Source: Escherichia phage AV109
DNA length: 64,000 nucleotides
Sequence record: OR352939.1
Strand: one strand, 5' to 3'
In this document: positions 1 through 64,000 of the stretch, piece by piece
How positions within the stretch are numbered: position 1 is the stretch's first letter
Layout of the letters: every line of letters starts with the position of its first letter
Notes under the pieces: generated by a model
What the model was told of the DNA's origin: nothing
What the model saw: the letters and a program-made list of their open reading frames with translations, nothing else
Database searches by the model: none
Made by a program: the position numbers and the translations under genes

Positions 1-73
1 GTTTTGTAATATAGACTATATGATGGGAACCGTCTTCAAGTGTAATCAGAATCTCTTGAATGACATTTTCCAT
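1..73 (-). CDS. 5' end of a minus-strand ORF running off the window start (MENVIQEILITLEDGSHHIVYITK...); position corresponds to T4 gene 40 region
   Basis: ATG at 73..71, open frame to position 1; no clear SD; position downstream of uvsX. Confidence 0.3.
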   Translation of the reverse strand, partial: MENVIQEILITLEDGSHHIVYITK

Positions 74-128
74 TGCTGAACGGATAATTTTAAGAGATTC
101 ATTAAACACTCGTTCTTTGCGAATGTCC

Positions 129-148
129 TCCCCTTCCGAAGAAGGGGA
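129..148 (-). other. RNA stem-loop, 8-bp stem with UUCG tetraloop on the minus-strand transcript, 35 nt downstream of uvsX stop
   Basis: tccccttc-cgaa-gaagggga perfect inverted repeat; no U-tract so not a classic terminator. Confidence 0.4.
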
Positions 149-182
149 TTCATCAACGATTTCTAGATTTAAATCATCGAGA

Positions 183-1355
183 TTATTCATCGAAATCTTC
201 CATTTCGTCAAGGTCGTTTTCTATATCTGCTGCAGACGGAGCATCAGAAGTTTTAACCGGAACTTTAGTTGTTGCTTTGCAATTAATAAGGTCGTTAACA
301 GCGTCATCAACTTCTTTAATAGAAGAGATAGCACCTAGTTTATATTTAGTTTCAATTGCATCTCGGAAAGGTTTGTGTTTAAACAAAGGTCCCCAGAATT
401 CTACACAATCAGTAGCTTTAGCACGCCATGATTTTTCTTCACGAATCATTTCACCTGTTTCTTCGTCAAGGAATTCGCGAGCATACCAACCGGCTTTAGG
501 CTTAACTACAAAACCAATTTCAGTTGCCATTTCTAACAAGCCACTGAATGGGTCAATACCGCCATCAAAATTAACCGTGATTGGGAAAGTAGATTTTTCT
601 TTAACGGTGCGAGATTTTTCTGCTTTCAACGTGAAGTCATAACCGGTCAATTCTGTACCTTCTTTAACCTGACGTTTAGAGATAAAGAATACAGTGTTAG
701 CAGAATAAAGAATACCTGTACCACCACCCATAATCTCTTTAGGATACAATCCGCCGATTTCCATTGCTGTATGGTTGATTGCAACACACGGAATATCTTT
801 AATAGTCAGATAAGGAGTCACAATACGGAAAAGAGATTTAAGTGCCTTAGCACGAGACATATCACCTACAACTTTCTCGTTCAATGCATCTTCAGTTTCT
901 TTCTTAGATGCAGTATTACCGATTGAATCGATAAAGATAATAACTTTATCACCCCGTTCAATCGCGTCAAGCTGATTAGTCATATCAACTTTAAGTTGTT
1001 CGACGGATTGAATCGGAGTATGAACTACACGGTCTAAATCAACACCCATTGAACGAAAATAAGATTCTGAAGCACCAAATTCTGAATCATAGAACAAACA
1101 AATTGCATCTTTATATTTCTTCATATATGCTGCAACCATGGTCAGTCCAAACAACGTTTTAAAGTGTTTAGAAGGAGCAGCAAAAATAGTCAAGCCTGAT
1201 TGCAATCCTGCATTCAGAGCACCACCTAGTGCAATATTCAACATTGGAATACGAGTAGGGACTTCATCACGATTATTAAACAGCTTAGACTTAGTCAAGT
1301 CTGCAGTCATTTTAGAAGTAGAAGCTTTAATCAGACGAGATTTTAAATCAGACAT
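183..1355 (-). CDS. uvsX: UvsX RecA-like recombinase
   Basis: 390 aa; N-terminus MSDLKSRLIKASTSK and overall sequence match T4 UvsX as I recall it; T4 gene order. Confidence 0.97.
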   Translation of the reverse strand: MSDLKSRLIKASTSKMTADLTKSKLFNNRDEVPTRIPMLNIALGGALNAGLQSGLTIFAAPSKHFKTLFGLTMVAAYMKKYKDAICLFYDSEFGASESYFRSMGVDLDRVVHTPIQSVEQLKVDMTNQLDAIERGDKVIIFIDSIGNTASKKETEDALNEKVVGDMSRAKALKSLFRIVTPYLTIKDIPCVAINHTAMEIGGLYPKEIMGGGTGILYSANTVFFISKRQVKEGTELTGYDFTLKAEKSRTVKEKSTFPITVNFDGGIDPFSGLLEMATEIGFVVKPKAGWYAREFLDEETGEMIREEKSWRAKATDCVEFWGPLFKHKPFRDAIETKYKLGAISSIKEVDDAVNDLINCKATTKVPVKTSDAPSAADIENDLDEMEDFDE

Positions 1356-1453
1356 TGTATTTTTCCATAGGCATCATTATATTTTACTCATGTTTAAAAG
1401 ATAAGATGATTATATACTAAGGGTTATACAGCATTTAAAACTTTAAATGGCTC

Positions 1454-2002
1454 TTAACGAGCCCATTTGATAATTTCTGTAATCAAATAATTACGTTCGC
1501 TTGCATTAAATCCTATAACTTTGTTAGCACCATCATGATTAAGTAATTGATACGTTTGGATTTTGTTATGAATTGCAAACTCTTCAAAATGTGAAATGAC
1601 TGTATTAAAACCGAATGAAGACAAAGTAATAAGGTCGTCTTCAAAACTTTCAGTCATTTCGTTACGTGTTAAAATAATTGTGAACACATCATGGTTTTGG
1701 CAAAGACGAACATAATCCTGTTCATAAACGTCAAGAACCGAGTCCGCATCTTGTCGAATACGTCCATAAACCCAGTTACTAATATATCCACGGTCTAACA
1801 GATAAATCTTAGTAGGGTCTAAATAATTCAACATCGTTTCGAAACAGCCAACTTCATTTCGAGACTTAACATCGAAACGTCCATCAACTGTTCGTTTAGG
1901 GAAATCAATTTTTACATATCTTTCACTAATTTCCATTATGTCATTAATGAAAGTTGTTTTACCAGCATTATCCGGTCCATCTACTAAAATAATTTTAGCC
2001 AT
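1454..2002 (-). CDS. P-loop kinase, thymidylate-kinase-like fold (nucleotide/nucleoside kinase candidate)
   Basis: 182 aa; Walker A GPDNAGKTT near N-terminus, DRGYISNWVYG resembles TMPK DRY..S motif; start abuts stop of upstream ORF. Confidence 0.55.
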   Translation of the reverse strand: MAKIILVDGPDNAGKTTFINDIMEISERYVKIDFPKRTVDGRFDVKSRNEVGCFETMLNYLDPTKIYLLDRGYISNWVYGRIRQDADSVLDVYEQDYVRLCQNHDVFTIILTRNEMTESFEDDLITLSSFGFNTVISHFEEFAIHNKIQTYQLLNHDGANKVIGFNASERNYLITEIIKWAR

Positions 2003-2003
2003 T

Positions 2004-2903
2004 TTATTCCTCGATTACGACATCTTCATATTTAGGTATATTATATGGTGAAGAAATTAAAGCATTAAAGTAGATGAACTCACCAAGACCTGGATGAAAT
2101 ACTTCTTCAGGATTTTCGAAATATTGAATCTTCGGACGTCCTTTAAGAATTTGATAGTACTCAGTTTTAGTTGGTTTAAAAATTCGAATCAACGCTTCTT
2201 CAGGATACTTATTTCTGTCAAAGCTATTATTTGGATCGGTTATATAAAGCGGTTGACCTAATTGAATTGCGCATTCAACAACTTGTTCAAAACGATAGCA
2301 TGGGTCACTAATTCGAAATGGATGAAAAATACCATCTAGATGAATAGGAGCCAAATCACCTACAAGACGCTGCATGATGGAAGGACGTATAACTTTCTGC
2401 GTTACGATAATCTTATTACCATCTGCACCTGCGTTAACCAGCACTTCTTTTTGACGTTCATTCAACACAGTTGTTTGGATTGAACGATTAACCGACAATA
2501 TGTCGGTTTTTAAGAATTCGTCAATATAAAAACGTGGTTTATTAGGGTCTGCGGTGATATTGAAATTGAATTCTACATCAAAAGCGCCGTCATATCCAGT
2601 GATATCTGTGATTAGAAAATCACAATCATAATAAGCAATTAATGAATCAACCACAAATTCATTTTCAGACCAGAAATATTTACGAGTGTTATACGCGTTA
2701 TCTTTATACCATAATGGAACAAACTTAAATTCTGGAAAAAGACGTTCGCATTCTTTAATATCAGATGCATTACGTGGATATGTAATCACATCACCCGGAT
2801 TAGCACGGTGCAAATGAAGTTGGAAGTTGCCATCCTTAAGGATAGCATACTGTCCAGTTTCATAAGACCGCATACTCAAGATAGGTACGCGGAAAATAGC
2901 CAT
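2004..2903 (-). CDS. hypothetical protein occupying the position of T4 beta-glucosyltransferase
   Basis: 299 aa ORF; start overlaps gene 42 stop by 1 nt (TAATG); no motif I can assign. Confidence 0.55.
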   Translation of the reverse strand: MAIFRVPILSMRSYETGQYAILKDGNFQLHLHRANPGDVITYPRNASDIKECERLFPEFKFVPLWYKDNAYNTRKYFWSENEFVVDSLIAYYDCDFLITDITGYDGAFDVEFNFNITADPNKPRFYIDEFLKTDILSVNRSIQTTVLNERQKEVLVNAGADGNKIIVTQKVIRPSIMQRLVGDLAPIHLDGIFHPFRISDPCYRFEQVVECAIQLGQPLYITDPNNSFDRNKYPEEALIRIFKPTKTEYYQILKGRPKIQYFENPEEVFHPGLGEFIYFNALISSPYNIPKYEDVVIEE

Positions 2904-3619
2904 TAGTCAAGGAATCCTTTAACATAATCAAAATCACGTTCAAACACATGGGCACTTACCATGGTATGAGTATAATCACCAACTTCTACACCACATTCGT
3001 TAGCGATATAATGAAGTAATTTTCCTTGGAGATAAAAATCCAACTGCATAACAACAGCACAGTTCTGGGAACGCATATGACAGTGGGTATAAAGCTTACC
3101 GTCACGAATATAATAGGTCACTGAGTCAGTACATGGATATTCAAGCGTTTCGTCTGAATCAAGCAAAGCCTGATCAGAACTTTCTAGAATTTGGAACACA
3201 ACTCTTCGGGAGTTAGGCTTCTCTTTAAGTTCTTTTAGAAGAGCTGGTAATTGAGCCGCAATGCGAGGACCATAGAAAGTGTTGAAGTTCGCCGGCAAAA
3301 CATCTGATTTTGGTTTAGAAATAAATTTAGCGACATTAGGATATGCCTTAAACGCTTCTTCTGCGTTGGTACCACCAGAAATCATAAACTTCCAGAAGTC
3401 TTCGGCATATTCATAAGAGATGCGGTTAATACGTGGGTCGGTCATTTTGAATGATGATGGAGTGTCAACAACTACTGTCATAGACCCAATTTCATTACAA
3501 CGTCCAATACGAGAATCAGTTACGAATTCCGGGTTTTCTAAAATTTCACGATTGACTGCTTTAAATGCGGCTTGAAAATCTGCGGCTTTGATATATTTCA
3601 TTGTGTTATGTTTTCCCAT
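2903..3619 (-). CDS. 42: dCMP hydroxymethylase (thymidylate-synthase fold)
   Basis: 238 aa; CTDSVTYYIRDGKLY...HMRSQNCAVV region resembles T4 gp42 catalytic core; position between uvsX and 43. Confidence 0.85.
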   Translation of the reverse strand: MGKHNTMKYIKAADFQAAFKAVNREILENPEFVTDSRIGRCNEIGSMTVVVDTPSSFKMTDPRINRISYEYAEDFWKFMISGGTNAEEAFKAYPNVAKFISKPKSDVLPANFNTFYGPRIAAQLPALLKELKEKPNSRRVVFQILESSDQALLDSDETLEYPCTDSVTYYIRDGKLYTHCHMRSQNCAVVMQLDFYLQGKLLHYIANECGVEVGDYTHTMVSAHVFERDFDYVKGFLD

Positions 3620-3661
3620 GTTTACCTCAATACAATTTATTATATACTCAATTTGTAAAGC

Positions 3662-3901
3662 TTATTTGAATTTCTTGGCAATGTTGATATAACGTAAAGC
3701 TTCAGTATCAATACTTCCAAGAACACTATGAAGAAATGCATCAGCGTAGTATTCCAATTGAACAGGTTCTTTAATCACTTTAGCCGCTTTGGTTTCAAAC
3801 AGGCCCATCAGGGCCTTTTTAAGAATTTGTTCGTTAGTGTTCAGTTTAATAGTCAAAATCTCTTCGTTAAGTTTATAATTAAAAGTTTTTCTAGAAATCA
3901 T
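3662..3901 (-). CDS. hypothetical protein (79 aa)
   Basis: ORF; start overlaps stop of upstream 389-aa ORF (ATGA). Confidence 0.5.
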   Translation of the reverse strand: MISRKTFNYKLNEEILTIKLNTNEQILKKALMGLFETKAAKVIKEPVQLEYYADAFLHSVLGSIDTEALRYINIAKKFK

Positions 3902-5067
3902 TCCGGGTACCTCAAAGCGTCATCAGAGTTAGTTATATCAATAATAGATATAGAGTTTTCTGCTAACCCGTTTTTAGATAATTGACGTTTATAATATCTT
4001 TCACAATATGTACACGTCGTCCCGCAGATTTCATTAGCACAATCGAAATCTGGATGTCTGAACCACCTTTTTTCTAAAAAGCCATCTAACAAAGAGGTTT
4101 CAATATTTACTGTATGTGAAAACTCAGTTTCGTTTTCAAGAGTGAAAATGGTCTCTAAAGGCTTCCACAGTTCTAACAAATTACCTTCAAACTTTTCAGA
4201 AGCGTATGCTTCAAGAACTTTCAAAATGTAGTCTGTGCTACCTGTACGTCCTGAAACTTTGAATTGAGTGATACCAATATCATTATAAAGTTTCAAATCT
4301 TGAGGACGAACAAAACGAGTTCTCAACCAGTTAAATGGGTCTGTATCACGAGCTTTAATACAGTGCTGCATAGGATATCCGTTTAAGGATTTAGCATCAT
4401 CAGCTGTAACATCAGTACTATGGAAAATATAGCAAGAGTCACGATAGCTACAATGTGTTGTATACCCTTTACCAGCATTAGAACAGAACTCATTTACAAG
4501 AACTTCAAATATTATATTGTTCTTATTGCAAAACTCTGCTGCACGCTTCAGGAAAGAAACTGAACGGTTCTTATGAATTCCGCAGCAGACCTTTTTGATA
4601 TTATACTGGTCATGCAAGTATTTGATTTGAGTTACAGCATCGACATGTAGAATTGTTGAAACTTCAATCTCAATGTCTTTATTGACTTCACGAACAATTT
4701 CCATAACAACAGGGTTAGCGATAGTAATACGCCATACGCCTATTGACCAAAGATACTGAACATAATCCTGAATAGCTTTCTTCTTCCACTCAACTAGTTC
4801 TCTTTTTGAACCAGGATTTATCGTGTTGAGTGTATAGTTAAAGCAAATACCTAATTCGTTACAACGTTTAACGTAGTCTTCTAACATCTTTTTGTCAACG
4901 TCAGGAAGCCTAAAATCAGGTCTGGCTGCTACAAAAGCCATTTCTCTTGTAGAGCCATATACTTCGTTTATCAAGCTATTAGGATAGGTTTTATTGAGCT
5001 CTACGATTTTATCAAGAAGAGCTAAATCAAAATTCGTTCCGATTTTAAAAGTATTCATTTTTTGCAT
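3898..5067 (-). CDS. hypothetical Cys-rich protein; candidate transferase or Fe-S enzyme of the sugar-modification module
   Basis: 389 aa; EVLVNEFCSNAGKGYTTHCSYRDSC and C-terminal CANEICGTTCTYC cysteine clusters; loosely reminiscent of U32-family signature but not a strict match. Confidence 0.55.
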   Translation of the reverse strand: MQKMNTFKIGTNFDLALLDKIVELNKTYPNSLINEVYGSTREMAFVAARPDFRLPDVDKKMLEDYVKRCNELGICFNYTLNTINPGSKRELVEWKKKAIQDYVQYLWSIGVWRITIANPVVMEIVREVNKDIEIEVSTILHVDAVTQIKYLHDQYNIKKVCCGIHKNRSVSFLKRAAEFCNKNNIIFEVLVNEFCSNAGKGYTTHCSYRDSCYIFHSTDVTADDAKSLNGYPMQHCIKARDTDPFNWLRTRFVRPQDLKLYNDIGITQFKVSGRTGSTDYILKVLEAYASEKFEGNLLELWKPLETIFTLENETEFSHTVNIETSLLDGFLEKRWFRHPDFDCANEICGTTCTYCERYYKRQLSKNGLAENSISIIDITNSDDALRYPE

Positions 5068-5113
5068 CTCGCGTTAATTGATGCGATGGTTTTTGCAGGT
5101 CTTACTTAAATTA

Positions 5114-5500
5114 TTATAGATTCGGTTTATACGATTTAAATGTTTCGAATTCGCCTTTATTCATAAGAGCTTTGAATTCGTCAGGACGCATAGCTTTGTC
5201 GTCGATAATCCAATCATATACTGGTTTATGTGTTAGCAAATTATGGTACTTCAAGCCAATGTTTGCCAAGTTCTGAATCAGACTTGGGAGAATGTCAATT
5301 GCTATACGACCAGGACCTACTGACTTCATACCGCGAGCAGTGTAAAGCGTTATGGTATGCCCTGCATCATACAGGGCATTAATGGCAGACACCATTTCGA
5401 CGTCTGGTTTGAAGTTCACGTAATCACGATTGTTATTCCACTCTGTTATACAATCATCGACATCAAAACAAAGATTAAGCATGTTTTCTACACGGTGCAT
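5114..5500 (-). CDS. HAD-like phosphatase (putative sugar-phosphate phosphatase)
   Basis: Motifs FDVDDCIT, TLYTARG, conserved K, WIIDDKA consistent with HAD motifs I-IV; probable start at the ATG overlapping upstream stop (TAATG); track ORF extends to 5515. Confidence 0.5.
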   Translation of the reverse strand: MHRVENMLNLCFDVDDCITEWNNNRDYVNFKPDVEMVSAINALYDAGHTITLYTARGMKSVGPGRIAIDILPSLIQNLANIGLKYHNLLTHKPVYDWIIDDKAMRPDEFKALMNKGEFETFKSYKPNL

Positions 5501-7185
5501 TAGATTCGTTCCCATTGATGAGTGATATCGCCACCGATTGGACGATAGGAAACACCAGTTTCTTTATCAGTTAGTACCCATTTACCAGGATTTTTTGTAA
5601 TCAGAGTAGCCGTTACAGGTTCTGCTACGTCATAACTAATAGAGCCGTCCTGAAGTACACGGCCCATGTTACGTAATTGCTTAGTCAGAAGTTCCATACC
5701 TTTATAATATGCGGCTACCGCTTTAAGTGGATTATTCTTGAAATAACCACCTAATGCAATCCAGATAATTGCCACAGCCAAATGATGATATTCATTAAAC
5801 GAACTCAGCTTTCCATATTTGTAAACTAATGGATTGATGTTAATAGTCACATTACAAGTTGTTTCATCAATAGTAAACTGTCCCCAGGTCGGATTAGCAT
5901 TGAATTCATCATAACCTGAAACAGCATAAAGCACTTTAGCTTCATCATACAATTTTGGCCCGTAAATCTTGGTTTCACCAAAATATCCACGAGGGTCGAT
6001 AAATTTGACTTCGCCGTTATCAGTAATCATAGTATTACTGAAGTTCGGGTCACCATGAATAACAGAGTACTGTCCCTGAGAACGGTTATGATAACGAATA
6101 AGGTGTTCTAAAGCTTGTTTCAGCATTGGCTTCAGACGTCCAATCTTAGTGTAGTTCACATGTGTGATTTTACCAAATGAATCAATCAACGGTTGAATGC
6201 TTTCACAACGATCAATAACTTTCGTATAGAATTCTTTAGTGAAATCACGACGAACAGTTTCAGGACTTACAAAATAAGTGTCTGTGCTGAATTTCAGTGC
6301 ATCTAAAATTGCATCAACAATTTGTGGACGAGCAAGACTTGATTTGGATTTAATATATTCAAATGCCGGCTTACCTTTAATGCGTTCCATTTCAAAGTTA
6401 TTTTCATTAACAGAAACTAACTGAGGAACTGAATCTGATTTCACTTTAAGATACCATGAAATCTCATCTTTCTGAAGAGCTCGACCTTGTTCAGTTAATG
6501 CGAATTTAGTTACAGTTTCTTCACCAATTTCAACTGCATTAAAACTACGATTAAGTTCACGAACTTCATGAGCCTTTTCAAGTTTAGGCATATCACCAAG
6601 GTCGATGATATTCATAAGCTCTGATTTATTGAATGCGCCGCTGTAAAGGAATTCTACGAAATCACGTCCTTTGCAGTATTCATGAATTTCCTCATCGGTA
6701 GAACCCATGTAGAATTCCCAGTCTTTGAACTGGTAAATTCCCACAACATTACCACCTGTTGAACCTACGTTAGTGATATTTTCACCATCGAAATTATATC
6801 GACATTCGTCACCCTTAACATAGATTGCGTTAACATTCCAAGACCATGAACCAAAATCAGGAATAATATCACACCAGTTAACAATTACGTTATGGCCGTC
6901 TAAATCTTTGTGTAATTTAGCAAGAGCATAAGCAGAACCATACGCTTCATCGACTGTACGAATAGTCACATTGAACCCTTCTTGCTCACAATAAGCTCGA
7001 ACAGTTTCAGCAAATTTTGAATGAACTACTACAATAATTTCATCTGCGCCAAGGTCAGAATAAATTGTATACAAATTGCTCAGAATAGTGTCTTGTTTAT
7101 AGTTAACAAGCACCTTAGGAATATGGTGAGTAATTGGATATAAACGAGTTGCCAATCCAGCACCAAGAATAACAGCTTTTTTCAT
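5500..7185 (-). CDS. bifunctional sugar-1-phosphate nucleotidyltransferase (N-terminal) / sugar kinase (C-terminal, APH/choline-kinase fold)
   Basis: 561 aa; N-terminal ILGAGLATRL nucleotidyltransferase glycine loop; C-terminal HGDPNFSNTMI...FIDPRGYFG kinase catalytic loop; SD GAGGA upstream. Confidence 0.8.
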   Translation of the reverse strand: MKKAVILGAGLATRLYPITHHIPKVLVNYKQDTILSNLYTIYSDLGADEIIVVVHSKFAETVRAYCEQEGFNVTIRTVDEAYGSAYALAKLHKDLDGHNVIVNWCDIIPDFGSWSWNVNAIYVKGDECRYNFDGENITNVGSTGGNVVGIYQFKDWEFYMGSTDEEIHEYCKGRDFVEFLYSGAFNKSELMNIIDLGDMPKLEKAHEVRELNRSFNAVEIGEETVTKFALTEQGRALQKDEISWYLKVKSDSVPQLVSVNENNFEMERIKGKPAFEYIKSKSSLARPQIVDAILDALKFSTDTYFVSPETVRRDFTKEFYTKVIDRCESIQPLIDSFGKITHVNYTKIGRLKPMLKQALEHLIRYHNRSQGQYSVIHGDPNFSNTMITDNGEVKFIDPRGYFGETKIYGPKLYDEAKVLYAVSGYDEFNANPTWGQFTIDETTCNVTININPLVYKYGKLSSFNEYHHLAVAIIWIALGGYFKNNPLKAVAAYYKGMELLTKQLRNMGRVLQDGSISYDVAEPVTATLITKNPGKWVLTDKETGVSYRPIGGDITHQWERI

Positions 7186-7226
7186 GTTGTGGTCCTCATT
7201 GGTAAGTAGGAGTATTGTACACTATT

Positions 7227-7370
7227 CTAGTTAAAGCATTCATACTTTGCTTGTAGTCCAATCATAATCCATCCAATTACAAGTGTTGGAATCATTACCG
7301 GAGCCGTTAAGCTCCAGTAGATAGTCATGACAAGCATCAATAGTAAAAGTCCTATTGTTATTGCTTTCAT
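7227..7370 (-). CDS. small hydrophobic membrane protein (47 aa), not in ORF track
   Basis: MKAITIGLLLLMLVMTIYWSLTAPVMIPTLVIGWIMIGLQAKYECFN; ATGA overlap with SIS gene stop; SD GAGG 8 nt upstream. Confidence 0.45.
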   Translation of the reverse strand: MKAITIGLLLLMLVMTIYWSLTAPVMIPTLVIGWIMIGLQAKYECFN

Positions 7371-8002
7371 TGTTCGCCTCGTAACATGGCACCTAGTGCA
7401 CCGCCTGGATGGAACTTAAGGAAATCATTAGAGGTAAATCCACGTTCAGACGAAAGGTTGATAGCAAACGTATCGATAAGCGCTAACAACAATGTAGTGG
7501 ACATTGTCGGAGCTAAAGAGTTCTCGTCAACTTCTACCGCGATACCAGTACAGAACGTATAATCAAAAAGAGCTTCGTATTCTTGTGGAATGTCAGGGTT
7601 ACAATGTAACAGAATCTGTTTAACCTGAGGACGAATCATACGAAGATGTTTAGCAACACCTATCATTTCTTCAGTCTTACCAGAACGACTAATATGAATC
7701 AACACGTCATTAGGTGCAATAAATCCTGCGTCACCATGAGAATAATGCCCAGTGTTCAAATACATGCTAGGAATACCTAGTGAAGCAAATGTCTCGGAAG
7801 CTTTAGTTGCGATATTAGCATTCTTACCAACACCTGTAATAATTACCCGGCTTTCATAATTACTAAGTCCAGGGCGTCGAAGAGTTTCTAGAATAGCATT
7901 ATAACGAGCAGGGTTTTGACTAATTACTTTGGCCATAGCGGCCAAAGAAGAAGCTTGTTTTATGATTGCGTCAATAGCGATAGTAATAGGAGTAGTTTTC
8001 AT
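7367..8002 (-). CDS. SIS-domain sugar-phosphate isomerase, arabinose-5-phosphate isomerase (KdsD/KpsF) type without CBS domains
   Basis: 211 aa; GVGKNANIATK, SRSGKTEE, LAPTMSTT and HPGGALG motifs characteristic of API SIS domains. Confidence 0.8.
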   Translation of the reverse strand: MKTTPITIAIDAIIKQASSLAAMAKVISQNPARYNAILETLRRPGLSNYESRVIITGVGKNANIATKASETFASLGIPSMYLNTGHYSHGDAGFIAPNDVLIHISRSGKTEEMIGVAKHLRMIRPQVKQILLHCNPDIPQEYEALFDYTFCTGIAVEVDENSLAPTMSTTLLLALIDTFAINLSSERGFTSNDFLKFHPGGALGAMLRGEQ

Positions 8003-8042
8003 ATTTCTCTCATTTAATTAGTTTACCGTCCATGGCATTATA

Positions 8043-10754
8043 TCAAAAATCGAACATATCGAACAGAGATGCTTTCTTCTCGTAATCGAGTTTCGCTGCT
8101 GATGTGAATCCTTCAAGTGGTTTAATAAATGTCTTCTCAAGGAGAACAGTGTAGTCCATCCAATGAAGTACGTCGTCTTTAATTAAATCTGTGATTTCAG
8201 TACCAGAAGGCCATGCGATACATTTATCACCGAATGGGTTTCCTTCACGTAAAGGCAGAACATATACTTTTTCACCTTCTACAACTTGTGGTGCATCAAT
8301 ATTACCTTTGATAGCTCGGTTATATGTCAGAATTCCACGAATATGAAACGGGCATTTAGGACCAGGGAATCCACCGACATCATATTTAGCAATGTTATTC
8401 GCAGAAGATACCGACGCGATGCTAATATAATTCAATTGACGGAATTCTTTTTCAAACTCTTTAAAATATTCTTGTAATGATTCTTCACCTTCTTGAAGCA
8501 TACGACGAATACATTCTTTAAGAGCTTTCTGTACTGCTTTAGGAGTCGAAGATTTCTGAGTCTCTAGACCCATGATTTTGAGTTTAGGCTCAGCATAACG
8601 AGTGCCTTCCATATCCCACACGTTTAATGCATAACGTTTCTTACCAGTCCAGAATCCACCAATACCTTTAGAACCGAGCGGAGGGCCAGCAATAGCTTCT
8701 CGGTCCATGAACATTAAGTGTTGTTTATTGTTCATGTATTCACACATTTCACGGAAACCTCTATCAATAGCTGGTTCCATACGTTCACGTGCAAACTTAT
8801 CTAAGAAGTCTACCCAATGGTTTGTATCACGGAATTTAGATTCACCAACCTTATCGATAATTTTATCAGCAGATACGTAAATAGAGTCTGTATCACCATA
8901 AAGAACGAAAGCTTCACCTTCTGTACCACAAACTTCATTCAGATATTCATTAACTTTACGTTCAATCCACTGTAAAGCCATTTGACCAAATGTTGTGATT
9001 GCAGTTGCATTACGCAAATCATAATAACGGAACCAAACGTTTCCAAGTGCACCATAAAGTGAGTTGATAAGCAATTTACGGTTAATTTGGGCAGTCATAC
9101 CCGCAACTTCAGTACGTTGAGCTCTAAACAACATTTCATTAAGAGATTTAGCAGACAACTTTTTAATCTTTTCTTTAATCTCATCGCTGAAGTCGAAACG
9201 ATAATCAACATCTAATGGTTCGTCAACAGAAAGATTAGGATTATGCAATGCCTCTTTAATTATTTCACCATTACGTTGAGCTGCAAGCATGTAACCTTTA
9301 TGTTCTTTACGTTGATTAAAGACCTTAGTGATTTCAGTTGGAACTACACCATCACGGTCTTTATAATACATCATGCCGTTAGGAGAACAACTGTACACAT
9401 CTGAAGGACGTTCAGCGATTGCGTTAATATAATCATGTAATGGAGCTACTTTAAACGTTCCTGCTATTGTTTCTGGGCTAATATTCACTTGGCGAATGAT
9501 GCTTGGATACAGAGATGTAAGGTCGAAACTCATTACATATTTGTATCGATTTGGAATAGGTTCCTTAACAAAAGCGCCAGGATAAGGTTGAACCGGGTGA
9601 GAACGACCTTGTGGAATCACCTTGTTCTGCTCTTTAAGGCTATTAAAAATAATAGCATCCCAAGTTTTAATTGGACTGAACACAGATTGAATCTGAATTT
9701 TAGCATAATAACCCATGTCCAAGCTCAAGTTGATGAACTGACGCTTAGAATCAATTTGCAATACACGATACACGTCGATAATGTTATAAGAAATATATCG
9801 TTGGTGATTGCTTTCACGAAGCTTAGAAATAGGGCCGTCATATTTCAGTTTACCAACGTTCAATTCAAATTCTGAAATGTAATCCAGAGAATACGACGGT
9901 TGATTGGTAAAAGAGAATTTTTTGTAAAGGTCAATGTAATCAAGAACAGAGATACCGAACAATGTAATGATTTCACGAGAACCATACATGTTTTCGATAA
10001 CTTTAACACGAGTTTTACGATGTGGCGATAAACGTTTCGCAGTAGATTCGCCAAAAATATTCTTGATTCGGTTATACACATATGGAATATCAAATGACTC
10101 AACGTTCCATCCAGTCAAAATGACAGGAGTTTTCTGTTGCCAGAAGTTGAGATATTCCATCAACAATTCTTTTTCGTTATCGAACGGCATATAAATGATT
10201 TTATCGATAATTTCAGATGGAACTTCATCACCGCCTTGTTCTTGAAGCTTAGCAGCGATTTCAATAGACCATTCTTCTACATTACCATACGGAGAATTCA
10301 ATAGATCAAATACGTAGAACCTGTCGTCAATTGAGTCATAATGGGTGATAGCATCAATAGGATGCTTTGCTTGTGCCGGCTCAGGGAACCCGTCCGGAGA
10401 TGTTACTTCGATGTCGAAGTTAGCCACACGAATTTTTGTATGGTCGTATTTGATTTCATAGTTATAAGTGTCAGACAAATACGCCAATTTGAAATCGTCC
10501 ATGCCAAGTGCTTCAAGTCCGATATCTTCCATGCGTTTAATCCATTGGGAGGCATCACGCATATTAGCGAACAACTTACGAGTACACGGCTTACCGTAGA
10601 TATCGAAATATTTCGTAGCCTGACTTTCCGGACAATGAGCAAACAGTGATGGTTTATATTCTACTTCACGAGTACGTTCACGGCCATTAGAATCGATGTA
10701 ACGTTCAAAAATTGAATCACCAATCTGTTCAACCGTTAAGTAAAATTCTTTCAT
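8043..10754 (-). CDS. 43: DNA polymerase (family B), RB69-type gp43
   Basis: 903 aa; sequence from MKEFYLTVEQIGDSIFERYIDSNGRERTREVEYKPSLFAHCPESQATKYFDIYGKPCTRKLF onward matches the RB69 polymerase as I recall it. Confidence 0.98.
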   Translation of the reverse strand: MKEFYLTVEQIGDSIFERYIDSNGRERTREVEYKPSLFAHCPESQATKYFDIYGKPCTRKLFANMRDASQWIKRMEDIGLEALGMDDFKLAYLSDTYNYEIKYDHTKIRVANFDIEVTSPDGFPEPAQAKHPIDAITHYDSIDDRFYVFDLLNSPYGNVEEWSIEIAAKLQEQGGDEVPSEIIDKIIYMPFDNEKELLMEYLNFWQQKTPVILTGWNVESFDIPYVYNRIKNIFGESTAKRLSPHRKTRVKVIENMYGSREIITLFGISVLDYIDLYKKFSFTNQPSYSLDYISEFELNVGKLKYDGPISKLRESNHQRYISYNIIDVYRVLQIDSKRQFINLSLDMGYYAKIQIQSVFSPIKTWDAIIFNSLKEQNKVIPQGRSHPVQPYPGAFVKEPIPNRYKYVMSFDLTSLYPSIIRQVNISPETIAGTFKVAPLHDYINAIAERPSDVYSCSPNGMMYYKDRDGVVPTEITKVFNQRKEHKGYMLAAQRNGEIIKEALHNPNLSVDEPLDVDYRFDFSDEIKEKIKKLSAKSLNEMLFRAQRTEVAGMTAQINRKLLINSLYGALGNVWFRYYDLRNATAITTFGQMALQWIERKVNEYLNEVCGTEGEAFVLYGDTDSIYVSADKIIDKVGESKFRDTNHWVDFLDKFARERMEPAIDRGFREMCEYMNNKQHLMFMDREAIAGPPLGSKGIGGFWTGKKRYALNVWDMEGTRYAEPKLKIMGLETQKSSTPKAVQKALKECIRRMLQEGEESLQEYFKEFEKEFRQLNYISIASVSSANNIAKYDVGGFPGPKCPFHIRGILTYNRAIKGNIDAPQVVEGEKVYVLPLREGNPFGDKCIAWPSGTEITDLIKDDVLHWMDYTVLLEKTFIKPLEGFTSAAKLDYEKKASLFDMFDF

Positions 10755-10812
10755 TTAATTTCCTTTAGACGAGTTATTGTCTTTTGTTTGTTGATGAACT
10801 TATTATACTCCA

Positions 10813-10832
10813 AATGGGACCGAAGTCCCATT
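10813..10832 (-). promoter_or_regulatory. UUCG-tetraloop hairpin in regA-43 intercistronic region (candidate translational operator or RNA stability element)
   Basis: aatgggac-cgaa-gtcccatt perfect 8-bp inverted repeat, 3 nt after regA stop and about 58 nt upstream of gene 43 ATG. Confidence 0.4.
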
Positions 10833-10835
10833 GCT

Positions 10836-11213
10836 TTAATTACCAATTGTATATTTTGCTTTCAAAGTCCAGTCATCTTTCTGTTTAAAAGAGATAACAC
10901 GGAAGTTATTAGTAAGGCCAAATAGATCTTCACGAGCAGAGTCTTCAATAACAATCAAGCCCCAGTCTTCAAGCAACTGAGCAATCGAATCACGTCGTTG
11001 GTAGTCTTCACCATCAATATCAACCTGACGTCCGTCCATACGCAGCATTTCTTTAAAGTGGACGATGTAGTATTTACCTTGCTTTTGGAGGATATGACAA
11101 GACTGATAAAGAACTTTATCCTTGTTATTAGCGATGCCCATACGGGTCAGAGTCTCTTTGACTTTCAGAAAATCTTCAGGGTTCTTCAATTTAATTTCAA
11201 TCATTTTTACCAT
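10836..11213 (-). CDS. regA: RegA translational repressor
   Basis: 125 aa; [41 protein letters not shown] resembles T4 RegA; overlaps gene 62 end. Confidence 0.9.
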
Positions 11214-11770
11214 TCCAATGCTAATTTTTTAAATTGTTTTTGTTCTTTCACATTTTTTGTAACTTCTTTGAGAAACTCATCAGTGACCATGGCCTTCAGT
11301 TCTTTAAGGACTATTGGCAACTTGTTATTTTTTTCAAGGAGCCGCTTATACTCGGTAGCATCATTCATGTTGATTGTGTAATGTTTCATCAACAGTTTGA
11401 TAACTAGTAACTCTGAAGTGTCTTCAACTAGTTTAGCCCATTTAGAGAATCGACGACCACGCGGAATTGCAGCCATCATATAGTTGAAGTGCGCTTCATC
11501 ACTTAATTCAGAACCGACTAAGTTCATCATGTAAACAGCTGGCATACATTCCGGGAACTGGGATAATGAGTTCTCAACCATAAATTTTGAGTAGTCGACC
11601 TGAGCAATTGACGTAGATTTCTTTTCATTAATAGCATTAATGATTTTAAAGAATTCATTCTCAGGTTTTTCTTTAAACATGTCAGCACATTTTTGAATCG
11701 CATCAGCGTCGTTAGACTTCCATGCAATTTGGTGCTCGTTAAGTTGGACGTCATCATCAAATAAGTTCAT
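11207..11770 (-). CDS. 62: clamp loader subunit gp62
   Basis: 187 aa, same length as T4 gp62; position between 44 and regA. Confidence 0.85.
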
Positions 11771-11771
11771 A

Positions 11772-12734
11772 TTATTTCCAAGTCAGTTCGCAGGTCAGTT
11801 GAAGAAGCATATACATAACATGTAATTCAATATTACTTGCTAATCCATGAAACTTATTGTTTTCGCCTGCAATTTCATAAAGCGAAATAATACTTTTACC
11901 AGGTGCAACTTGGTCATAACATTCTGAAACTAATTTATCGATGAACCATGAATAATCTGCGGCATATTTTGGAGCTAATGCACGAAGTTGTTTGATATCT
12001 TTATTTTTCATTGCTTCTATGACATCATCTACCGTGCCACGGTCATTAGTTACGATAGACAAAATACCCGCATCAAGAACACCTTTAGACGAGTACTGGT
12101 CTAATTGACCAATTGTACGACGAAAGTCCGGGAAGTTCTTTTTAACCAGAGCTGCAACAACTTTCATATCAGCGATTTCGATATTTTCGTTCTTACAGAT
12201 TTCAACCATACGATGAATCATTTTCTTCATCATCGAGATTTTATCTTCTTCGGTTGGACGTCCGAATTCGATAACTCGACAACGACTACGTAACGGTTCG
12301 ATAATTCCATCGATGTTGTTAGCAGTAATAATAATAGAACAGTTACTAGAGAATTCTTCCATAAACGTACGAAGGTGACGTTGTGATTCGGCGAGGCCAC
12401 TACGGTCAAATTCATCGATAACGATAACTTTCGGCTTGCCTTCCATTGAGACTGAACGAGCGAATGCAGTTAATGGACCACGCACAAAATCAATCTTACA
12501 ATCAGAACCGTTGACGAACATCATTTCGGCATTAATATCATTACATAATGCTTTTGCTACGGTTGTTTTACCTGTACCAGGAGAAGGAGAGTGTAAAATA
12601 ATATGAGGAAGTTTTCCTTTAGATACTAAAGACTTGAATGTTTCATGGTCATACGCAGGCAGAATACATTCGTCAATGGAAGAAGGACGATATTTCTGTT
12701 CTAGAATGTGTTCTTTGGAATTGATAGTAATCAT
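11772..12734 (-). CDS. 44: clamp loader ATPase gp44
   Basis: 320 aa; Walker [20 protein letters not shown] motifs; matches T4 gp44. Confidence 0.95.
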
Positions 12735-12809
12735 GTAATTTTCCTCATTATCATTAAACTGGAGGATTTCTCCTCCATAATCGTATCACAATAAACGTAA
12801 AGCTTTGAC

Positions 12810-13496
12810 TTAGAAGTCGTGAGTAGAATCGGCTTCCATCGCAATAACATAACTTACTTGAGAGCTTTCAAACTTGGCTGCAACTTTATCACCAGCTCCC
12901 CACAACATTACTTTATAGTTACCTGGCTGGATTTTCATATTAGCCATATTGATTACGAAGTTAAAGTTGTTAGAACCATCATAATCGGTAAGAGTCAAAG
13001 AATACTTAGGACGAGTTAGTCCTGAATCTTCAACTTTATTATAGCCATTGATAACAATTTTACCATCTTTATTTGTAATAGCAATTGTATCAATCTGAAG
13101 ACCACGTGAAACTCGAAGCAATTGTTGAAGGTCTTCAGCTTTAATTTCAGTAATCACAGAAGCTACTGGGAATTGAATTGGCTTATTAGGAAAAACAATT
13201 GTGCTCTTGTCAGCGGCAGGCCAATAAACTGTGGAACGTGTATCTGCAATTTTAATATTGCCATCAGTGTGCATTGAAATTTCAGCATCATCAGACACTA
13301 GACTCAAAATGCTTAAGAAGCTATTCAAATCATAAAGTGCTACGTCAAAATCAATTTCATCAGAGATATTTGCTTCCGCATAAGTGGTGCCATTAACTGC
13401 ACGAGTCATAATAAATTTACCTTGACTCAGCAGAATGCCAGAGTTAATAGAAGCGAAGTTTTTCAGAATATTTACGGTTTCACGGCTAAGTTTCAT
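12810..13496 (-). CDS. 45: sliding clamp gp45
   Basis: 228 aa; MKLSRETVNILKNFASINSGILL... matches T4 gp45. Confidence 0.95.
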   Translation of the reverse strand: MKLSRETVNILKNFASINSGILLSQGKFIMTRAVNGTTYAEANISDEIDFDVALYDLNSFLSILSLVSDDAEISMHTDGNIKIADTRSTVYWPAADKSTIVFPNKPIQFPVASVITEIKAEDLQQLLRVSRGLQIDTIAITNKDGKIVINGYNKVEDSGLTRPKYSLTLTDYDGSNNFNFVINMANMKIQPGNYKVMLWGAGDKVAAKFESSQVSYVIAMEADSTHDF

Positions 13497-14392
13497 TTAG
13501 GTTTCCTATTAGCATAATAATTTGTCCAAGACCGGATAGCACCTTGGTATGATTCATCATTAAAACCATGCTGAATTGCATGTTTTCTAAATGTAATATA
13601 ACTTGGTTTTCCTAAAGCAATCCACAATTCCTTTAATTTTTGTTCATGAAATATCCATGTACCTCTAGCTTTAGATTTTCTGAATTTATCCTTAAATTCT
13701 TTGGTTGCATTTCTTTTCGAAGCTGCGATAGAGGCCTTTGCTCTATTTTCAGGTTTAGACCAATACAATGTTTTAGATATTTTTATTTTATCTTTAACAT
13801 TAGGAGAATTCATTATATCTTTAAATTTTAAAGCAAAATCTCTATCGCTAAACATTTTTTTAGAAAGAATAGAAACTTTCTCTCTTCGTTCTTTGGTCCA
13901 ATATGTTTTTTGAAATTCTCTAATTGCGTTTAAATGATTCTCCGACAATTTGCAATTTTTTCTAACACCGACGTAATCTTCGTTTATTTCGTTTTTAGAA
14001 AGTTTTACTATTTTGCCTGTTTTTAAATTTTTATACGGTGCATATCCTTTAGCTGATATTCTAGACTTCTCGTTAGCATAAGCCTTATTAAAATATTTTT
14101 CATTTGAAACGGCTTTAACATTGAGTTGGAATAGTCTTTCTATTCTTCTAGGGTCTAATGTGGTTTCGCCTAAAATTTTTACAGAATATTCGCCTTGGTC
14201 TATTAATCTGGTATATAAAGGAGAATACGAGGAATTAACACTACCGGTATATATTTTACCGGTAGAATCTTCAATAATATCCTTTCCATTAAAATGACAC
14301 GAAACTTTAGAACCTATATAATAACACGGGTATTCATTTTTAATCTCACGATTATAAAAGGTTATAAGATATATTAAATTCATAATTATCAA
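13493..14392 (-). CDS. GIY-YIG-like seg-type homing endonuclease inserted between rpbA and 45
   Basis: 299 aa; N-terminal LIYLITFY...CYYIGSK GIY-YIG-like motif; basic C-terminal region; paralogous to ORFs at 18245 and 25374. Confidence 0.55.
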   Translation of the reverse strand: MIIMNLIYLITFYNREIKNEYPCYYIGSKVSCHFNGKDIIEDSTGKIYTGSVNSSYSPLYTRLIDQGEYSVKILGETTLDPRRIERLFQLNVKAVSNEKYFNKAYANEKSRISAKGYAPYKNLKTGKIVKLSKNEINEDYVGVRKNCKLSENHLNAIREFQKTYWTKERREKVSILSKKMFSDRDFALKFKDIMNSPNVKDKIKISKTLYWSKPENRAKASIAASKRNATKEFKDKFRKSKARGTWIFHEQKLKELWIALGKPSYITFRKHAIQHGFNDESYQGAIRSWTNYYANRKPK

Positions 14393-14805
14393 GCAGCAAC
14401 CATCTGCTTTTTAATAGTTTCAGGCAGTGATTCAATATATTCTGGAATTTTAGAAGCAACAATTTCGCCAGCTGCAATTAGTTGTTCGTCGGCATCAACA
14501 CAGTAGGAATCTTCCAGACGCTCAGAACCGTCTTTATCAAGAACGATTTTTGCGCCAGCTTCAATAGAATCGTTATAGTGCTTACGCATCAGATGAATCC
14601 ACATATCAGATACATCGTTATCAATAAAACCATAAATCATAAAACGAGTTTCTTGTGGCAAAGATTGGAGTTTTTTAGCACTTGCGTCATCACAATGCAG
14701 GACCCATGCTTTACGAACACGATTATGGTTATGTGGGTTAGCGTCAGTACGGATAGAAGTAACTTTCAGATCAGCAGCAGTGAAACCTTTAGCAGTAGTA
14801 AACAT
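14389..14805 (-). CDS. rpbA: RNA polymerase-binding protein RpbA-like
   Basis: 138 aa; location between 46 and 45 as in T4; assignment mainly positional. Confidence 0.5.
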   Translation of the reverse strand: MFTTAKGFTAADLKVTSIRTDANPHNHNRVRKAWVLHCDDASAKKLQSLPQETRFMIYGFIDNDVSDMWIHLMRKHYNDSIEAGAKIVLDKDGSERLEDSYCVDADEQLIAAGEIVASKIPEYIESLPETIKKQMVAA

Positions 14806-14817
14806 ATTATTTCTCTC

Positions 14818-15018
14818 TTATTCGTAGAAGTCGGTAACTGTCCATGCAGAATTGCGATTAGACATTATTTTATTATACTCGTCTTTAAAAGCAGATTTGA
14901 GCATTTGTTCAGTAACAATATGTTCTTCACCTGAAAACGTATTGGTCAGAACATATTTTTTAATTTCAGGGACAACAAGAAGATGTTGTCCGGTTGAATA
15001 CTCCATGTTGTTCTCCAT
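14818..15018 (-). CDS. hypothetical protein (66 aa)
   Basis: ORF between gene 46 and rpbA. Confidence 0.4.
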   Translation of the reverse strand: MENNMEYSTGQHLLVVPEIKKYVLTNTFSGEEHIVTEQMLKSAFKDEYNKIMSNRNSAWTVTDFYE

Positions 15019-15060
15019 TTAATTTGATGTGGTCATTATAACCACATCGTGTTAAAGCGT

Positions 15061-16749
15061 TTATGAAACAGTCATTACCGTAAATCGTCCAACTTTGCTC
15101 ATTTGAAGATGTTGTCCATAAGCTTGTGGGTCATGGTCTCTGTGACTAATTATAAACACGTTTGCATCGGTTAGAGAGTTAAGAATTGTTGAAATAGCTT
15201 TAATACCTTCAGAATCAGTCGCGGAATCCATGACTTCGTCCATAATTAATGTATTGATTCTAACACCAGAGACCTTTTCAGCAATATCTCGCCATGTAAA
15301 CAACAACGCGATATCGATACGTGCTTTTTCACCTTGACTAAATGAAGCATAACTGAACTCTTCACGACCACGTGATTTTATAGATTCATTGAATTCTTCG
15401 TCAATAGAAAACACGTAATCAGCTTCCATGATTTTAAGATAATGGTTAATCTGCTTGTTGAACAGAGGCACATATTTTTTAATGATAGCACCTTTAATAC
15501 CAGAATCTTTTAACATATCTGTGATAATACCACGATGGTATTTTTCAAGAACGATATCCGATTTTGTTTTAATGATTTTATCAAGTTCTTTTTGAAGCAA
15601 AGCTATCTCATCGGCATGGTCGATAAATTCCGCTGAGGCTTGTTCTATTGCAGCTTTAACTTTCTTAGCTTTATCAATAGTGGCAATCATTGCTTGTTTC
15701 TTGGTACGAATATCAGATGCAAGGTCCTGTTTAGTCTTAACATTAGCTCTATATTCGTCCACTAGGACACTCAGATTATCTCTGTGGCAGGTAAGTTGCT
15801 CGAATGAGTGATTACATTCATGAAGCTTATCGGTAATCTTAGAGACAATAGGATCACCCTGGTGCAACTGTGATGCGCAAGTAGGACATGTACCGCCATC
15901 ATGATACATCTTAATAACTTTGTTGTATGAGTCAATTTTAGATTTAATCAAGAATGCTTCTTGTCCTATCTTGTTGAATGCCTCAGTAGGGTCTTCATCA
16001 AGAACGATATTAAGTAGTCGCTCATTAGCTTCTTCGATTTCTGCTTTTAATGAACGAGCTTCTTTAGCTAGGTCGTCATACATATTCTGTAGACGCGCTA
16101 CATTATCACCAGATAATTTCTTTTGACGTTCGATATTCTCGTTATAAATCTTAATTTGTTGGATAACACCATCTTTCTTGGCATCGAGAACTTGTCCCTG
16201 GGAATTAAGTTCTCGAACTTGAGACTTATTGATTTTATCCATTTCAGCGAGTGTGCCGACTTCTAAAAGGTCTTCGACAAGTTTTCTACGAGCAGGGGTG
16301 CTAAGAGCCATGAAAGGGGTATACCCTGCCGTCCCAAGCACAACGATCTGTTTAAAAGACGCGTATGACATTCCGATGCTACGTTCAAATTCTTCTTGGA
16401 AGTCACGACTGCTGGCAGATTCATCAAGACGAACACCGTCAACGGAGATTTCGAAAATATTGGGCTTTTGGCCACGTTTAATGAAGTATTTTTTATCATC
16501 GAATTCCATCCAAAGCTCAACTAAGAGCTCTTTCTTGTTCGTGCTATTAATGATTTGTCCTTTCTTAACATCACGAAATGGTTTACCGAAAAGTCCGAAA
16601 GTAATGGCTTCTAACATCGTAGATTTACCACCGCCATTTTTACCAGTGATTAATGTCTTTTGAACTTTATCTAATTGGATATCAATAGGATTCCCACCTA
16701 CCGACATGATGTTTTGATAACGAACACGATTTAATTTAAATGATTTCAT
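15061..16749 (-). CDS. 46: recombination nuclease subunit gp46 (Rad50/SbcC-like ATPase)
   Basis: 562 aa; Walker A GKNGGGKST, coiled-coil middle, CPTC zinc hook, Walker B LIMDEV; matches T4 gp46. Confidence 0.95.
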   Translation of the reverse strand: MKSFKLNRVRYQNIMSVGGNPIDIQLDKVQKTLITGKNGGGKSTMLEAITFGLFGKPFRDVKKGQIINSTNKKELLVELWMEFDDKKYFIKRGQKPNIFEISVDGVRLDESASSRDFQEEFERSIGMSYASFKQIVVLGTAGYTPFMALSTPARRKLVEDLLEVGTLAEMDKINKSQVRELNSQGQVLDAKKDGVIQQIKIYNENIERQKKLSGDNVARLQNMYDDLAKEARSLKAEIEEANERLLNIVLDEDPTEAFNKIGQEAFLIKSKIDSYNKVIKMYHDGGTCPTCASQLHQGDPIVSKITDKLHECNHSFEQLTCHRDNLSVLVDEYRANVKTKQDLASDIRTKKQAMIATIDKAKKVKAAIEQASAEFIDHADEIALLQKELDKIIKTKSDIVLEKYHRGIITDMLKDSGIKGAIIKKYVPLFNKQINHYLKIMEADYVFSIDEEFNESIKSRGREEFSYASFSQGEKARIDIALLFTWRDIAEKVSGVRINTLIMDEVMDSATDSEGIKAISTILNSLTDANVFIISHRDHDPQAYGQHLQMSKVGRFTVMTVS

Positions 16750-17000
16750 ATGTATTCTCTTCGAATGAAGTCCTCTACATATTTTAACATGTCATCCCTA
16801 TCAGCAAAATATTCATCTAGTTCTGCATACATAACAACACCTGGTGCATACTCACAGGTAACATACATTGTTCCAAAGAAACGAGGAGTTGATTCCTCGT
16901 AATTCTCAGTCCATTCAACGATACCAATATAACCGTCACCAATACTAAATTCATGACGATGGATTTCATAATCAGTCTTCGTCATTATACGCATCCTCAA
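16746..17000 (-). CDS. hypothetical protein (84 aa)
   Basis: ORF, 4-nt overlap with gene 46 start. Confidence 0.5.
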   Translation of the reverse strand: MRMRIMTKTDYEIHRHEFSIGDGYIGIVEWTENYEESTPRFFGTMYVTCEYAPGVVMYAELDEYFADRDDMLKYVEDFIRREYI

Positions 17001-17229
17001 TACACGCTTCAGCCATTTTAAGAATAGAGCCAGGAGTATCGTTGTCCATTATATTAAAGCTAAATTCAATAGCCCAGTCGGTGCAGACATGAACTGCTTT
17101 AACTTCATTGCCTTCAACGCGTAATGGCTCAATCCAATACTTGATAGTGTTCTCGAATCCATCGTCATCTTTAACGTCCATTTCAACTTCAAGCCTGAGT
17201 CCAGCATTGTTAAATTCATCTAAAGTCAT
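16972..17229 (-). CDS. hypothetical acidic protein (85 aa)
   Basis: ORF between 47 and 46. Confidence 0.45.
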   Translation of the reverse strand: MTLDEFNNAGLRLEVEMDVKDDDGFENTIKYWIEPLRVEGNEVKAVHVCTDWAIEFSFNIMDNDTPGSILKMAEACIEDAYNDED

Positions 17230-18248
17230 TGTGTTGCCTCAATATAAAGTTCGTTGGAATATTTGACCAGCGCTTCTCTGTCTTCATCTGAGATATCTGG
17301 AATCGCGTCAATATATTCTTTAATGATATCTTGAAGTGATTTAATCTCGATTTCCTGGTCGTCATCAGATTCAACACTGTTATCAACTTTAGAAACCATA
17401 CGAAGAGAGTGAACTACTTTTTCAAGTTCAGATTCAAACTTAGTCAACTCTGAATCAATTTCTGATACTATAACACGTACGGCTAGATTAGTATAATCAG
17501 AATAATTGATTTTGCCTTTAAATGGATAAGTGATTCGTCGATGCCATGTTGTTTCATTAGGAATAAATTCCATACGTTCAACATCAGTGTCAAATACCCA
17601 GAATCCGCGAGGGTCGTTCTCATCACCTGCAGTAAGGGTCCATGGTGTCCCAATATATTTGACGTTAGCAGCTTCAGAGATTGTGTGGAAGTGGCCAGAC
17701 CAGACTTGTTTATAGGTCTTTAAGAAATCAGGTTCAAGCCCATGAGACTTCATTCCTTTATAGAAATAGAAGCCATTTAATTCCCAGTGCCCAACACAAT
17801 ACGCTGCAGAAGAAGTCTTGATGTGCTCTAAGATTTCACCTGTATTTTCTTCACACATCCATGGAATCAAATCAATCAAGCACCCATCAAAATCTACTGT
17901 AGTTGGCTTATCATAAATTATTACGTTTTTACGATGGCTCAATAATTCTTGAACAGTGTTAGGATATAAGGTTGTTTTATAAAAGAGATCATGATTCCCA
18001 AGTATTGTATGGACTGTTATACCAGCGGCTTCCACCAAATCAAACATTTCACGCGTGAATTCCATACAACGTTGTGTGGTGTGGGCTCTGACATCAAATG
18101 TATCACCATATTGAATCCATGTTGTTATTCCATTTGCGACGGAATAGTCGATCATTTGTCTGAAACCGTCACGTTGTATAGCTTGAATCCAATCGTCGTC
18201 TTTTTTGACGCCTAGATGCAAATCGCCTATATTAAGTATTTTCATCAC
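17226..18248 (-). CDS. 47: recombination nuclease subunit gp47 (Mre11/SbcD-like phosphoesterase)
   Basis: 340 aa; GDLHLG, GNHD, GHFH metallophosphatase motifs; T4 gene order. Confidence 0.92.
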   Translation of the reverse strand: MMKILNIGDLHLGVKKDDDWIQAIQRDGFRQMIDYSVANGITTWIQYGDTFDVRAHTTQRCMEFTREMFDLVEAAGITVHTILGNHDLFYKTTLYPNTVQELLSHRKNVIIYDKPTTVDFDGCLIDLIPWMCEENTGEILEHIKTSSAAYCVGHWELNGFYFYKGMKSHGLEPDFLKTYKQVWSGHFHTISEAANVKYIGTPWTLTAGDENDPRGFWVFDTDVERMEFIPNETTWHRRITYPFKGKINYSDYTNLAVRVIVSEIDSELTKFESELEKVVHSLRMVSKVDNSVESDDDQEIEIKSLQDIIKEYIDAIPDISDEDREALVKYSNELYIEATQ

Positions 18249-19048
18249 ATACCTTTAAATTTGGAGTAAATTATATTGTGGTACGATATATCAGGAAACC
18301 CTTTATCGACCGCAATTTTTCTAAACTTATTAGGACTTATTTTACCACACTCCATCCATAATGCAAACAACTCGTCAAAATGCTCATATGCTGGACCTCG
18401 ACGAGCTTTTGACACAGCAGCACTTATGCGAGCCTTTTTCTCAGAATCAAGGTTTTTAAGAGAATTACTTATTTTATTTTTTTGCTCTTCTGAATTGAAG
18501 GTGCCTTTTTCCCAGCCTAAAGGTTGGCTTCCTTCATGGAACATTTTTCTTGAAGTTCCATTGGTATACCATATTTTACCTTTATTGTGCCCTGATGCTT
18601 TATATTTTGGTGAGCGTCCTTTTATAAATCCTTCAGGTATAGTAGGAGCAAATGTTTGTTCAAGGGTTTCTGGGTTATACGAATGTATGTTATTTTTGGC
18701 GTTATGAGACCCATATAATGGGTGATTTTTACCAGAAACATCACGCCCAAAGAAACCAGTTGGTGATGCCAAAGACATATTCATATACAAAGGATTTTTA
18801 TGAGCTTGAACTCTAATTTGATAGTCCTTTTCCACCTTTAAAGCTTCTTCTCGTGTTGGATGTTCGCTCAAAATACAAGAATCAAACAACGTAGGATTTT
18901 CTAAAAGTTCTTTGTTATAAATTTTACGATAGGCTTTAGATAGAATAGTACCATGATACCCGTTTAAATGTTTTTCTAAGCTAGTCGAACCTATGTAAAA
19001 AGGTGGTAGCTTATCTCCAGAATAAATTGTCAAATAGACTATAAACAT
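18245..19048 (-). CDS. GIY-YIG-like seg-type homing endonuclease at the position where T4 carries alpha-glucosyltransferase
   Basis: Probable start MFIVYLTIYSGDKLPPFYIGSTS at 19048 with AAGGAG SD 7 nt upstream; track ORF extends to 19117. Confidence 0.55.
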   Translation of the reverse strand: MFIVYLTIYSGDKLPPFYIGSTSLEKHLNGYHGTILSKAYRKIYNKELLENPTLFDSCILSEHPTREEALKVEKDYQIRVQAHKNPLYMNMSLASPTGFFGRDVSGKNHPLYGSHNAKNNIHSYNPETLEQTFAPTIPEGFIKGRSPKYKASGHNKGKIWYTNGTSRKMFHEGSQPLGWEKGTFNSEEQKNKISNSLKNLDSEKKARISAAVSKARRGPAYEHFDELFALWMECGKISPNKFRKIAVDKGFPDISYHNIIYSKFKGM

Positions 19049-19072
19049 ATATTTCTCCTTTGATTTAAGGAG

Positions 19073-19102
19073 ATTATAACACGCCTTTAATGAAGCGTAA
19101 AC
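19073..19102 (-). promoter_or_regulatory. T4-type early promoter (GTTTAC -35, TATAAT -10) driving the seg-like gene
   Basis: Minus strand GTTTAC, about 17-18 nt spacer, TTATAAT, then SD AAGGAG. Confidence 0.45.
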
Positions 19103-19127
19103 AAAAAAAGGAAGCACTAGGCTTCCT
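19103..19127 (-). terminator. rho-independent terminator (minus strand)
   Basis: aggaagc-actag-gcttcct hairpin followed on the minus strand by a run of seven T. Confidence 0.5.
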
Positions 19128-19193
19128 TTTGATATCGCCTAAGGCTTATAGGTCCTTAGAAATCTGGATGTTCATCTTCAACAAAGCTAGTAT

Positions 19194-19409
19194 TCATCGC
19201 TGCCACCATTTTTTAAGTTGATGTGAATCTACCCATACCTTCGCTACAGGCTCAATATTAAAAATACCATCGGACGTACGTCCAATCATTTTGTATTCGG
19301 TTTCAGATTGCTTGATACAAATATCACCATAAGAGCGAAGTCTAAAAGCGGCTCCTACTAGAAGCCGTTTAAACTTTGTTTGAACTAGCGCCATTAATGA
19401 TGTCCTCAA
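19194..19409 (-). CDS. hypothetical protein (71 aa)
   Basis: ORF; overlaps next ORF, start uncertain. Confidence 0.35.
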   Translation of the reverse strand: MRTSLMALVQTKFKRLLVGAAFRLRSYGDICIKQSETEYKMIGRTSDGIFNIEPVAKVWVDSHQLKKWWQR

Positions 19410-19692
19410 TAGCCTGACGAGTAGTAACCCACTGGATTTTAATTAACTTGTCATTATATGGTTGTCTTAGAATATCCCGAGATTTCTTAATAGCATATTC
19501 GTAAGCTTCGAAGTTGTTTTGAATTGCTGCTTCTTGAGCATGAGCATAAAGACGGTTTAGTTCAAAACGATTCTTTTTAAGAATCTTTTCGGATTTTTTA
19601 CGTGCTTCAGCTTCATTTTTCTTTTGGATTTCTTGTAGCATTTTAGCTACTGCATCTTCTGCTTCTTTATTTTCAATAATCTCGGTAGTCAT
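19369..19692 (-). CDS. hypothetical protein (107 aa), Lys/Glu-rich helical
   Basis: ORF. Confidence 0.45.
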   Translation of the reverse strand: MTTEIIENKEAEDAVAKMLQEIQKKNEAEARKKSEKILKKNRFELNRLYAHAQEAAIQNNFEAYEYAIKKSRDILRQPYNDKLIKIQWVTTRQAIEDIINGASSNKV

Positions 19693-19693
19693 A

Positions 19694-19909
19694 TTATCTC
19701 ATTAAATTAAAATAAAAACGTCCGTCCTCTTCAATACAGAACTCATACTCAACCGGAGTCCCATTTATCGAAAATAACACGTCATGTGGGTTCAAAGGGT
19801 CGATGTCAAAATTAATTTTAAATTCACGACCCAACAGTTTTACCAAATAAGGGATTGCTTCGTCAAAAGGTTCTTCTAAGTAGTTAGAGATGTCAATTGT
19901 CATCCTCAT
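19694..19909 (-). CDS. hypothetical protein (about 71 aa)
   Basis: Track ORF 19694..19987 overlaps gene 55; internal Met [14 protein letters not shown] is the likely start. Confidence 0.4.
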
Positions 19910-20468
19910 ATAAAAAATCCAAACTAGGCGAATCGCTAACAACTTCCTTCTTTTCAGCCCCAGGAGCTTTATAAGCGGATTCTTCATAATGCGTCATTTT
20001 ATCGTAGATGTCTTGAATAAACGTTTCATCTACCAACGCTACCATATCATCGTCATGACTGTCGTAGACATTATGAACGAAGTAACTATATTTCTTTGCA
20101 ACTTCCTTACGTTCTTTTTTGATACGTTGGACAAAAGCATTAAAACAAGCTCGAGTTATGTATGCATGTGGGTTATTGTACTTAGTTTCGTCGAAATTAT
20201 GAAGTCCCTTAATAGAGGCTTCAATCCCATCTGCAATCATCTCCTGCTTCCAAGACTGGGTATATCCTGAAAAGTTGAAACGTTTGGACAGGCCTTCGGC
20301 GATAAGCATAATTGCTAAACCGATGGTATCATTCTGACGAATAATTTTGTTTGGGTCTTTATTATTTAAGAGCTCCTTTTTCCACTCGATTATAGCGGCG
20401 AGAAGCTCTTTATTATTCACATAGTTATTTTTAGGTTTTTGTTCAGTCATAAGTACCTCTTGGCTCAA
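19893..20468 (-). CDS. 55: late sigma factor gp55
   Basis: 191 aa; [70 protein letters not shown] matches T4 gp55. Confidence 0.96.
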
Positions 20469-20605
20469 TTCATAGGTCTATTATATCATAATATTTAGAG
20501 ACCTATCTTAAAGCACGAGATACTATCAAAGATACGTAACTTTCATAAAGTTGTCGACTTAAAATTCACCAAACTTTTCTTCGGTTATAGCGATTCAAGA
20601 TAGTT

Positions 20606-20833
20606 TCATTCTATTTCCTTTGCTGCAAATAAGGCAGCATCCAACGAATCAAATTGGTCAACAAAATCAATATTTAACGCATCGTCAACCGTAGCATATA
20701 ACCACCATTGTTTGAATTCATATTCAAGAATAAATCCAGGCCCTTCAATCTGAGGAAGACCTAGGCTATTTGTACCAACTTCGTAACCAGCTAGACGGAG
20801 GTCATTAATCAAAGTTTCTGTTAATACGCTCAT
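20606..20833 (-). CDS. hypothetical protein (75 aa)
   Basis: ORF. Confidence 0.45.
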   Translation of the reverse strand: MSVLTETLINDLRLAGYEVGTNSLGLPQIEGPGFILEYEFKQWWLYATVDDALNIDFVDQFDSLDAALFAAKEIE

Positions 20834-21162
20834 TTTACCGCCTTAACAATTTTCAAGTCAACGAATTTTTTCTTACGTTGATTTTTCATACGACGGATAG
20901 TCTTTTCAGAGATTTCATGTTTCTGATAAGCTTTAGATTCAACACCAAATGCAGCAACGTCAAATTCAGAAAGAATATATTGTACTAGAATTTCACGAAT
21001 AGAATTACGTCCAATTTTCTGGTCGTGTTTTTGCATGATTTCATAAAGACGGAATTCCCACGCGTCAAGAACTTGAGGAGTAACAATATTGCCGGATTCC
21101 AGAAGAGCAACAACTTTATCGAAAGCGAAAGAATTAACTACGTTTTTGATTTTAGTAGACAT
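20830..21162 (-). CDS. hypothetical protein (about 110 aa)
   Basis: Internal Met MSTKIKNVV at 21162 has strong SD GAGGAAAA; track ORF extends to 21201. Confidence 0.5.
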   Translation of the reverse strand: MSTKIKNVVNSFAFDKVVALLESGNIVTPQVLDAWEFRLYEIMQKHDQKIGRNSIREILVQYILSEFDVAAFGVESKAYQKHEISEKTIRRMKNQRKKKFVDLKIVKAVK

Positions 21163-21199
21163 ATTATTTTCCTCGGTTATTTTATTATCCAATGAGAGC

Positions 21200-21229
21200 A
21201 TTATACTCTGCTCTCAAGAGTTTGTAAAT
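21200..21229 (-). promoter_or_regulatory. early-promoter-like element (ATTTAC -35, TATAAT -10) overlapping a 7-bp inverted repeat
   Basis: Minus strand GATTTACA, 18 nt, TATAAT; gagagca...tgctctc inverted repeat spans the -10. Confidence 0.35.
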
Positions 21230-21231
21230 CG

Positions 21232-21432
21232 TTATCCGAACTTTTTAGCGCCTTTCCAGCCTTCGTACATAACTGCACAAGTCAGTAGTACAGCGTGCTG
21301 GCATTCTTTGTATTTGTAAATCCAGAACCAGCGTAAGAAGTCTTCATCCTCAACGCCGTTGAGTTTCATATTGGCAAAGAATTCGGCACGTTCTTCACGA
21401 AGCTTTTGCGATAACATAGATTCAGGATTCAT
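21232..21432 (-). CDS. hypothetical protein (66 aa)
   Basis: ORF. Confidence 0.4.
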   Translation of the reverse strand: MNPESMLSQKLREERAEFFANMKLNGVEDEDFLRWFWIYKYKECQHAVLLTCAVMYEGWKGAKKFG

Positions 21433-21656
21433 TTTGCGTTCCAGGCCCCATTTTCATCGATGAACTTAATCCAGTCATTTACAGACCATTTAGTTGTATC
21501 ACCCTTTGGATTAACATTTAAAGTATATAATCCCTGCTTAAAAAGCATTCGTTTGATATTCATAATTTCCTCAACTATAACGATAACATTCGTTAGCTTT
21601 ACGTTTGGCTTCAGTATGAGAAGTATTATAATCATACTCTTCTTTACTGTAAACAT
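21429..21656 (-). CDS. hypothetical protein; start uncertain
   Basis: Track ORF overlaps the next ORF by 86 nt; internal Met at about 21563 would remove the overlap. Confidence 0.35.
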   Translation of the reverse strand: MFTVKKSMIIILLILKPNVKLTNVIVIVEEIMNIKRMLFKQGLYTLNVNPKGDTTKWSVNDWIKFIDENGAWNAK

Positions 21657-21891
21657 CTTTTTTCAACTTACGAACTTCTTTGCGGAGTTGTCGATTCATT
21701 TCGTTCTTGACTTCAGAATCAACGCCTTTCATACGTTTCCATTTATCTGAGCGGAAGATGTTTTCAACCATGTCTTTGTGGCTAACACCGTCAGGAGCTT
21801 TACGCTTACCAAAATAGTCGTAATCGCGAACTTTCAAATCTTTACGACGATATGTTTTACCCATAAGTACCTCAGAGGTTGATTGATACAA
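21571..21891 (-). CDS. hypothetical basic protein (106 aa)
   Basis: ORF, Lys/Arg-rich. Confidence 0.45.
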   Translation of the reverse strand: MYQSTSEVLMGKTYRRKDLKVRDYDYFGKRKAPDGVSHKDMVENIFRSDKWKRMKGVDSEVKNEMNRQLRKEVRKLKKDVYSKEEYDYNTSHTEAKRKANECYRYS

Positions 21892-22120
21892 TGCGTTTGA
21901 TAAAATTCACTTCACTTACTGAAAGGTCTTTAAGACCGATTGATTCTAAACGCTGAATAAAAGTCAACATTGGGATATAGTCCCAATGTGTTTTAGACGT
22001 TTGATAAGTACGGACGCCATTAGCAATTTCAACGTTCAAATCGGAAATGGTAATGAATATCAGACGTTCGTTATTTACATTAAGAGATAGAACAACTTTC
22101 TTTGAATCTAAACTAATCAC
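21872..22120 (-). CDS. hypothetical protein (82 aa)
   Basis: ORF. Confidence 0.4.
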   Translation of the reverse strand: MISLDSKKVVLSLNVNNERLIFITISDLNVEIANGVRTYQTSKTHWDYIPMLTFIQRLESIGLKDLSVSEVNFIKRIVSINL

Positions 22121-22419
22121 GGCTTAATTTCCTTCGCAATTGAACAGAAGATACCACGGTCACAAAGCATTTCACCAATTTCTGGATATTTGATTGAACG
22201 GTACCAAACATCCAGGCTTGAAACTCTGGTTATCTGTACTGCATTACCGTTGACAGAATAGTACTGGTCAACCTTAATTTCTTTATCTTCAATTGTCATT
22301 TTATTTTCCTCTATAGTAGATGGTTTAATCTTAACACATCTATCGAGGATGTAAACTGTTTTATGAAAATATTTTTGATTTGAGAGGGGCACAAGGAGAT
22401 AGTGAAGTGAAGATTCCAA
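22117..22419 (-). CDS. hypothetical protein (100 aa)
   Basis: ORF, 4-nt overlap with downstream ORF. Confidence 0.45.
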   Translation of the reverse strand: MESSLHYLLVPLSNQKYFHKTVYILDRCVKIKPSTIEENKMTIEDKEIKVDQYYSVNGNAVQITRVSSLDVWYRSIKYPEIGEMLCDRGIFCSIAKEIKP

Positions 22420-22464
22420 TGGATTATATTAGAAATGAGATAAAGAAGACCAGGCGGCACCTGG

Positions 22465-22773
22465 TCAATCTTCTATGATATCAGAGTCGTATCCTAATGA
22501 AATCAAGGACTTTTTAAACTCTGCAATATTCTTTTGTTTCTTATCATTTAAAAATATGACAGGATAACGAATATTAAGTGAAGTGAATCCTGCACGTTTA
22601 GCAAGAGATACGATTAAAGGACGGTCATATTCAATCTTACCATTATTAGTGAGGACTTTATAAAATGTATAAGGAGCATTGAGCTCCTTTAAAAGTTTTG
22701 TAACAGTATAACATCCTGGACAACGTCCAACTTCTTCAGGGATGCCATAAATTTCAATCTTGTTGTGTTCCAC
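22465..22773 (-). CDS. nrdH: glutaredoxin-like protein NrdH
   Basis: 102 aa; CPGC redox motif near N-terminus; adjacent to nrdG/nrdD. Confidence 0.8.
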   Translation of the reverse strand: MEHNKIEIYGIPEEVGRCPGCYTVTKLLKELNAPYTFYKVLTNNGKIEYDRPLIVSLAKRAGFTSLNIRYPVIFLNDKKQKNIAEFKKSLISLGYDSDIIED

Positions 22774-22775
22774 AA

Positions 22776-22988
22776 TTATTCCTTGCCAAGAACAGAATTC
22801 AGTTTATTAGTAATTTTGTCCAAACGTTCATTGAATTCGCTGGAGGATAAACCCTTTTCCGGAGAAATTAAACTAATCACGAAAAATACACCAGTAAAAG
22901 GAATAAGAAAAATAGCTCCAACTGCCATAAACAAAAAGAACGTTACAGTTGTAAGAAAATCAGCTAAACCTTTACGAAATTTGTACAT
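22776..22988 (-). CDS. small membrane protein (70 aa)
   Basis: Hydrophobic segments FFLFMAVGAIFLIPFTGVFFVISLI. Confidence 0.45.
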   Translation of the reverse strand: MYKFRKGLADFLTTVTFFLFMAVGAIFLIPFTGVFFVISLISPEKGLSSSEFNERLDKITNKLNSVLGKE

Positions 22989-23098
22989 ATTTACCCTTAA
23001 TTAACTAAGAATTGATAATCATTAAACTATATTGCGAATAAAATTCTGGACCAAAACGAAAAATCATATCATTTATAGTATCCATAATGTAATTCAAT

Positions 23099-23569
23099 TT
23101 AATCATGTTTCCACACCCCATCGGTATTTGACCAAAGTCGCTGATTATCTGATCCTCGCCACAGTTTTTTGGTCGGAAGATTTTTCTCATACTTCCCATC
23201 AATAATAACATCAACATATTTAAGCATTTCTAGTTGTTTAATATCTTCAAACTTATATCCTGTCCACAACCAAATGCTTTTATTGGGATAAAGATTTTTT
23301 ACTGTTTGAACAATGCAATGAATAACATCTCGGTTATCAGGATAGAGAGGGTCACCTCCGGTTATAGTTAATCCTTCTATATAATCATTATTCAAACATT
23401 CAATTAATTGTTCTAGTGTTTCACCAGTGAATGGAATACCATTTCTAGCATTCCATGTTGATTTATTATAACACCCTTCGCATTTATGCAAACAACCTGT
23501 AACGAAAAGAACGACCCTGCATCCAGGGCCATTCACAAAATCGCAAGGATAAAATCTATCATAATTCAT
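23099..23569 (-). CDS. nrdG: anaerobic ribonucleotide reductase activating protein NrdG (radical SAM)
   Basis: 156 aa; CLHKCEGC cysteine motif; 4-nt overlap with nrdD. Confidence 0.9.
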   Translation of the reverse strand: MNYDRFYPCDFVNGPGCRVVLFVTGCLHKCEGCYNKSTWNARNGIPFTGETLEQLIECLNNDYIEGLTITGGDPLYPDNRDVIHCIVQTVKNLYPNKSIWLWTGYKFEDIKQLEMLKYVDVIIDGKYEKNLPTKKLWRGSDNQRLWSNTDGVWKHD

Positions 23570-25383
23570 TGGTGTTTAACCCTATGCATTATTTCTTTAT
23601 TTTTACCGAGATTAAATCCGCGTTCGTTCGGATTTCCCAAATAACCGCATGTTCTTCTTATGGTGTTCATCTTTTTAGGATCAGTTTCTCCACAGATAGA
23701 ACAAACAAATCCGTTTTCAGTAGGAGTCATTTCATGGGTACTTCCACATGTAAAACATTTATCTACTGGCATATTAACACCAAAATAATCTAAATGCTGT
23801 GCAGCATAATCCCACACGGCCTCAAGACCTTTTAAGTTATTTTTCATATCAGGAAGTTCAACATAAGAAATGTGACCACCTGTCGCAATGAAATGATACG
23901 GCGCTTCACGAGAAATCTTTTCAAACGGAGTAATATTTTCTTCTACTGAAACGTGGAAACTGTTAGTGTACCAGCCTTTATCGGTAACATCTTTTACACT
24001 TCCATATTTTTCTGTATCAAGTTTACAGAAGCGATAACAAAGGTTTTCAGCAGGAGTAGAATACAAACTAAAAGCAAAACCAGTTCTTTCAGTCCACTGT
24101 TTAAGATGAGCATTCATTTTAGTTAAAATTTCTTGTCCAATATCACGACCGACAAGAATATTCAATTCATGAATACCGATGTATCCTAAAGACACTGAAC
24201 TTCTACCGTTTTTAAATAGCTCAATTATATCGTCATCAGGTTTAAGACGAACCCCGAATGCACCTTCTTGGTAAAGAATAGGAGCAACAGTCGCTTTAAC
24301 TCCTTTTAAGGAACTAATTCTACACATCAAAGCTTCAAAACACAGGTCCATTCGTTCATTGAATAATTCAACAAATTTCTGTTCATTGAACTGTGTTCCA
24401 ATATAAGAATCTAATGCGATACGAGGAAGATTCAGTGTTACAACGCCGAGATTATTACGACCGTCAAGAATTTCATTTCCAGTTGAATCTTTCCATACGC
24501 TCAAGAAACTACGGCAACCCATCGGAGAAACTGGAACTGAAGAACCGGTAATAGCTTTATTATTCTTAACTGAAATAATGTCAGGATACATTCTTTTGCT
24601 TGCACATTCTAACGCAAGTTGTTTAATATCATAGTTTGGATCATCTTTATAAAGATTAACACCTTCTTCAAAAAACATAACAAGCTTAGGGAAAATAGGA
24701 GTTATTCCATCACGTCCAAGGCCTTTAATGCGGTTTTTAAGAATTGCCTTCTGAATCATTCGTTCAGTCCAGTCAGTTCCCGTACCAAATGTAATTGTCA
24801 CAAAAGGCGTTTGTCCGTTTGAACTAAAGAGAGTGTTTACTTCATATTCATAAGCTTGGAATGCATCGTATACGTCTTTTTCTGTTTTAGATTGAGCATA
24901 ATTCAGAATGTCTGGTATTTGCCATTTTTCTGCATCTTCAACATGTTTAGCGTATGTGCGTTTAACATAAGGAGAAAGAACTTTATCGACATTCGCAAAT
25001 GTAGTTCCGCCATACTGGTGTGAAGCAACTTGTGCAGTAATTTGTGCCATAATTGCAGTAGCAACGCCAATAGATTTAGGCGTTTCAATTTGAGCATTGC
25101 CTAATTTAAATCCATTCTCAAGCATTCCTTTTAAATCTACTAAACAGCAATTAGTAAAAGGCAATGATATACTATAATCTAAATCGTGAAAATGAATTAA
25201 TCCGACATTATGAGCATTTACAATATGGCTCGGAAGAATACTACAAGCGATATGTTTAGAAACAATACCGGCCATTAAATCTCTTTTTGTTGGAAAGACA
25301 CGAGAATCTTTGTTGGCATTTTCGGTATTTAATTCTTTATCTTTATTTGAAATAAAATTTAAAACATCTTTCTCTAAAGACAT
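23566..25383 (-). CDS. nrdD: anaerobic ribonucleoside-triphosphate reductase NrdD
   Basis: 605 aa; C-terminal glycyl-radical motif RTCGYLG and zinc-ribbon CxxC pairs. Confidence 0.97.
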   Translation of the reverse strand: MSLEKDVLNFISNKDKELNTENANKDSRVFPTKRDLMAGIVSKHIACSILPSHIVNAHNVGLIHFHDLDYSISLPFTNCCLVDLKGMLENGFKLGNAQIETPKSIGVATAIMAQITAQVASHQYGGTTFANVDKVLSPYVKRTYAKHVEDAEKWQIPDILNYAQSKTEKDVYDAFQAYEYEVNTLFSSNGQTPFVTITFGTGTDWTERMIQKAILKNRIKGLGRDGITPIFPKLVMFFEEGVNLYKDDPNYDIKQLALECASKRMYPDIISVKNNKAITGSSVPVSPMGCRSFLSVWKDSTGNEILDGRNNLGVVTLNLPRIALDSYIGTQFNEQKFVELFNERMDLCFEALMCRISSLKGVKATVAPILYQEGAFGVRLKPDDDIIELFKNGRSSVSLGYIGIHELNILVGRDIGQEILTKMNAHLKQWTERTGFAFSLYSTPAENLCYRFCKLDTEKYGSVKDVTDKGWYTNSFHVSVEENITPFEKISREAPYHFIATGGHISYVELPDMKNNLKGLEAVWDYAAQHLDYFGVNMPVDKCFTCGSTHEMTPTENGFVCSICGETDPKKMNTIRRTCGYLGNPNERGFNLGKNKEIMHRVKHQ

Positions 25384-26195
25384 AATTCTAATTTATCCTT
25401 TTGAAATTCTTCGTCTAAATATGGGTTCCAACCCATTTTAAACCTTTTGATGAAATTATCAATTCTAAATTTCGGTAAATTTAACTCCGCAAAAATAGAT
25501 GATTTACTTTTAAAATCTGGACCTAAATAATCATATAAAATTTCTGCGTATTTTAACCATAATATATAAGTACCAGATTTAATTGCGTTCGGAGTTTTCC
25601 AAGGTTTTACACCATACATCGGATTTCCACTTCCTTTATGCCTGATAGAAGATGAAATTCCAATTTTAATTTTAGCTTCCTTTGTATGCGAAAATCCACG
25701 ATGCGGATTTTCTTTCCAGTATTTTTTAGCAGCTTCTGATATTTTCTTTCTGGCTAAATTAGTATGATGCTTTCCATAAAATCCATGATTTTTGCCTTTA
25801 TTACGATTTCTTTTAATCATGGTTATTGATTGCTTTTCTCTAGTTTCTTTAGAAGGAGAAATACCATATGTCGTAAATTTGCCATCAGCATATGCTAAAT
25901 TAAAATACTCTTTATTCCATACATCTTTTTCTATATTCTTTTGAAATTCAGCTTCAATGCTAGTTATTTGTTCATCTCCGACTAATTGAAAATATAATAT
26001 TTCAACTTTCGGCGTTTCTTTCAATAAGGCTTTTTGAAATTCGGAAGATGACGAAGACGAATAATAAAATTTACCATTTTTATCAATAATATTCGTTCCA
26101 TCAAAAGTGCAATTGGTTTTACTTCCAATGTAATAATATGGTGGGGTTTTAGCATTAATTCTATTAATAAATGATAGTTTATATACTACATTCAT
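25374..26195 (-). CDS. GIY-YIG-like seg-type homing endonuclease inserted between gene 49 and nrdD
   Basis: 273 aa; N-terminal VVYKLSF...YYYIGSK; ATGA overlap with gene 49 stop and 10-nt overlap with nrdD start. Confidence 0.55.
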   Translation of the reverse strand: MNVVYKLSFINRINAKTPPYYYIGSKTNCTFDGTNIIDKNGKFYYSSSSSSEFQKALLKETPKVEILYFQLVGDEQITSIEAEFQKNIEKDVWNKEYFNLAYADGKFTTYGISPSKETREKQSITMIKRNRNKGKNHGFYGKHHTNLARKKISEAAKKYWKENPHRGFSHTKEAKIKIGISSSIRHKGSGNPMYGVKPWKTPNAIKSGTYILWLKYAEILYDYLGPDFKSKSSIFAELNLPKFRIDNFIKRFKMGWNPYLDEEFQKDKLELCL

Positions 26196-26665
26196 TTTAA
26201 ACTCTTTCTAAGCTGCTTTTTGAATGAAGCTATTAATTGTGTTTTAGTATCAGATTCAGTATATTCAAATCCTCTTTGAAGCATCTCAGCCATCATTTCC
26301 TCTTTACCTAGTCTTGAGAACTCTTTAGTTTTGTCTGGAACAAAATTAGGATGGATATTATTATCAGAATAATCTTGTTTCAAATAAGCAAGAAGAGCTT
26401 CAAGCCATTCTAAGTAGTCAACGTTTTGACCTTTCAAACCGGAACGGTTGAACTTATGCTTCATTTGACCTTCTGCTGCGTTGCACAGATTACAGAGTAA
26501 TCCACGAACTCTACCGGCTTTTGGCCCGTTTAATTCATGGTCGTGGTCAAGATGGTTACCTTGAACATCAGGGTCTAATTCACGGTGGCAAATAGGACAC
26601 TTACCATTCTGTGCATCATAAAATTTTTGTTTTTCTTCTTTATATTTTGCGCCTGATAATAACAT
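26192..26665 (-). CDS. 49: endonuclease VII (Holliday junction resolvase)
   Basis: 157 aa; KFYDAQNGKCPICHRELDPDVQGNHLDHDHELNGPKAGRVRGLLCNLCNAAEGQMKHKFNRSGLKG matches T4 gp49. Confidence 0.96.
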   Translation of the reverse strand: MLLSGAKYKEEKQKFYDAQNGKCPICHRELDPDVQGNHLDHDHELNGPKAGRVRGLLCNLCNAAEGQMKHKFNRSGLKGQNVDYLEWLEALLAYLKQDYSDNNIHPNFVPDKTKEFSRLGKEEMMAEMLQRGFEYTESDTKTQLIASFKKQLRKSLK

Positions 26666-26706
26666 GATAAACCCTTACCTTTTAAATAGATAAGGGTATT
26701 TATAAT

Positions 26707-26904
26707 TTAGTAAACGTTATAAAAGTTACGATGAGAACGTTTAGCTTTGCGAAGCTGACGTTTAGTAGGACGAACTGTAAATGGTTGTCCAGAGAAAAAA
26801 TTCGGATCGGTTTTAATAAGCAAATACCAATCATGCTTGCCATTTTTTAATAAACGGTACAATAATTTAACTTGCATAATAATCTCTTCCCATTTCCATA
26901 TCAA
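26707..26904 (-). CDS. hypothetical protein (65 aa)
   Basis: ORF. Confidence 0.4.
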   Translation of the reverse strand: MIWKWEEIIMQVKLLYRLLKNGKHDWYLLIKTDPNFFSGQPFTVRPTKRQLRKAKRSHRNFYNVY

Positions 26905-27005
26905 TTAATTCATTTATTGAAGGTTCATCATAACATGTTTCTTCGTCGTTGTAAACTGTTTCGACGTCTGGCTCGACCGTCTCCCATCGAGCCGAATACC
27001 ACGGT

Positions 27006-27341
27006 TTAACCGCGGAGTTTATTGAGCTCTTCATAATCAACCCAGGATTCTAGCCCAGATGGCAAATCAGATTCAATTTCCCAAAGAAGCTCTTCAATGG
27101 CTTGCAGGCGATTATATTCTTCAACGGTAATGGTAACCATTGTTTCAGGCTTTTTAACCATCATGTCATTCATCAGAATATACAGGTCTTCACAAACAGC
27201 CGGGTCATCCCATGTCCATATTTCAGCATCTCGAACCAATGAAGTCGGAATCGAATTTAAAACTTCAAGCTTAGTAGGAGCGTCAGGGCCGAGAAGAGTT
27301 GCTACAAATTTATATGCTTTGGCGAAATCAATATCGTTCAT
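27006..27341 (-). CDS. hypothetical acidic protein (111 aa)
   Basis: ORF; 4-nt overlap with nrdC. Confidence 0.45.
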   Translation of the reverse strand: MNDIDFAKAYKFVATLLGPDAPTKLEVLNSIPTSLVRDAEIWTWDDPAVCEDLYILMNDMMVKKPETMVTITVEEYNRLQAIEELLWEIESDLPSGLESWVDYEELNKLRG

Positions 27342-27601
27342 TTAAAATATTCTCGCAGTTGGTCAAATCCACCAATGTGACTTCCATCAGGAGCAAACAC
27401 TTGAGGCATAGTCAATCCGACTTGTGATTCACGTCCAAGCTTAACCAGAAGCTCAGCAATTTTCTCATCATCGAACACACCTTTTTCTGGCATAACATTA
27501 ATGAATTCGAACGGCTGTTTCTTAACAGTCAGCAATCGTTTCGCATTATCACAATAAATGCATTTATGAATAGTAGAGTCATACCCGTACACTTTAAACA
27601 T
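27338..27601 (-). CDS. nrdC: thioredoxin/glutaredoxin NrdC
   Basis: MFKVYGYDSTIHKCIYCDNAKRLLTVKKQPFEFINVMPEKGVFDDEKIAELL matches T4 NrdC; track ORF has a 5-codon N-terminal extension. Confidence 0.9.
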   Translation of the reverse strand: MFKVYGYDSTIHKCIYCDNAKRLLTVKKQPFEFINVMPEKGVFDDEKIAELLVKLGRESQVGLTMPQVFAPDGSHIGGFDQLREYFK

Positions 27602-27737
27602 TATTTTTCCTTTCATCGATTAAATATGCAACGCCAAATACAATACATGTAATAAAACCTGTGATACAGATAGAAACCAACAACACCGTACCAAAGAACC
27701 AAATCAAGTTATCTTTAGTAGTTTGTTTGATATCCAT
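27594..27737 (-). CDS. possible small membrane protein (47 aa), not in ORF track
   Basis: MDIKQTTKDNLIWFFGTVLLVSICITGFITCIVFGVAYLIDERKNNV; stop overlaps nrdC start; weak SD. Confidence 0.3.
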   Translation of the reverse strand: MDIKQTTKDNLIWFFGTVLLVSICITGFITCIVFGVAYLIDERKNNV

Positions 27738-27788
27738 CTCACGAATTTCTATAGCTATCGTATCACCTTTATTCAGAAGCGTATAAAA

Positions 27789-28007
27789 CTAAGGTGATAC
27801 ATGCCTGTCAAAAACTCGTCCTTGCTCATCTTTATAGACTGCAATAAATTCTAATTTAGAATATTTTCCTGTAGATTGACCTGAAATTAATTCCACTACC
27901 TCCACAGGAATTACTTTAGTTTCCATGTAAGTATTCTGGCTGTTCCAAATGAATGGAATGATGGCAAAAACTAAAGCTGCGATAAAACAACGAAGGCTAT
28001 ATCTCAT
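27789..28007 (-). CDS. small membrane/secreted protein (72 aa)
   Basis: N-terminal hydrophobic segment CFIAALVFAIIPFIW. Confidence 0.45.
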   Translation of the reverse strand: MRYSLRCFIAALVFAIIPFIWNSQNTYMETKVIPVEVVELISGQSTGKYSKLEFIAVYKDEQGRVFDRHVSP

Positions 28008-28312
28008 TATAATGTTCTCTCAAATTTGTGGAAGCATTTACGGCATTTCAATTTCAAGTTATCGGTGGTCCAGTTAACCAGTTGGACTTGGATAGTTCCA
28101 CATTCCGGGCATGGATGTTTTGCTGCCGATTTGGCAGCATTTTCACGTCGTTCAACCATTTTCATTATTTCGTTCCATGCCGGAGGAACGAACTCTTCTT
28201 CACCGTGGATTTTATTTCTCTGAACAAATTCAATCTTTGAACTATCGTCAATAAACTTAACCAAGCGGTGATTAGTGTTCATATCAATATCCTCTAAAAG
28301 ACGTAGTTTCAT
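28007..28312 (-). CDS. zinc-ribbon protein (101 aa)
   Basis: CPECG...CRKC paired cysteines near C-terminus; TAATG overlap with upstream ORF. Confidence 0.5.
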   Translation of the reverse strand: MKLRLLEDIDMNTNHRLVKFIDDSSKIEFVQRNKIHGEEEFVPPAWNEIMKMVERRENAAKSAAKHPCPECGTIQVQLVNWTTDNLKLKCRKCFHKFERTL

Positions 28313-29262
28313 TATAAAACCTCAATGGCATTTCGTAAACCATCCGCTTTCGCATTCAGAGCTTTTAACGATTTAGTTTGTTCTGCAATCTGGGCTTCGA
28401 CTTCTTTAAGACGAGATTTGAGATATTCGCGTTCTTCTCTTAAGTTATCAACTTTTTCTGCTTTAGGTTCTTTAATAGTCTTAAGTTTATACCCGTTAGG
28501 GGACTTCAGCTTAATTCGGGTACGAGAACTGTATAACATTGAACCGTTATCTTCGGATTCGTCGAACGTTTCAACAACATCCATAGTCTCTAACAATGTA
28601 ATAAGTTTATAAGACAACGAACGAACGGTTTTGTTATGCTTATTAATTTCTTCGGCTTTCATGGTACCGAGATTACGTGAGTAGTAATAAGGAACCTGGA
28701 TATCAATTGACAATGATGCGTTACCATTACCAGTTGGTTTGAATACTGCAGTAACCCAATCTTTAACATGAACTTTATTTGTACGACCATCACCGCCTGT
28801 GAATAATTTACGAGAATGTTTAAAAAGCATATTCACTTGGTTATTGAATTCACAAGCAAATTTATCAACAAATTTAGTTTCAGGAATGGTAGATAACCAA
28901 TCAGCTAAATGAGTCTTTTTAACATCGTTAATAATAGTAAATTCAACCAAATCGGTTTTAGATGTCACAGATTTAATAAAGCTCGGCTTCATAAAGTTTT
29001 TAATGTTATCGCGAGCTACAGTAGAAGATAATAAACGAGAACGTTTGAACCATTGAAGCAGTGTCCCTAATGAATGAGAATACGCATTCTGAGTATCTTT
29101 ACAGATATGATTTTCTTGGCCTGTATATGTACCAAAATCTCGAAGAATACCACTTACTACATCTCGGTGTGGAACATCAAATCCTAGTGCACCAGAAGCG
29201 CGCTGAGCATGAACGTTAGCGATAAGACCGGCAAAGTATTCAATGTAATGTGAACGTGTCAT
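28312..29262 (-). CDS. hypothetical protein with C-terminal coiled coil (316 aa)
   Basis: ORF with SD GAGAGGAAAA; C-terminal heptad-like REEREYLKSRLKEVEAQIAEQTKSLKALNAKADGLRNAIEVL. Confidence 0.55.
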   Translation of the reverse strand: MTRSHYIEYFAGLIANVHAQRASGALGFDVPHRDVVSGILRDFGTYTGQENHICKDTQNAYSHSLGTLLQWFKRSRLLSSTVARDNIKNFMKPSFIKSVTSKTDLVEFTIINDVKKTHLADWLSTIPETKFVDKFACEFNNQVNMLFKHSRKLFTGGDGRTNKVHVKDWVTAVFKPTGNGNASLSIDIQVPYYYSRNLGTMKAEEINKHNKTVRSLSYKLITLLETMDVVETFDESEDNGSMLYSSRTRIKLKSPNGYKLKTIKEPKAEKVDNLREEREYLKSRLKEVEAQIAEQTKSLKALNAKADGLRNAIEVL

Positions 29263-29319
29263 AATATTTTCCTCTCGTTAAGATAGAAAGATTATACTCC
29301 AACCATCCTTGGTTGTACA

Positions 29320-30315
29320 TCATTCCTTAAGAAGTTTTACTACCTGAATAAGATTAGCTCGTTCTGTTTTATTTTTACCGTTTAAGCCTGCTAATCGTGA
29401 GATTTCATCGTCGGTCTGTTGAATAGTTACATTAAGTTCGTTAATCAAAGCTTCAAAGTATTTGATTTGCTCAGCATGTTTTGATTCAAATTTCTGAACC
29501 GGAATAACGTCTTGGTTTAGTTCATCAATAAGGTCTTTAAGAGCATCTTCTTGGTTGATATCATATTCAACTTCTTTTATTTCTTCAACAAGCTCGTCTT
29601 TATATCTAACGTCTTTTAGTCCTGGGATCGGGCCTAAAATCTCTTCTTTAAGAGTACAAACATATCCAATACGGTATCCAATGCCGTCTCGCTTGATATC
29701 AACTTCGTCGATAAATCCACAATGTTTAAAACCAGAGCCGATTAGGTCAAAATATCCTTGACGTCGTCCTTCAAACGTTACACGAACTACTAAGATGGTT
29801 TTGCCACCAACCTTTTGAAGCTCACATTTATAAAAGTCTGTTGAACCTGAATAACGTGGATGAGTTTTAAAGTTCATCTGACGATCTAGGCCCATTTGTA
29901 AACGTGCTGTTACGGCCAGAAAACGTGTTTGGTTCTCGTTAAGATGAGCAACAATCCATTTCAAAGGCATTTTACCATGTTCACGACCGAACAAATCAGT
30001 ACGTCCTAAATTACGCAGGATATTGTTAGAGTTAATCATCGACAGAACGTTAAGTTTATTCAGCGCGCTGAAGATTCCATCGGCCATTGATTTTCCGTAA
30101 CCTTTACATGCTTTAATAAGCGCTCGCGGTAGATTAGTATAGATTTCAGACGGCATATGAAAATCAAATTTACTAGTCAGTAATTGATGAACTTGGATAG
30201 CAATTTGTTCATAATTAAGTGCTCTGCGATCGTTATGGTCTTTAAACCACACTTTAATCTGTGAAGCACATAAACCGTTAATTTCATGTTTTACCGCATC
30301 AGATGTAATGCTCAT
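29320..30315 (-). CDS. hypothetical protein with C-terminal coiled coil (331 aa)
   Basis: ORF with SD GAGGAAA; same architecture as the preceding ORF. Confidence 0.55.
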   Translation of the reverse strand: MSITSDAVKHEINGLCASQIKVWFKDHNDRRALNYEQIAIQVHQLLTSKFDFHMPSEIYTNLPRALIKACKGYGKSMADGIFSALNKLNVLSMINSNNILRNLGRTDLFGREHGKMPLKWIVAHLNENQTRFLAVTARLQMGLDRQMNFKTHPRYSGSTDFYKCELQKVGGKTILVVRVTFEGRRQGYFDLIGSGFKHCGFIDEVDIKRDGIGYRIGYVCTLKEEILGPIPGLKDVRYKDELVEEIKEVEYDINQEDALKDLIDELNQDVIPVQKFESKHAEQIKYFEALINELNVTIQQTDDEISRLAGLNGKNKTERANLIQVVKLLKE

Positions 30316-30377
30316 AACTATTTCCTCAGATTGAATTGGAATTCAAAACCATTATAACCCGTCCTTGGGTAAAGCGT

Positions 30378-30905
30378 TTATGCGTGAACCGTCTTTAAAC
30401 GTTCTTCAAATTTCCGAAGAGTACTAATACGTTCTGCTTTCTGTTTTGTATAGTTTGCAATACGTTCTGAAGTGAGAGCGTATCGTTCGTTTACTGATTC
30501 TTTCATGAAGTCAGGGATTTCACGAGAAGCTTTAATTTCATCAAACTTATCGAGTACTGCCTGGTCTTCAGCGATTAAATTTTCGTACATCTCGATATCT
30601 TTCTTGATAAACTCGATATCTTCCTGGGTTACTTTGGATAAACGAGATGCTTTATCCTTTTTGTACTGCTCGTTAGTTTCACGAGACCAGAATAATGTAC
30701 GTTTTTTGTTAGTGTTTTTGTAGACTTCCACAATTCCAACTGAATCGATGATAACAATCCAATTCCAGCGAGATTTGAAAATCTGACCTCCGTCCACGGT
30801 AATCTCGTTACCATAAGCAATGTCATTAAAGAACTTACTTTGTGCTTCAGATTTAAATTTACCGTCGTTATAATTTACCAGGTTGAAAATATCTTTAGCG
30901 TTCAT
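30378..30905 (-). CDS. hypothetical protein (175 aa)
   Basis: ORF with SD GGAGGT. Confidence 0.55.
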   Translation of the reverse strand: MNAKDIFNLVNYNDGKFKSEAQSKFFNDIAYGNEITVDGGQIFKSRWNWIVIIDSVGIVEVYKNTNKKRTLFWSRETNEQYKKDKASRLSKVTQEDIEFIKKDIEMYENLIAEDQAVLDKFDEIKASREIPDFMKESVNERYALTSERIANYTKQKAERISTLRKFEERLKTVHA

Positions 30906-30932
30906 GTTTTACCTCCAGTAGTTGATAGGTCT

Positions 30933-30961
30933 ATAATAACATAACCATAGACCTTGTAAAC
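30933..30961 (-). promoter_or_regulatory. T4-type early promoter
   Basis: Minus strand GTTTAC, 17 nt, TATTAT, then SD GGAGGT and ATG at 30905. Confidence 0.5.
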
Positions 30962-30963
30962 AA

Positions 30964-31251
30964 CTAAAAGAAACTTTTTTCGGTATTTTTTCCACTGAAC
31001 CAAACAGACTTCGGGATTTTTTGTAATTTTTCAGATTTAAGTTTCTCTTCCTGTTCTTTCTTATATACACCCTTGTCGTACTGGAGCATCTCTATGGCAT
31101 TCTTTTGCAAACGATCTAAGGTAATTAAGGCTTTAGTTTTTCCTTTCAAGGAAGAGTCTTGGCGAACCTCCTCGCTATATTGCATCGTAGAACTAACCAT
31201 ACGATGAGCATACAGTTCTACTGCGGCTTTAATTTTTTGCATAAAATCCAT
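30964..31251 (-). CDS. hypothetical protein (95 aa)
   Basis: ORF. Confidence 0.4.
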   Translation of the reverse strand: MDFMQKIKAAVELYAHRMVSSTMQYSEEVRQDSSLKGKTKALITLDRLQKNAIEMLQYDKGVYKKEQEEKLKSEKLQKIPKSVWFSGKNTEKSFF

Positions 31252-31427
31252 AACATATCCTCTTTGATTTGTACATCATTATTTTTAAATATTTCTATGC
31301 CCTCAGTAGGTTCCTGGTGTCCTTCTTTGAGGTAAGCCATATGATTATTCATCTTTATGGCTTTTGTTACCTCAGAACTTCCTATAAAGCTTATTTCAGT
31401 AAAGTAACTTCCGAGATTTCTTCCCAA
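31218..31427 (-). CDS. possible small ORF overlapping both neighbours
   Basis: Overlaps flanking ORFs; weak. Confidence 0.25.
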   Translation of the reverse strand: MGRNLGSYFTEISFIGSSEVTKAIKMNNHMAYLKEGHQEPTEGIEIFKNNDVQIKEDMLWILCKKLKPQ

Positions 31428-32371
31428 CCATCTTTATCAGTTGAAATAAAATCTGCTACATAAAGAGCCGTACGTAATGATACATTGCGAAGACGAGATA
31501 CGTTAGCCTTCATCCAGGACAATGCTTTGTACGTTTCTGCATCCGTCAGGCCACGTTTCTGCATCATGTCAGTAGATAATATTACATCTTCAACTCGAAC
31601 CATAATCTCTTCATTAGAGTGTACTCCAAGGTCGAGATACACTGAACGAGATACTAAAGCTTGAAGGTGTGGAGCAAGTTTCGAACCCCGTTCTAACTCT
31701 TTATCGATATCAACGTTTGTAATGAAAACGATAGTACCTTCAAACTCAAATTCTTTATCAATACCCTTATCCTCGAGATAAGATGACGCAGTGCTCCAAC
31801 AAACTTTGCGTTTATCTCCGGTATCTAATGCTGCTTTAAGAAGATTCAAGATGTCCATATCTGAGAATACGTCAACGTCGTCGATTAAGAGAACGCTGTC
31901 TGCATCACGGTTGAGCCAAAGTTGTTCGTAAAGGCCAATACCAGAGATTTTACCATTAATACTTTTGTATTTGATGAAACCATTATCATTAGCATTATTA
32001 AGTGCTTTATCCAGAGAATACGTCTTACCAATACCTGCTGCACCTGAAATAATGAGTGAACGAATTTTGCCATCAATAATGCCATTCGTCATCATGTTCA
32101 TTACTTTAAAGCGTTTGTTGATACGAGTTTTCATATCTTCAGTGCTTTCAGCAACTGCAACTGGTGATGTCTCAACTCCTTCCATTACGATGTCTGATTT
32201 GAAGACCCATACTCCACGTTCAGAACCATCAATCATAACGAAAATTTTACCATCACCTAAGTGGGAACATTCAGGATTAAGCTTTGCCGGGAACCAGGTC
32301 TTTGTGGCAACATAAGAACCAGAGATTTCGTTATTACGATAGATACCTTTTTTGATTTGAACGTTGAACAT
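31391..32371 (-). CDS. P-loop NTPase with an N-terminal extra domain
   Basis: Walker A ISGAAGIGKT, Walker B VLLIDDVD; ATG at 32371 with SD GGAG (track start 32383 is TTG). Confidence 0.65.
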   Translation of the reverse strand: MFNVQIKKGIYRNNEISGSYVATKTWFPAKLNPECSHLGDGKIFVMIDGSERGVWVFKSDIVMEGVETSPVAVAESTEDMKTRINKRFKVMNMMTNGIIDGKIRSLIISGAAGIGKTYSLDKALNNANDNGFIKYKSINGKISGIGLYEQLWLNRDADSVLLIDDVDVFSDMDILNLLKAALDTGDKRKVCWSTASSYLEDKGIDKEFEFEGTIVFITNVDIDKELERGSKLAPHLQALVSRSVYLDLGVHSNEEIMVRVEDVILSTDMMQKRGLTDAETYKALSWMKANVSRLRNVSLRTALYVADFISTDKDGWEEISEVTLLK

Positions 32372-32410
32372 TTTATTCTCCAAATTTACTCATTTCGTTT
32401 CGATAGGTCT

Positions 32411-32439
32411 ATAATAACATGTTTAAAGCAAAAGTAAAC
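32411..32439 (-). promoter_or_regulatory. T4-type early promoter
   Basis: Minus strand GTTTAC, 17 nt, TATTAT, SD GGAG. Confidence 0.5.
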
Positions 32440-32441
32440 AA

Positions 32442-32660
32442 TTATTTGCGACGAGATTTTTTGGTAAGAGGTTGAAAGAACACTGCTTTACCAGCAGGAG
32501 TCAAAGTGACTCGTAATGCATTACCGATTCCCAAGGATGCTTTAACCAGACCTTTAGATTTCAGTTCACCGAATGCTTGACGTTGGTCTGCATCACGAGT
32601 GTTAACCATAAGACCTTTATCACCAGCTTCACGAATCATTTCTAACATTTTGGTTTTCAT
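32442..32660 (-). CDS. hypothetical basic protein (about 72 aa)
   Basis: Start MKTKMLEMI with SD GGAGAA; track ORF extends upstream into the promoter. Confidence 0.45.
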   Translation of the reverse strand: MKTKMLEMIREAGDKGLMVNTRDADQRQAFGELKSKGLVKASLGIGNALRVTLTPAGKAVFFQPLTKKSRRK

Positions 32661-32688
32661 TTTGTTCTCCTCTTGTTTTGATAGGTCT

Positions 32689-32717
32689 ATAATAACATAT
32701 CCTAAAAGCATGTACAC
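32689..32717 (-). promoter_or_regulatory. early promoter variant (GTGTAC -35, TATTAT -10)
   Basis: Same gataggtctataataacat core as the promoters at 30933 and 32411. Confidence 0.4.
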
Positions 32718-32763
32718 TACTTTTTAAAAATATTTGACCCCCTAAAGGGCCCGAAGGCCCTTA

Positions 32764-33753
32764 TCATTTATAGTATGAATTGTGGTTTTCTAAGTAGACT
32801 TGCTCAAGAAAGTCATCCCAGAAACTCATATCTACTTTTTGCTGCATACCATTCTTTGCGGCTTGTTCTGCCGCATGTTCAACTTGGTCAACGATATCTT
32901 CTAGGAATTCCTGTACGGTTTTAAACGTATGTTTACCAAGCTTAACATCGAGAATAAATGGAGCATCCTGAAGCGGGTAAACCAGGTCGCCAGTTTTGTA
33001 AATTTCTAAGAGCTGAAGTCCACCACGGCATGCATGACTCAATGCTTTCCAATCAATACCTTCATTGGCTTCTGCCTTACGAGCACGTTCACCATAGTTC
33101 TCTTCAAGTTTAACCAGGATGGCATTGAACTCTTTGTTAGTTAACGTATCTTGGAATTTACGGTCCAACAGACTATAAAATGTTTGCTTACCTGTTTTCT
33201 CGTTTTCGGTTTCAACCCATGAAGCAAATTCACCTATAGGCAGAACATTCTTCATATGGGATAAACGAATTACTGCACCATTATCAAAGTATTGTCCCCA
33301 TTCATTAGAACGTTTAAGGGCTTGACGAAGAACAGCCAGTCGAGAACCCTTGACACCGTATTTAGAAGCTTGCTTACGGACATACCCTAAATAAGATTTC
33401 ATGTTAGTAGTATAGAAACGAGACCTGTTATCTTGAATATACTTCCATACATCAGGCAAATCAGATTTAACTACTAGACTTTGTGGAGTGTGAAGCATAT
33501 CTAATGCGACGGTTTCACCATCCGCAGCTAGTTTAAAGAAATATTTGAGACTGTACAACTCATGGTCCACGTCGTCTTTTGTGTTCTTAGAAGATGTGTT
33601 ATTCGTGTTCTTGCTCATGTGTTCTTTAACGTTACCGGTCAAAATATCACGAGCATGAGGGACATAAATTTCTTTAAAATCGATGTCAGATTCAGGAGTA
33701 GACGTTCCATAAAGGTGGCTACCAAAGTAAGCCTTAACAATCGTTTTCATCAT
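32764..33753 (-). CDS. nucleotidyltransferase-fold protein (pol-beta superfamily signature)
   Basis: 329 aa; N-terminal YFGSHLYGTSTPESDIDF fits the G[SG]x9-13Dh[DE]h motif; ATGA coupling with upstream gene. Confidence 0.5.
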   Translation of the reverse strand: MMKTIVKAYFGSHLYGTSTPESDIDFKEIYVPHARDILTGNVKEHMSKNTNNTSSKNTKDDVDHELYSLKYFFKLAADGETVALDMLHTPQSLVVKSDLPDVWKYIQDNRSRFYTTNMKSYLGYVRKQASKYGVKGSRLAVLRQALKRSNEWGQYFDNGAVIRLSHMKNVLPIGEFASWVETENEKTGKQTFYSLLDRKFQDTLTNKEFNAILVKLEENYGERARKAEANEGIDWKALSHACRGGLQLLEIYKTGDLVYPLQDAPFILDVKLGKHTFKTVQEFLEDIVDQVEHAAEQAAKNGMQQKVDMSFWDDFLEQVYLENHNSYYK

Positions 33754-34145
33754 TTAGCCTTATATTCAAGAGTAGGACAGACTTTTTCTTTACGAACTTT
33801 AAGGTATTCGCCTATTAATGATTTCTTACGTTCAATAGGCTCCAGTCCATTTTTAATTCGTTCTTGGTTTTGTGCAATGAGCTCAATTTCTTTATAATAT
33901 TTTCTGTCGTTATATTTGTCTAACAACCAAGACGGACCAATTACTAACCCGGTAGCAATAAAAGCCATGACTGCTACACTTAAAATGCCTACACCAATTG
34001 AGGCTGGAACTAATGTCCATAGACTGCTAAAAACAAAGAATTTAGTTAAAATTTCATGGCCAATGATTGTGACTGCTGCTAAAATCGCAAATCCAATAAT
34101 TGAAGCAGCCAATACCGGGATTAACGTTTTCCAAAATAAGCACAC
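33750..34145 (-). CDS. membrane protein (131 aa)
   Basis: Hydrophobic segments IPVLAASIIGFAILAAVTIIG and VPASIGVGILSVAVMAFIATGLVIG. Confidence 0.5.
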   Translation of the reverse strand: MCLFWKTLIPVLAASIIGFAILAAVTIIGHEILTKFFVFSSLWTLVPASIGVGILSVAVMAFIATGLVIGPSWLLDKYNDRKYYKEIELIAQNQERIKNGLEPIERKKSLIGEYLKVRKEKVCPTLEYKAK

Positions 34146-34231
34146 AACGTTTTCGGACGATTCCGTGTACTATTGAACGCGGCATAAATTTTAAAATGCC
34201 AAGAGTTTTCATTGATAATCATAATAATTCC

Positions 34232-34774
34232 TTATTTCAAAGTTGGGATAATAGAATCGAGATAAGCTTTAAGAGCAACTGCTTCATCTTTGTCTAATGT
34301 AATGATATGTTGACGAAGGTCATCAATTTGGCGAATAACTACGACATCACCGTCTTCATAAGAAGGATTAACTCCCAGGACTGTTGTATAGTCAGGGCGG
34401 TCCTGATTTGTAATAAAAGCATTACGGCATTTAGCCCATTGAAGTTTGGCCTTTTTGGCTGTTTCAGATTCAATGAATTCTTTCACCTTAGCGACAAATG
34501 TTTTCCAATTATTAATAGAAAAACATTCATCTTCGGTTTCGATATTAACCCCACTATAAAGTCCGTGATAAAAACGAACTTGAAGGTCTTCATCAATGTT
34601 AATTACAGATGCATGACCGGGTGGATTGAGTTTCAAAATCTTGTCTAGTTCCATAGGAAGAATAGTAACAACATCATCTTCTTGCGTCAGAACGTACGCA
34701 TAACCACGTTTTTCGATACATAAATCACCAAACAACTCAGTCGTTTCAATTACAGTTTTCATATTATTCACCAA
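34232..34774 (-). CDS. hypothetical protein (180 aa)
   Basis: ORF. Confidence 0.5.
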   Translation of the reverse strand: MVNNMKTVIETTELFGDLCIEKRGYAYVLTQEDDVVTILPMELDKILKLNPPGHASVINIDEDLQVRFYHGLYSGVNIETEDECFSINNWKTFVAKVKEFIESETAKKAKLQWAKCRNAFITNQDRPDYTTVLGVNPSYEDGDVVVIRQIDDLRQHIITLDKDEAVALKAYLDSIIPTLK

Positions 34775-34874
34775 TTAAAGTTTCAACAAAATTCACCAAA
34801 TCATTCTGACGAGCATCAACCTGATTTCTATAAAAACTAAATAAGATCCATCAATTTATTAGCTTGTTCACGGG

Positions 34875-34985
34875 TCATTTTACCATACTCGCTTCAATAA
34901 GATTCATTACACCATTTACCATGTTATACGTAAACATCGGATAATTGTATTGTACTACAACATAAGCGATAAGCAAAAGTTTCAT
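34875..34985 (-). CDS. possible small ORF (36 aa), not in ORF track
   Basis: ATG at 34985 preceded by SD GGAGAA and an early promoter; MKLLLIAYVVVQYNYPMFTYNMVNGVMNLIEASMVK. Confidence 0.35.
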   Translation of the reverse strand: MKLLLIAYVVVQYNYPMFTYNMVNGVMNLIEASMVK

Positions 34986-35013
34986 TTTGTTCTCCATTTG
35001 TTTTTGTAGGACT

Positions 35014-35043
35014 ACTATAACATAGTCCTACCAAGTTGTAAAC
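35014..35043 (-). promoter_or_regulatory. T4-type early promoter with 9-bp inverted repeat flanking the -10
   Basis: Minus strand GTTTAC, 18 nt, TATAGT; gtaggacta...tagtcctac palindrome. Confidence 0.5.
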
Positions 35044-35252
35044 TACCGATTGTGTTTTAAATGTTGATAAAGTTCTTCAACTTGTTTAGGATCCAAAACA
35101 ATTAAGTCATTTTCTTGACGAAGATAAATCCATCCCTTATCCCCAGGGCCATTTTTACAAAACATCACCGTCGCCATATCGTCATCTTCAACGCTTTCAG
35201 GTAAAAGTTCAAGTACACCATCTTCGGATTTTCCAGTATAATCGTAAAGCAT
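35043..35252 (-). CDS. hypothetical acidic protein (about 69 aa)
   Basis: Internal Met with SD GAGGA is the likelier start; track ORF extends to 35279. Confidence 0.4.
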   Translation of the reverse strand: MLYDYTGKSEDGVLELLPESVEDDDMATVMFCKNGPGDKGWIYLRQENDLIVLDPKQVEELYQHLKHNR

Positions 35253-35326
35253 AATATCCTCACATAATCTCGTTAACATACATTTGTAATTCGGTGTGCG
35301 TATCAGCCATCTTTTTCATAGCTCTG

Positions 35327-35440
35327 TTAATGTCGATGTCTCCATCTTCGCAACCATGAGCATTTTCCCCAATCGGATACAGCGTTAGCGTACTCTTCAA
35401 TCAAAAACATTAACTTAGAAATTTTTTCTTTACGTGACAT
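35327..35440 (-). CDS. possible small ORF (37 aa), not in ORF track
   Basis: ATG at 35440 with strong SD GAGGAGAA downstream of an early promoter. Confidence 0.35.
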   Translation of the reverse strand: MSRKEKISKLMFLIEEYANAVSDWGKCSWLRRWRHRH

Positions 35441-35467
35441 AACGTTCTCCTCTAGTAAGTAAGGTCT

Positions 35468-35496
35468 ACTATAACACAACCTGAGGAGAAGTAAAC
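35468..35496 (-). promoter_or_regulatory. T4-type early promoter whose spacer carries the complement of the downstream SD
   Basis: Minus strand GTTTAC, TTCTCCTC in spacer, TATAGT, then GAGGAGAA SD. Confidence 0.5.
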
Positions 35497-35505
35497 TGCT
35501 AAATG

Positions 35506-35534
35506 CAAAAAAGCCCCAACCTTTCGGAAGGGGC
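35506..35534 (-). terminator. rho-independent terminator, copy 1 of a repeated GC-hairpin family
   Basis: Minus strand GCCCCTTCC-GAAA-GGTTGGGGC followed by TTTTTTG; immediately after the stop of the 35540 gene. Confidence 0.55.
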
Positions 35535-35539
35535 TTTGA

Positions 35540-36097
35540 TTAGTTTTTGTAATATCGTAAAGGGTTGATATGGAATGAAAGCATTGCGCGTGGAATAGGA
35601 CGACTCAAAAGACTCTTAAGTTTCCAACCACAGTAAACACGCAGATAAAATGTAATACCACCGACCTTAAGATAAGGTATAGCAGCGAATAATCCCCATG
35701 CAGACTCGTTCCAAACTAAAAGATATCCATGATGTGCCGGATCAGGAGATCCAGATTTAGTTTCGGCGTTGCCTTTATAGTGCCATTCTGATGAAGCTTC
35801 GCGACCTAAAACATGATACGAAAAATTATATGCTTTGTTGCGCCATAGCCAAGCTACGCGTTGAGCATATTTACCTATAACAGGAATTTTACGTATTTTA
35901 GACCAACGTTCAACATGGCCGCGGTCACCATCGATAGGATTATCGTAAGTCATCATCCAGTCAAAGCCATAAGGTAGTTTACCGGTTTTTTCACTATGGA
36001 ATGGAACTACAAATGGTGCTAGAATAATTGCTAAAATCGCTGCGATCCAATCTATAGGAACAAGAACAACCCAACTTACATATTTTAAAAATTTCAT
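35540..36097 (-). CDS. membrane-anchored protein (185 aa)
   Basis: N-terminal hydrophobic WVVLVPIDWIAAILAIILAPFVVPF. Confidence 0.5.
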   Translation of the reverse strand: MKFLKYVSWVVLVPIDWIAAILAIILAPFVVPFHSEKTGKLPYGFDWMMTYDNPIDGDRGHVERWSKIRKIPVIGKYAQRVAWLWRNKAYNFSYHVLGREASSEWHYKGNAETKSGSPDPAHHGYLLVWNESAWGLFAAIPYLKVGGITFYLRVYCGWKLKSLLSRPIPRAMLSFHINPLRYYKN

Positions 36098-36129
36098 ATA
36101 TCCTCTCTTAGTTTACAAGGATATTTATA

Positions 36130-36157
36130 CAAAAAGCCCCAACCTTTAGGAAGGGGC
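36130..36157 (-). terminator. rho-independent terminator, copy 2
   Basis: Same gccccaacc...ggaaggggc hairpin plus U-tract, downstream of rI. Confidence 0.55.
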
Positions 36158-36164
36158 TAGTAAA

Positions 36165-36467
36165 TTAGATAGATGTAGGCTCTAATTTTATTTTCATGAA
36201 CTCGGCAAATTGTCTGGCAGTTTTTATGCCTTGTTCATGACATTCAAATGCATCATCACAGGGGCTATTTTTGTAATGCTTTGCCATATACTTATAGAAT
36301 TTTTCAGAATTCTCGACATTTTGAATTTCAAACAAAGTATATACGTTTTTAATCCCTGATTCCATAAAGTTATCAAAATATGGGTCGATATATGCAGTAC
36401 CAACGATAGGAGTTGTTGCTGCAAAAAACCCCAGCATCGCCACAATGGCTATCGCTCTTAAGGCCAT
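36165..36467 (-). CDS. rI: lysis-inhibition regulator RI (antiholin)
   Basis: 100 aa; N-terminal signal-anchor MALRAIAIVAMLGFFA; DPYFDNFMESGIKNVYTLFE resembles T4 RI; SD AGGAGG. Confidence 0.85.
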   Translation of the reverse strand: MALRAIAIVAMLGFFAATTPIVGTAYIDPYFDNFMESGIKNVYTLFEIQNVENSEKFYKYMAKHYKNSPCDDAFECHEQGIKTARQFAEFMKIKLEPTSI

Positions 36468-36479
36468 ATAGGCCTCCTG

Positions 36480-36692
36480 TTAATTTTGGCCAGTATTTAT
36501 TTTTCGCCTTTGGACGGCCTTAACATCTGCGAGGTATTTTTCCAGCTTACGCTTACGAGTATAATCTGCTTTAGAACCAGTTTGACGGATATCCTCATTT
36601 AAATGAGAAATAGAATGTCCTAATTCTCTTCGGATTTCATCCAATTGGGTTACAGTAAGATTACGAAGTTGTCTTTCGTTTAATTGCTGCAT
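36480..36692 (-). CDS. hypothetical basic protein (70 aa)
   Basis: ORF with SD GAGGT between tk and rI. Confidence 0.45.
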
Positions 36693-36719
36693 ATATACCT
36701 CTTGGTTAGATATTAGTAT

Positions 36720-37301
36720 TTATAACAACCCTGTCAAATCGTTCCAATGCTTCCGGCATAATGACACGTATCTATCGGTATCACCAATTTCAATTTGACT
36801 GCCATCTGTAATTGGAAGTCCGTCTTCCGTGACTCTAGCTACCATTGTGGCTTTTTTACCGCAATGACAGACACCTTTAAGTTCAACAAGCTTATCGGCA
36901 ATAGCCATTAATGCTTGAGAACCTTCAAATAGATTACCTTTAAAATCCGTTCGTAGTCCATACGCCATTACCGGCACATTGTATACGTCAACAATACGAC
37001 TAAGTTGATACACCTTTTCAGTAGTTAAGAACTGAGCTTCGTCAACAAATACACAATGAATATCCTTTTGTGCTGCAGCCCATTTATAAAATTCAAAGAT
37101 ATCCATGTCTTTTGTAATTATATTGGCGTCCTGACGAATACCAATACGAGAGACTATTTCACCTTTTGAATCGCGAGTATCAATAGCCGGTTTAAGAACT
37201 AATACACCCATGCCACGTTCTTTATAGTTGTGTGCGGCAGTAAGTAATGAAGCAGACTTACCAGCGTTCATAGCGGCATATGTAAAAATTAAACTAGCCA
37301 T
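36720..37301 (-). CDS. tk: thymidine kinase
   Basis: 193 aa; Walker A AAMNAGKS, zinc-binding CHCGKKA...LCRKHW; matches T4 tk. Confidence 0.95.
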   Translation of the reverse strand: MASLIFTYAAMNAGKSASLLTAAHNYKERGMGVLVLKPAIDTRDSKGEIVSRIGIRQDANIITKDMDIFEFYKWAAAQKDIHCVFVDEAQFLTTEKVYQLSRIVDVYNVPVMAYGLRTDFKGNLFEGSQALMAIADKLVELKGVCHCGKKATMVARVTEDGLPITDGSQIEIGDTDRYVSLCRKHWNDLTGLL

Positions 37302-37310
37302 AAGAGTCCC

Positions 37311-37493
37311 TTATAGTGAATTCACGTAGTCAATGAGTTCTTGTTCTTTCCTGTCAAATGATTCCATCAATGCGTGATATTCTTCGTCCGTCAAAGGAGC
37401 ATATTCATCATACGCATTGGTGGCTGCTTGTTCATCCAATAGGTCATGGATAAGTTCGAACAGTTTAGCTTTCTCTTCTTTAGTTAATTTCAT
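37311..37493 (-). CDS. hypothetical acidic protein (60 aa)
   Basis: ORF. Confidence 0.4.
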   Translation of the reverse strand: MKLTKEEKAKLFELIHDLLDEQAATNAYDEYAPLTDEEYHALMESFDRKEQELIDYVNSL

Positions 37494-37984
37494 TTAGGTT
37501 CCCAATCAACAATCACAATTTCTAGTTTAGTGGAATACGTATCTAAAATCTCTTCGATGACATCCCAGTTTCCACCACCAATACCTGCACCAATTCTTGG
37601 CATATAAATTACAGGCTTTGTTATCTTATTCTTTCCGAATTCATTTAATTCTATTATACAATTCATTAAAGCAGAGTACTCAAAATTAGGTCCCGGCTCA
37701 AACTGTGTATAAAGATTAAAGCAATAAGCTTTATGGGTCTTAAAATATTTTTCATAAACCGAATAAGTCCCGAGTTTAGACTTGTCTCCGAATTCGGTTT
37801 GAAGTTTATCGGCTTCCAGAATTTTTGGATAAGCCTTTGCTAATTGTCCTGCCACACCAGCGCCCATTGTATGAAAACAATTACACCCGTGAGCAATATT
37901 ATTACCTTTAGAAAACAGGGCGACAATATCGCCCTTGATATAGTTTTTAATCACTTGCTGCAAGTCCTCTAGTATAAGAGTCAA
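37490..37984 (-). CDS. macro-domain protein (ADP-ribose binding/processing)
   Basis: 164 aa; GNNIAHGCNCFHTMGAGVAGQLAKAYP and GAGIGGGNW motifs typical of macro domains. Confidence 0.7.
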   Translation of the reverse strand: MTLILEDLQQVIKNYIKGDIVALFSKGNNIAHGCNCFHTMGAGVAGQLAKAYPKILEADKLQTEFGDKSKLGTYSVYEKYFKTHKAYCFNLYTQFEPGPNFEYSALMNCIIELNEFGKNKITKPVIYMPRIGAGIGGGNWDVIEEILDTYSTKLEIVIVDWEPK

Positions 37985-38294
37985 CTAGACGGTCCACCAT
38001 AGAATTGCATGCTGCCTTATCTTTAGGTTCCGCCACCGAGCATTCTAATATTTGCCATTTTTTATAGTATCTTTTAATTAAGGTAGATGCCTTGAACCTA
38101 CTAGACACCCCATCTTTTTCTCCGTCTTTATACGCATATAACAATTTTTGTGAAAAATCTACTTTACACTCTCGACTTTTACCACAATAATCAGACGCCG
38201 TTCTGTTTGTATACTCCGTTACATCAGTATATGTAGTATTAGCAAGAGCGTTAAATGAAACCAAGCCAACTATTAAAGCCAACATTTTGGTCAT
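37947..38294 (-). CDS. secreted/periplasmic protein with signal peptide (115 aa)
   Basis: N-terminal MTKMLALIVGLVSFNALA; four Cys. Confidence 0.45.
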   Translation of the reverse strand: MTKMLALIVGLVSFNALANTTYTDVTEYTNRTASDYCGKSRECKVDFSQKLLYAYKDGEKDGVSSRFKASTLIKRYYKKWQILECSVAEPKDKAACNSMVDRLVDSYTRGLAASD

Positions 38295-38833
38295 TCTTTT
38301 ATTTCCAGTAGTTTATTTGATTTAAGGTAATTAGCCTTTTCTAGGACTTCAGAAGCATATTTACTTCCAGCACTTGTCTTCCATCCTGCATTATATGAGG
38401 ATATAGCTTTTCTTATATCCCCATTATGTATATTTAACCAATAAGAAAATTCGATATAAGCCCATCTGGCTGAATTAGACCGCTTAGATAGCATTTTCTT
38501 AATTTGGGCATCAGACATATTATAACCAAGCTGGTTAATTCTTGCCCTCATTGTTGGTAGATAATTTTGGAACATTCCATACGCATGGTGACCTTTCTTA
38601 TCTTTAAGATTAATACCGGCAGATGATTCCTGCCATAGTATTGCGGCCATTATGTATCCAAGTCCTTTCTTATGCATATTTTCATGCGTTTTAAATTTTC
38701 CGTCCTTAGAAAACTGTTCCCCAAACTGATAAGCATAATTCAAGTTATCGAGTTGGACATTACTAAAAGTATGCTCGGAGCTATGTGCTGATAACGAAAG
38801 AGCAAATAGACCAGCGAGTAGTGCTTTTCTCAT
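38291..38833 (-). CDS. secreted lytic-transglycosylase-like protein (SLT-type motifs)
   Basis: Signal peptide MRKALLAGLFALSLSAHS; WQESSAG, GMFQ and SYNAGW resemble SLT catalytic motifs. Confidence 0.5.
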   Translation of the reverse strand: MRKALLAGLFALSLSAHSSEHTFSNVQLDNLNYAYQFGEQFSKDGKFKTHENMHKKGLGYIMAAILWQESSAGINLKDKKGHHAYGMFQNYLPTMRARINQLGYNMSDAQIKKMLSKRSNSARWAYIEFSYWLNIHNGDIRKAISSYNAGWKTSAGSKYASEVLEKANYLKSNKLLEIKE

Positions 38834-38841
38834 GTTTACCT

Positions 38842-39300
38842 CTAGATTTTAATCACTGCTTTAGAAGCTTTTCCTGGTAGTCGTTTACTGTTAATAATAG
38901 CCATTCTACATTGAAGAGTCTTCATTTTGAATGCCGGATTTTCGCGACAAACTGTAAGTCCTAACCAAAGATTTCCGTCAGTTATTTCTAAACGGCCTGG
39001 GCGATATTCGACACCTTCGACAAAATCTTCATCAACATCCGGACGTGCCGGCATTGATAAAAATTCTGCAACTTCTTTAACGTGATTTTTTACTTTATGA
39101 AATAATTCAAAAACGTAATTCTCATCTATTTCTCTCTGGATGGCACGATCTAAGAGATGTTGAGAATACTTGATATGAAAGCCTGGTAGTCCAAGAGACT
39201 TTGCAGCATCTTTTATACCGGCATTTATTTTGCGGAACTCCGTTTCAAAGATTCGACGGAGTTTATTACGGCGGATAAAAACATCCGAATTGATAGTCAT
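38842..39300 (-). CDS. regB: RegB sequence-specific endoribonuclease
   Basis: 152 aa; MTINSDVFIRRNKLRRIFETEFRKINAGIKDAAKSLGLPGFHIKYSQHLLDRAIQREIDENYVFELFHK matches T4 RegB. Confidence 0.92.
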   Translation of the reverse strand: MTINSDVFIRRNKLRRIFETEFRKINAGIKDAAKSLGLPGFHIKYSQHLLDRAIQREIDENYVFELFHKVKNHVKEVAEFLSMPARPDVDEDFVEGVEYRPGRLEITDGNLWLGLTVCRENPAFKMKTLQCRMAIINSKRLPGKASKAVIKI

Positions 39301-39328
39301 TTTGATTTCTCCTCTAGTTGACAGGTCT

Positions 39329-39357
39329 ATAGTAACACAACTAGAGGAGAAGTAAAC
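39329..39357 (-). promoter_or_regulatory. T4-type early promoter for regB with 12-bp inverted repeat spanning spacer and SD
   Basis: Minus strand GTTTAC, TTCTCCTCTAGTTG in spacer, TACTAT, then CAACTAGAGGAGAA. Confidence 0.5.
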
Positions 39358-39361
39358 TACT

Positions 39362-39577
39362 TTATTGATAAAATGGAGTTAAAGCCCAGGATTCTTTAGA
39401 TACTATATTGGCGAAATGCCTCATCTCTTCGATTTGGCGACGACGCTGGTCAGCATAGTCTTCTTCGCCTTCTTCCTTACAGTCTTCAAGGTCTTCTTCA
39501 AGATACTTTAAGTATTCACTACAAATTTTGTTGACCTTTTCTTGGAAGTCCAATAACCCAGTAATAGTAGAAGCCAT
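39362..39577 (-). CDS. hypothetical acidic protein (71 aa)
   Basis: ORF. Confidence 0.4.
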   Translation of the reverse strand: MASTITGLLDFQEKVNKICSEYLKYLEEDLEDCKEEGEEDYADQRRRQIEEMRHFANIVSKESWALTPFYQ

Positions 39578-39843
39578 TAGTATTTTTCCTCAGGTCGAAA
39601 TACCGCACGACATGCCCACATGCTGGCTTCTTTTAGATGTTGCTTAGCATACTTAAGAGCCTGCACTGCATCCATATCTTCTTTGGTTTGTTGCTCTGTT
39701 TCATTTTCTTTCAAGATATATGCTTCTTCAATCAGAGCATCAAACATCAATCCAAGACGGACTTCGGCATCTTTAATAGCGTTCACTTTACTGATTTTAT
39801 CATCGGTATGCGGCTTGTAGCCTTTGATGTCTTCAATCGACAT
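39577..39843 (-). CDS. hypothetical protein; start uncertain
   Basis: Track ORF 39577..40011 overlaps the next ORF; internal Met MSIEDIKGYK is the likely start. Confidence 0.35.
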   Translation of the reverse strand: MSIEDIKGYKPHTDDKISKVNAIKDAEVRLGLMFDALIEEAYILKENETEQQTKEDMDAVQALKYAKQHLKEASMWACRAVFRPEEKY

Positions 39844-40057
39844 AAGGAATTTCCTCATCAGTGGCAAGGTCATATTCGACCAATTGGATAGGCTCATTAA
39901 TACCATATCCACGTACAGTGATATCGGTTGACGGATAGTTTCCAGTAATATCACCCATTCTAAATGCTTCAATGAATGATTGCTCGCCTGAGCAACTAAA
40001 CCAGGCGGCAAAACATTTTAAAACATCTTCAGACCCTTCTATAATCAATTTAGCCAT
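39833..40057 (-). CDS. hypothetical acidic protein (74 aa)
   Basis: ORF; start abuts stop of GrcA-like gene. Confidence 0.4.
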   Translation of the reverse strand: MAKLIIEGSEDVLKCFAAWFSCSGEQSFIEAFRMGDITGNYPSTDITVRGYGINEPIQLVEYDLATDEEIPYVD

Positions 40058-40419
40058 TATAGACTCTCAGTAAAGGTACGAGCGATAACGTCGCGCTGCT
40101 GTTCCGGAGTCAGAGAGTTAAAGCGAACTGCATAACCGGATACACGGATGGTCAGCTGCGGATATTTTTCTGGATGCTTAACTGCATCTTCTAGAGTTTC
40201 ACGACGCAGAACGTTAACGTTCAGATGTTGACCACCTTCAATTTTAACTTTAGGTTGATGTTCAATTTCAATTTCACGGGCATTCAAACCGTAGAAAATT
40301 TCCGGGTCTACAATAGCGTCTTCTTTAAAAGTCTTAGAGACAATAATCCGGGCTTGAGTACCGTCTTCAAAATAAATAGTGCCTTTATGTGCACCTTCAA
40401 GAATTTGATATGCTTTCAT
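40057..40419 (-). CDS. autonomous glycyl-radical cofactor GrcA/YfiD-like protein
   Basis: 120 aa; C-terminal [63 protein letters not shown] carries the glycyl-radical RVSGYAV motif and closely matches E. coli GrcA as I recall it. Confidence 0.85.
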
Positions 40420-40425
40420 ATAACC

Positions 40426-40734
40426 TCAGTTAGAAAATAAATTTATCCAAGTTTTTTCTTTAATCAAAAATGGGTCGGAATTAAACGCCATTAAACTTTG
40501 AGTGATTAATCCCTTAAATGGCCCATCAATAAATTCCATTTTGAAATGCGGAATACTAGTCATCAACCGTGCATTAGGAGCAGTACAAAGAACCTGCTGC
40601 CCTGCGAACGGTCCTTTAGTCAAACGGTATCGTTTAGGTTTAAAATGGTAAATCTCGTAATTTTCTACAAGAGCCATTTTATTGCATACTTGGCTGTTAT
40701 AACAATATTCAAAAACTTCAATAGTGGTCATCAT
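40426..40734 (-). CDS. hypothetical protein (102 aa)
   Basis: ORF. Confidence 0.45.
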   Translation of the reverse strand: MMTTIEVFEYCYNSQVCNKMALVENYEIYHFKPKRYRLTKGPFAGQQVLCTAPNARLMTSIPHFKMEFIDGPFKGLITQSLMAFNSDPFLIKEKTWINLFSN

Positions 40735-41270
40735 TGCATTCCAATCACAAAAAATTGAGGACGAGCATTACCGCCGATGCAATATTTGCTTTTGCAACAG
40801 TGTTGGACTGTTTTAATATGTACATTGTAAATCTTATCCATATCAGGAGCTTTAATAGGCTCGTCAATTATGTACAGAATACGAGAAAGCGTTAATCCAC
40901 GGAATTTAGAACCTTCATTGCCAATAAAACTACGAACAGAATCAGTAAATAAACGGAATCGAATATCGTCGCTAGAATAACGAGAAAATTCTTTTTTAAT
41001 GTTGCCGGCAGAAATTTTAGCATAAGCTGAAGTATTAGAAAGAACAATAACTGTTCCACCATCATACAGCCAATTAACAGCAAAATTAGTTACTGCGGTC
41101 GATTTACCTGATTGTCTGCCGCCGTCTAAACGAAGTGTACAGTACTGCTTGAGTACGTCTTCAAATGGTGGGACATAACCGTTCTTACAAATTTCTTCTA
41201 CTCTAGCATCAGAATGGTGTGTAAAAGCATTCATCAGGGATAGATAAGGACCAGTTAAAAATGTTCTCAT
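40731..41270 (-). CDS. P-loop protein (179 aa), function unknown
   Basis: Walker A-like GGRQSGKST; 4-nt overlap with downstream ORF. Confidence 0.5.
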   Translation of the reverse strand: MRTFLTGPYLSLMNAFTHHSDARVEEICKNGYVPPFEDVLKQYCTLRLDGGRQSGKSTAVTNFAVNWLYDGGTVIVLSNTSAYAKISAGNIKKEFSRYSSDDIRFRLFTDSVRSFIGNEGSKFRGLTLSRILYIIDEPIKAPDMDKIYNVHIKTVQHCCKSKYCIGGNARPQFFVIGMQ

Positions 41271-41351
41271 TTAGTTTCTCTTTTAGGTTGGGCCATTCCG
41301 TGGCGCATGAATTGTCCATTTCTGTATTTACCCCTCCAAGTAATTATGAAT

Positions 41352-41381
41352 ATACTATCACAATTCTAGGAGAAAGTAAAC
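41352..41381 (-). promoter_or_regulatory. early-promoter-like element
   Basis: Minus strand GTTTAC, about 18 nt, TAGTAT. Confidence 0.35.
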
Positions 41382-41383
41382 TG

Positions 41384-41686
41384 TTATTTACCTTTAATTA
41401 CTTTAGCTGCTTCGATAGCCGCTTGCTGAAGGTCATCCATAGACATACCGAATTTAGAAGCAAAGTTATCAATTTTCTTTTCGACAGCATTCAAAGGCTT
41501 GGCCTGTTTACCTTCATTAGCGCCAGGAAGAGCGAGAATACGCTCTTTGTCAATATAAAGGCTTACAAGTTTCTTACGGTCTTTATCGGACAAATCATGA
41601 AATGAATGGGCCTTTTTATTTATAGCGGCTTCTAATTTACCTGCACTCACTCGCGCTTCAGTAATAAATTCTTGATATGTTTTCAT
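41384..41686 (-). CDS. internal-protein-like, N-terminal capsid-targeting leader MKTYQEFITEA
   Basis: 100 aa; leader matches the T4 IP capsid-targeting sequence. Confidence 0.6.
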   Translation of the reverse strand: MKTYQEFITEARVSAGKLEAAINKKAHSFHDLSDKDRKKLVSLYIDKERILALPGANEGKQAKPLNAVEKKIDNFASKFGMSMDDLQQAAIEAAKVIKGK

Positions 41687-41727
41687 ATGTTTCCTTTAAA
41701 TGTAAATAGGCCTAAGTATTGGCCTTA

Positions 41728-42306
41728 TTAATTACCACGGGCTGCATTAGCAACGGCATAAGCATACTGAACATTAGCGTCCTTAAACGTACCTTTAGAG
41801 GTATCTATTTCTGCCTTAAAGCCGCCTTTAGTCATAACATCGGCAAATTCTTTACGGAAAGCCATTGCATCAAGACCTTTCCATGACGATTTATGCTTGG
41901 CAAATTCAAGACCGGCGTAGTTGACAGCCTTAGCTAATTTATTATCAATAACCCATTTACCTGCTTTAGGCACAAACTTCGGGCCTTTTTGTTTAGAGAA
42001 CAGTTTTAAATTCCAGCGACGAAGATCACTGTCGGCTTTAACAAAAGCTGCGTCTAAGTTACTAGCAACAACATCTTCAATATGAGCAAATTTAAGACCG
42101 TCAACTTCAATATTTAGATCGTTACGCCAACGAAGTCCTTCCCAAGCGAAGGCTTTAAAATCAGAAGCTTTTGTGGCTAGATATCGTTCAAGTGGAGCAG
42201 TTTTAGGGTCAAAGCCGTTTCCGCCACGATAAGTCCACTCGTCCTTATTAATGCCTTGAGCTTTTCCTGCAAAGGCCTCGGCGATAAATTCTTTATATGT
42301 TTTCAT
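41728..42306 (-). CDS. internal protein, IPIII-like size, leader MKTYKEFIAEA
   Basis: 192 aa; SD AGGAAAC; basic protein. Confidence 0.65.
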   Translation of the reverse strand: MKTYKEFIAEAFAGKAQGINKDEWTYRGGNGFDPKTAPLERYLATKASDFKAFAWEGLRWRNDLNIEVDGLKFAHIEDVVASNLDAAFVKADSDLRRWNLKLFSKQKGPKFVPKAGKWVIDNKLAKAVNYAGLEFAKHKSSWKGLDAMAFRKEFADVMTKGGFKAEIDTSKGTFKDANVQYAYAVANAARGN

Positions 42307-42327
42307 TTTTGTTTCCTTGTTTGTTTT

Positions 42328-42366
42328 GATAGAGTAATTATACCATATTAATACTTAAGCGTAAAC
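42328..42366 (-). promoter_or_regulatory. T4-type early promoter (GTTTAC / TATAAT)
   Basis: Minus strand GTTTAC, 18 nt, TATAAT, SD AGGAAAC. Confidence 0.5.
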
Positions 42367-42369
42367 AAT

Positions 42370-42630
42370 TTAAGCTTTACCGCCAGAAATAATTCCGAAG
42401 TTGTTAAAATCGTACCCAATATCGTCAACATCTACTTTAGGACTTACTACAACATAAGCAATTTCACTACGTTTTGCATAGGTGTTGATTTCTTTACCAT
42501 CGCCACCTAAGAAAGAATACCCATTACGTTTTAATGAGCCAAAGTCTTCGGCATCACCAATGAAAGCTTTAACTTTAAATTTAGGACCTTTGGCATCTGC
42601 TTCAGCGATAAATTCTTGATACATTTTCAT
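42370..42630 (-). CDS. internal-protein-like, leader MKMYQEFIAEA
   Basis: 86 aa. Confidence 0.6.
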   Translation of the reverse strand: MKMYQEFIAEADAKGPKFKVKAFIGDAEDFGSLKRNGYSFLGGDGKEINTYAKRSEIAYVVVSPKVDVDDIGYDFNNFGIISGGKA

Positions 42631-42636
42631 TTTTCC

Positions 42637-43050
42637 TTAGTAAATTGATTTACCATAGTATTTGTACCAAGTCGGACGTTGAGCAATTTTTTCATCTAAG
42701 CGTGCTTGACTTATCGCAATGGACGCTTCAGACGGGACGTAATTATTACGAAATTCTATAGGAATGTCGGAAATATCCTGGACAGTCGTGTCCTTGATTT
42801 TGAAACCACGTTTCAAGCATTCAGCGATTAGTTCGATTTGACGTAAACGTAAAAATTCGAGTTTGTCGTAAAAGAATGTTACGTGACCTGTGCCTAAGAT
42901 AAATGTTGGAGAGATTTTAAAATCCTTTACACGTTTACCGTTTTGAACATGTTTACGGACTGCACCAAATACGCGTGGTAATTCACGATACTCAGCCATA
43001 AGATGTTGGTCGGTCAGTTCAGAAACAAGTGTTAAATTGATACGGGTCAT
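42637..43050 (-). CDS. denV: endonuclease V (pyrimidine-dimer DNA glycosylase/AP lyase)
   Basis: [41 protein letters not shown] matches T4 DenV; ATG at 43050 with SD GGAGGAA (track start 43062 is TTG). Confidence 0.96.
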
Positions 43051-43077
43051 AATTTCCTCCAAGTAGTTGATGAATGT

Positions 43078-43107
43078 ATAGTATCAAAGTCCTTGGAGGA
43101 AGTAAAC
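43078..43107 (-). promoter_or_regulatory. T4-type early promoter with 10-bp SD/anti-SD inverted repeat
   Basis: Minus strand GTTTAC, TTCCTCCAAG in spacer, TACTAT, then CTTGGAGGAA SD for denV. Confidence 0.5.
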
Positions 43108-43108
43108 A

Positions 43109-43390
43109 CTATTTTTCTGAAGCGCCTGAAATATATTTTTCAAGACGTTGTTTCATTAGCGAGCCGTTCTTAGCGATTTCTTCCGGTTTATCGCACATAC
43201 GTAACAAGGCTTCAAGCTTAGCGATATCGCTGGTACGTTCAAATTTGCGAGTATCTATCTTACTAGCAAGTTCAGAAATACGTGCTAATAGACTTTCAGC
43301 TTCAACCAAAGCTGCACCTAGCTTAGTTGCAAATGTGTCAGTAGCTTCATTAAGAATAGATTCTGATAAAAATTCATTGTATGTTTTCAT
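43109..43390 (-). CDS. internal-protein-like (IPII-like position), leader [11 protein letters not shown]
   Basis: Start at internal Met of track ORF 43109..43405. Confidence 0.6.
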
Positions 43391-43875
43391 ATATACGCTT
43401 TCCAAGTTCCTGTTTTAAATGTTGAGATTACGCGTTTCGCGCGATTAGGTGTCTGACGATACCATTTAGATTGGGCTAGATTTACTGCCGCTTCGTCCCA
43501 ACGTTTCTGTTGAAGCATACGAAGAGAATTAGTAAAACCGGCGACGCCTGCTACACCCATTTGGAAGACCATATTGACCAATGCACATCGACGAACCGCA
43601 TCTAAAGAATCATATACCGGTTTAAGTTTAGCATTACCCAAGATTCCGCGAACGGCTTTATCAACGTCTTCATTAAATAGCTTTTCAGCCTCATCGAGGG
43701 TAATTGTACCGTTGCATTTACGTCCGATCATTCTGTCAAGTTCAGCTTTAGCTACGGCTAAAGACGGGTTCTTTGTTACTAAATGGCCTATGCCAATCGT
43801 CCAAAAGCCTTCAGTGTCTTTGTATAAAGTTAGTCTAAGACCTTCGTCATTACGAAGCATTTCAAATATATTCAT
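43387..43875 (-). CDS. e: lysozyme (endolysin)
   Basis: [59 protein letters not shown] matches T4 lysozyme; track ORF has 4 extra N-terminal codons. Confidence 0.97.
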
Positions 43876-43903
43876 AATACCTCCCACATTTATAGGAGGT
43901 ATT
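43876..43903 (-). promoter_or_regulatory. SD-sequestering hairpin with embedded late-promoter-like box upstream of gene e
   Basis: Minus strand AATACCTCC-TATAAATGTG-GGAGGTATT then ATG; 9-bp stem pairs the SD, loop carries TATAAATG. Confidence 0.5.
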
Positions 43904-43909
43904 TATTAC

Positions 43910-44368
43910 TTATAGGAGGGTAGTGAGCACCTTATATAATGATTTGCCCATTACATATTCCCATTGAGAAGGTTTAATTAAAGCGAATGCATCAAATTCA
44001 GGAATCTGACGTCCGTCTGGGAATGTATGATAGGAATTACAAACACTGTTTCTGAATTGCTCGTGCTCTACAGGGATGGTATATAGGAACAGATGAATAT
44101 TCTTATTATCTGAGTAATGATGTTCACCTAGGTCTTTCAGGAAGGCAGGGTCATATTGTGTAAACCCAGTTTCTTCTTCGCATTCACGAATAGCGGCTTC
44201 AATAGGAGATTCGCCAGGTTCGACATGGCCTTTAGGAATATCCCACCGATGAGCTAAAGAACCTTTAGGACGAGAACCAGTTACACGCCCCATGAATAAT
44301 TCTTTATCTTCGGTAAGGAAAATAATACCGGCTGATAGTTCTTTCACTTTATTTTTCTTACTCATCAT
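43910..44368 (-). CDS. nudE: Nudix hydrolase NudE
   Basis: 152 aa; Nudix box GHVEPGESPIEAAIRECEEETG. Confidence 0.88.
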   Translation of the reverse strand: MMSKKNKVKELSAGIIFLTEDKELFMGRVTGSRPKGSLAHRWDIPKGHVEPGESPIEAAIRECEEETGFTQYDPAFLKDLGEHHYSDNKNIHLFLYTIPVEHEQFRNSVCNSYHTFPDGRQIPEFDAFALIKPSQWEYVMGKSLYKVLTTLL

Positions 44369-44609
44369 CTCGGTCCCATGATTTGGCCATTAATTCGGAC
44401 ATAAATTCTTCAATGCGCGTTTCTTTAGATGGACTTTCACTATTAGAGACCGCAAGTTTGTAATCTGCAATAGGACAGAACATATCAAGGTCCATATTAA
44501 GGTCGTCTTTGATTTTTTCTTCTGACACATCTTTATCGTATGTGTACAGATAACTATCACATGATTCTGATTTAATGTAAATTGCTATACTCATCTCAAA
44601 TTCCTGCAT
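44358..44609 (-). CDS. hypothetical acidic protein (83 aa)
   Basis: ORF. Confidence 0.4.
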   Translation of the reverse strand: MQEFEMSIAIYIKSESCDSYLYTYDKDVSEEKIKDDLNMDLDMFCPIADYKLAVSNSESPSKETRIEEFMSELMAKSWDRDDE

Positions 44610-44827
44610 TCGGTAATAAAACGTTCAACTTCATTATTCTTGGCTTTTATCTTGTCTTTATGTTCTTGTAAACTACTTTTAATAAGATTAATAATGATAG
44701 CGACAGTGCCGCCGCCAATGATGCCACCAATAATACTTACGATAGTAGATGCTAATAAGATAGCAATAATATCAACAAAACCGAAAGAACTCACCTTAGT
44801 ACTAAAAAAACCATATAGACGGTACAA
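44591..44827 (-). CDS. small membrane protein (78 aa), non-ATG start likely
   Basis: Hydrophobic FGFVDIIAILLASTIVSIIGGIIGGGTVAIIINLI. Confidence 0.4.
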   Translation of the reverse strand: MYRLYGFFSTKVSSFGFVDIIAILLASTIVSIIGGIIGGGTVAIIINLIKSSLQEHKDKIKAKNNEVERFITECRNLR

Positions 44828-44922
44828 ATATAATCCATCCTGTTATCCATTGGCACTTATTGAAAAACTTTTCAAGCTCAGCTTGAGTTGTTCGTATTAC
44901 TTCATCGATAGGTTGATATCCG

Positions 44923-45072
44923 TTAATGTATCTGTTCACGATAATACCTGCTGACTGGTCCGATTTTAAATTCTTGGCAAATATGTTTCACTAAGTATGA
45001 TGGACATCCTGTCCAATCTACTGAATAGTATGAAATACCTTCATTGCCGTCGTCTATATTATTGTTAATCAT
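44923..45072 (-). CDS. possible small ORF (49 aa), not in ORF track
   Basis: ATG overlaps stop of upstream gene (TAATG); MINNNIDDGNEGISYYSVDWTGCPSYLVKHICQEFKIGPVSRYYREQIH. Confidence 0.35.
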   Translation of the reverse strand: MINNNIDDGNEGISYYSVDWTGCPSYLVKHICQEFKIGPVSRYYREQIH

Positions 45073-45758
45073 TACCAGCCTTCCATAGGGAATTCCAGAT
45101 AAACTTGAGCATTGACACGAATTTCATTGGTAATCTTTTTAACTCGGTCTGTATTACGAGATACACGTCCGAACCAACGCCATCCGTTACTAATTGCACG
45201 AGAACCAGTGTGCCATGTTTGCCAATCAAATTGAAGAAGAGTACGGTCTGGAGCTTCCCATTTCTCTAGTTCGCCTTTTTCGATTTTTTCGAGGACTTCT
45301 TTGTGCCACTGGCGATAGATAAGTTCGCCATCAGGAATCTGACTGAACTCTGCAGTTCCTGTTGCAAAATGAGTAGGACACACATCAGCGTTAACAAGAC
45401 CAAGAATATGTTCAGACAAATAGCGAGGATTGTCATAGTCAGGTTGTCCTGCAGTAATAAAGTGTTGACCAACTGGAATATCAGGGCGTGGAACATCGTC
45501 ATGGTGATATCCAGGAATAGCAGGGTACCAGCCAGGCATCAGCATGTGGACTCGTGAATCAAATACAACATCCGAGTCTTTCCAATCGTCAGGGAGATTT
45601 TGGATAAAGCTACGAGTAATTGGACCGCCATTATCAAAAGCAAAATTCAAATCGCAATTAAAGAACATAGGCTCGTTTTTAATCTGGCCATTTTTAATCG
45701 CATGAGCAAAACCACCTACTGCACGAGCTTGACTATTAAACACTTTAGAACTATTCAT
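45072..45758 (-). CDS. hypothetical protein (228 aa)
   Basis: ORF; 3-nt gap to upstream ORF. Confidence 0.5.
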   Translation of the reverse strand: MNSSKVFNSQARAVGGFAHAIKNGQIKNEPMFFNCDLNFAFDNGGPITRSFIQNLPDDWKDSDVVFDSRVHMLMPGWYPAIPGYHHDDVPRPDIPVGQHFITAGQPDYDNPRYLSEHILGLVNADVCPTHFATGTAEFSQIPDGELIYRQWHKEVLEKIEKGELEKWEAPDRTLLQFDWQTWHTGSRAISNGWRWFGRVSRNTDRVKKITNEIRVNAQVYLEFPMEGW

Positions 45759-45759
45759 A

Positions 45760-46065
45760 TTATTTTCCTCGGCATTCTTTAATGAAATTTTCTAGATTGG
45801 TAGATTCAATAGCTTTTTTACGAGCTTCTGCATGTTCTTCTTCGGACAATTTACATTTATAATTGACCCAGACATTATGGTCGAAACTAGTCGTGGCATA
45901 TAATAACAATGCTCCAACGAATAGCAAAAACGGTGATAAGAATACAAAACCAGGAACACCATCCATACTGTAAGCCTTTTGTAATACTGCAACAGAAAGA
46001 GCTGCGTAAAAAGGTGATGCAAATATTGTTAAAAGACCAATTCGGTTGGTTTCGCCTAATTTCAT
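45760..46065 (-). CDS. membrane protein (101 aa)
   Basis: Hydrophobic segments; SD GAGGAG. Confidence 0.5.
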   Translation of the reverse strand: MKLGETNRIGLLTIFASPFYAALSVAVLQKAYSMDGVPGFVFLSPFLLFVGALLLYATTSFDHNVWVNYKCKLSEEEHAEARKKAIESTNLENFIKECRGK

Positions 46066-46093
46066 AATATTCTCCTCATGTTTTAATAGGACT

Positions 46094-46123
46094 ACTATAA
46101 CATAATCCTATAATTATGTAAAC
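46094..46123 (-). promoter_or_regulatory. T4-type early promoter with ataggacta palindrome
   Basis: Minus strand GTTTAC, 18 nt, TATAGT. Confidence 0.5.
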
Positions 46124-46135
46124 AGTTTTGCGAAA

Positions 46136-47092
46136 TTATTTGAAAGGTTTTACCATATGAAAATTTTCTTTAAACCGTTTGATGTAATCATTTTTGCCGA
46201 GCTTATGATACATAGCCACTACTTCATAATAGTTCTCGTATGCGTACTCACGGAACCAACCGGAGGTGATGCTTGTGCAGACTTTTTCTAATGCCATCAT
46301 GAAACTGGCTTCAGGGTTAATTTTAAAGTCATTAGGAATTTGAGAACGTTCTAATGCTAGTACACATGATTCTTCATATACACCAGCCAGTTTAATCATT
46401 TCGGGTAACGATTCGAACTTCTCGCGTGAGGTCATGACTTCAGAACCGTCTTTCATATAAAATGTATACGCTGGACGGTCTGTTAGTGCAATGGCTTCAT
46501 GAATAGTATCATGGTCATATGTATAGATGTCATCTTTAAAGAACGCACTTTTAGAAGTGTCAAGAACTGGGTGAGCATAGTTCAAGGTTTCTTTCTGGCG
46601 TTTCAGCATAATTTCAGTAAGTTCATCGTTCAGTGTAACACCTTTACCACGAAGATACTGAATATGGTTCATAGTCTTTAAAAAGAATGGATTATTTTTC
46701 TTGAAACGATGAGACATCTTAATTGCAAGACCTATCTCAGGAGTTGCCCAGTAAAACCCGTTCAAACGGTCTTTAGACAAATTTTTCTTGGCGTATTTTA
46801 AAAGGTCATAAGAAGACGTGAAATCTTCAGGAGTGAGTTCACCGACTAATTCACGGACATTAGTGATTGCCGGAACAATATATGCTTCAAAATGAGTTTC
46901 GCGTCCATTATGGAAGCATTTGAAAACTTGGACATCAGGGTTATCTTGGTGAACATATACACCCATCATTTGATTTTTGAATGCATTCCAAGAACCTTGG
47001 TCCGCAATAAAGTCCCAATCGCTATTTTTGATAGCGCTAGAATCAATAAGACCATGATAGTGAAGTGCACGAGAACCAATAACTAACATCAT
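46136..47092 (-). CDS. hypothetical protein with N-terminal nucleotidyltransferase-like signature (318 aa)
   Basis: VIGSRALHYHGLIDSSAIKNSDWDFI fits the GS...DxD pattern; weak. Confidence 0.4.
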   Translation of the reverse strand: MMLVIGSRALHYHGLIDSSAIKNSDWDFIADQGSWNAFKNQMMGVYVHQDNPDVQVFKCFHNGRETHFEAYIVPAITNVRELVGELTPEDFTSSYDLLKYAKKNLSKDRLNGFYWATPEIGLAIKMSHRFKKNNPFFLKTMNHIQYLRGKGVTLNDELTEIMLKRQKETLNYAHPVLDTSKSAFFKDDIYTYDHDTIHEAIALTDRPAYTFYMKDGSEVMTSREKFESLPEMIKLAGVYEESCVLALERSQIPNDFKINPEASFMMALEKVCTSITSGWFREYAYENYYEVVAMYHKLGKNDYIKRFKENFHMVKPFK

Positions 47093-47120
47093 AATATTTT
47101 CCTCGGATTAATTCATTAAC

Positions 47121-47360
47121 TTAAATTTCACGACATGCGATATTATATTCGTCCCAGAGGTCATCGTGTGAAGCCTCTACCAATGGAACGATTGTACCGT
47201 TTATGTCTTCATTATAAGGGCAAATTGTACAGTGCGCATCTTCGAATCGGATGCCTTTGTGTTCAGATTTTTTATAACGCATATCGAATATCTTTGCAAA
47301 CTTTTCACGAGTAATGGTTTTAGCAACCACTTTGGTTCCGATACTTTCGTAATAAATCAT
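47121..47360 (-). CDS. hypothetical protein (about 79 aa)
   Basis: Second ATG with SD GGAG is the likely start; track ORF starts at 47372. Confidence 0.4.
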   Translation of the reverse strand: MIYYESIGTKVVAKTITREKFAKIFDMRYKKSEHKGIRFEDAHCTICPYNEDINGTIVPLVEASHDDLWDEYNIACREI

Positions 47361-47388
47361 TGTGGACTCCATTTGTTTTGATAGGACT

Positions 47389-47418
47389 ACTGTAACATAG
47401 CCCTATCTTGTTGTAAAC
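47389..47418 (-). promoter_or_regulatory. T4-type early promoter
   Basis: Minus strand GTTTAC, 18 nt, TACAGT; ataggactactgtaacatagccctat core. Confidence 0.45.
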
Positions 47419-47422
47419 TGTT

Positions 47423-47620
47423 TTAGCAAGAATAACTAGATGATACCCAGCCTTGAACAGTGATACTATTGTGGGATAATGAGATCGCGTCCTGGAGATT
47501 CAGACCTGCGTTATCTTCAATCCATAATGTAACTTCTTCGCGTTCTTCTGTTGCAATTTGGAACAGGTTTTCCAGAGCAGCTACTGCCGTACGTACAGCA
47601 CAATCTAATTCACGAGACAT
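47423..47620 (-). CDS. small protein, member 1 of a tandem paralog trio with C-terminal GxWVxSSxxC tail
   Basis: 65 aa ending VQGWVSSSYSC. Confidence 0.5.
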   Translation of the reverse strand: MSRELDCAVRTAVAALENLFQIATEEREEVTLWIEDNAGLNLQDAISLSHNSITVQGWVSSSYSC

Positions 47621-47629
47621 ATGGTTTCC

Positions 47630-47902
47630 TTAGCAAGTGTGAGAAGATGCGACCCAACCGCCATCTTCAAGGCTCAGGTTGTAGTCGTATTGGTAAACGT
47701 CAGCCCATTCAGCCTGGCCGTTTTTTGTACAACGTTCAAGATCGGCTTTAAGATGTCCGGGTGAATGATAGGTTCCACCCATACCATAAGCTGGATACAA
47801 GTCAAATGTTGTGTTTTGTTTATCAGCAATTTCTTTGGCAGCCTCAATAGCTGCATAGATTTTTGCTACAGCTTCAGCCAGTTCGGTTTGTTCTTTAGAC
47901 AT
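47630..47902 (-). CDS. small protein, member 2 of the tandem trio
   Basis: 90 aa ending DGGWVASSHTC; stop followed by AAGGAAACC SD of next gene. Confidence 0.5.
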   Translation of the reverse strand: MSKEQTELAEAVAKIYAAIEAAKEIADKQNTTFDLYPAYGMGGTYHSPGHLKADLERCTKNGQAEWADVYQYDYNLSLEDGGWVASSHTC

Positions 47903-47911
47903 AACTATTCC

Positions 47912-48223
47912 TTAGCACAACGCAGAAGACGAAACCCAAGCACCATCTTTCTCTTCTACCCTTGATTTATCCCAAGAAATACTAATATATGATTCGCCAT
48001 CAATAGAAGTCGCCGGGTTTTTCTCTACTGTAAGACCTTCACTTTCCAGCCATTCAATAGTATTTGCGCATAAATCTGAAGAACACCTCATCGGAAACCG
48101 GCAAGATTTTTCACCTTTAGATGCTGCATCGTACATCTTTTCCAAAATACGCTTTTGCACGTTTTTAAAAATAGTTTCAGCAGATTCTTCAGATTTTTTA
48201 TTCAGTTCAGTGTAAAGACTCAT
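47912..48223 (-). CDS. small protein, member 3 of the tandem trio
   Basis: 103 aa ending DGAWVSSSALC; SD AGAGGAAAA. Confidence 0.5.
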   Translation of the reverse strand: MSLYTELNKKSEESAETIFKNVQKRILEKMYDAASKGEKSCRFPMRCSSDLCANTIEWLESEGLTVEKNPATSIDGESYISISWDKSRVEEKDGAWVSSSALC

Positions 48224-48251
48224 AACATTTTCCTCTATGGTTGATAAGTCT

Positions 48252-48280
48252 ATAGTATCATGTCCTTAGAAGAAGTAAAC
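48252..48280 (-). promoter_or_regulatory. T4-type early promoter
   Basis: Minus strand GTTTAC, 17 nt, TACTAT, SD AGAGGAAAA, ATG 48223. Confidence 0.5.
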
Positions 48281-48312
48281 ATCTTTATGAAATATTTTTA
48301 TGCCCTAGATAC

Positions 48313-48340
48313 CAAAAGGCCCCAACCATAAGGAAGGGGC
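48313..48340 (-). terminator. rho-independent terminator, copy 3
   Basis: ggccccaacc-ataa-ggaaggggc hairpin with minus-strand U-run, downstream of the 48347 gene. Confidence 0.5.
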
Positions 48341-48346
48341 ATTCTA

Positions 48347-48811
48347 TTATTTAATTTGTTTAGCAGACCAGATACGGTCTTTAATAAGTTTTTGGATATC
48401 TTCAACATACTCAAGGCTATGAGCGTGAGGATTATCTTTGAAGCTATGTGCTCGTGCCAGTTTCTGTCCTTCTGTTTTGATTACTAAAAGCTCTTTAAGA
48501 ATTGCTTCATACTTAGAAATAATTCCTTTGGCGATATTTTTTTCTTGAGCTGCTTTAGGGTCCACTTTTGGCGCAGGTGCTTTACCTGTAGCTTTCTGGA
48601 ACAATTCACCTGATGCAGCTAGGCTTTTAAAAACTCGGCTAACAGTATTAGCATTAGTAAAACCTTCGGCTTTAAAATCTCTAATAAAACGGAAACGTTC
48701 TTCATCAGAGGCGTCTTTGTAAGAATATTTACCTGCTTGAATTGCTGCAATCGCAGCGGCTTTTACATCTGAACTAGATTGTTCAGTCAAAAATTCAGCG
48801 TATGATTTCAT
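48347..48811 (-). CDS. internal-protein-like, leader MKSYAEFLTEQ
   Basis: 154 aa; Ala/Lys-rich. Confidence 0.55.
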   Translation of the reverse strand: MKSYAEFLTEQSSSDVKAAAIAAIQAGKYSYKDASDEERFRFIRDFKAEGFTNANTVSRVFKSLAASGELFQKATGKAPAPKVDPKAAQEKNIAKGIISKYEAILKELLVIKTEGQKLARAHSFKDNPHAHSLEYVEDIQKLIKDRIWSAKQIK

Positions 48812-48854
48812 GTTGCTTTTCCTAAGTTAATTAACTTATCTATTTATTATTATG

Positions 48855-48883
48855 CCAAAAAGCCCCGACCTTTCGGAAGGGGC
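48855..48883 (-). terminator. rho-independent terminator, copy 4, downstream of the tRNA region
   Basis: gccccgacc-tttc-ggaaggggc hairpin with minus-strand U-run. Confidence 0.55.
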
Positions 48884-48894
48884 TAAGCCTTGCG

Positions 48895-49010
48895 GCAACC
48901 TTGTCGGGGTTCCACCTGCTAAGGCAAGTGTTTGTACGAAACGCCGGGATTCGAACCAAGATAAAGGAGTTAACAGCTCCCAGTAATAACCTTTATACGA
49001 TGCACCATTT
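48895..49010 (-). other. tRNA-like remnant or small stable RNA candidate adjacent to the tRNA
   Basis: Minus strand has canonical T-loop GGTTCGAATCC and an anticodon-like stem-loop GGGAG-CTGTTAA-CTCCT, but I could not fold a clean acceptor/D/T cloverleaf. Confidence 0.25.
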
Positions 49011-49013
49011 GTT

Positions 49014-49088
49014 TGGTGGCCCTGGCTGGTTTCGATCCAGCTACCTATCAGTTATGAGCTGACAGCTCTCCCATTGAGCTACAGGGCC
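49014..49088 (-). tRNA. tRNA with CAT anticodon (Met or lysidine-type Ile)
   Basis: Hand-folded cloverleaf: 7-bp acceptor GGCCCTG/CAGGGCC, D-stem GCTC/GAGC, anticodon stem GTCAG/CTGAT with loop CTCATAA, T-stem GCTGG/CCAGC, encoded CCA. Confidence 0.85.
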
Positions 49089-49184
49089 TAAATAACTTTC
49101 TATTATGAAAGGCACTTGAGGGAGCACCTTTGGTAATAGAGGGTAGATTAATAATAACACATAATTCTTAAAGCAAATTACGTT

Positions 49185-49475
49185 TTACCGTACCATATTA
49201 ATGTAGTTATATTCAATGCAACGTAATTTCAAAGGGTTCTTGAAAATATCATATTCAAGAGGGCCTTTTTCTGTTTCAATAAAGAAATCAAAGTTAACTG
49301 TGTTAAATTTAACGTCTTCACAGAGTAATTTAACTTGTGAAGATGAACGGTCGATATAAACCTTTTCAACCTCAAAGATAGTCAGAATACCGTAGTCATT
49401 AACCAGTGCTTTAGCTGCACGTTGGTCGCTTTCATATCCGTTCTCAATGGACGATACTTTAGCATAAAGAATCAT
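49185..49475 (-). CDS. hypothetical protein (96 aa)
   Basis: ORF. Confidence 0.45.
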   Translation of the reverse strand: MILYAKVSSIENGYESDQRAAKALVNDYGILTIFEVEKVYIDRSSSQVKLLCEDVKFNTVNFDFFIETEKGPLEYDIFKNPLKLRCIEYNYINMVR

Positions 49476-49834
49476 GAATGTTCCACCATTTCAAAGGTAT
49501 GAGCATCAACAATATGATACCAGTCAAAATTTTCTTCCGCGTTTTTATAAATTTCGCGAAGAGCTTCAACAGTTTTTCCTGTAGCAACAAGATCGTCAAT
49601 ACCACCAAGAGGATAACAGTAATAACCAGCAAACAGAAGGAAATTAATAGTTTCTGTAGGTTCTGGATGCAGAACACCGTTATCATCTACCACTTCAAAG
49701 AAAGTGTAAGAAGGAGTACAAGTTTTAATCCAAGCCCATGCTTGGGCTGCTGAATCAAATGGTCTGCGTATCAAACGACAATCAGGGTCTTTAGAAGGAT
49801 TTGCGTCAAAATCTGCATATACATGATATTTCAT
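49472..49834 (-). CDS. hypothetical protein (120 aa)
   Basis: ORF; 4-nt overlap downstream. Confidence 0.5.
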   Translation of the reverse strand: MKYHVYADFDANPSKDPDCRLIRRPFDSAAQAWAWIKTCTPSYTFFEVVDDNGVLHPEPTETINFLLFAGYYCYPLGGIDDLVATGKTVEALREIYKNAEENFDWYHIVDAHTFEMVEHS

Positions 49835-50020
49835 TTACTCACCTTTTGCAATTTTATCCATAACGATAGCGATTAAGCCGATTAGAAATGCTACTACCAA
49901 TGAGATAGAATTTTCTGTTGTTGTCAGTAGTCCACAAATGAATCCTACAAACATCGAAAAACTAAAAGCCATTGAAGCAATTACTACAGCAACATTACGA
50001 ATCAGTTCAGCGCGTTTCAT
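49835..50020 (-). CDS. small membrane protein (about 61 aa)
   Basis: Internal Met with SD GGAG; hydrophobic VAVVIASMAFSFSMFVGFICGLL. Confidence 0.45.
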   Translation of the reverse strand: MKRAELIRNVAVVIASMAFSFSMFVGFICGLLTTTENSISLVVAFLIGLIAIVMDKIAKGE

Positions 50021-50057
50021 TTTATTTCTCCATTTACTCATTTGTTTTGATAGGACT

Positions 50058-50087
50058 ACTATAACATATCCCTATAGGCTTGTATAC
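50058..50087 (-). promoter_or_regulatory. early promoter variant (GTATAC -35, TATAGT -10)
   Basis: ataggactactataacatatccctat core. Confidence 0.45.
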
Positions 50088-50089
50088 CT

Positions 50090-50353
50090 TTATTTCAAAT
50101 ATATTGCGTATTTTTTATAGCCACCAGGCTCGTGTCGAAGACCTTTATCATTCGCAAAACGTTGAATGTTATTGAACTGATTTTCATCAAGTTCGGATGT
50201 GTCAAATACGAAAAAGTTTCGTTTGTTACCAAGCGTGATATGCGGAGTTAAGTCAATATTATACAAATTAAGAATATCAGCAATAACCTGATTGACCGCT
50301 TTGTTAATTTTCACACCAGATGATTCTGAGATGAATTCGTTGAAAGTTTTCAT
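50090..50353 (-). CDS. internal-protein-like, leader MKTFNEFISES
   Basis: Start at internal Met of track ORF 50090..50365. Confidence 0.55.
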   Translation of the reverse strand: MKTFNEFISESSGVKINKAVNQVIADILNLYNIDLTPHITLGNKRNFFVFDTSELDENQFNNIQRFANDKGLRHEPGGYKKYAIYLK

Positions 50354-50385
50354 TTTAGGTTCCATTTGGTTGTTTTGATAGGACT

Positions 50386-50415
50386 ACTATAACATAGTCC
50401 TATCGTGTTGTAAAT
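50386..50415 (-). promoter_or_regulatory. early promoter (ATTTAC -35, TATAGT -10) with ataggacta palindrome
   Basis: ataggactactataacatagtcctat core. Confidence 0.45.
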
Positions 50416-50726
50416 TATTTTATGCCTTTAGAAGAAATGGTATTTTGGCGTTTAACCCCTGTTTGTGAAAAATCGTGGTTATCGATTTGGTCGACTCGCA
50501 TAACACCAAATGCAGATTTAATTTTAGCCTTTGAACCTTTTTTGATACTAATTATCATATAAGTATCATTTTTCTTATATTCGAAATTTGTTACTTCAAC
50601 GCCTTGATTAGAAATTGACTTAATAATAGCATTAGCGTATTCATCATCTAACGGACCGGTGGTGTTAATAATAAAATTTTTATCGGCTTTAGTAGCTTCA
50701 GCGATAAACTCTTGATAAGTTTTCAT
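50415..50726 (-). CDS. internal protein (IPI-like position), leader MKTYQEFIAEA
   Basis: 103 aa; located just before 57B as ipI is in T4. Confidence 0.6.
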   Translation of the reverse strand: MKTYQEFIAEATKADKNFIINTTGPLDDEYANAIIKSISNQGVEVTNFEYKKNDTYMIISIKKGSKAKIKSAFGVMRVDQIDNHDFSQTGVKRQNTISSKGIK

Positions 50727-50763
50727 TTGTTTTTTCCGTTTGGTTTGTGATTTGATATGATGA

Positions 50764-50792
50764 TAGTATCACACCATCATCCTTATGTAAAC
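50764..50792 (-). promoter_or_regulatory. T4-type early promoter
   Basis: Minus strand GTTTAC, about 18 nt, TACTAT. Confidence 0.45.
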
Positions 50793-50805
50793 TGTTTTGT
50801 GAAAA

Positions 50806-51491
<686 letters not shown>

Positions 51492-51495
51492 TTTA

Positions 51496-52230
51496 TTACC
51501 TTAAGATTGTTTCAATTTTAGAATAAAGCTCTTCTAAAGAGCCGTCGTTTGTAATAACTAAATCGCCTTCTTCAATAGGCAACCCAGCTTCTGTAATATG
51601 TTTATCAGTGGATTCCGTACCAGAGCGAACCACATGAATAACTGTAGCACCCATCGCTCTAGCGGTTTCCATTTCATGGACTTGACGTGTATCGGTTACA
51701 ACATAGTAATCGAAATCACTTCCAATATAATCCATATAGTTTAATGCAAAAAGCTTAACCCAATACATACGGTCAAATAAATTAACGACAACATCCGTAC
51801 CGAGGGCTTGCATAAGACGGCGGATTGACCATGTGTCGTTGATATTATTTATAGCTTCACGCAGGGCTTCATATGGTTTAATATCTAGATACGAATATCC
51901 ACCTTCTAACGATGATAATACTTTAACATTATTAATTGGTAAATATTGACTTTGCAAATAAATTAGCGCTTCTTCCAATAATTCAATAACATCCAACTTA
52001 TTGATATTTAATGGCGTTTCACGGTCATATCCGATACCTTCAAAGTATTCGTATTTCAACTCTGTGAATACATCAGGATTTTCAGCATGCCTACGTCCCC
52101 AGGCTATTGCTAGAGAGTCTTTAATTGGATATGCTAATTGGTATTTTACGGATTTAAAGTTTGAATTGATGTAATCAGCAGTAGTGTCTTTACCACTACG
52201 TTTGATGCCACTTAAAAAGATTAGCTCCAT
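51496..52230 (-). CDS. 1: deoxynucleoside monophosphate kinase gp1
   Basis: 244 aa; MELIFLSGIKRSGKDTTADYI... WSIRRLMQALGTDVVVNLFDRMYWVKLFAL matches T4 gp1. Confidence 0.95.
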   Translation of the reverse strand: MELIFLSGIKRSGKDTTADYINSNFKSVKYQLAYPIKDSLAIAWGRRHAENPDVFTELKYEYFEGIGYDRETPLNINKLDVIELLEEALIYLQSQYLPINNVKVLSSLEGGYSYLDIKPYEALREAINNINDTWSIRRLMQALGTDVVVNLFDRMYWVKLFALNYMDYIGSDFDYYVVTDTRQVHEMETARAMGATVIHVVRSGTESTDKHITEAGLPIEEGDLVITNDGSLEELYSKIETILR

Positions 52231-52283
52231 AGGTTTTCCTCATATAATTTATGAGTGATTATAACATACGGAGCTAGAAGCGA

Positions 52284-52868
52284 TTAACGCAAGGAAGGGT
52301 GTCTAGAAATGGATTTAGATTCGACCGCTTGACGTGGTTGTTGAGATACAATGACTTCACCATCCTTTTCTATCGTCATATACGCATAGTGAATAGTTGC
52401 TACGCACGTAACGGCAGGGTCAGAATCTTCAGTGTAACTAAATTCAATTTCACTCAAATCAGAAATCCATGGTTTATAGAAATTTGCCGTCAAAACTACT
52501 TCTGTCTTATTGTTATTTAAAATGTGCAAAGTAACAAACTCAGGACCATCGGAGTGGGCCGTATTATGTCCGGTTATATAGTTATTAGTGCTGAGCATCC
52601 ATTTATACATGTTCATCCAGGACGTCATGTCTTCATCAACTATAAATCGTACAACAAAAGGGTCATATTCAAATGTGGTGCCTGCACGCATTGCACGTCC
52701 TAACCCCATCGTGCCTGTCACAGTTTCAACAACAGGAATTCTCACACCTGGCAACGGTGCCGTTTGGGCATTGAGCACAAAACCTGAAGTTCGTGTACTA
52801 TCTGGGATATCCACAACAAAGTTTGTTATATTTGTTTGGTTAAAAATCTGTCTCGTTGGACGAGTCAT
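52284..52868 (-). CDS. 3: tail completion/sheath stabilizer gp3
   Basis: MTRPTRQIFNQ start with SD GAGGTG; T4 gene order 1-3-2-4. Confidence 0.8.
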   Translation of the reverse strand: MTRPTRQIFNQTNITNFVVDIPDSTRTSGFVLNAQTAPLPGVRIPVVETVTGTMGLGRAMRAGTTFEYDPFVVRFIVDEDMTSWMNMYKWMLSTNNYITGHNTAHSDGPEFVTLHILNNNKTEVVLTANFYKPWISDLSEIEFSYTEDSDPAVTCVATIHYAYMTIEKDGEVIVSQQPRQAVESKSISRHPSLR

Positions 52869-52970
52869 AAGCACCTCAAAAACGCTTTAATAAAAATGCA
52901 GTATAATGGTTTTAGGTCTCTTCCATTAATCTGGTTCAACAGAATATCAGAAGAACGGAAGAGAATAGAA

Positions 52971-53792
52971 TTAAGATTTCCAAACAGTATTCGCAGAGAA
53001 ACGTTTTCCTTTTGACATAAACTGCTGAGTAGGTAACATGATTATGTTAGCCCAGTCTTTAGGAGCTATTTCTGTTATTGTTCCTCTAATGTGGCCTGGC
53101 AGGTATGCTTTAATCATTTTGTCAGCACCTTGAAATCCTTTCACCTTGCTCCAGTCTATCTTCAACTTTGTGTTATTAGTAATAGTAGTTGTGCTAGCAT
53201 ATTGCTTCAGCAATTCTTCAAGAAACTGTTGTCGTGCTTTAGGTGGGATATAGTGCAAGTTTAACCCATACATCAAATTATGTTTACCTAATCCTAAATA
53301 AATAATCAAAGGATAACGGTCCCAGTATGGCAGAGTATCTTTATGTTTAGCATCATACACGTAAGTATAAATTTTGCCTGGCGTAGGCTTGACTACTTTA
53401 TGACCTTTTACACTTTTCTTAATTGTTTCAACAAACCACTTAGATGATTTGTTGTTTACTGCTGCGCCTTCATTTCTAATCTTTTCTCGTATTGAACTGC
53501 GAAACGAGTTTATCATCAGAAGTTGACGTTCTTGCTTATTGAGTTTATTTTTAGGTTTAGATTCAAGCGTTTCAATTTTCTGTGCAGTCTTAATAGATGA
53601 TGCATATCTAGACATTGCAGATGTAAACGACGAGTATTTTATTCCTTTTGATTCTGCAAATGCTTTTGCAGTGATTCCTTTCTCTTTAGCTTTCTTGTAT
53701 TCTAATCCTATCTCAATCCATTTTCTTTCATTCATAGACTGAGCAATCTTAGGGGCTTGTGCGCCTTCAGATATAATTTGGAATATGCTCAT
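52971..53792 (-). CDS. 2: DNA end-protector protein gp2
   Basis: 273 aa; size and position match T4 gp2. Confidence 0.85.
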
Positions 53793-53794
53793 AA

Positions 53795-54244
53795 TTACCC
53801 CTTGTATCCGAGTTTTCTAAGTCCGTCTTCGGTTAGAACTCGAAATTTTATATTTCTCTTTTCAGCAACAGCTGAGGCAGCTTTCCATTTGTCACAGTTC
53901 ACAGACCAGGTATATATTTCATTCATATAACGTTTCTTTGCTGCGGTCGTAAGATTTGCGGGCTTAATAGGTGGCTGAGTTTCTTTCTTTGGTTTTATTT
54001 CTACAAAAAACTCTTGACCTGATGCATCTTTCATCCATATGTCCATATAGTATCGACGTTTCTTACCTTCAGCATTACAAAAATATGGAATTACTGCTGT
54101 TTCACTACCCCATGCAATAATTTCTGGATTTTTATCCAACCATTCGAAAAAGAATTTTTCCCAGTTTGAACGATACGTTATTTTGGTATGGTCTCCACGG
54201 TATTTTTTTAAATTTTTTGGGACCCATTTACCAGAGTAGGCCAT
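53795..54244 (-). CDS. 4: head completion protein gp4
   Basis: [48 protein letters not shown] matches T4 gp4; SD AAGGAGG; track ORF extends upstream. Confidence 0.88.
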
Positions 54245-54255
54245 GTTGTCCTCCT

Positions 54256-54263
54256 TATAAATA
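54256..54263 (+). promoter_or_regulatory. late promoter TATAAATA for gene 53
   Basis: Exact TATAAATA about 43 nt upstream of gene 53 start. Confidence 0.5.
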
Positions 54264-54270
54264 GTATTAT

Positions 54271-54278
54271 TATTTATA
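54271..54278 (-). promoter_or_regulatory. late promoter TATAAATA for gene 4 (divergent from the gene 53 promoter)
   Basis: Exact TATAAATA on minus strand about 27 nt upstream of gp4 ATG. Confidence 0.5.
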
Positions 54279-54305
54279 CCAATTTCATATTGGAAGGAGA
54301 CTATC

Positions 54306-54881
54306 TTGTTATTTACATTCTTCGACCCAATAGGATATAGTGCTAAAACAGTTAATAAGAATGCACCTACTATTCCTATGACAGACATATTTCGTAACTA
54401 TAAAGAGTACTTTAAGCGTGTGGCTGCCAATTATAGATTACGTTCTTATTACATTAAAGGCTCTCCACGTCCTGAAGAACTAGCGAATATCATTTATGGC
54501 AACCCGCAATTATACTGGGTTCTTTTGATGTGCAACGATAACTACGACCCGTATTATGGTTGGATTACATCTCAGGAAGCAGCGTATCAAGCTTCTATTC
54601 AGAAATATGCTAATGCAGGCGGCAACCAAATTCTTTACCATATTAATGAGAACCGTGAGAAATTTTACAATTTAGTTTCATATCCAGACGAGCCTTTAGT
54701 GTGGTACGATAAAGGTGATGAAGCTCGTAAGTATCCGCAATATAAAGGACCTTTAGCTGCAGTAGATACTTATGAAGCGGCAGTATTAGATAATGAAAAA
54801 CTTCGTAAAATAAAAATTGTTGCAAAAGAAGATATAAACTCGTTTATCACAGATTTGATTCGTGAGATGGAGATTGCATAA
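54306..54881 (+). CDS. 53: baseplate wedge protein gp53
   Basis: 191 aa; MLFTFFDPIGYSAKTVNKNAPTIPMTDIFRNYKEYFKR matches T4 gp53; start codon appears to be TTG with SD GGAGA. Confidence 0.9.
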   Translation: MLFTFFDPIGYSAKTVNKNAPTIPMTDIFRNYKEYFKRVAANYRLRSYYIKGSPRPEELANIIYGNPQLYWVLLMCNDNYDPYYGWITSQEAAYQASIQKYANAGGNQILYHINENREKFYNLVSYPDEPLVWYDKGDEARKYPQYKGPLAAVDTYEAAVLDNEKLRKIKIVAKEDINSFITDLIREMEIA

Positions 54882-56614
54882 TGGAAATGATTAGCAGTAG
54901 CCTTAATTGGTTCGTGGGTGTTGTCGAGGACAGAATGGACCCATTAAAACAAGGGCGAGTTCGAGTTCGAGTCGTTGGTCTTCATCCGGCACAGAGAGCA
55001 CAAGGTGATGTACAAGGTATTCCTACAGAAAAACTTCCATGGATGACTGTTATTCAACCTATTACGTCTGCATCAATGTCAGGTATTGGTGGTTCTGTTA
55101 CAGGTCCTGTTGAAGGAACTCGAGTATATGGTCATTTCTTAGACAAATGGAAAACAAACGGGATTGTACTTGGTACGTATGGCGGAATTGTACGTGAAAA
55201 GCCTAATAAACTTGAAGGTTTTTCAGACCCGACAGGCCAGTATCCGCGACGTTTAGGTAATGATACGAACGTATTAAACCAAGGTGGTGAAGCTGGTTAT
55301 TATTCGAACTCTAACGTAATTCAAGATAACAACTTGGATTATGGTATAAACCCAGACGATACAGATTTAGCAAATATTCCAGAAGATGATGACCCTAATT
55401 TTACAATAACAGAAATGTTACGTCGTGACGAAGGTCTTCGTGATAAAGTGTATTGGGACCATCTCGGATATCCTACCGTAGGTATTGGTCACCTTATCGT
55501 AATGGAAAAGACCCGAGATATGTCTCGAATTAATAAATTGTTATCTGATCAAGTAGGGCGTGAAGTAACAGGAAATCCCGGAACTATTACATTAGAAGAA
55601 GCAACAGCGTTATTTGAGAAAGACCTTGCTAAGATGCAGAAAGACATTCGTTCTAATTCTAAAGTAGGTCCTGTTTATGCTAAAATGAACAGGTCTCGTC
55701 AAATGGCATTAGAAAACATGTGCTTCCAAATGGGTGTTGGTGGTGTAGCAAAATTCAATACTATGCTTAAAGCAATGGCCACAGGCGATTGGAAAACTGC
55801 ATACAAATCTGGACGCGATTCATTATGGTTCCAACAGACTAAAGGACGCGCTTCACGTGTAACAACAATTATTTTAACCGGTAATATGGAATCATACGGT
55901 GTTCCTGTTAAAACACCGCCTTCACCAGGAGTTGGTGCCGATTTAGTTACTAGAAATACCTATCCAGAAGACCCGGCCGGTCCTCCTGTTCCATTAGATT
56001 CACGTATCCTTTTTAAAGAACCAGAATCAAGTTATCGTGGTGAGTATCCATACGTTCATGCTATGGAAACAGAAAGTGGTCATATCCAAGAATTTGACGA
56101 TACTCCAGGTAATGAACGTTATCGCTTAGTTCATCCAACAGGGTCATATGAGGAAGTTTCTCCGTCTGGGCGTCGTACTCGTAAAACTGTAGAAGACCTT
56201 TTTGACATCACTAATGGTGATGGGAACTTCTTGATTTCTGGCGATAAGCTTGTTAACGTTGGTGCTAATGAAATATATTATAACATGGCAGACCGCCTCC
56301 ATCAAATAGACGGCAATGACACAATCTTTATTCGTGGTAACCAATCTAAAACTGTTGAAGGCGATGGAACTCTTTACGTTAAGGGTAATATCAAAATAGT
56401 TGTTGACGGAAATGCAGATATTCTTGTTAAAGGTGATGCTAAAACTCAGGTCGAAGGGAATCATGATTACACCGTCAACGGAAACGTTAAATGGACTGTT
56501 AATGGTAATGTTGATATGACTGTTGCCGGGGATTGGGCAGAAACAATGTCTACAATGAGCTCAGTAGCTTCAGGACAATACACTGTTGACGGATCTCGTA
56601 TTGATATTGGGTAA
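54881..56614 (+). CDS. 5: baseplate hub/tail-associated lysozyme gp5
   Basis: 577 aa; central lysozyme domain and C-terminal VxGxxxxx beta-helix repeats. Confidence 0.97.
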   Translation: MEMISSSLNWFVGVVEDRMDPLKQGRVRVRVVGLHPAQRAQGDVQGIPTEKLPWMTVIQPITSASMSGIGGSVTGPVEGTRVYGHFLDKWKTNGIVLGTYGGIVREKPNKLEGFSDPTGQYPRRLGNDTNVLNQGGEAGYYSNSNVIQDNNLDYGINPDDTDLANIPEDDDPNFTITEMLRRDEGLRDKVYWDHLGYPTVGIGHLIVMEKTRDMSRINKLLSDQVGREVTGNPGTITLEEATALFEKDLAKMQKDIRSNSKVGPVYAKMNRSRQMALENMCFQMGVGGVAKFNTMLKAMATGDWKTAYKSGRDSLWFQQTKGRASRVTTIILTGNMESYGVPVKTPPSPGVGADLVTRNTYPEDPAGPPVPLDSRILFKEPESSYRGEYPYVHAMETESGHIQEFDDTPGNERYRLVHPTGSYEEVSPSGRRTRKTVEDLFDITNGDGNFLISGDKLVNVGANEIYYNMADRLHQIDGNDTIFIRGNQSKTVEGDGTLYVKGNIKIVVDGNADILVKGDAKTQVEGNHDYTVNGNVKWTVNGNVDMTVAGDWAETMSTMSSVASGQYTVDGSRIDIG

Positions 56615-56617
56615 TAT

Positions 56618-57133
56618 ATGGCACAAATACTTCCTTTAAATACCGACTTAGGAGAAGACATGGAAGGGGCGTCTATTGACGTCCTTTTTACTCCGCAGTT
56701 AGAAACAACCGAAACTTTAGTGTCAATAAATATAACAGATTATGAACCGACACAAGGCATTACGGTAGATGGTAATCGTTTATATGGAACATATGAAAGT
56801 GTGTTTAGCTTTTCTTCGGACGCATTGAAATACCGATTAAATGATGATTTTGAAACCGCATCTTCATGGGATGATTTACCAAAAGATGAGTCCACGCAGT
56901 TATATTTGTGGAGAGCTCCTCAGAATCTTCGTAAAGTGTTTAGTTATACGGTTGAAATGATTTATAACTACCAAGAAGAAAGTTCATCAGGCGGTTCTAG
57001 AAGTGACTCTGGTACAGAACCTCCACCGGCTCCAGTACAAAAAACTCTTACTAAGGTTTATACAAAAACTATAGTAGGAAATTGGAGCAAATGGGCTCAT
57101 CAATTACGAAACTATGTTTATGAGAGGCCGTGA
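56618..57133 (+). CDS. gp5.1-like protein
   Basis: 171 aa ORF between 5 and 5.4. Confidence 0.6.
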
Positions 57134-57429
57134 AAATGTCTGGCTTAAGTTACGACAAGTGCGTTACAACAGGTCATGAAGCATGGCCTCCTACTGTAAT
57201 AAATGCTTCCCAATCTAAAGTGTTCACCGGCGGTATTCCTGTTCTTGTGGCAGGAGACCAAATAACACCTCATACAGAAATTAAAAAACCATACGAGACT
57301 CATGGAGGTGTTACTGAACCTCGTACATCTAAAGTATACGTCACCGGTAAAAAGGCCGTTCAAATGGCTGACCCAATTTCATGCGGGGATACTGTTTCTC
57401 AGGCCTCGTCAAAAGTCTTTATAAAATAG
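57130..57429 (+). CDS. 5.4: PAAR-repeat spike-tip protein gp5.4
   Basis: [58 protein letters not shown] matches T4 gp5.4. Confidence 0.85.
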
Positions 57430-57437
57430 GAATTAAA

Positions 57438-59411
57438 ATGGCAAACACTCCTGTAAATTATCAATTAACCCGAACAGCGAATGCTATTCCCGAGATTTTT
57501 ATCGGGGGCACATTTGCCGAAATCAAACAGAACATTATCGAATGGCTTAATGGGCAGAATGAATTTCTTGATTATGATTTTGAAGGTTCACGCTTAAACG
57601 TATTGTGCGACCTTTTAGCATATAACACTCTTTACATCCAACAGTTCAGTAATAGTGCAGTGTATGAAAGTTTTATGCGTACTGCAAACTTGCGTAGTTC
57701 TGTTGTACAAGCGGCTCAAGATAACGGATATCTGCCTTCATCTAAATCAGCAGCACAAACAGAAATTATGCTAACATGTACAGATGCATTAAATAGAAAC
57801 TATATCACCATTCCACGTGGCACTCGTTTCTTAGCATACGCTAAAGATACTTCTGTTAACCCGTATAACTTTGTTTCTACTGAAGATGTCATTGTAGTTA
57901 AAGACAAAAATAACCAATATTTTCCACGTCTTCGATTAGCTCAAGGACGTATTGTTCGCACTGAATTAACATTTGATAGATTAAAACCTATCATTATTCG
58001 TGATAAGAATATTGACCGTAATTTGGTTAAGTTGTATGTTGACGGAGCAGAATGGATTAACTGGACTCGTAAGTCGATGGTTCACGCTGGTTCTACGTCA
58101 ACAATCTATTATATGCGTGAAACAGTTGATGGGAACACCGAATTTTATTTTGGTGAAGGCGAAATCTCTATTAACACGTCAGAAGGTGCGTTAACATCTA
58201 ACTATATTGGTGGCCTTAAACCTGTTCAGGGTTCTAAAATCGTAATTGAGTATATTTCTACTAATGGCGCAGATGCTAACGGTGCTGTAGGATTTTCTTA
58301 TGCTGATACATTAGCTAATATCACGGTAATCGATATTAATGAGAACCCTAGCAATAACCCAGACTTTGTTGGGGCCGACGGCGGTGGTGACCCTGAAGAT
58401 ATTGAACGTATCCGCGAATTAGGCACAATTAAACGCGAAACTCAACAACGTTGTGTAACCGCTTCCGACTATGACACATTCGTTTCTGAGCGGTTTGGTT
58501 CTATTATTCAAGCGGTTCAAACATTCACAGATTCATCTAAACCAGGGTACGCCTATATTGCTGCTAAGCCTAAATCTGGATTGTATTTGACTTCTGTCCA
58601 ACGTGATGATATCAAAAACTATTTGAATGATTATAACTTAGGGACTATTACACCTGTTGTTATTTCGCCTGATTATTTGTTTATCAAAATGAATATCAAA
58701 GTTACATATGCGTTGAATAAACTCCAAGAATCAGAACAATATCTTGAAGGGCAAATTATTAATAAAATTGACCGATATTATATTGAAGATGTAGAAATTT
58801 TTAACTCATCGTTTGCAAAATCTAAAATGCTAACTTATGTCGATGATGCAGATATTTCTATTATTGGTTCTTCAGCTACTATTCAAATGGTTCGCGAAGT
58901 ACAAAACTTCTATAAAACGCCTGAGGCCGGTATTAAATACAATAATCAGATTAAAGATAGATCGATGGAATCTAATATATTCTCGTTTGATTCGCACAGA
59001 CCTAATCCGGAAAATGCAAACGAAACTATTAAATACGGTGTTCGCATAGTATCTTCTGACCGTAATGACCGTGGCATAGGTCAAGTTATTATTGGTCCAT
59101 TTGCAGATGGTGATGTTGTTGAAAACGAAAATATACAACCTTATACGGGTAATGATTTTAATAAACTTACTGTTACTGACGGACGAAACAAATACTATTC
59201 AATTGGTGAAGTGAATTATCCTGCCGATTCGATTTATTGGAACATTGCTAAAATTGACCTCACTTCAGACCGTTTTGAAGTTCAAACAATTGAACTTTAT
59301 TCCGACCCTGCAGATGATATTATTTTTACAAAGGATGGTTCTTTAATCGTATTCGAAAATGACTTACGTCCTCAGTACTTAACTATAGATTTGGAGCCTA
59401 TTTCACAATGA
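57438..59411 (+). CDS. 6: baseplate wedge protein gp6
   Basis: Start MANTPVNYQLTRTANAIPEIF at 57438 with SD AGGAA; track ORF begins upstream at 57381. Confidence 0.9.
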   Translation: MANTPVNYQLTRTANAIPEIFIGGTFAEIKQNIIEWLNGQNEFLDYDFEGSRLNVLCDLLAYNTLYIQQFSNSAVYESFMRTANLRSSVVQAAQDNGYLPSSKSAAQTEIMLTCTDALNRNYITIPRGTRFLAYAKDTSVNPYNFVSTEDVIVVKDKNNQYFPRLRLAQGRIVRTELTFDRLKPIIIRDKNIDRNLVKLYVDGAEWINWTRKSMVHAGSTSTIYYMRETVDGNTEFYFGEGEISINTSEGALTSNYIGGLKPVQGSKIVIEYISTNGADANGAVGFSYADTLANITVIDINENPSNNPDFVGADGGGDPEDIERIRELGTIKRETQQRCVTASDYDTFVSERFGSIIQAVQTFTDSSKPGYAYIAAKPKSGLYLTSVQRDDIKNYLNDYNLGTITPVVISPDYLFIKMNIKVTYALNKLQESEQYLEGQIINKIDRYYIEDVEIFNSSFAKSKMLTYVDDADISIIGSSATIQMVREVQNFYKTPEAGIKYNNQIKDRSMESNIFSFDSHRPNPENANETIKYGVRIVSSDRNDRGIGQVIIGPFADGDVVENENIQPYTGNDFNKLTVTDGRNKYYSIGEVNYPADSIYWNIAKIDLTSDRFEVQTIELYSDPADDIIFTKDGSLIVFENDLRPQYLTIDLEPISQ

Positions 59412-62400
59412 CAGTAAAAGCGCCAGCAGTCACAAGTCTCAGAATATCCAAGTTGTCCGCTAACCAAGTTCAAATACGCTGGGATGACGTTGGTGCTAAT
59501 TTCTACTATTTCGTAGAAATCGCTGAGACTAAAACGGCAGACGGGGGAATAATTCCCACTGCCAGCTACAGATGGATAAATTTAGGATATACTCCTAATA
59601 GCAACTGGTTCGAAAGTAGCTTAGACCCATTAACTTCTTATATTATTCGTGTATCAACTGCCGCCGAAGGCTTCGAGAGATCTGATTGGGTATATACCGA
59701 AATATTTGAATCATTTCAGACTAACGCGTATACATTTCAACATATGATTGAAATGCAATTGGCTAACACTTTTATTAGAGAAAAATTTACAAATAACAAC
59801 ATGTCTTATGTCGATTTTAATAACGACACTATAATGGCAGCTCTAATGAATGAATCGTTCCAATTTAGCCCTGCTTATGCGGATATTTCATCTATTAAAA
59901 ATTTCATTATTGGCGAAAATGAGTATCATGAAATTCAAGGTTCGATTCAACAGGTGTGTCATGATATAAACCGTGTTTATTTGATGGAATCCGAAGGAAT
60001 TCTTTATTTGTTTGAACGGTATCAGCCTGTGGTTAAAGTCTCTAATGATAAGGGACAAACCTGGAAATCGGTTAAATTGTTTAATGACCGTGTAGGGTAC
60101 CCTGTATCAAGAACAGTGTATTACCAGACAGGTTATACCACGTATGTTCTTGGGTATGATAAATTATTTTACGGCCGTAAATCAACTGACGTTCGTTGGT
60201 CTGCTGATGATGTGAGATTTAGTTCTCAAGATATAACATTTGCTAAAATTGGTGACCAGTTAAATTTAGGATTTGATGTAGAAATATTTGGTAACTACGC
60301 ATCATTACCTGCTAACGTATCACGTATTGCAGAAGCTATCGTTTGCAATGACGATTATGTATACGTTGCTGCTCGAGATAAAGTTCGTTTTATTAAAACT
60401 AGTAATGCCCCTATTGATTCAGACCCGTTATCTCCGACATATTCCGAACGTTTGTTTGAACAAGAAACATTTAACATCACAGGTAACCCTAAGGCCGTTT
60501 GCTATAAAATGGATTCTGTCGGTGGTAAAATATTTGCACTGATTATCGGTGAAGTTGTTAATCTTAACGATGACCCGAGGACTACTCCTATTGTTGATTC
60601 TGCTGATAAGGGTATTTACGTTCTAGACCATGATGCTGGCACATTTAAACGTGTGTTTGGTAATACTGAAGAAGAACGCCGTCGTATTGAACCTGGGTAC
60701 ACCAGTATGTCTACTGATGGTGTTGAGTTATCTATTTCATCTAGTAATTTTAAATTTCTAGAATCGGATATTGTTGACGACCCAAAAACACAAGTCAAGT
60801 ACGGTTTAATCGGTGCTGTTAAATATGAGTATCCTCGTGAATGGCTGGCTGATAAACATTACCATATGATGGCATTTATTTCAACTGAAGACTCTCAATG
60901 GGAATCGTTCACTCCCCAACCAATGGAATACTATGCTGAGCCATTCTTTAGTTATTCTAGAAAGTCTGGTACTCGTTGTTGGATTAATAACTCAGACAAG
61001 GCTGTTGTAATTTATTCTGATTTACTTTACACTAAGGTTATTGAGAATCATCCACTTAGTTCTTCAGACCGTGAAGTTCATGAATACTGGAAAGACGGTG
61101 ACTGTACAATAGTGATGCCTAACGTAGATTTCACCGGATTTAAAAAATATGCATCCGGCATGATTTTCTATAAATCATCAGGTGAGATTATTTCTTATTA
61201 TGATTTTAGTTATCGTGTTAGAGATAATGTTTCTATAATTTGGAAGCCTACTAATATATTCTTAACAGCATCGTTACAAAACCAAGAAAAAGATACCACA
61301 TGGACTCCTGTAGAAGAGAACGGCATTGCAGACCCAGATTTACGACCATTGCTCACTACAATGATGCCGGAGTCTTATCTTTTAGATAATACAAACTTCG
61401 AAGCATTCTGCGAGGCTTATATTCAGTATCTTTCTGACGGTTATGGGACCCATTATAACAACCTTTTGAATCTTATTAAAAATCAATATCCGCGCGAAGA
61501 ACATGCGTGGGAATACTTATGGTCTGAGATTTATAAACGAAACATTTACTTAAACGCCGAAAAACGCGATTTAGTGTCTCGTTTCTTTGAATCAAGAAGT
61601 TATGACTTCTATTCAACTAAAGGAACTGAAGCATCATATAAATTCTTGTTTAAAGTGCTTTATAACGAAGATGTTGAAATTGAAATTGAATCTAGTTCCG
61701 GGACTGAATATGATATCATCATTGAATCTGATTCGTTGACAGAAGATTTGGTCGGACAAACCATATACACCGCGACAGGGCGTTGTAATGTGACGTATAT
61801 CGAGAGAAGTTACTCTAAAGGTAAATTACAATGGACAGTAACAATTCACAACCTCTTAGGTCGTTTAATCCAAGGACAGGAAGTTAAAGCTGAAAGACTC
61901 CCTGGTTTTGAAGGTGAAATTGTTCGTGGTATTAAAGGTAAAGAGCTTTCTCAGAACAACATCGATTACATAAATCGTGGTAGAGCATACTACGTAATGA
62001 AGATTAAATCTAAACTTCCATCATCTCGTTGGAAATCAGACGTATTACGTTTTGTTCATCCGGTTGGATTTGGATTTATCGCAATTACACTTCTCACAAT
62101 GTTTATTAACACCGGATTAACACTTAAACATGTTGAAACCATTATTAATAAATACAAAAACTATAAGTGGGATTCTGGATTACCGACTAAATATGCAGAC
62201 CGAGTGGCTAAATTAGACCCACAAGGAAATGTTGAGTTTGACCCTATTACAGGTAAAGCGATATATGAAATAGGCCCTATGGCTGGTCAAGATTATCCAT
62301 TACCTGAAGATTATAACGCTGAAAACAATAACTCCATATTTCAAGGTCAACTTCCATCGGAACGACGTAAACTGATGAGCCCATTATTTGATGCGTCCGG

Positions 62401-62506
62401 AACAACATTCTCTAGATTTAGAGATTTGGTTGAACAACGGTTAATCGATAATGTAGGAAATCCAAGAGACCCCGTGAATCCACCACAGGTTAAATTAGAT
62501 GAATGA
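59408..62506 (+). CDS. 7: baseplate wedge protein gp7
   Basis: 1032 aa, same length as T4 gp7; 4-nt overlap with gene 6. Confidence 0.9.
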   Translation: MTVKAPAVTSLRISKLSANQVQIRWDDVGANFYYFVEIAETKTADGGIIPTASYRWINLGYTPNSNWFESSLDPLTSYIIRVSTAAEGFERSDWVYTEIFESFQTNAYTFQHMIEMQLANTFIREKFTNNNMSYVDFNNDTIMAALMNESFQFSPAYADISSIKNFIIGENEYHEIQGSIQQVCHDINRVYLMESEGILYLFERYQPVVKVSNDKGQTWKSVKLFNDRVGYPVSRTVYYQTGYTTYVLGYDKLFYGRKSTDVRWSADDVRFSSQDITFAKIGDQLNLGFDVEIFGNYASLPANVSRIAEAIVCNDDYVYVAARDKVRFIKTSNAPIDSDPLSPTYSERLFEQETFNITGNPKAVCYKMDSVGGKIFALIIGEVVNLNDDPRTTPIVDSADKGIYVLDHDAGTFKRVFGNTEEERRRIEPGYTSMSTDGVELSISSSNFKFLESDIVDDPKTQVKYGLIGAVKYEYPREWLADKHYHMMAFISTEDSQWESFTPQPMEYYAEPFFSYSRKSGTRCWINNSDKAVVIYSDLLYTKVIENHPLSSSDREVHEYWKDGDCTIVMPNVDFTGFKKYASGMIFYKSSGEIISYYDFSYRVRDNVSIIWKPTNIFLTASLQNQEKDTTWTPVEENGIADPDLRPLLTTMMPESYLLDNTNFEAFCEAYIQYLSDGYGTHYNNLLNLIKNQYPREEHAWEYLWSEIYKRNIYLNAEKRDLVSRFFESRSYDFYSTKGTEASYKFLFKVLYNEDVEIEIESSSGTEYDIIIESDSLTEDLVGQTIYTATGRCNVTYIERSYSKGKLQWTVTIHNLLGRLIQGQEVKAERLPGFEGEIVRGIKGKELSQNNIDYINRGRAYYVMKIKSKLPSSRWKSDVLRFVHPVGFGFIAITLLTMFINTGLTLKHVETIINKYKNYKWDSGLPTKYADRVAKLDPQGNVEFDPITGKAIYEIGPMAGQDYPLPEDYNAENNNSIFQGQLPSERRKLMSPLFDASGTTFSRFRDLVEQRLIDNVGNPRDPVNPPQVKLDE

Positions 62507-63503
62507 TTCAAGTGTTATCTATCGTGCAATAGTTACATCAAAATTTAGAACAGAGAAAATGCTGAATTTTTATAATTCAGTTGGGGATGGAGATGATAAG
62601 AACTCCATTTATATTACGTTTGGACGTTCAGAGCCTTGGGCGTCAAATGAAAATGAGGTGGGCTTCGCCCCACCTTATCCTACAGATTCTGTTCTTGGTG
62701 TTACTGATATGTGGACCCATATGATGGGTACCGTTAAAGTTTTACCTTCAATGTTAGATTCTGTTATTCCTAGACGTGATTGGGGAGATGTGCGATATCC
62801 AGACCCTTACACGTTTAGAATTAACGATATAGTCGCATGTAATACTGCTCCGTACAACGCGACAGAAGTTGGAGCTGGTTGGTTAATTTACCGTTGTTTA
62901 GATGTCCCTGACGTAGGGCTCTGTTCAATAGAATCTTTAGATAATAAAGATGAATGTCTTAAATTGGGTGGTAAATGGACTCCGTCTGTTCGTTCTATGT
63001 CTCCTCCTGAAGGCAGAGGCGATGCTAATGGGGTTATCGAAACCGGTGATGGATATATTTGGGAATATCTTTATGAGATTCCTGCCGATGTGTCAATTAA
63101 CCGTTGCACTAATGAATATCTTGTAGTTCCATGGCCGGAAGAAATTAAAGAAGACCCCACCCGTTGGGGATATGAAAATAACTTAACTTGGCAACAAGAT
63201 GACTACGGCTTGATTTACCGTGTTAAAGCCAATACGATGCGGTTTAAAGCATATTTTGATTCTGTTTATTTCCCTGAGGCAGCTTTGCCTGGTAACAAGG
63301 GTTTTAGACAGATATCAATTATCGCAAACCCGTTAGAAGCTAAGAAAAATCCAAATGACCCTAATGTTAAAGCAGAAAAGGATTATTACGACCCTAGAGA
63401 CCTGCAACGTCATTCTGGTGAAATGATTTATATGGAAAACCGACCACCTGTTATTATGGCAATGGACCAAACAGAGGAAATTAACATTTTGTTTATGTTT
63501 TAA
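62499..63503 (+). CDS. 8: baseplate wedge protein gp8
   Basis: 334 aa; MNDSSVIYRAIVTSKFRTEKMLNFYNS matches T4 gp8. Confidence 0.95.
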   Translation: MNDSSVIYRAIVTSKFRTEKMLNFYNSVGDGDDKNSIYITFGRSEPWASNENEVGFAPPYPTDSVLGVTDMWTHMMGTVKVLPSMLDSVIPRRDWGDVRYPDPYTFRINDIVACNTAPYNATEVGAGWLIYRCLDVPDVGLCSIESLDNKDECLKLGGKWTPSVRSMSPPEGRGDANGVIETGDGYIWEYLYEIPADVSINRCTNEYLVVPWPEEIKEDPTRWGYENNLTWQQDDYGLIYRVKANTMRFKAYFDSVYFPEAALPGNKGFRQISIIANPLEAKKNPNDPNVKAEKDYYDPRDLQRHSGEMIYMENRPPVIMAMDQTEEINILFMF

Positions 63504-63506
63504 TTA

Positions 63507-63531
63507 GGGAGCCTTCGGGCTCCCATTTTTG
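63507..63531 (+). terminator. rho-independent terminator after gene 8
   Basis: gggagcc-ttcg-ggctccc perfect hairpin followed by ATTTTTG. Confidence 0.6.
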
Positions 63532-63535
63532 TATC

Positions 63536-63543
63536 TATAAATA
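63536..63543 (+). promoter_or_regulatory. late promoter TATAAATA for gene 9
   Basis: Exact TATAAATA 33 nt upstream of gene 9 ATG. Confidence 0.5.
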
Positions 63544-63575
63544 GAATATAATATCGGACAACAAAAGGCAGAATT

Positions 63576-64000
63576 ATGGCATTTTTTAAGCAAACTCCTA
63601 AACAATTAATCGATACCGGCGAAATTGGTAATGCCTCAACAGGTGATATCTTATTCGACGGTGGTAATAAAATAAATGACGATATCAACGCTATTTACAA
63701 TGCATTTGGCGATCAACGTAAAATGGCCGTAGCAGATGGAACCGGACCTACAGGTCAAACTATTCATGCCACAGGCTATTATCAAAAAGGAAAGGCGGTC
63801 GATTATCAAACTCCTATTAAACCAGGCACTATGCATGATATTGATGCTTCTGATGGTGGTGTGATTGTTATTATTGACCATCCTGAATTAGGTGACTCGG
63901 TAGAATTCATAAACTCTAATGGGTCTATTTCTGTTAACAATCCTTTAAGTATCCAAGTAACTGATGGTTCAATTAAAGGTGTTCTTAATAATCTTGTTAT
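63576..64000 (+). CDS. 9: baseplate wedge/long-tail-fibre connector gp9 (partial, continues past window end)
   Basis: ATG at 63576; MAFFKQTPKQLIDTGEIGNASTGDILFDGGNKINDDINAIYNAFGDQRKMAV resembles T4 gp9; no stop before window end. Confidence 0.85.
   Translation, partial: MAFFKQTPKQLIDTGEIGNASTGDILFDGGNKINDDINAIYNAFGDQRKMAVADGTGPTGQTIHATGYYQKGKAVDYQTPIKPGTMHDIDASDGGVIVIIDHPELGDSVEFINSNGSISVNNPLSIQVTDGSIKGVLNNLV

Follow-up and report, generated by a model that had tools for sequence, protein, structure and literature searches.

Three probable free-standing Seg-type homing endonuclease genes, each directly upstream of an essential gene, in Escherichia phage AV109

What are the three open reading frames carried on the minus strand of Escherichia phage AV109 at 13493-14392, 18245-19048 and 25374-26195 (here ORF1, ORF2 and ORF3), and what does their wedging between conserved genes say about how they spread? 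The window, by which we mean the whole 64,000-nucleotide stretch of record OR352939.1 that was analysed, belongs to a Mosigvirus, an RB69-type relative of T4, and is ~99.8% identical to Escherichia phage AV114. An earlier note read the three as paralogous seg-like GIY-YIG endonuclease genes at gene boundaries, one of them replacing alpha-gt. The reading frames stand as described on that strand, and we consider it very probable that all three are free-standing (intron-less) Seg-type homing endonuclease genes (HEGs). Only the start of ORF1 needs revision: ATG 14383 is more likely than TTG 14392, since the TTG falls inside the last codons of rpbA and the ATG (MNLIYLITF) is the start that homologues share and that the AV114 annotation uses. 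Such elements are well known in T-even phages, and the finding is thus real, yet ordinary; the AV109 trio are new, uncharacterised GIY-YIG homing endonuclease genes of an already known kind.

Table 1. Features discussed in the text, in window coordinates
Feature	Position	Strand	Remark
Recoded gene 45 5' end, codons 1-9	13471..13496	-	linked to ORF1
ORF1, 296 aa	13493..14383	-	between rpbA and gene 45
MotA-type middle-promoter-like motif	13595..13619	-	in ORF1 3' part, ~100 nt upstream of gene 45 ATG
Second MotA-type motif inside ORF1	13812-13835	-	pattern match
Foreign 5' third of gene 47, codons 1-~120	17886..18245	-	linked to ORF2
ORF2, 267 aa	18245..19048	-	GIY-YIG domain; directly upstream of gene 47
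7-bp hairpin, ORF2 Shine-Dalgarno AAGGAGA paired with UCUCCUU	19054..19073	-	predicted fold
Promoter-like site TTTACG-17 nt-(TG)TATAAT	19073..19101	-	motif match
Intrinsic-terminator-like hairpin, then T run	19106..19130	-	-12.3 kcal/mol, z -4.8
Divergent a-gt.3 homologue	19194..19409	-	upstream edge of ORF2 cassette
Recoded nrdD 5' end, ~20 codons	25325..25383	-	linked to ORF3
ORF3, 273 aa	25374..26195	-	SegG-like N- and C-terminal parts and NUMOD3 motif
Resident MotA-type promoter-like motif	26258..26283	-	gene 49 3' end, 63 nt upstream of ORF3

As read from their alignments, all three proteins carry an N-terminal Seg-type GIY-YIG nuclease domain, and the comparison with the T4 seg and I-Tev families that the earlier note called for bears out its family assignment. 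T4 SegG is the best T4 match of every N-terminal domain, with BLASTP identities over 110-138 residues of 36% for ORF1 (E 5e-14), 31% for ORF2 (E 1.6e-6) and 40% for ORF3 (E 5e-26); tblastn across all phage records gave E 6e-8 (ORF1) and 2e-17 (ORF3). The second signature motif is YIGS in all three, whereas the first, given before as GIY, is [LIV][IV]Y rather than the literal triplet. When the ORFs are aligned with I-TevI, I-TevII and SegA-G, residues Y6, Y17, G19 and N90 (I-TevI numbering) are invariant and the Glu of the ERE region is conserved; Arg27 of I-TevI has no clear counterpart there, either in the ORFs or in the T4 Seg proteins. The Tyr, Tyr-x-Gly, Glu and Asn positions are also invariant across homologue sets of 37 and 98. 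AlphaFold models of ORF1 and ORF2 (mean pLDDT 86 and 89) have the I-TevI catalytic domain (structures 1LN0 and 1MK0) as the best solved-structure match of their predicted folds. In Foldseek searches of the PDB this domain took the top three places for ORF2 (probability 0.97-0.99, TM 0.55-0.61), and the full-length ORF1 model returned no significant match. Against canonical GIY-YIG domains, hhalign gave 93.7% probability for the ORF2 family and 72.6% (E 3e-5) for the ORF3/SegG family. Within the 64 kb, an HMM of the N-terminal domain matched these three ORFs and no others, and their same-locus homologues in other phages, invariant residues and model confidence together place them beyond chance.

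At the same time, the domain search that the earlier note had named as a possible refutation gave no Pfam GIY-YIG match for ORF1 or ORF3 and a sub-threshold one for ORF2 (17.5 bits, cut-off 22.6). That outcome is misleading as a test, because the same search equally misses T4 SegF and SegG, both experimentally active. The NCBIfam search of the three ORFs gave nothing above cut-off, and the sole match in PDB sequence and profile searches was the I-TevI DNA-binding domain (E ~0.02).

Outside the nuclease domain each protein is basic (pI 9.7-10.2), as the earlier note said of the C-termini, and modular. In ORF1 a SegG-like GIY-YIG domain (residues 1-~110) is followed by a basic helical middle and a helix-turn-helix-like tail; in ORF2 the middle is beta-rich with a weak NUMOD3 match. 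The C-terminal tails of both match the C-termini of SegA, SegF and MobD. ORF3 has a NUMOD3 element above the Pfam threshold (29.6 bits, cut-off 20.4), and its C-terminus resembles that of SegG by eye (PWKT..., ...GW.P..D.E[FY]). MobD has an HNH catalytic domain, and the shared tail is thus a module that domain shuffling has distributed among nuclease families and that marks no one family. This bears on the RefSeq and PHROG 10820 labels under which homologues of ORF2 are called HNH endonucleases, a reading with nothing but those database labels in its favour, and one that we find barely credible: Pfam returned no HNH family at E up to 0.1, the sole nuclease-domain match being GIY-YIG, the fold matches I-TevI, none of 98 homologues departs from YIGS, Glu and Asn, the hhalign result points the same way, and similarity to T4 Mob proteins is confined to the C-terminal DNA-binding tail (MobD 171-243).

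The term paralogous holds for the three only in the sense of a shared ancient domain. ORF1 and ORF3 are 29% identical over the N-terminal ~180 residues (E 3e-13) and ORF1 and ORF2 26% identical over their full length (E 9e-9); direct pairwise BLASTP of ORF2 and ORF3 was not significant, the two being connected through intermediates and T4 SegG. With identities this low, and with closer relatives of each found at its own locus elsewhere, the sequences argue that the three are independent acquisitions, not duplicates arisen in the AV109 genome.

That the genes are inserts, as the earlier note supposed, is borne out by synteny: at each of the three loci the site is empty in the sister phage APCEc01. 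Overlapping start and stop codons, claimed before for every boundary, occur at four of the six junctions. The ORF1 stop overlaps the gene 45 ATG (ATGA), the ORF2 stop shares 1 nt with the gene 47 ATG (TGATG), and ORF3 sits exactly at the ATGA overlap of the gene 49 stop and nrdD start, its ATG overlapping the former (ATGA) and its end the latter by 10 nt. The exceptions are the 5' side of ORF1, where 5 nt separate the rpbA stop from the ATG 14383 start, and that of ORF2, preceded by a 145-nt intergenic region. GC content is low in ORF1 and ORF3 (28-29% in ORF3).

Each insertion is linked to an altered 5' end of the essential gene directly downstream. Thirteen of the first 30 nt of gene 45 differ from APCEc01, the Ser4 codon having changed from TCT to AGC, and identity is 98% thereafter; 9 records contain the exact patch, and 9 contain ORF1 at ≥95%. 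The patch is not strictly diagnostic, since the Tequatrovirus Lutter, HEG-free at gene 45, has a 5' variant closely resembling the one in a HEG-carrying Tequatrovirus. The first 60 nt of nrdD are 55% identical to APCEc01 and 100% identical to Lutter, which carries ORF3, whereas the HEG-free alleles of T4 and APCEc01 agree at 74 of 75 nt; this patch and ORF3 at ≥90% are each found in 49 records. ORF3 itself is 98.4% identical at the nucleotide level between the window and Lutter, against 80.6% for gene 49, 76.4% for gene 45 and 75.5% for gene 46, and such near-identity across two genera implies very recent spread. We presume the recoded ends of gene 45 and nrdD to be protected versions of the ORF1 and ORF3 targets.

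In gene 47 the altered tract is longer and is read as a co-conversion tract. It is 60-73% identical to APCEc01 in nucleotides, against 97-100% for the remainder of the gene, with a blastn break at 17918/17919. Its protein is 100% identical only in AV114, AV115, AV116 and AV118, the same four phages to which ORF2 is confined, falling to 87.5% in LF82-4, ~76% in phages of Erwinia and Serratia and ~63% in the ordinary members of Mosigvirus and Tequatrovirus. The entire cassette runs from 17919 to 19362, alignment with APCEc01 restarting at 19363, and the a-gt.3 homologue at its edge is 51% identical to the APCEc01 protein, which is itself 71% identical to that of T4. The domain assignment, these sharp boundaries, the presence/absence polymorphism, the flank linkage and the cross-genus near-identity of the ORF3 cassette are direct observations; the divergent flanks are evidence of linkage, not of cleavage. 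One could also suppose that the ORFs are ordinary lineage-specific accessory genes and their flanks recombination mosaics unrelated to any nuclease. T-even genomes are indeed mosaic at many places without a nearby endonuclease gene (PMC2993671), and several further small indels separate the window from APCEc01. We nonetheless regard this as very improbable, given the nuclease fold and motifs and the sharply bounded link to a recoded essential gene at all three insertions.

One claim did not survive, namely that ORF2 replaces alpha-gt. RB69-type phages lack glucosyltransferase genes (Petrov et al. 2010, PMC2993671), and at this position the HEG-free APCEc01 has only a-gt.2 and a-gt.3 homologues, the former missing from the window. 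Moreover, Tequatrovirus phages such as teqhad and Lutter carry an ORF2-type gene (~207 aa, labelled 'HNH endonuclease') between 47.1 and 47, at the same point immediately before the gene 47 ATG, and with an intact alpha-gt adjoining. Its product is ~65% identical to ORF2 over residues 2-182; it differs in lacking the ~85-residue C-terminal tail, and the gene 47 5' end linked to it is not the window variant.

The general pathway can be outlined on the model of T4 SegA-C, E, F and G, whose targets and co-conversion are summarised in PMC2988022; the present-day activity, cut sites and expression timing of each enzyme are inferred. Consider a mixed infection in which a carrier meets a HEG-free relative. 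The enzyme would cut the relative's allele at or close to the 5' end of whichever essential gene directly follows the HEG, the predicted targets being gene 45 (sliding clamp) for ORF1, gene 47 (Mre11-like nuclease) for ORF2 and nrdD for ORF3. Recombination would then repair the break with the HEG-carrying genome as template, so that the recipient gains the HEG together with some of its flanks, while the carrier would be spared by the recoding of the stretch adjoining its insertion. Phage-phage competition might instead be the main selected role, the cutting of co-infecting relatives lowering rival yield (marker exclusion) and the spread of the gene being a by-product. Each predicted target is an essential gene of replication, recombination or nucleotide metabolism, the exclusion of T2 markers is explained by Seg enzymes of T4 (PMC2988022), and HEG nucleases are counted among phage-phage exclusion factors (Petrov et al., PMC2993671). 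However, the molecular steps are those of homing, so that sequence data cannot separate the two, and a gene travelling tightly with its protected flank is what selfish spread predicts, phage benefit being unneeded; we hold the competition role to be possible but doubtful.

Homing thus understood has close precedents. The free-standing gene of T4 SegG lies between 32 and 59, and this GIY-YIG homing endonuclease cuts gene 32 of T2; each ORF likewise forms a cassette directly upstream of an essential gene, its likely target. The loci (45/rpbA, 47 and 49/nrdD) and predicted targets differ, as do the NUMOD3 insert of ORF3 and the other DNA-binding tail of ORF1 and ORF2, and activity of the ORFs is predicted only. 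In some T4 relatives the place of mobC, between nrdG and nrdD, is taken by the GIY-YIG gene SegH (Sandegren et al. 2005, as described in PMC2988022), by that description another Seg-like gene adjoining nrdD in T-even phages, on the other side from ORF3. I-TevI, of the td intron, shares the catalytic fold and residue positions and a weak NUMOD3-type similarity in its DNA-binding domain; the ORFs differ in not being intron-encoded, in lacking a zinc finger and an I-TevI-type DNA-binding domain, and in showing no evident Arg27 counterpart.

Expression of the three ORFs appears to rely on resident signals. The promoter and terminator that the earlier note assigned to ORF2 do exist as motifs, although their ownership is another matter: APCEc01, T4, teqhad and Lutter have equivalent terminators, and HEG-free relatives have a terminator and MotA-type promoter at the equivalent place ahead of gene 47 or 47.1. 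These signals are therefore most simply taken as those of the gene 47 transcription unit, riding on the cassette. The promoter was called early; a near MotA box, CGCTTCA, lies 12 nt from the -10 and overlaps it, and CGCTTCA-12 nt-TATAAT would fit a middle promoter about as well. ORF2 would be expressed downstream of this pair, with a hairpin over its ribosome-binding site, AAGGAG. The 46-nt fold is predicted at -11.9 kcal/mol (z -3.8, with none of 200 shuffles as stable), and in a transcript from the adjacent promoter (27 nt) the hairpin is absent (0 kcal/mol). We propose for ORF2 the ribosome-binding-site hairpin logic of I-TevI (PMC2988022), with the difference that the adjoining promoter is sigma-70- or MotA-like, not late. 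ORF3 may be expressed from the motif in the gene 49 3' end, also present in HEG-free T4 and APCEc01 and probably the nrdD middle promoter, now serving ORF3 too.

ORF1 would be expressed on the rpbA transcript, and gene 45 promoter-like motifs lie within its coding sequence. This raises the prospect that one or more of the ORFs are inactive relics, kept for signals that the downstream gene needs, whether translational coupling to 45, 47 and nrdD or those motifs. The stop/start overlaps and embedded motifs fit such retention, AV111 has a frameshifted ORF1, which demonstrates that decay does occur and may be in progress, and the T4 review names embedded promoters as a factor in HEG retention and counts mobA and I-TevIII among defective HEGs (PMC2988022). 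Against this, all three in the window are of full length and retain the conserved Tyr, Tyr-x-Gly, Glu and Asn, the ORF1 and ORF2 models are confidently folded and the ORF3 cassette has spread very recently, and we judge the relic explanation unlikely. Across the window the MotA-type pattern itself has 11 matches where 1.9 would be expected, a count reached in none of 100 shuffles.

We believe that ORF1, ORF2 and ORF3 of phage AV109 are best read, from sequence comparison, as three independent and uncharacterised Seg-type homing endonuclease genes (HEGs), each accompanied by recoding of the 5' end of its neighbour, gene 45, 47 or nrdD; their activity, cleavage sites and timing of expression are what we infer from this. 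All three are present where the earlier note had placed them, on a minus strand that reads 44, 45, ORF1, rpbA, 45.2, 46, 46.1, 46.2, 47, ORF2, an a-gt.3-like gene, a-gt.4, a-gt.5, 55, further genes, nrdH, nrdG, nrdD, ORF3, 49, and window 12800-26700 is 99.8% identical to Escherichia phage AV114. AV109 falls in Mosigvirus, the RB69-type genus of T4-like phages. The most likely start of ORF1 is the ATG at 14383, since this start is kept in homologues (MNL[IV]YLI..) and the TTG at 14392 falls within the end of rpbA. The overlapping stop and start codons that the note described at each gene stand at ORF1/45 (ATGA), ORF2/47 (TGATG), 49/ORF3 (ATGA) and ORF3/nrdD (10 nt). An HMM of the N-terminal domain finds ORF1, ORF2 and ORF3 and nothing else in the 64 kb. 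In pairwise comparison, ORF1 and ORF3 have an N-terminal region in common (29% identity, E 3e-13), and ORF1 aligns with ORF2 along the whole length, including a common C-terminal tail (26%, E 9e-9); the similarity of ORF2 and ORF3 is not significant pairwise, and these two are joined via intermediates. On these comparisons, and on the relatives of each gene in phage records, we reject the idea that the three are recent duplicates of one another.

Coordinates of the features discussed (window positions unless another phage is named)
Sequence	Feature	Coordinates	Strand	Remark
AV109	ORF1	13493-14383	-
AV109	ORF2	18245-19048	-
AV109	ORF3	25374-26195	-
AV109	Site 1 segment	13471-14385		In place of 65 nt in APCEc01
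AV109	Site 2 segment	17919-19362		In place of 788 nt in APCEc01
AV109	T4 a-gt.3 homologue	19194-19409	-	51% identical to APCEc01 protein
AV109	ORF2 hairpin pairing Shine-Dalgarno and start region	19054-19084	-	-11.9 kcal/mol, z -3.8
AV109	MotA-type pattern, examples	2040-2064, 5908-5933, 7214-7238, 15575-15599, 37648-37673, 49151-49175
AV109	nrdD 3' part	23549-24845		94.5% identical to T4
AV109	nrdD 5' part	24848-25324		81.8% identical to T4
AV109	Site lacking pin	26709-26718		About 430 nt fewer than APCEc01
AV109	Sites of extra APCEc01 segments	20527/20528, 21226, 22764-22787		184, 295 and 323 nt
AV111	ORF1 copy	1557-2452		Counterpart of window 13493-14392
teqhad	Region of 47.1 and ORF2-type gene	3874-4680		Labelled 'HNH endonuclease'
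Lutter	Region of 47.1 and ORF2-type gene	5995-6800		Labelled 'HNH endonuclease'
teqhad	Annotated HEG adjoining gene 46	36-752
Lutter	Annotated HEG adjoining gene 46	3700-4554

The assignment to the GIY-YIG seg-like family, made in the earlier note, is borne out by matches to SegG, by invariant residues, by profile-profile comparison and by the fold of ORF2. Each protein has significant similarity to a characterised Seg protein, T4 SegG (BLASTP: ORF1 36%, E 5e-14; ORF2 31%, E 1.6e-6; ORF3 40%, E 5e-26), and SegG-type matches against the whole phage collection have E-values of 6e-8 and 2e-17. In an alignment with I-TevI, I-TevII and SegA-G, four residues show no variation (Tyr6, Tyr17, Gly19 and Asn90) and the catalytic Glu hardly any; the numbering follows I-TevI, where this Glu is E75. 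Across 37 ORF1/ORF3-type proteins Y5, Y22, G24, S25, Y45, E82 and N99 are invariant, as are Y18, G20, Y31, E73 and N90 in 98 ORF2-type proteins. The alignment with I-TevI and the Seg proteins shows no Arg opposite I-TevI Arg27, either in ORF1-3 or in T4 SegA-G; a Lys following YIGS is frequent in ORF1, ORF3 and SegG. The GIY-YIG catalytic fold, a three-stranded sheet flanked by helices, is found, and the top three PDB matches of the AlphaFold model of ORF2 (pLDDT 88.9) are the I-TevI catalytic domain, at a probability of 0.97-0.99. Comparison with canonical GIY-YIG domains in hhalign gives 93.7% for the ORF2 family and 72.6% for the ORF3/SegG family; the five-sequence ORF1 family alone (Neff 1.6) gives no meaningful match.

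The note had named a domain search that places the proteins outside the GIY-YIG family as grounds for refutation, and the Pfam search did come out negative: ORF2 scores 17.5 bits against PF01541, whose cut-off is 22.6, and ORF1 and ORF3 do not match at all. In the same scan, however, T4 SegF and SegG also go unmatched and SegC, SegD and SegE fall below the cut-off, yet SegF and SegG are listed as active GIY-YIG enzymes in a review of T4 (PMC2988022). The model is thus insensitive to this subclass, and we set its result aside as a refutation; a test by Pfam alone would wrongly leave such proteins out. Other searches were similarly quiet. An NCBIfam scan of the three proteins returned nothing above threshold, its sole weak match being 'group I intron endonuclease' for ORF3; phmmer searches of each protein against PDB sequences returned nothing relevant; and a profile search of two family alignments against the PDB returned the I-TevI DNA-binding domain alone (E 0.02).

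As in Seg enzymes, the nuclease domain is fused to a separate DNA-binding region of NUMOD or helix-turn-helix modules. The non-catalytic parts are basic (pI 9.7-10.2), and structure models of ORF1 and ORF2 show separate helical C-terminal domains. NUMOD3 is found by Pfam in ORF3 (29.6 bits, above threshold), which has a SegG-like C-terminus, and below threshold in ORF2. The tail that ORF1 and ORF2 have in common matches the C-terminal ends of SegA and SegF and of MobD, an HNH protein; DNA-binding modules are known to be shuffled in this way from one family of nucleases to another. The full architecture of ORF1 is rare, with only three clusters at E 1e-30 or better among 1.84 billion representatives.

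A competing label for the ORF2 type comes from PHROG 10820 and RefSeq, which call its homologues 'HNH endonuclease', as do the records of the Tequatroviruses teqhad and Lutter, where the gene has the GIY-YIG fold and motifs. We consider this label unsupported. Pfam results up to E 0.1 contain no HNH (beta-beta-alpha-metal) family; T4 Mob queries find no HNH gene in the 64-kb window; and the sole BLASTP match with T4 MobB-E joins the tail of ORF2 to the C-terminus of MobD, while the fold of the N-terminal domain is GIY-YIG. An annotation fix follows for ORF1 and ORF2, which are 'hypothetical protein' in the AV114 record, and for the ORF2-type genes widely called 'HNH endonuclease'.

The insertions are clearest against APCEc01, a sister Mosigvirus that lacks all three genes. 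They are intergenic rather than intron-encoded, and are present or absent among close relatives, as expected of Seg-type genes; RB69 itself is recorded with no HEGs (PMC2993671). At the first site, identity to APCEc01 returns upstream right at the rpbA stop. On the other side, recoding of gene 45 covers codons 3-9: of the first 30 nt, 13 are different, the Ser4 codon is AGC in place of TCT, and four residues are conservatively replaced; beyond this, identity is 98%. The exact gene 45 patch occurs in nine phage records, and ORF1 at 95% or more likewise in nine. Among these carriers, AV111 has a single-base deletion that shifts the frame after about residue 200, with loss of the C-terminal DNA-binding part; either this copy is decaying or the deletion is an error of sequencing. 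Some Tequatroviruses have an ORF1 homologue of 60% identity at this site.

At the second site the first ~360 nt of gene 47 are 60-73% identical to APCEc01 and the remainder 97-100%. The N-terminal 120 residues of gp47 are closest to LF82-4 (87.5%), followed by Erwinia/Serratia T4-like phages (~76%) and ordinary Mosigvirus/Tequatrovirus phages (~63%). Gene 47 is thus a chimera whose junction abuts the endonuclease gene. Only AV114, AV115, AV116 and AV118 carry this 1.44-kb unit at 99% identity or more (the best match after them has ~71%), and ORF2 is found in four records. The earlier note had ORF2 replacing alpha-gt, and this does not hold. The T4 order is 47, 47.1, a-gt, mobB, a-gt.2-5, 55, but RB69-type phages lack glucosyltransferase genes (Petrov et al. 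2010, PMC2993671), and APCEc01 has only a-gt.2 and a-gt.3 homologues between 47 and a-gt.4. In teqhad and Lutter, moreover, the ORF2-type gene sits exactly between 47.1 and 47, with alpha-gt intact alongside. From the gene content of APCEc01 and this position, we conclude that the predicted cleavage target of ORF2 is the start of gene 47, unconnected to alpha-gt. The APCEc01 a-gt.2 homologue is missing from the window; the a-gt.3 homologue is unannotated in the AV114 record, as is gene 47.1, present upstream of the ORF2-type gene, in those of teqhad and Lutter.

Evidence for expression of the three genes is at motif level only. ORF2 is preceded by a hairpin that resembles a terminator (z -4.8), by a promoter-like site and by a strong Shine-Dalgarno, and the early promoter and upstream terminator that the note assigned to ORF2 are to this extent present. 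They are most simply taken as signals already resident at the gene 47 unit, however, because in T4, teqhad, Lutter and APCEc01, HEG-free relatives included, a terminator and a MotA-type promoter precede 47.1 or 47 in the equivalent position. In the window the promoter reads CGCTTCA-12 nt-TATAAT with a GTTTAC -35 overlapping it, a form that would suit either an early or a middle promoter. A second hairpin, pairing the Shine-Dalgarno and start region of ORF2, would be absent from a transcript begun at the adjacent promoter; it resembles the published control of I-TevI, segB and mobE, with the difference that the proximal promoter at ORF2 is not a late one. No T4 late promoter consensus (TATAAATA) lies within or just upstream of ORF1-3. 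The MotA-type pattern TGCTTYA-N11-13-TANNNT occurs 11 times in the 64-kb window (1.9 expected), 10 of them on the minus strand; two copies lie within ORF1, one ~100 nt upstream of gene 45. Another precedes ORF3, within the 3' end of gene 49, and since it is conserved in HEG-free T4 and APCEc01, ORF3 looks like a promoter-less cassette behind the nrdD promoter. A generic sigma-70 scan shows no enrichment over shuffles (53 found, 54 expected), so that these promoter statements rest on position and the MotA-type pattern.

The insertion point of ORF3 is precisely the ATGA where the gene 49 stop overlaps the nrdD start. Recoding in nrdD extends over the first ~20 codons, with 55% identity to APCEc01 across 60 nt. 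Over 75 nt of the nrdD 5' end, HEG-free T4 and APCEc01 agree at 74 positions, and so do the HEG-carrying window and Lutter. Window and Lutter are 98.4% identical in ORF3, against 80.6% in gene 49, 75.5% in gene 46 and 76.4% in gene 45. The recoded patch occurs in 49 records, as does ORF3. It would be tempting to take the 92% nrdG-nrdD identity of window and Lutter as a trace of ORF3 spread as well; we reject this because HEG-free APCEc01 is equally similar to Lutter there. Indeed, nrdG-nrdD is 91-99% identical between Lutter and APCEc01, and the block may reflect repeated endonuclease-driven conversion. Against T4, identity within nrdD breaks at the I-TevII intron insertion point, and neighbouring genes are 72-82% identical.

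The patterns of insertion and flank are those that intron-less homing with co-conversion produces (PMC2988022, PMC10448857). In a mixed infection of carrier and HEG-free phages, the empty allele would undergo a putative site-specific double-strand cleavage, the recoded stretch adjoining each insertion being linked to the gene, and preferential inheritance with co-conversion of the flanks is predicted; the ORF3 cassette is 98.4% identical across genera between flanks of 75-81%, and the foreign 360-nt tract of gene 47 abutting ORF2 is in keeping with putative co-conversion. The cuts are predicted to fall in codons 1-10 of gene 45, in the first ~360 bp of gene 47 and in the first ~60 bp of nrdD. 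On balance, we lean towards the view that the three cassettes record recent homing across genus boundaries, building chimeric essential genes; a 2010 review found no convincing evidence of such elements moving between phage clusters (PMC2993671). Under cross-genus homing, ORF3 and the recoded ~60 nt nrdD leader may be one unit, 98-100% identical between Tequatrovirus and Mosigvirus, and the ORF2 cassette may have imported the N-terminal third of the Mre11-like gp47, phosphoesterase motifs included, from a lineage that may lie nearer the Erwinia/Serratia T4-like phages. If this is true, phage pairs like AV114 and APCEc01 would serve as a natural system in which to measure intron-less homing, and the immunity of target sites, at three loci simultaneously.

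Such genes are ordinary for T-even phages, and the current understanding of these elements is unchanged. The significance is modest: three uncharacterised Seg-family members with three new predicted targets (45, 47 and the nrdD 5' end), and, at gene 45 and nrdD, a discrete division into carrier and empty haplotypes, from which directly testable cleavage-site predictions follow. Most instructive are the chimeric gene 47 and the ORF3 cassette with its identity across genera, which illustrate the transfer of essential-gene pieces between T-even genera.

Further annotated HEGs adjoin gene 46 in Lutter and teqhad, and across T-even genera such insertions have a hot spot in the segment from gene 45 to gene 49. 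Next to it, the window lacks pin (inhibitor of host Lon protease), a gene that comes after gene 49 in T4, Lutter and APCEc01. The extra segments of APCEc01 carry small ORFs and are further presence/absence differences among small early genes.

Follow-up and report, generated by a model that had tools for sequence, protein, structure and literature searches.

The region between positions 30,933 and 50,792 of the window, the 64,000-nucleotide stretch analysed here, raises the question of why a promoter-like element recurs before its small accessory genes and why that element often carries an inverted repeat around its −10. The whole window is 100% identical in sequence comparison to phage AV114, a T4-like Mosigvirus, and AV114 is used below for the phage of the window. 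Taken together, the elements are most probably strong early promoters of a T4-like phage, dependent on sigma-70 as predicted from their layout, and organised as composite PeSL (promoter-early stem-loop) cassettes.

A family of predicted early-promoter cassettes

The first-pass annotation described at least 14 minus-strand copies of a promoter-like element of about 40 bp. A looser pattern scan followed by inspection confirmed the observation, with 15 minus-strand intergenic elements in this range and four more outside it, for a family total of 19 (Table 1). The pattern GTTTAC-N16-19-TATWRT matches nine times against 0.3 expected, all nine on the minus strand, and the 26-mer ATAGGACTACTATAACATAGTCCTAT occurs five times at two mismatches or fewer (once exactly) against an expectation of 0. 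At related T4-like loci, the cassette finder returned 197 matches in the orientation of the genes and 4 in the reverse orientation. The elements run from an A/T-rich UP-like stretch through GTTTAC, a 17-18 nt spacer, TGn and TAnnnT to a Shine-Dalgarno sequence (SD) and ATG, with a short A/C-rich leader between TAnnnT and SD.

The copies had been called near-identical, with GTTTAC, 17-18 nt and TATAGT or TATTAT. The spacer length holds throughout this description, but one of these two −10 hexamers is found in only 8 of the 15 elements, the remainder having TACTAT (four), TACAGT, TATAAT or TAGTAT, and three −35 boxes deviate (ATTTAC, GTATAC, GTGTAC). Near-identity applies to the five or six ATAGGACTA-type copies, which share 76-90% identity over 51 nt; the full set is a consensus family. 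The assignment to early promoters, also made earlier, is upheld by the architecture; activity is a prediction. The GTTTAC −35, TGn-extended −10 and A/T-rich UP region are those of T4 early promoters (reviewed by Hinton 2010, PMC2988021), and the C-rich −3 to −1 is shared with early promoters of RB69, for which predictions exist (Nolan et al. 2006, PMC1524935). The cassettes before regB, denV, nrdC and internal-protein genes occupy positions orthologous to those of T4 cassettes.

This type of cassette has already been published as the PeSL of T4-like phages (Arbiol 2010, PMC2839356; Comeau 2014, PMC4122927); the finding is real and mostly ordinary. In both cases the parts come in the same order (A/T-rich stretch, early promoter of the sigma-70 type, stem-loop, SD, ATG), and the cassettes are repeated many times in hyperplastic regions before small accessory ORFs and lie at the junctions of indels or replacements that distinguish close relatives. 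For T4/PST, the reported consensus TTTACW-N17-TAYWAT of the promoter and AGNA-loop-TCNT of the stem (PMC2839356, PMC4122927) fit the AGGACTA/TAGTCCT of the window. Published stem-loops lie mostly between −35 and −10 or overlap the −10 (PMC2839356, PMC4122927); a published figure legend places the PST stems just upstream of the promoter, whereas those of the window mostly contain the −10. In the literature searched, no description of PeSLs in Mosigvirus (RB69-like) phages was found.

Table 1. Cassettes of the window, all on the minus strand, named by the start of the −35; arms are given 5′ then 3′, with energies in kcal/mol.
Cassette	Gene or feature	Extent	−35	−10	Predicted start	ATG	Arms	Pairing, fold and remarks
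50792	internal-protein-like gene (N-terminus MKTYQEFIAEA)	50724-50817	50792-50787	TACTAT 50768-50763	~50756	50726	ATGATGGT 50780-50773 + ATCATCAT 50764-50757	
50415		50351-50440	ATTTAC 50415-50410	TATAGT 50391-50386	~50379	50353	GATAGGACTA 50404-50395 + TAGTCCTATC 50386-50377	10-bp perfect; fold −16.6, z −7.4
50087		50018-50112	GTATAC 50087-50082	TATAGT 50063-50058	~50051	50020 (SD-preceded); annotated start 50041	ATAGGGATA 50075-50067 + TAGTCCTAT 50058-50050	imperfect
48280		48221-48341	48280-48275	TACTAT 48257-48252	~48245	48223 (annotated)	TTCTTCTAAGG 48274-48264 + CCATAGAGGAA 48240-48230	SD included; terminator hairpin repeat upstream (48341-48309)
47418		47358-47443	47418-47413	TACAGT 47394-47389	~47382	47360	GATAGGGCTA 47407-47398 + TAGTCCTATC 47389-47380	one G.U pair
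46123		46063-46148	46123-46118	TATAGT 46099-46094	~46087	46065	ATAGGATTA 46111-46103 + TAGTCCTAT 46094-46086	one U.G pair
43107	denV	43048-43132	43107-43102	TACTAT 43083-43078	~43071	43050	TTCCTCCAAG 43101-43092 + CTTGGAGGAA 43063-43054	SD included; 10-bp perfect; −17.8, z −4.8
42366	internal-protein-like gene	42304-42391	42366-42361	TATAAT 42342-42337	~42330	42306		no significant inverted repeat
41381	T4 ipIII-leader type	41317-41406	41381-41376	TAGTAT 41357-41352	~41345	uncertain; 41319 opens short ORF only, annotated gene starts 41270	AATTGTGA 41365-41358 + TCATAATT 41349-41342	outer CTCC/GGAG pairing
39357	regB	39298-39382	39357-39352	TACTAT 39334-39329	~39322	39300	TTCTCCTCTAGTTG 39351-39338 + CAACTAGAGGAGAA 39320-39307	SD included; 14-bp perfect; −21.6, z −4.3
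35496		35438-35535	35496-35491	TATAGT 35473-35468	~35461	35440	TTCTCCTCAGGT 35490-35479 + ACTAGAGGAGAA 35456-35445	SD included; 8-bp core, extends to 12; terminator hairpin repeat directly upstream (35535-35503)
35043		34983-35068	35043-35038	TATAGT 35019-35014	~35007	34985 (SD-preceded)	TTGGTAGGACTA 35034-35023 + TAGTCCTACAAA 35014-35003	flanking −10; fold −15.2, z −4.0; outer arm pair G-C (A-T in other copies)
32717		32658-32742	GTGTAC 32717-32712	TATTAT 32694-32689	~32682	32660		weak inverted repeat; GC-rich hairpin then T-run just upstream (32751-32736)
32439		32369-32464	32439-32434	TATTAT 32416-32411	~32404	32371		no significant inverted repeat
30961	nrdC.8 homologue	30903-30986	30961-30956	TATTAT 30938-30933	~30926	30905	AGGTCTAT 30954-30947 + ATAGACCT 30934-30927	flanking −10; RNA fold −13.4, z −4.2
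28340	outside 30,933-50,792		from 28340					no inverted repeat
22356	outside 30,933-50,792	within 19046-22381	from 22356				TCCTCGATAG + CTATAGAGGA	SD included
21229	outside 30,933-50,792	within 19046-22381	from 21229				TGAGAGCA + TGCTCTCA	flanking −10
19102	outside 30,933-50,792	within 19046-22381	from 19102					anti-SD CTCCTT between −10 and predicted start

Promoter-specific complementarity

In 13 of the 19 window cassettes, about two thirds, the spacer has its complement downstream of its own −10. Two types of 3′ arm occur: in one the arm begins with the final base of the −10 (the ATAGGACTA/TAGTCCTAT type), in the other it covers the SD. The 9-bp inverted repeat first described as flanking the −10 is real and promoter-specific, except that the 3′ arm already begins with the last T of the −10. 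For the window cassettes, pairing of a spacer with its own downstream sequence comes to −12.0 kcal/mol against −8.2 under permutation, and no permutation out of 20,000 came as low. Applied to 129 non-redundant cassettes from T4-like contigs, this test gives z = −16, with pairings of −14 kcal/mol or lower in 27% of own and 1.8% of mismatched combinations. Ungapped inverted repeats of at least 8 bp are present in 26.8% of 164 non-redundant cassettes but in 2.0% of mismatched pairings, a 13-fold enrichment, and the folding energies of the hairpins are far below those of shuffled sequence (z −4 to −7.4).

Across T4 and T4-like contigs, this complementarity recurs with unrelated arm sequences in the same geometric position; it is specific to each promoter and not a shared consensus. 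The texts on the T4 and RB69 consensus mention “additional regions of consensus” but no promoter-specific dyad (PMC2988021, PMC1524935), and the promoter-by-promoter complementarity is an addition of the present analysis. No notable inverted repeat is found in 6 of the 19 window cassettes and about 60% of those from T4-like contigs, so the hairpin is dispensable for promoter function.

At regB, denV, nrdC.8 and the ipIII-type leader, T4 carries the same kind of cassette in the same place, with inverted repeats that differ in sequence from those of the window; at denV, for instance, T4 and AV114 have different arms. A typical early promoter has been reported for T4 regB (PMC3014915). At this gene a hairpin of −18 to −23 kcal/mol is kept in 7 of 10 lineages, its distal stem varying by lineage (TAGTTG/CAACTA, TGACTG/CAGTTA, TTTATG/CATAAA, CTGTAAG/CTTACAG, TCTCTG/CAGAGA), and the spacers pair best with their own partners (p < 2e-5).

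These comparisons bear on whether the inverted repeats could be functionless by-products of template switching or gene conversion among cassettes, the promoter alone being selected. Cassettes are demonstrably recombinogenic, many lack the repeat, and orthologous promoters can change type, as at nrdC.8 (SD-arm in T4, −10-flanking in AV114). A neutral origin is nevertheless unlikely: the regB stem has been retained in seven lineages through compensatory changes in both arms, and neither the excess over mismatched pairings nor the recurrence of unrelated arms at an identical position agrees with it.

Predicted SD occlusion and the possible role of the hairpins

Spacers complementary to the downstream SD had been noted at 35468, 39329 and 43078, with the proposal that the SD is occluded in read-through RNA only. 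All three sites are real. T4 early promoters start transcription about 7 nt after the −10, and all 5′ arms lie upstream of the starts predicted on that basis, so the hairpin would be possible only in RNA begun at an upstream promoter. The predicted probability that the SD is unpaired is 0.62 in promoter-initiated and 0.10 in read-through RNA for denV, 0.72 and 0.21 for regB, 0.60 and 0.16 for 35496, and 0.56 and 0.21 for 48280, a 3- to 6-fold drop in accessibility in these four cassettes (from 0.56-0.72 to 0.10-0.21). With the arm position and the regB covariation, these values favour the proposed occlusion as a prediction. A transcript starting about 7 nt past its own −10 would lack the 5′ arm and form no hairpin, and read-through mRNA of the SD-arm cassettes (regB, denV, 35496, 48280, 22356) would hide the SD. 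Their genes would be translated mainly from own-promoter transcripts, that is, during early-promoter activity. On balance, the folding predictions lean towards SD-arm cassettes insulating their genes from read-through translation.

Promoter-inside-hairpin translational gating is known for T4 e, soc, 49, I-TevI, segB and mobE (PMC3014915, PMC2988022). As predicted for the window, a hairpin sequesters the SD in long transcripts initiated upstream, and a promoter in the 5′ arm or loop yields transcripts that lack the 5′ arm and are translatable. The internal promoter of these T4 genes is late (PMC2988022, PMC3014915), and they “are all late genes” (PMC2988022), whereas the window cassettes have an early sigma-70 promoter in that place; the predicted gate would therefore open right after infection and close at early-promoter shut-off. 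SD occlusion gated by early rather than late promoters is possibly the new part. In the PeSL papers the stem-loop is termed a terminator or attenuator, and translation and SD pairing are absent from them (“translation” has 0 occurrences; PMC2839356, PMC4122927). The window differs in having a distinct subclass in which the spacer pairs with the SD and the pairing covaries.

In −10-flanking cassettes, the hairpin might, tentatively, mark where the upstream cistron ends in read-through RNA and serve as an attenuator or as a 3′ stability or processing element; it is no classical terminator. A DNA-level role is conceivable for this class. Rho-independent terminators that halt upstream transcription before each promoter, as the PeSL label implies, are an improbable explanation. 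An RB49-type PeSL stem-loop did cut downstream lacZ like rrnB T1 (PMC2839356), and immediately upstream of cassettes 35496 and 48280 there is a GC-rich hairpin with a T-run, a combination that is repeated four times in the region. These true terminator-like hairpins, however, are separate elements upstream of the −35. The hairpins containing the −10 or SD precede CAAAACAA-like or coding sequence, and none was picked up by a terminator scan; because they have no U-run, the label does not suit the −10-flanking hairpins as intrinsic terminators.

It is very unlikely that the element acts at the DNA level, the −10 dyad being an operator for a dimeric phage repressor or a cruciform for a structure-specific protein (e.g. 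endonuclease VII) that switches off early promoters or triggers recombination. The dyad does overlap the −10 and start site, and its arms are nearly identical in five or six AV114 copies. Reviews state that it is not understood how T4 early promoters are shut off (PMC3014915, PMC2988021), and a DNA-binding recombination protein was speculated on by the PeSL authors (PMC2839356). Nor do stem mismatches in the non-redundant T4-like cassettes give RNA an advantage: G.U is not clearly preferred over A.C (11 vs 7, p = 0.48), and this evenness lends no support to RNA-level selection on the −10-flanking class. Yet stems of 8-14 bp around a loop of 6-12 nt, or of 17-28 nt for SD-arm cassettes, are poor cruciform formers, the 3′ arm of the SD-arm class is an RNA signal, and the G.U pairs in several stems would be mismatches in DNA. 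A single sequence-specific repressor is ruled out because arm sequences are completely different from promoter to promoter within one phage and from phage to phage.

Recombination and gene turnover

The suggestion that the repeats act as recombination substrates agrees with the comparison of relatives, which shows cassettes at indel boundaries. As the comparison shows, the repeated cassettes, the repeated terminator hairpins and the internal-protein N-terminal repeats provide short homologies for the gain, loss and swap of small accessory genes. Among 11 indel or replacement events relative to four relatives, seven have an end no more than about 30 bp from a cassette; with cassettes at 15 of about 52 gene boundaries, about four such events are expected, and the enrichment is modest because indels fall at gene boundaries anyway. 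Recombination between PeSLs is known to yield mini-circles (PMC2839356, PMC4122927). At the site of the single AV114 cassette 46123, phage NHEP29 carries an extra 66-codon ORF between two cassettes.

Repeated early promoters

Over bases 30000-52000 the sequence matches Escherichia phage AV114 (OR352944.1; Straboviridae, Tevenvirinae, Mosigvirus) with 100% identity, and AV114 is the name used here for the phage. The minus strand carries every gene of this stretch, which corresponds to the T4 nrdC.x - rI - tk - vs - regB - denV - e - nudE - tRNA - internal-protein - 57B - gene 1 region. Repeated minus-strand promoter elements, reported here in the first-pass annotation, are confirmed. The strict pattern GTTTAC-N16-19-TATWRT gives nine matches, all on the minus strand, where 0.3 are expected. 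A looser scan with inspection yields 15 intergenic elements in 30933-50792 and a further four at 28340, 22356, 21229 and 19102. These cassettes, each named by the start of its -35 box, reach a density of 15 copies per 20 kb in the nrdC-tk-regB-e-ip region, where they precede small accessory/ORFan genes.

The -35 box is an exact GTTTAC in 12 of the 15 in-range cassettes and has one mismatch in the other three. It is separated from the -10 by 17-18 nt, which in the sigma-70 register reads TTTACA-N16/17-TAnnnT. All 15 combine T4-type early (sigma-70) promoter boxes with an extended -10 (TGn; 17 of 19 overall) and an A/T-rich UP-like region, A+T making up 52-88% of the 25 nt upstream of the -35. 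Each element continues 3' of TAnnnT with a short A/C-rich leader, a Shine-Dalgarno sequence (SD) and an ATG. The 26-mer ATAGGACTACTATAACATAGTCCTAT recurs in five copies at two or fewer mismatches (expected, 0). The earlier description of the copies as near-identical is right for the five or six of the ATAGGACTA type and wrong for the rest, and the -10 boxes TATAGT or TATTAT are found in 8 of 15 cassettes and missing from the remaining seven.

Transcripts from T4 early promoters start about 7 nt past the -10, at once on infection and with no need for newly made phage proteins. Early initiation at the cassettes is predicted, its one support being that the T4 regB promoter, described as a typical early promoter (PMC3014915), is an orthologue. 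Promoter features are absent from the annotation of the T4 RefSeq record, and a literature search for RNA-seq mapping of T4 start sites or 3' ends returned nothing usable. The cassettes define 19 predicted early transcription units in the window.

Five nrdC.4-nrdC.11-like genes at 29320-33753 are named 'thioredoxin' in the deposited record, probably a carry-over of T4 locus names and not functional evidence. The record also places a tRNA-Asn at 48936-49007, beside tRNA-Met (49017-49088), in an area where relatives have a tRNA-Arg. ARAGORN and Rfam recovered tRNA-Met alone, and Rfam at its gathering threshold returned one tRNA and nothing else. A MotA-box-like middle-promoter motif (TTTGCTTTA-N12-TATTAT; 49151-49177, minus strand) lies upstream of the tRNA gene and, by analogy, fits the T4 habit of placing middle promoters before tRNA genes.

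Inverted repeats specific to each promoter

A clear inverted repeat is present in 13 of the 19 AV114 cassettes and absent from six. The 5' arm lies in the spacer, and the 3' arm either completes a pair of arms flanking the -10 or falls on the SD. The hairpins reach -12 to -22 kcal/mol, with z of -4 to -7.4 against shuffled sequence. When every spacer was paired with every downstream segment (-10 to ATG), own partners averaged -12.0 kcal/mol versus -8.2 for permuted ones, and 0 of 20000 permutations was as good as the observed pairing. The arm sequences vary among cassettes (AGGACTA/TAGTCCT, AGGTCTAT/ATAGACCT, ATGATGGT/ATCATCAT and TGAGAGCA/TGCTCTCA, plus the SD-containing arms). The arrangement recurs in T4 with arms of unrelated sequence, namely GATGAGGTA/TACCTCATC, the 14-bp TCCTAGAATTGTGA/TCACAATTCTAGGA and the 12-bp GTTGACAAGATT/AATCTTGTCAAC, and anti-SD pairing is present at T4 regB.

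Applied to 42 tk-centred loci from T4-like viral contigs, the cassette finder returned 197 matches on the gene strand versus 4 on the opposite strand. Among the 129 non-redundant cassettes of these loci, own pairing beats permuted pairing with z = -16, and pairings at -14 kcal/mol or better account for 27% of own and 1.8% of mismatched combinations. Addition of more loci gave 164 non-redundant cassettes, 26.8% of which have an ungapped repeat 8 bp or longer, versus 2.0% of mismatched pairings; 44 repeats of this enlarged set flank the -10, and the SD is part of 17. A chance origin of the cassettes is rejected by the pattern counts, the own-versus-permuted pairing, the repeat enrichment and the fold z-scores.

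In every repeat-bearing cassette the 5' arm ends upstream of the predicted start, which is placed some 7 nt past the -10. RNA from the cassette's own promoter therefore cannot form the hairpin, which is confined to RNA begun at an upstream promoter (read-through RNA) or to single-stranded DNA. Because the hairpin is promoter-specific and covarying, many T4-like early genes look insulated from read-through transcription.

Candidate roles of the two hairpin classes

The three anti-SD spacers singled out in the first-pass annotation proved real on inspection of the sequence. Sequestration of the SD by a hairpin enclosing the promoter is predicted for cassettes 39357 (regB), 43107 (denV), 35496, 48280 and 22356. 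The suggested comparison of read-through with promoter-initiated RNA gave a lower predicted unpaired probability of the SD in read-through RNA for four cassettes: 0.10 versus 0.62 for denV, 0.21 versus 0.72 for regB, 0.16 versus 0.60 for 35496 and 0.21 versus 0.56 for 48280.

Upstream regions of regB were taken from viral and metagenomic contigs representing ten lineages, seven of which keep a spacer-SD hairpin of -18 to -23 kcal/mol. The distal half-stems differ by lineage (TAGTTG/CAACTA, TGACTG/CAGTTA, TTTATG/CATAAA, CTGTAAG/CTTACAG, TGTAG/CTACA and TCTCTG/CAGAGA), and the regB spacers pair best with their own leaders (permutation p < 2e-5). These differences are compensatory changes, and they are the strongest evidence in the analysis for a selected pairing. 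Counting covariation column by column in a MAFFT alignment of regB promoters was dropped because the stems are shifted between lineages and paired positions do not fall in common columns; duplex energies with own and permuted partners replaced it. The denV arms differ likewise between T4 (TCTCCTGTAG/CTACAGGAGA) and AV114 (TTCCTCCAAG/CTTGGAGGAA). For the gene downstream of cassette 46123, a homologue search gave only two near-identical loci, too few for covariation.

The terminator scan found no intrinsic terminator between cassette 41381 and regB, so regB is expected on read-through RNA too. A gate coupled to an early promoter would restrict translation to the brief period in which early promoters fire. 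Both regB and denV seem to possess an e/soc-type translational gate driven by an early promoter. That the cassettes with an arm on the SD act as 'immediate-early only' translational gates is put forward tentatively, at somewhat under an even chance. If true, such a gate would account for the pulse-like expression of regB with no additional factor.

Reviews name only e, soc, 49, I-TevI and relatives as genes with an SD-sequestering hairpin and an internal promoter, and according to Edgell et al. such hairpin-gated genes 'are all late genes'. Like those of e, soc and I-TevI, the AV114 hairpins are predicted to pair the SD in long transcripts and to hold the predicted start between their arms. 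The internal promoter of the known examples, however, is late (gp55, TATAAATA) and translation is late-only, whereas the AV114 hairpins enclose promoters of the sigma-70 early type. Upstream of rI (36165-36467), the minus strand at 36090-36135 holds a late-promoter motif TATAAATA (36129) and, after it, ATATCCT...AGGATAT, which is able to pair with the rI SD in a weak fold (-7.4 kcal/mol, z -1.8). AV114 rI shows the classical layout of a late promoter within a hairpin, as in T4 e and soc.

Hairpins of the other class have stems of 8-12 bp and loops of 6-8 nt that contain the -10, with the SD outside. The -10-flanking dyads might work in DNA, where an extruded hairpin (or cruciform) or a structure-specific phage protein would provide recognition by structure, and shut early promoters off a few minutes after infection. 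Action in DNA would need structural recognition, since the arm sequences vary. A strand-asymmetry test aimed at RNA-level versus DNA-level selection compared G.U with A.C stem mismatches; the ratio was 12:5 at first and 11:7 once the set had been enlarged, a difference that is not significant. A role of the dyads in DNA is very improbable, the translational gate of the SD-pairing cassettes being the likelier reading. If true, it would open a way into the shut-off of T4 early promoters, which is still unexplained, and cassette recombination could begin at the same DNA structure. Classical intrinsic termination is rejected for the -10-flanking hairpins because CAAAACAA-like sequence follows them and not a U-run. 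Both classes run into CAAAACAA-like or coding sequence, not the U-run that directly follows the GC-rich stem of an intrinsic terminator, and the terminator scan detected neither.

Promoter-early stem-loops and recombination

Cassettes termed 'promoter-early stem-loops' (PeSLs) have been described in phages RB49 and phi1, where they group in hyperplastic regions, recombine mutually and yield mini-circles (Arbiol et al., 2010; PMC2839356). One PeSL stem-loop cut downstream lacZ as strongly as rrnB T1, and attenuation or termination by the stem-loop and mini-circles from cassette pairs have been shown for RB49/phi1 only (PMC2839356). PeSLs were later extended to T4/PST and KVP40/nt-1, the T4/PST version consisting of the promoter TTTACW-N17-TAYWAT and stems AGNA-loop-TCNT (Comeau et al., 2014; PMC4122927). 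In RB69, 57 early promoters have been predicted, with C noted at -3 to -1 (Nolan et al., 2006; PMC1524935).

The AV114 cassettes resemble PeSLs in several respects. The T4/PST stem agrees with AGGACTA/TAGTCCT, the stem-loop lies within or next to an early promoter in 13 of 19 cassettes, and the cassettes are repeated in a hyperplastic region before small accessory/ORFan genes, end in SD and ATG and occur at insertion, deletion or replacement junctions of close relatives. AV114 stem-loops contain the -10 or the SD and lack a U-run. The element, its palindrome and its role in recombination are already known. AV114 is a further member, which extends the PeSL model of modular gene shuffling by a Mosigvirus example and does not overturn current understanding. 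The PeSL papers (PMC2839356, PMC4122927) leave translation unmentioned, and the early-promoter version of the SD gate seems undescribed in them and in the T4 reviews consulted; the 2003 T4 genome review or the 1989 promoter paper may contain an earlier mention. The remaining interest lies in the covariation for SD occlusion gated by an early promoter and in the role of the -10-flanking dyads.

The 29.5-52.5 kb part of the window, set against the relatives AV118, AV116, ESh27 and NHEP29, shows 11 distinct insertion, deletion or replacement events, seven of which begin or end no more than about 30 bp from a cassette. The enrichment of event ends at cassettes over other gene boundaries is modest, as gene boundaries attract indels in any case and a cassette is present at 15 of roughly 52. 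NHEP29 has an extra 66-codon ORF between two cassettes exactly at the site of the single AV114 cassette 46123. Up to and including its -35, the AV114 cassette matches the upstream cassette of NHEP29; from the -10 on, it matches the downstream one. The replacement 50075-50704 has a cassette at one end and, at the other, the N-terminal repeat of internal proteins by the next cassette. Cassettes at event ends and on each side of the NHEP29 ORF support the suggestion that the repeats could serve as recombination substrates, and the overall interpretation of the first-pass annotation is supported.

Two further repeat families lie at junctions. All four copies of the terminator-like hairpin combine a GC-rich stem with a U-run, and two are directly upstream of early-promoter cassettes. 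A 594-bp segment with the gene 35540-36097 is absent from AV118 and AV116, the junction being a 29-bp overlap of two copies of this hairpin. The second family looks like the N-terminal targeting sequence that internal head proteins of the T4 type share, and a 587-bp deletion in relatives (41696/42284) falls at a 35-bp overlap within it.

Repeat families other than the promoter cassettes
Feature	Coordinates	Strand	Remarks
Terminator-like GC-rich hairpin AGCCCCTTCCGAAAGGTTGGGGCTTTTT	35503-35535, 36126-36158, 48309-48341, 48852-48884	minus	79-94% identity to reference copy
41-71 nt repeat over SD, ATG and first ~10 codons (MKTY(Q/K)EFIAEA-like)	41657-41697, 42277-42317, 42601-42641, 43361-43401, 50697-50737, also 50322-50392		several small genes

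Judged by the cassettes, several start codons of the deposited record seem to lie a few codons too early. The deposited starts 34997 and 50041 have no SD, while the in-frame ATGs 34985 (4 codons downstream) and 50020 (7 codons) have GGAG at the usual distance; both annotated starts are probably too early. At cassette 35496, the SD-preceded ATG 35440 opens an unannotated 37-codon ORF (35327-35440) in a different frame from the deposited CDS 35260-35400. Relatives annotate one 59-codon gene there, and the discrepancy over 35260-35440 may reflect a frameshift or an annotation problem.

Follow-up and report, generated by a model that had tools for sequence, protein, structure and literature searches.

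A gene in the nrdC-tk region of a T4-like phage was found to encode an RlaP-family nucleotidyltransferase, the ortholog of T4 NrdC.11, with conserved catalytic residues. Its most probable role is in phage tRNA repair, where it may add one or a few nucleotides to RNA 3′ ends without a template (probability about 0.6). The gene lies in the window, by which we mean the whole stretch of DNA that was analysed (64,000 nucleotides from Escherichia phage AV109, OR352939.1). An initial annotation, made from the sequence alone, had described a pol-beta-type active-site signature, an ATGA link to an upstream membrane-protein gene and a possible anti-defence role. Its observations proved largely correct. 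Of its interpretation, the fold was right, but neither the coupling to the membrane protein nor a part in signalling was supported.

The nucleotidyltransferase gene and its relation to RlaP

The region from 31000 to 35500 of the window was 100% identical to the record of Escherichia phage AV114 (OR352944.1), which is T4-like and classified as Straboviridae, Tevenvirinae, Mosigvirus. The T4 nrdC-tk gene order was kept, and the minus strand carries all of its genes: nrdD, gene 49, nrdC, the nrdC.x genes, rI, tk, vs and regB. The target ORF (Table 1) encodes a protein of 329 aa with the N-terminus MMKTIVKAYFGSHLYGTSTPESDIDF; in many annotations of this gene the second ATG (33750) is taken as the start, giving 328 aa. 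The protein was aligned with T4 NrdC.11 (NP_049709; 'uncharacterized 38.9 kDa protein in nrdC-mobD intergenic region') and showed 77.4% identity across its full length (337 columns). T4 and AV114 share the order nrdC.8-nrdC.9-nrdC.10-nrdC.11 ... rI-tk, and the target locus is arranged as in T4, with nrdC.10 downstream and the mobD.1/y05I-like gene upstream, followed by rI and tk. The target is the ortholog of T4 NrdC.11.

Table 1. Positions of the analysed features in the window.
Feature	Position	Strand	Basis
Nucleotidyltransferase gene, T4 NrdC.11 ortholog, 'long' RlaP-family branch (PF10127)	32764..33753	-	ORF, Pfam, PHROG, T4 identity, AF2 model
Codons 11-25, GSHLYGTSTPESDID: hG[GS] motif and first two catalytic carboxylates D23, D25	33679..33723	-	A3, hhalign
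Codon D63, probable third catalytic carboxylate	33565..33567	-	A3 nearly invariant; modelled strand 62-68; aligns to D82
Codon D85, conserved acidic residue, helix 81-87	33499..33501	-	A3 nearly invariant; aligns to E104
GC-rich hairpin AAGGGCC-UUCG-GGCCCUU	32745..32762	-	Terminator-like scan, fold energy
3′ part of PHROG 944 membrane-protein gene, 131-aa ORF from internal GTG	33750..34145	-	TGA overlaps target ATG; hydropathy
5′ fragment of the same membrane-protein gene: conserved ATG, 33 codons (MIINENSWHFKIYAAFNSTRNRPKTLCAYFGKR), stop	34121..34222	-	Translation; alignment to SHSML-52-1, RB27
Four-T run, frameshift site (relatives: five T)	34133..34136	-	DNA alignment
Second nucleotidyltransferase-fold protein, 318 aa	46136..47092	-	Pfam DUF7277 + DUF7275, PHROG 2141 ('unknown')

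Pfam PF10127 (RlaP) matched the protein with 49.3 bits (cut-off 23, E 6.8e-13), the match spanning residues 7-136 only and model positions 23-143 of 249, and PHROG 388 'nucleotidyltransferase' matched it with an E value of 4e-126. Homologues were detected by tblastn in 1520 phage records, nearly all of them T4-like, and an exhaustive HMMER search gave a family of 3290 clusters (50% identity) at E ≤ 1e-3. The conservation of single residues was then read from an alignment (A3) of 75 diverse homologues with 34-52% identity, collected by a search of representative sequences. Invariant positions were G11, S12, S22, D23, D25, Y132, K236, R243 and G273, while D61, D63 and D85 were nearly invariant. 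The pol-beta signature of the initial annotation was thereby confirmed, with its glycine, serine and two aspartates among the invariant positions, and the nucleotidyltransferase motif of the target is not a product of chance.

The expected fold was recovered as well. An AlphaFold2 model made from the 75-sequence alignment had a pLDDT of 93.6 and a pTM of 0.82, and predicts with confidence a pol-beta nucleotidyltransferase fold. In the model, the N-terminal alpha/beta domain contains strands 3-10, 24-31, 45-49 and 62-68; the GS pair ends strand 1, D23 and D25 open strand 2, and D63 is placed on strand 4. The chain continues with a long helix (119-155) and, after a beta-hairpin inserted at 177-201, ends in a C-terminal domain that is helical. 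When the model was compared with the PDB by Foldseek, the matches were weak and the top ones were all nucleotidyltransferases, with KNTase first (E 1.7e-3), then 3c18 and HalB. Comparison with the CD-NTase, MNT and CCA-adding folds had been proposed at the outset; the top matches fell within the nucleotidyltransferases, and no CD-NTase, cGAS or CCA-adding enzyme was among the matches listed. The terminal RNA nucleotidyltransferases Cid1 and CutA stood far down the same list, with probabilities of at most 0.08. The target did not carry the PolyA_pol domain (PF01743) or a related head together with the neck and body domains of class I/II CCA-adding enzymes and poly(A) polymerases. Searching the PDB by sequence, with the single target protein and with profiles A3 and A5, returned nothing meaningful.

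The long branch, to which the target belongs, was compared with canonical short RlaP (PF10127 cluster 1a), a member of the same Pfam family. The hhalign probability was 93.8% (E 1.8e-7), over residues 2-131 only, and in this alignment GS, D23, D25, D63 and D85 of the target were paired with the invariant S30/G31, D43, D45, D82 and E104 of canonical RlaP; pairwise BLAST between long and short forms found the GS...DxD motif only. Given this profile match and the aligned catalytic positions, all within residues 2-131, the target is a genuine but divergent RlaP, in which D63 probably serves as the third catalytic carboxylate. The target is about 70 residues longer than canonical RlaP, and the N-terminal 130 residues alone align. 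Past residue 131, the C-terminal half (beta-hairpin 177-201 included) showed no sequence or profile similarity to canonical RlaP. The C-terminal half of P. fluorescens RlaP (PfRlaP), helical in the crystal structure, forms the RNA/NTP cleft; the target model has a helical C-terminal domain, without detectable sequence similarity.

The nucleotidyltransferase call is correct but not new. A match of nrdC.11 orthologues to the nucleotidyltransferase domain COG3541 dates from 2006 (PMC1524935), the RlaP naming is found in a preprint of December 2025, which explicitly assigns T4 NrdC.11 to cluster 5 in a similarity network of PF10127 (PMC12776372), and RefSeq labels T4 NrdC.11 'nucleotidyltransferase'. 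In the GenBank record of AV114, about ten different nrdC.x genes (window positions 26000-33800) are called 'thioredoxin', the nucleotidyltransferase and the AAA ATPase included, and the same mislabelling was found in many other phage records. The label is wrong for the target gene, and such labels appear to have been taken over from the T4 gene names.

The flanks of the gene were also analysed. Two bases past its TGA stop lies a GC-rich hairpin followed by a U-rich stretch. The hairpin folds at -13.4 kcal/mol, not significantly better than shuffled sequence (z-score -1.27), and is probably a transcript-end or stabilising hairpin. No promoter was assigned because the sites found by the promoter scan were no more frequent than in shuffled sequence. 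The nrdC.10 ortholog (31391-32383, minus strand) encodes a 330-aa P-loop/AAA-like ATPase of PHROG 1250 (function unknown), with weak matches to Pfam AAA_22 and AAA_16. It gave no NCBIfam match and, in PADLOC, a chance-level match to SspF only (E 0.02), and its linkage to the nucleotidyltransferase was confined to Tevenvirinae and Klebsiella phages.

RNA-repair context and the proposed function

In order to place the family in its cellular context, one genome per prokaryotic species was scanned, giving 193 relatives, and the best 80 loci were examined (33-52% identity, full length). About 30 of these 80 bacterial and archaeal loci had short RlaP, RtcB, RtcA, Hen1, Pnkp or Ro60 within 5 kb, a figure that is a lower bound because many of the contigs were short. 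Canonical short RlaP was encoded directly downstream on the same strand in 21 of the 80; this paralogue has about 255-290 aa and matches PF10127 over its whole length with 175-247 bits. RtcB was present at 9 loci, Ro60/TROVE at 5, Hen1 at 4 and a Pnkp ligase domain at 2. On one Nitrosospira contig (L037, 558-11060), Ro60, RtcB, RtcA, the long nucleotidyltransferase, short RlaP, Hen1, an AAA_5 ATPase and DUF2201 were found together, and another locus (L073, 4482-10685) contained the long nucleotidyltransferase, short RlaP, Hen1 and Pnkp. Both the target type and canonical RlaP thus occur in RNA-repair gene contexts, and the tandem arrangement of long and short forms suggests distinct, non-redundant roles. 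The phage nrdC.10-like ATPase was considered as the counterpart of the AAA_5 ATPase of the bacterial cassette, and this was rejected, as the P-loop alone matches.

On the phage side, AV114 has the healing and sealing enzymes of T4 type, Pnk (record 37389-38288) and RNA ligase 1 (record 40241-41365). Among jumbo phages RlaP and RNA ligases have matching distributions, and RlaP was predicted there to replace nucleotides that RNA ends have lost, for instance through RloC (PMC7824862). The RlaP proteins of P. fluorescens and P. aeruginosa (PfRlaP and PaRlaP) put one or two NMP on the 3′-OH of RNA, with Mn2+ preferred, and act on neither DNA nor protein. They prefer a cleaved-tRNA mimic and partly restore the aminoacylation of tRNA missing one nucleotide (PMC12776372). 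RlaP biochemistry is known for these two enzymes only, and both belong to cluster 1a, not to the cluster of NrdC.11 (PMC12776372).

Because RNA-repair genes recur beside the cellular orthologues and AV114 has Pnk and RNA ligase 1, tRNA repair rather than signalling is the best reading of the gene. Where this reading names a substrate, a number of added nucleotides and a target in vivo, it draws on the biochemistry of the canonical Pseudomonas enzymes and on gene context. Pnk would act first and leave 3′-OH and 5′-phosphate ends, the 3′-OH being needed by RlaP-type enzymes. The NrdC.11-type enzyme would act between Pnk and RNA ligase 1. With D23, D25 and D63 and two divalent metal ions, it would transfer one or a few NMPs from NTPs to the 3′-OH of the broken RNA, template-free, and in this way may refill nucleotides trimmed from the cleaved tRNA by RloC-type host anticodon nucleases. 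RNA ligase 1 would then join the 3′-OH to the 5′-phosphate to give a usable tRNA.

Several observations weigh against tRNA repair. The enzymes of known biochemistry come from another cluster than NrdC.11, similarity between the two types ends at residue 131, and their tandem occurrence in bacteria speaks for non-redundant roles. In AV114, pnk and rnlA lie about 90 kb from the nucleotidyltransferase gene, and no RNA ligase was found next to the target in the phage, where it is flanked by the nrdC.10-like ATPase, small ORFs and the membrane-protein gene. The closest solved structure to the target is HalB, a DNA-synthesising enzyme. Moreover, the nrdC.11-mobD.3 region was lost in a genome-reduced T4 that is viable (PMC9825161), so the gene has no laboratory phenotype.

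The main rival to tRNA repair with Pnk and RNA ligase 1 is that the enzyme mends or marks the 3′ ends (CCA region) of host or phage tRNAs, or other RNA 3′ ends, independently of these two enzymes and not at anticodon-loop breaks. The separation of the target gene from pnk and rnlA in AV114 would fit this, as would the finding that PfRlaP, with little specificity for the NTP, labels full-length tRNAs and rRNAs when given total E. coli RNA (PMC12776372). In Rheinheimera phage Barba19A, a non-T4-like phage, the gene for a class II tRNA CCA-adding enzyme is followed, two genes downstream, by that for a homologue of the target (28% identity; L010:2247-4900), which counts for the tRNA-repair reading and also speaks for action at the acceptor end. 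[quoted passage not shown] On balance, action at the acceptor end is unlikely. There is little probability that the enzyme nucleotidylylates a protein or a small molecule, such as a host factor (by AMPylation) or an antibiotic-like compound, as MNT, GlnE, DrrA and the aminoglycoside nucleotidyltransferases do.

The upstream membrane-protein gene and signalling systems

In the initial annotation, the target gene was coupled to an upstream gene for a two-TM membrane protein through an ATGA overlap. The overlap is real, since the junction (...AAG GCT AAA TGA, in the other frame ATG ATG AAA) carries TGA and ATG in overlapping frames. The functional coupling, on the other hand, was not supported: the upstream gene carries a frameshift in this genome, T4 has mobD in its place, and in other genera it is non-adjacent or distant. 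The 131-aa protein does contain two hydrophobic blocks, at residues 1-34 and 36-76, but two or three TM helices are possible because the second block is about 40 residues long, and the GTG-initiated ORF is the 3′ part of a split 157-aa gene.

In relatives the membrane-protein gene is intact, with 157 aa in SHSML-52-1 and 153 aa in Tequatrovirus RB27 (~46-48% identity). Their start ATG directly follows the y05I-like gene and corresponds to window position 34222. In the window the conserved frame ends after 33 codons because four T are present in place of five, and the 131-aa ORF is the remainder. The y05I-like ORF (34232-34774, minus strand), immediately upstream of the disrupted gene, is the ortholog of T4 MobD.1 and encodes a putative transcription factor (Pfam T4_y05I_N and T4_y05I_C). 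A 61-mer over the frameshift site was searched by megablast: among the 104 matching phage records AV114 alone was identical, and the next best differed at 1 position. Exact 31-mer scans of IMG/VR found the frameshifted form in 0 contigs and the intact form in 2, too few to inform. Two explanations fit the four-T run: the gene was recently inactivated, or the homopolymer was misread in sequencing.

The distribution of the neighbouring gene was compared among phages. The PHROG 944 membrane protein was present in 1115 phage records, and in Mosigvirus and Tequatrovirus RB27 its gene immediately precedes that of the nucleotidyltransferase. While AV114 has the membrane-protein gene in this position, T4 has the homing endonuclease gene mobD, and a homologue of the membrane protein is absent from the T4 region. 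In Klebsiella phage Mexia the membrane gene is upstream with two small genes (~0.6 kb) between, in Klebsiella phage 15882-3-3 it is about 1.2 kb upstream, and in Aeromonas phage avDM7 it is 76 kb from the nucleotidyltransferase. Cronobacter GAP161, Vibrio VH7D and Rheinheimera Barba19A showed no homologue at distances of up to 4 kb. Since the linkage of the membrane gene and of the nrdC.10-like ATPase is limited to some phages, only the nucleotidyltransferase forms a conserved unit. Genes in the early regions of T4-like phages are typically packed tightly, and the ATGA overlap is a sign of this; the membrane gene is an adjacent gene, and its partnership with the nucleotidyltransferase is not supported.

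The target was also compared with signalling nucleotidyltransferases. HalB of the Hailong system (PDB 9dbh) synthesises oligodeoxyadenylate; it is thus a DNA-making enzyme, primed from its own tyrosine, and unlike the target it has 217 aa and no C-terminal domain, with 15% identity between the two. A HalB family match together with a HalA-type membrane effector partner was not found for the target, whose membrane neighbour is neither conserved nor intact, and similarity to CD-NTase, SMODS or cGAS was likewise not detected. The nucleotidyltransferase, the membrane protein and the second nucleotidyltransferase described below all lacked a match in NCBIfam and PADLOC, and for the first two PADLOC was searched with E up to 10. 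It is therefore very improbable that the enzyme is a Hailong-like or other signalling or anti-defence nucleotidyltransferase working with a membrane protein, for example through an oligonucleotide that gates or decoys a membrane effector, and the cellular orthologues lie in RNA-repair operons, not beside membrane effectors. The signalling or nucleotide-modifying anti-defence role first suggested for the protein is not supported.

A second nucleotidyltransferase and possible implications for phage RNA repair

A second, supposedly weaker signature had been reported in the 318-aa protein, which starts MMLVIGSRAL...SDWDF. The signature is present but not weak: G6, S7, D25, D27 and E69 were invariant in 52 homologues (down to 47% identity), and they coincide exactly with the hG[GS], DxD and hEh positions that a minimal nucleotidyltransferase has. 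The protein combines the hG[GS], [DE]x[DE] and h[DE]h motifs of the pol-beta superfamily with its core fold, which is that of a MenT-, ANT(2'')- or LnuA-like nucleotidyltransferase. It differs from the MenT/AbiEii-type tRNA nucleotidyltransferase toxins in its own C-terminal domain, which is large and conserved. At the sequence level its families are DUF7277 and DUF7275 only, and no mention of either was found in the literature searched. It occurs in 733 phage records from several phage groups, and the T4 e-tRNA region has no gene of its size (judged by gene size). In the window its gene is about 2 kb from a phage tRNA-Met gene. Kinship between the two nucleotidyltransferases of the window was considered and rejected (hhalign probability 0.3%). 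The DUF7277/DUF7275 protein represents a real nucleotidyltransferase family and is the more novel item compared with the NrdC.11 ortholog.

For the NrdC.11 ortholog itself, the value of the finding is mainly corrective. The gene belongs to a recognised family, it is mislabelled 'thioredoxin', and its apparent membrane partner is not conserved. The tRNA-repair reading, on the other hand, bears on a well-known system, as the RNA repair of T4, in which Pnk and RNA ligase 1 oppose PrrC, is the founding example of a phage-host arms race at the RNA level. If NrdC.11-type enzymes refill trimmed tRNA ends, this pathway would gain a step, carried by about 1500 sequenced T4-like phages. A further, tentative proposal is that long RlaP is a distinct enzyme and the missing third component beside Pnk and RNA ligase 1 in T4-like phages, restoring the wobble nucleotide removed by RloC-type anticodon nucleases. 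A distinct long RlaP would explain why long and short forms stand in tandem in bacteria. An old idea holds that RloC arose in order to overcome phage repair, and this would then become a testable three-step arms race.
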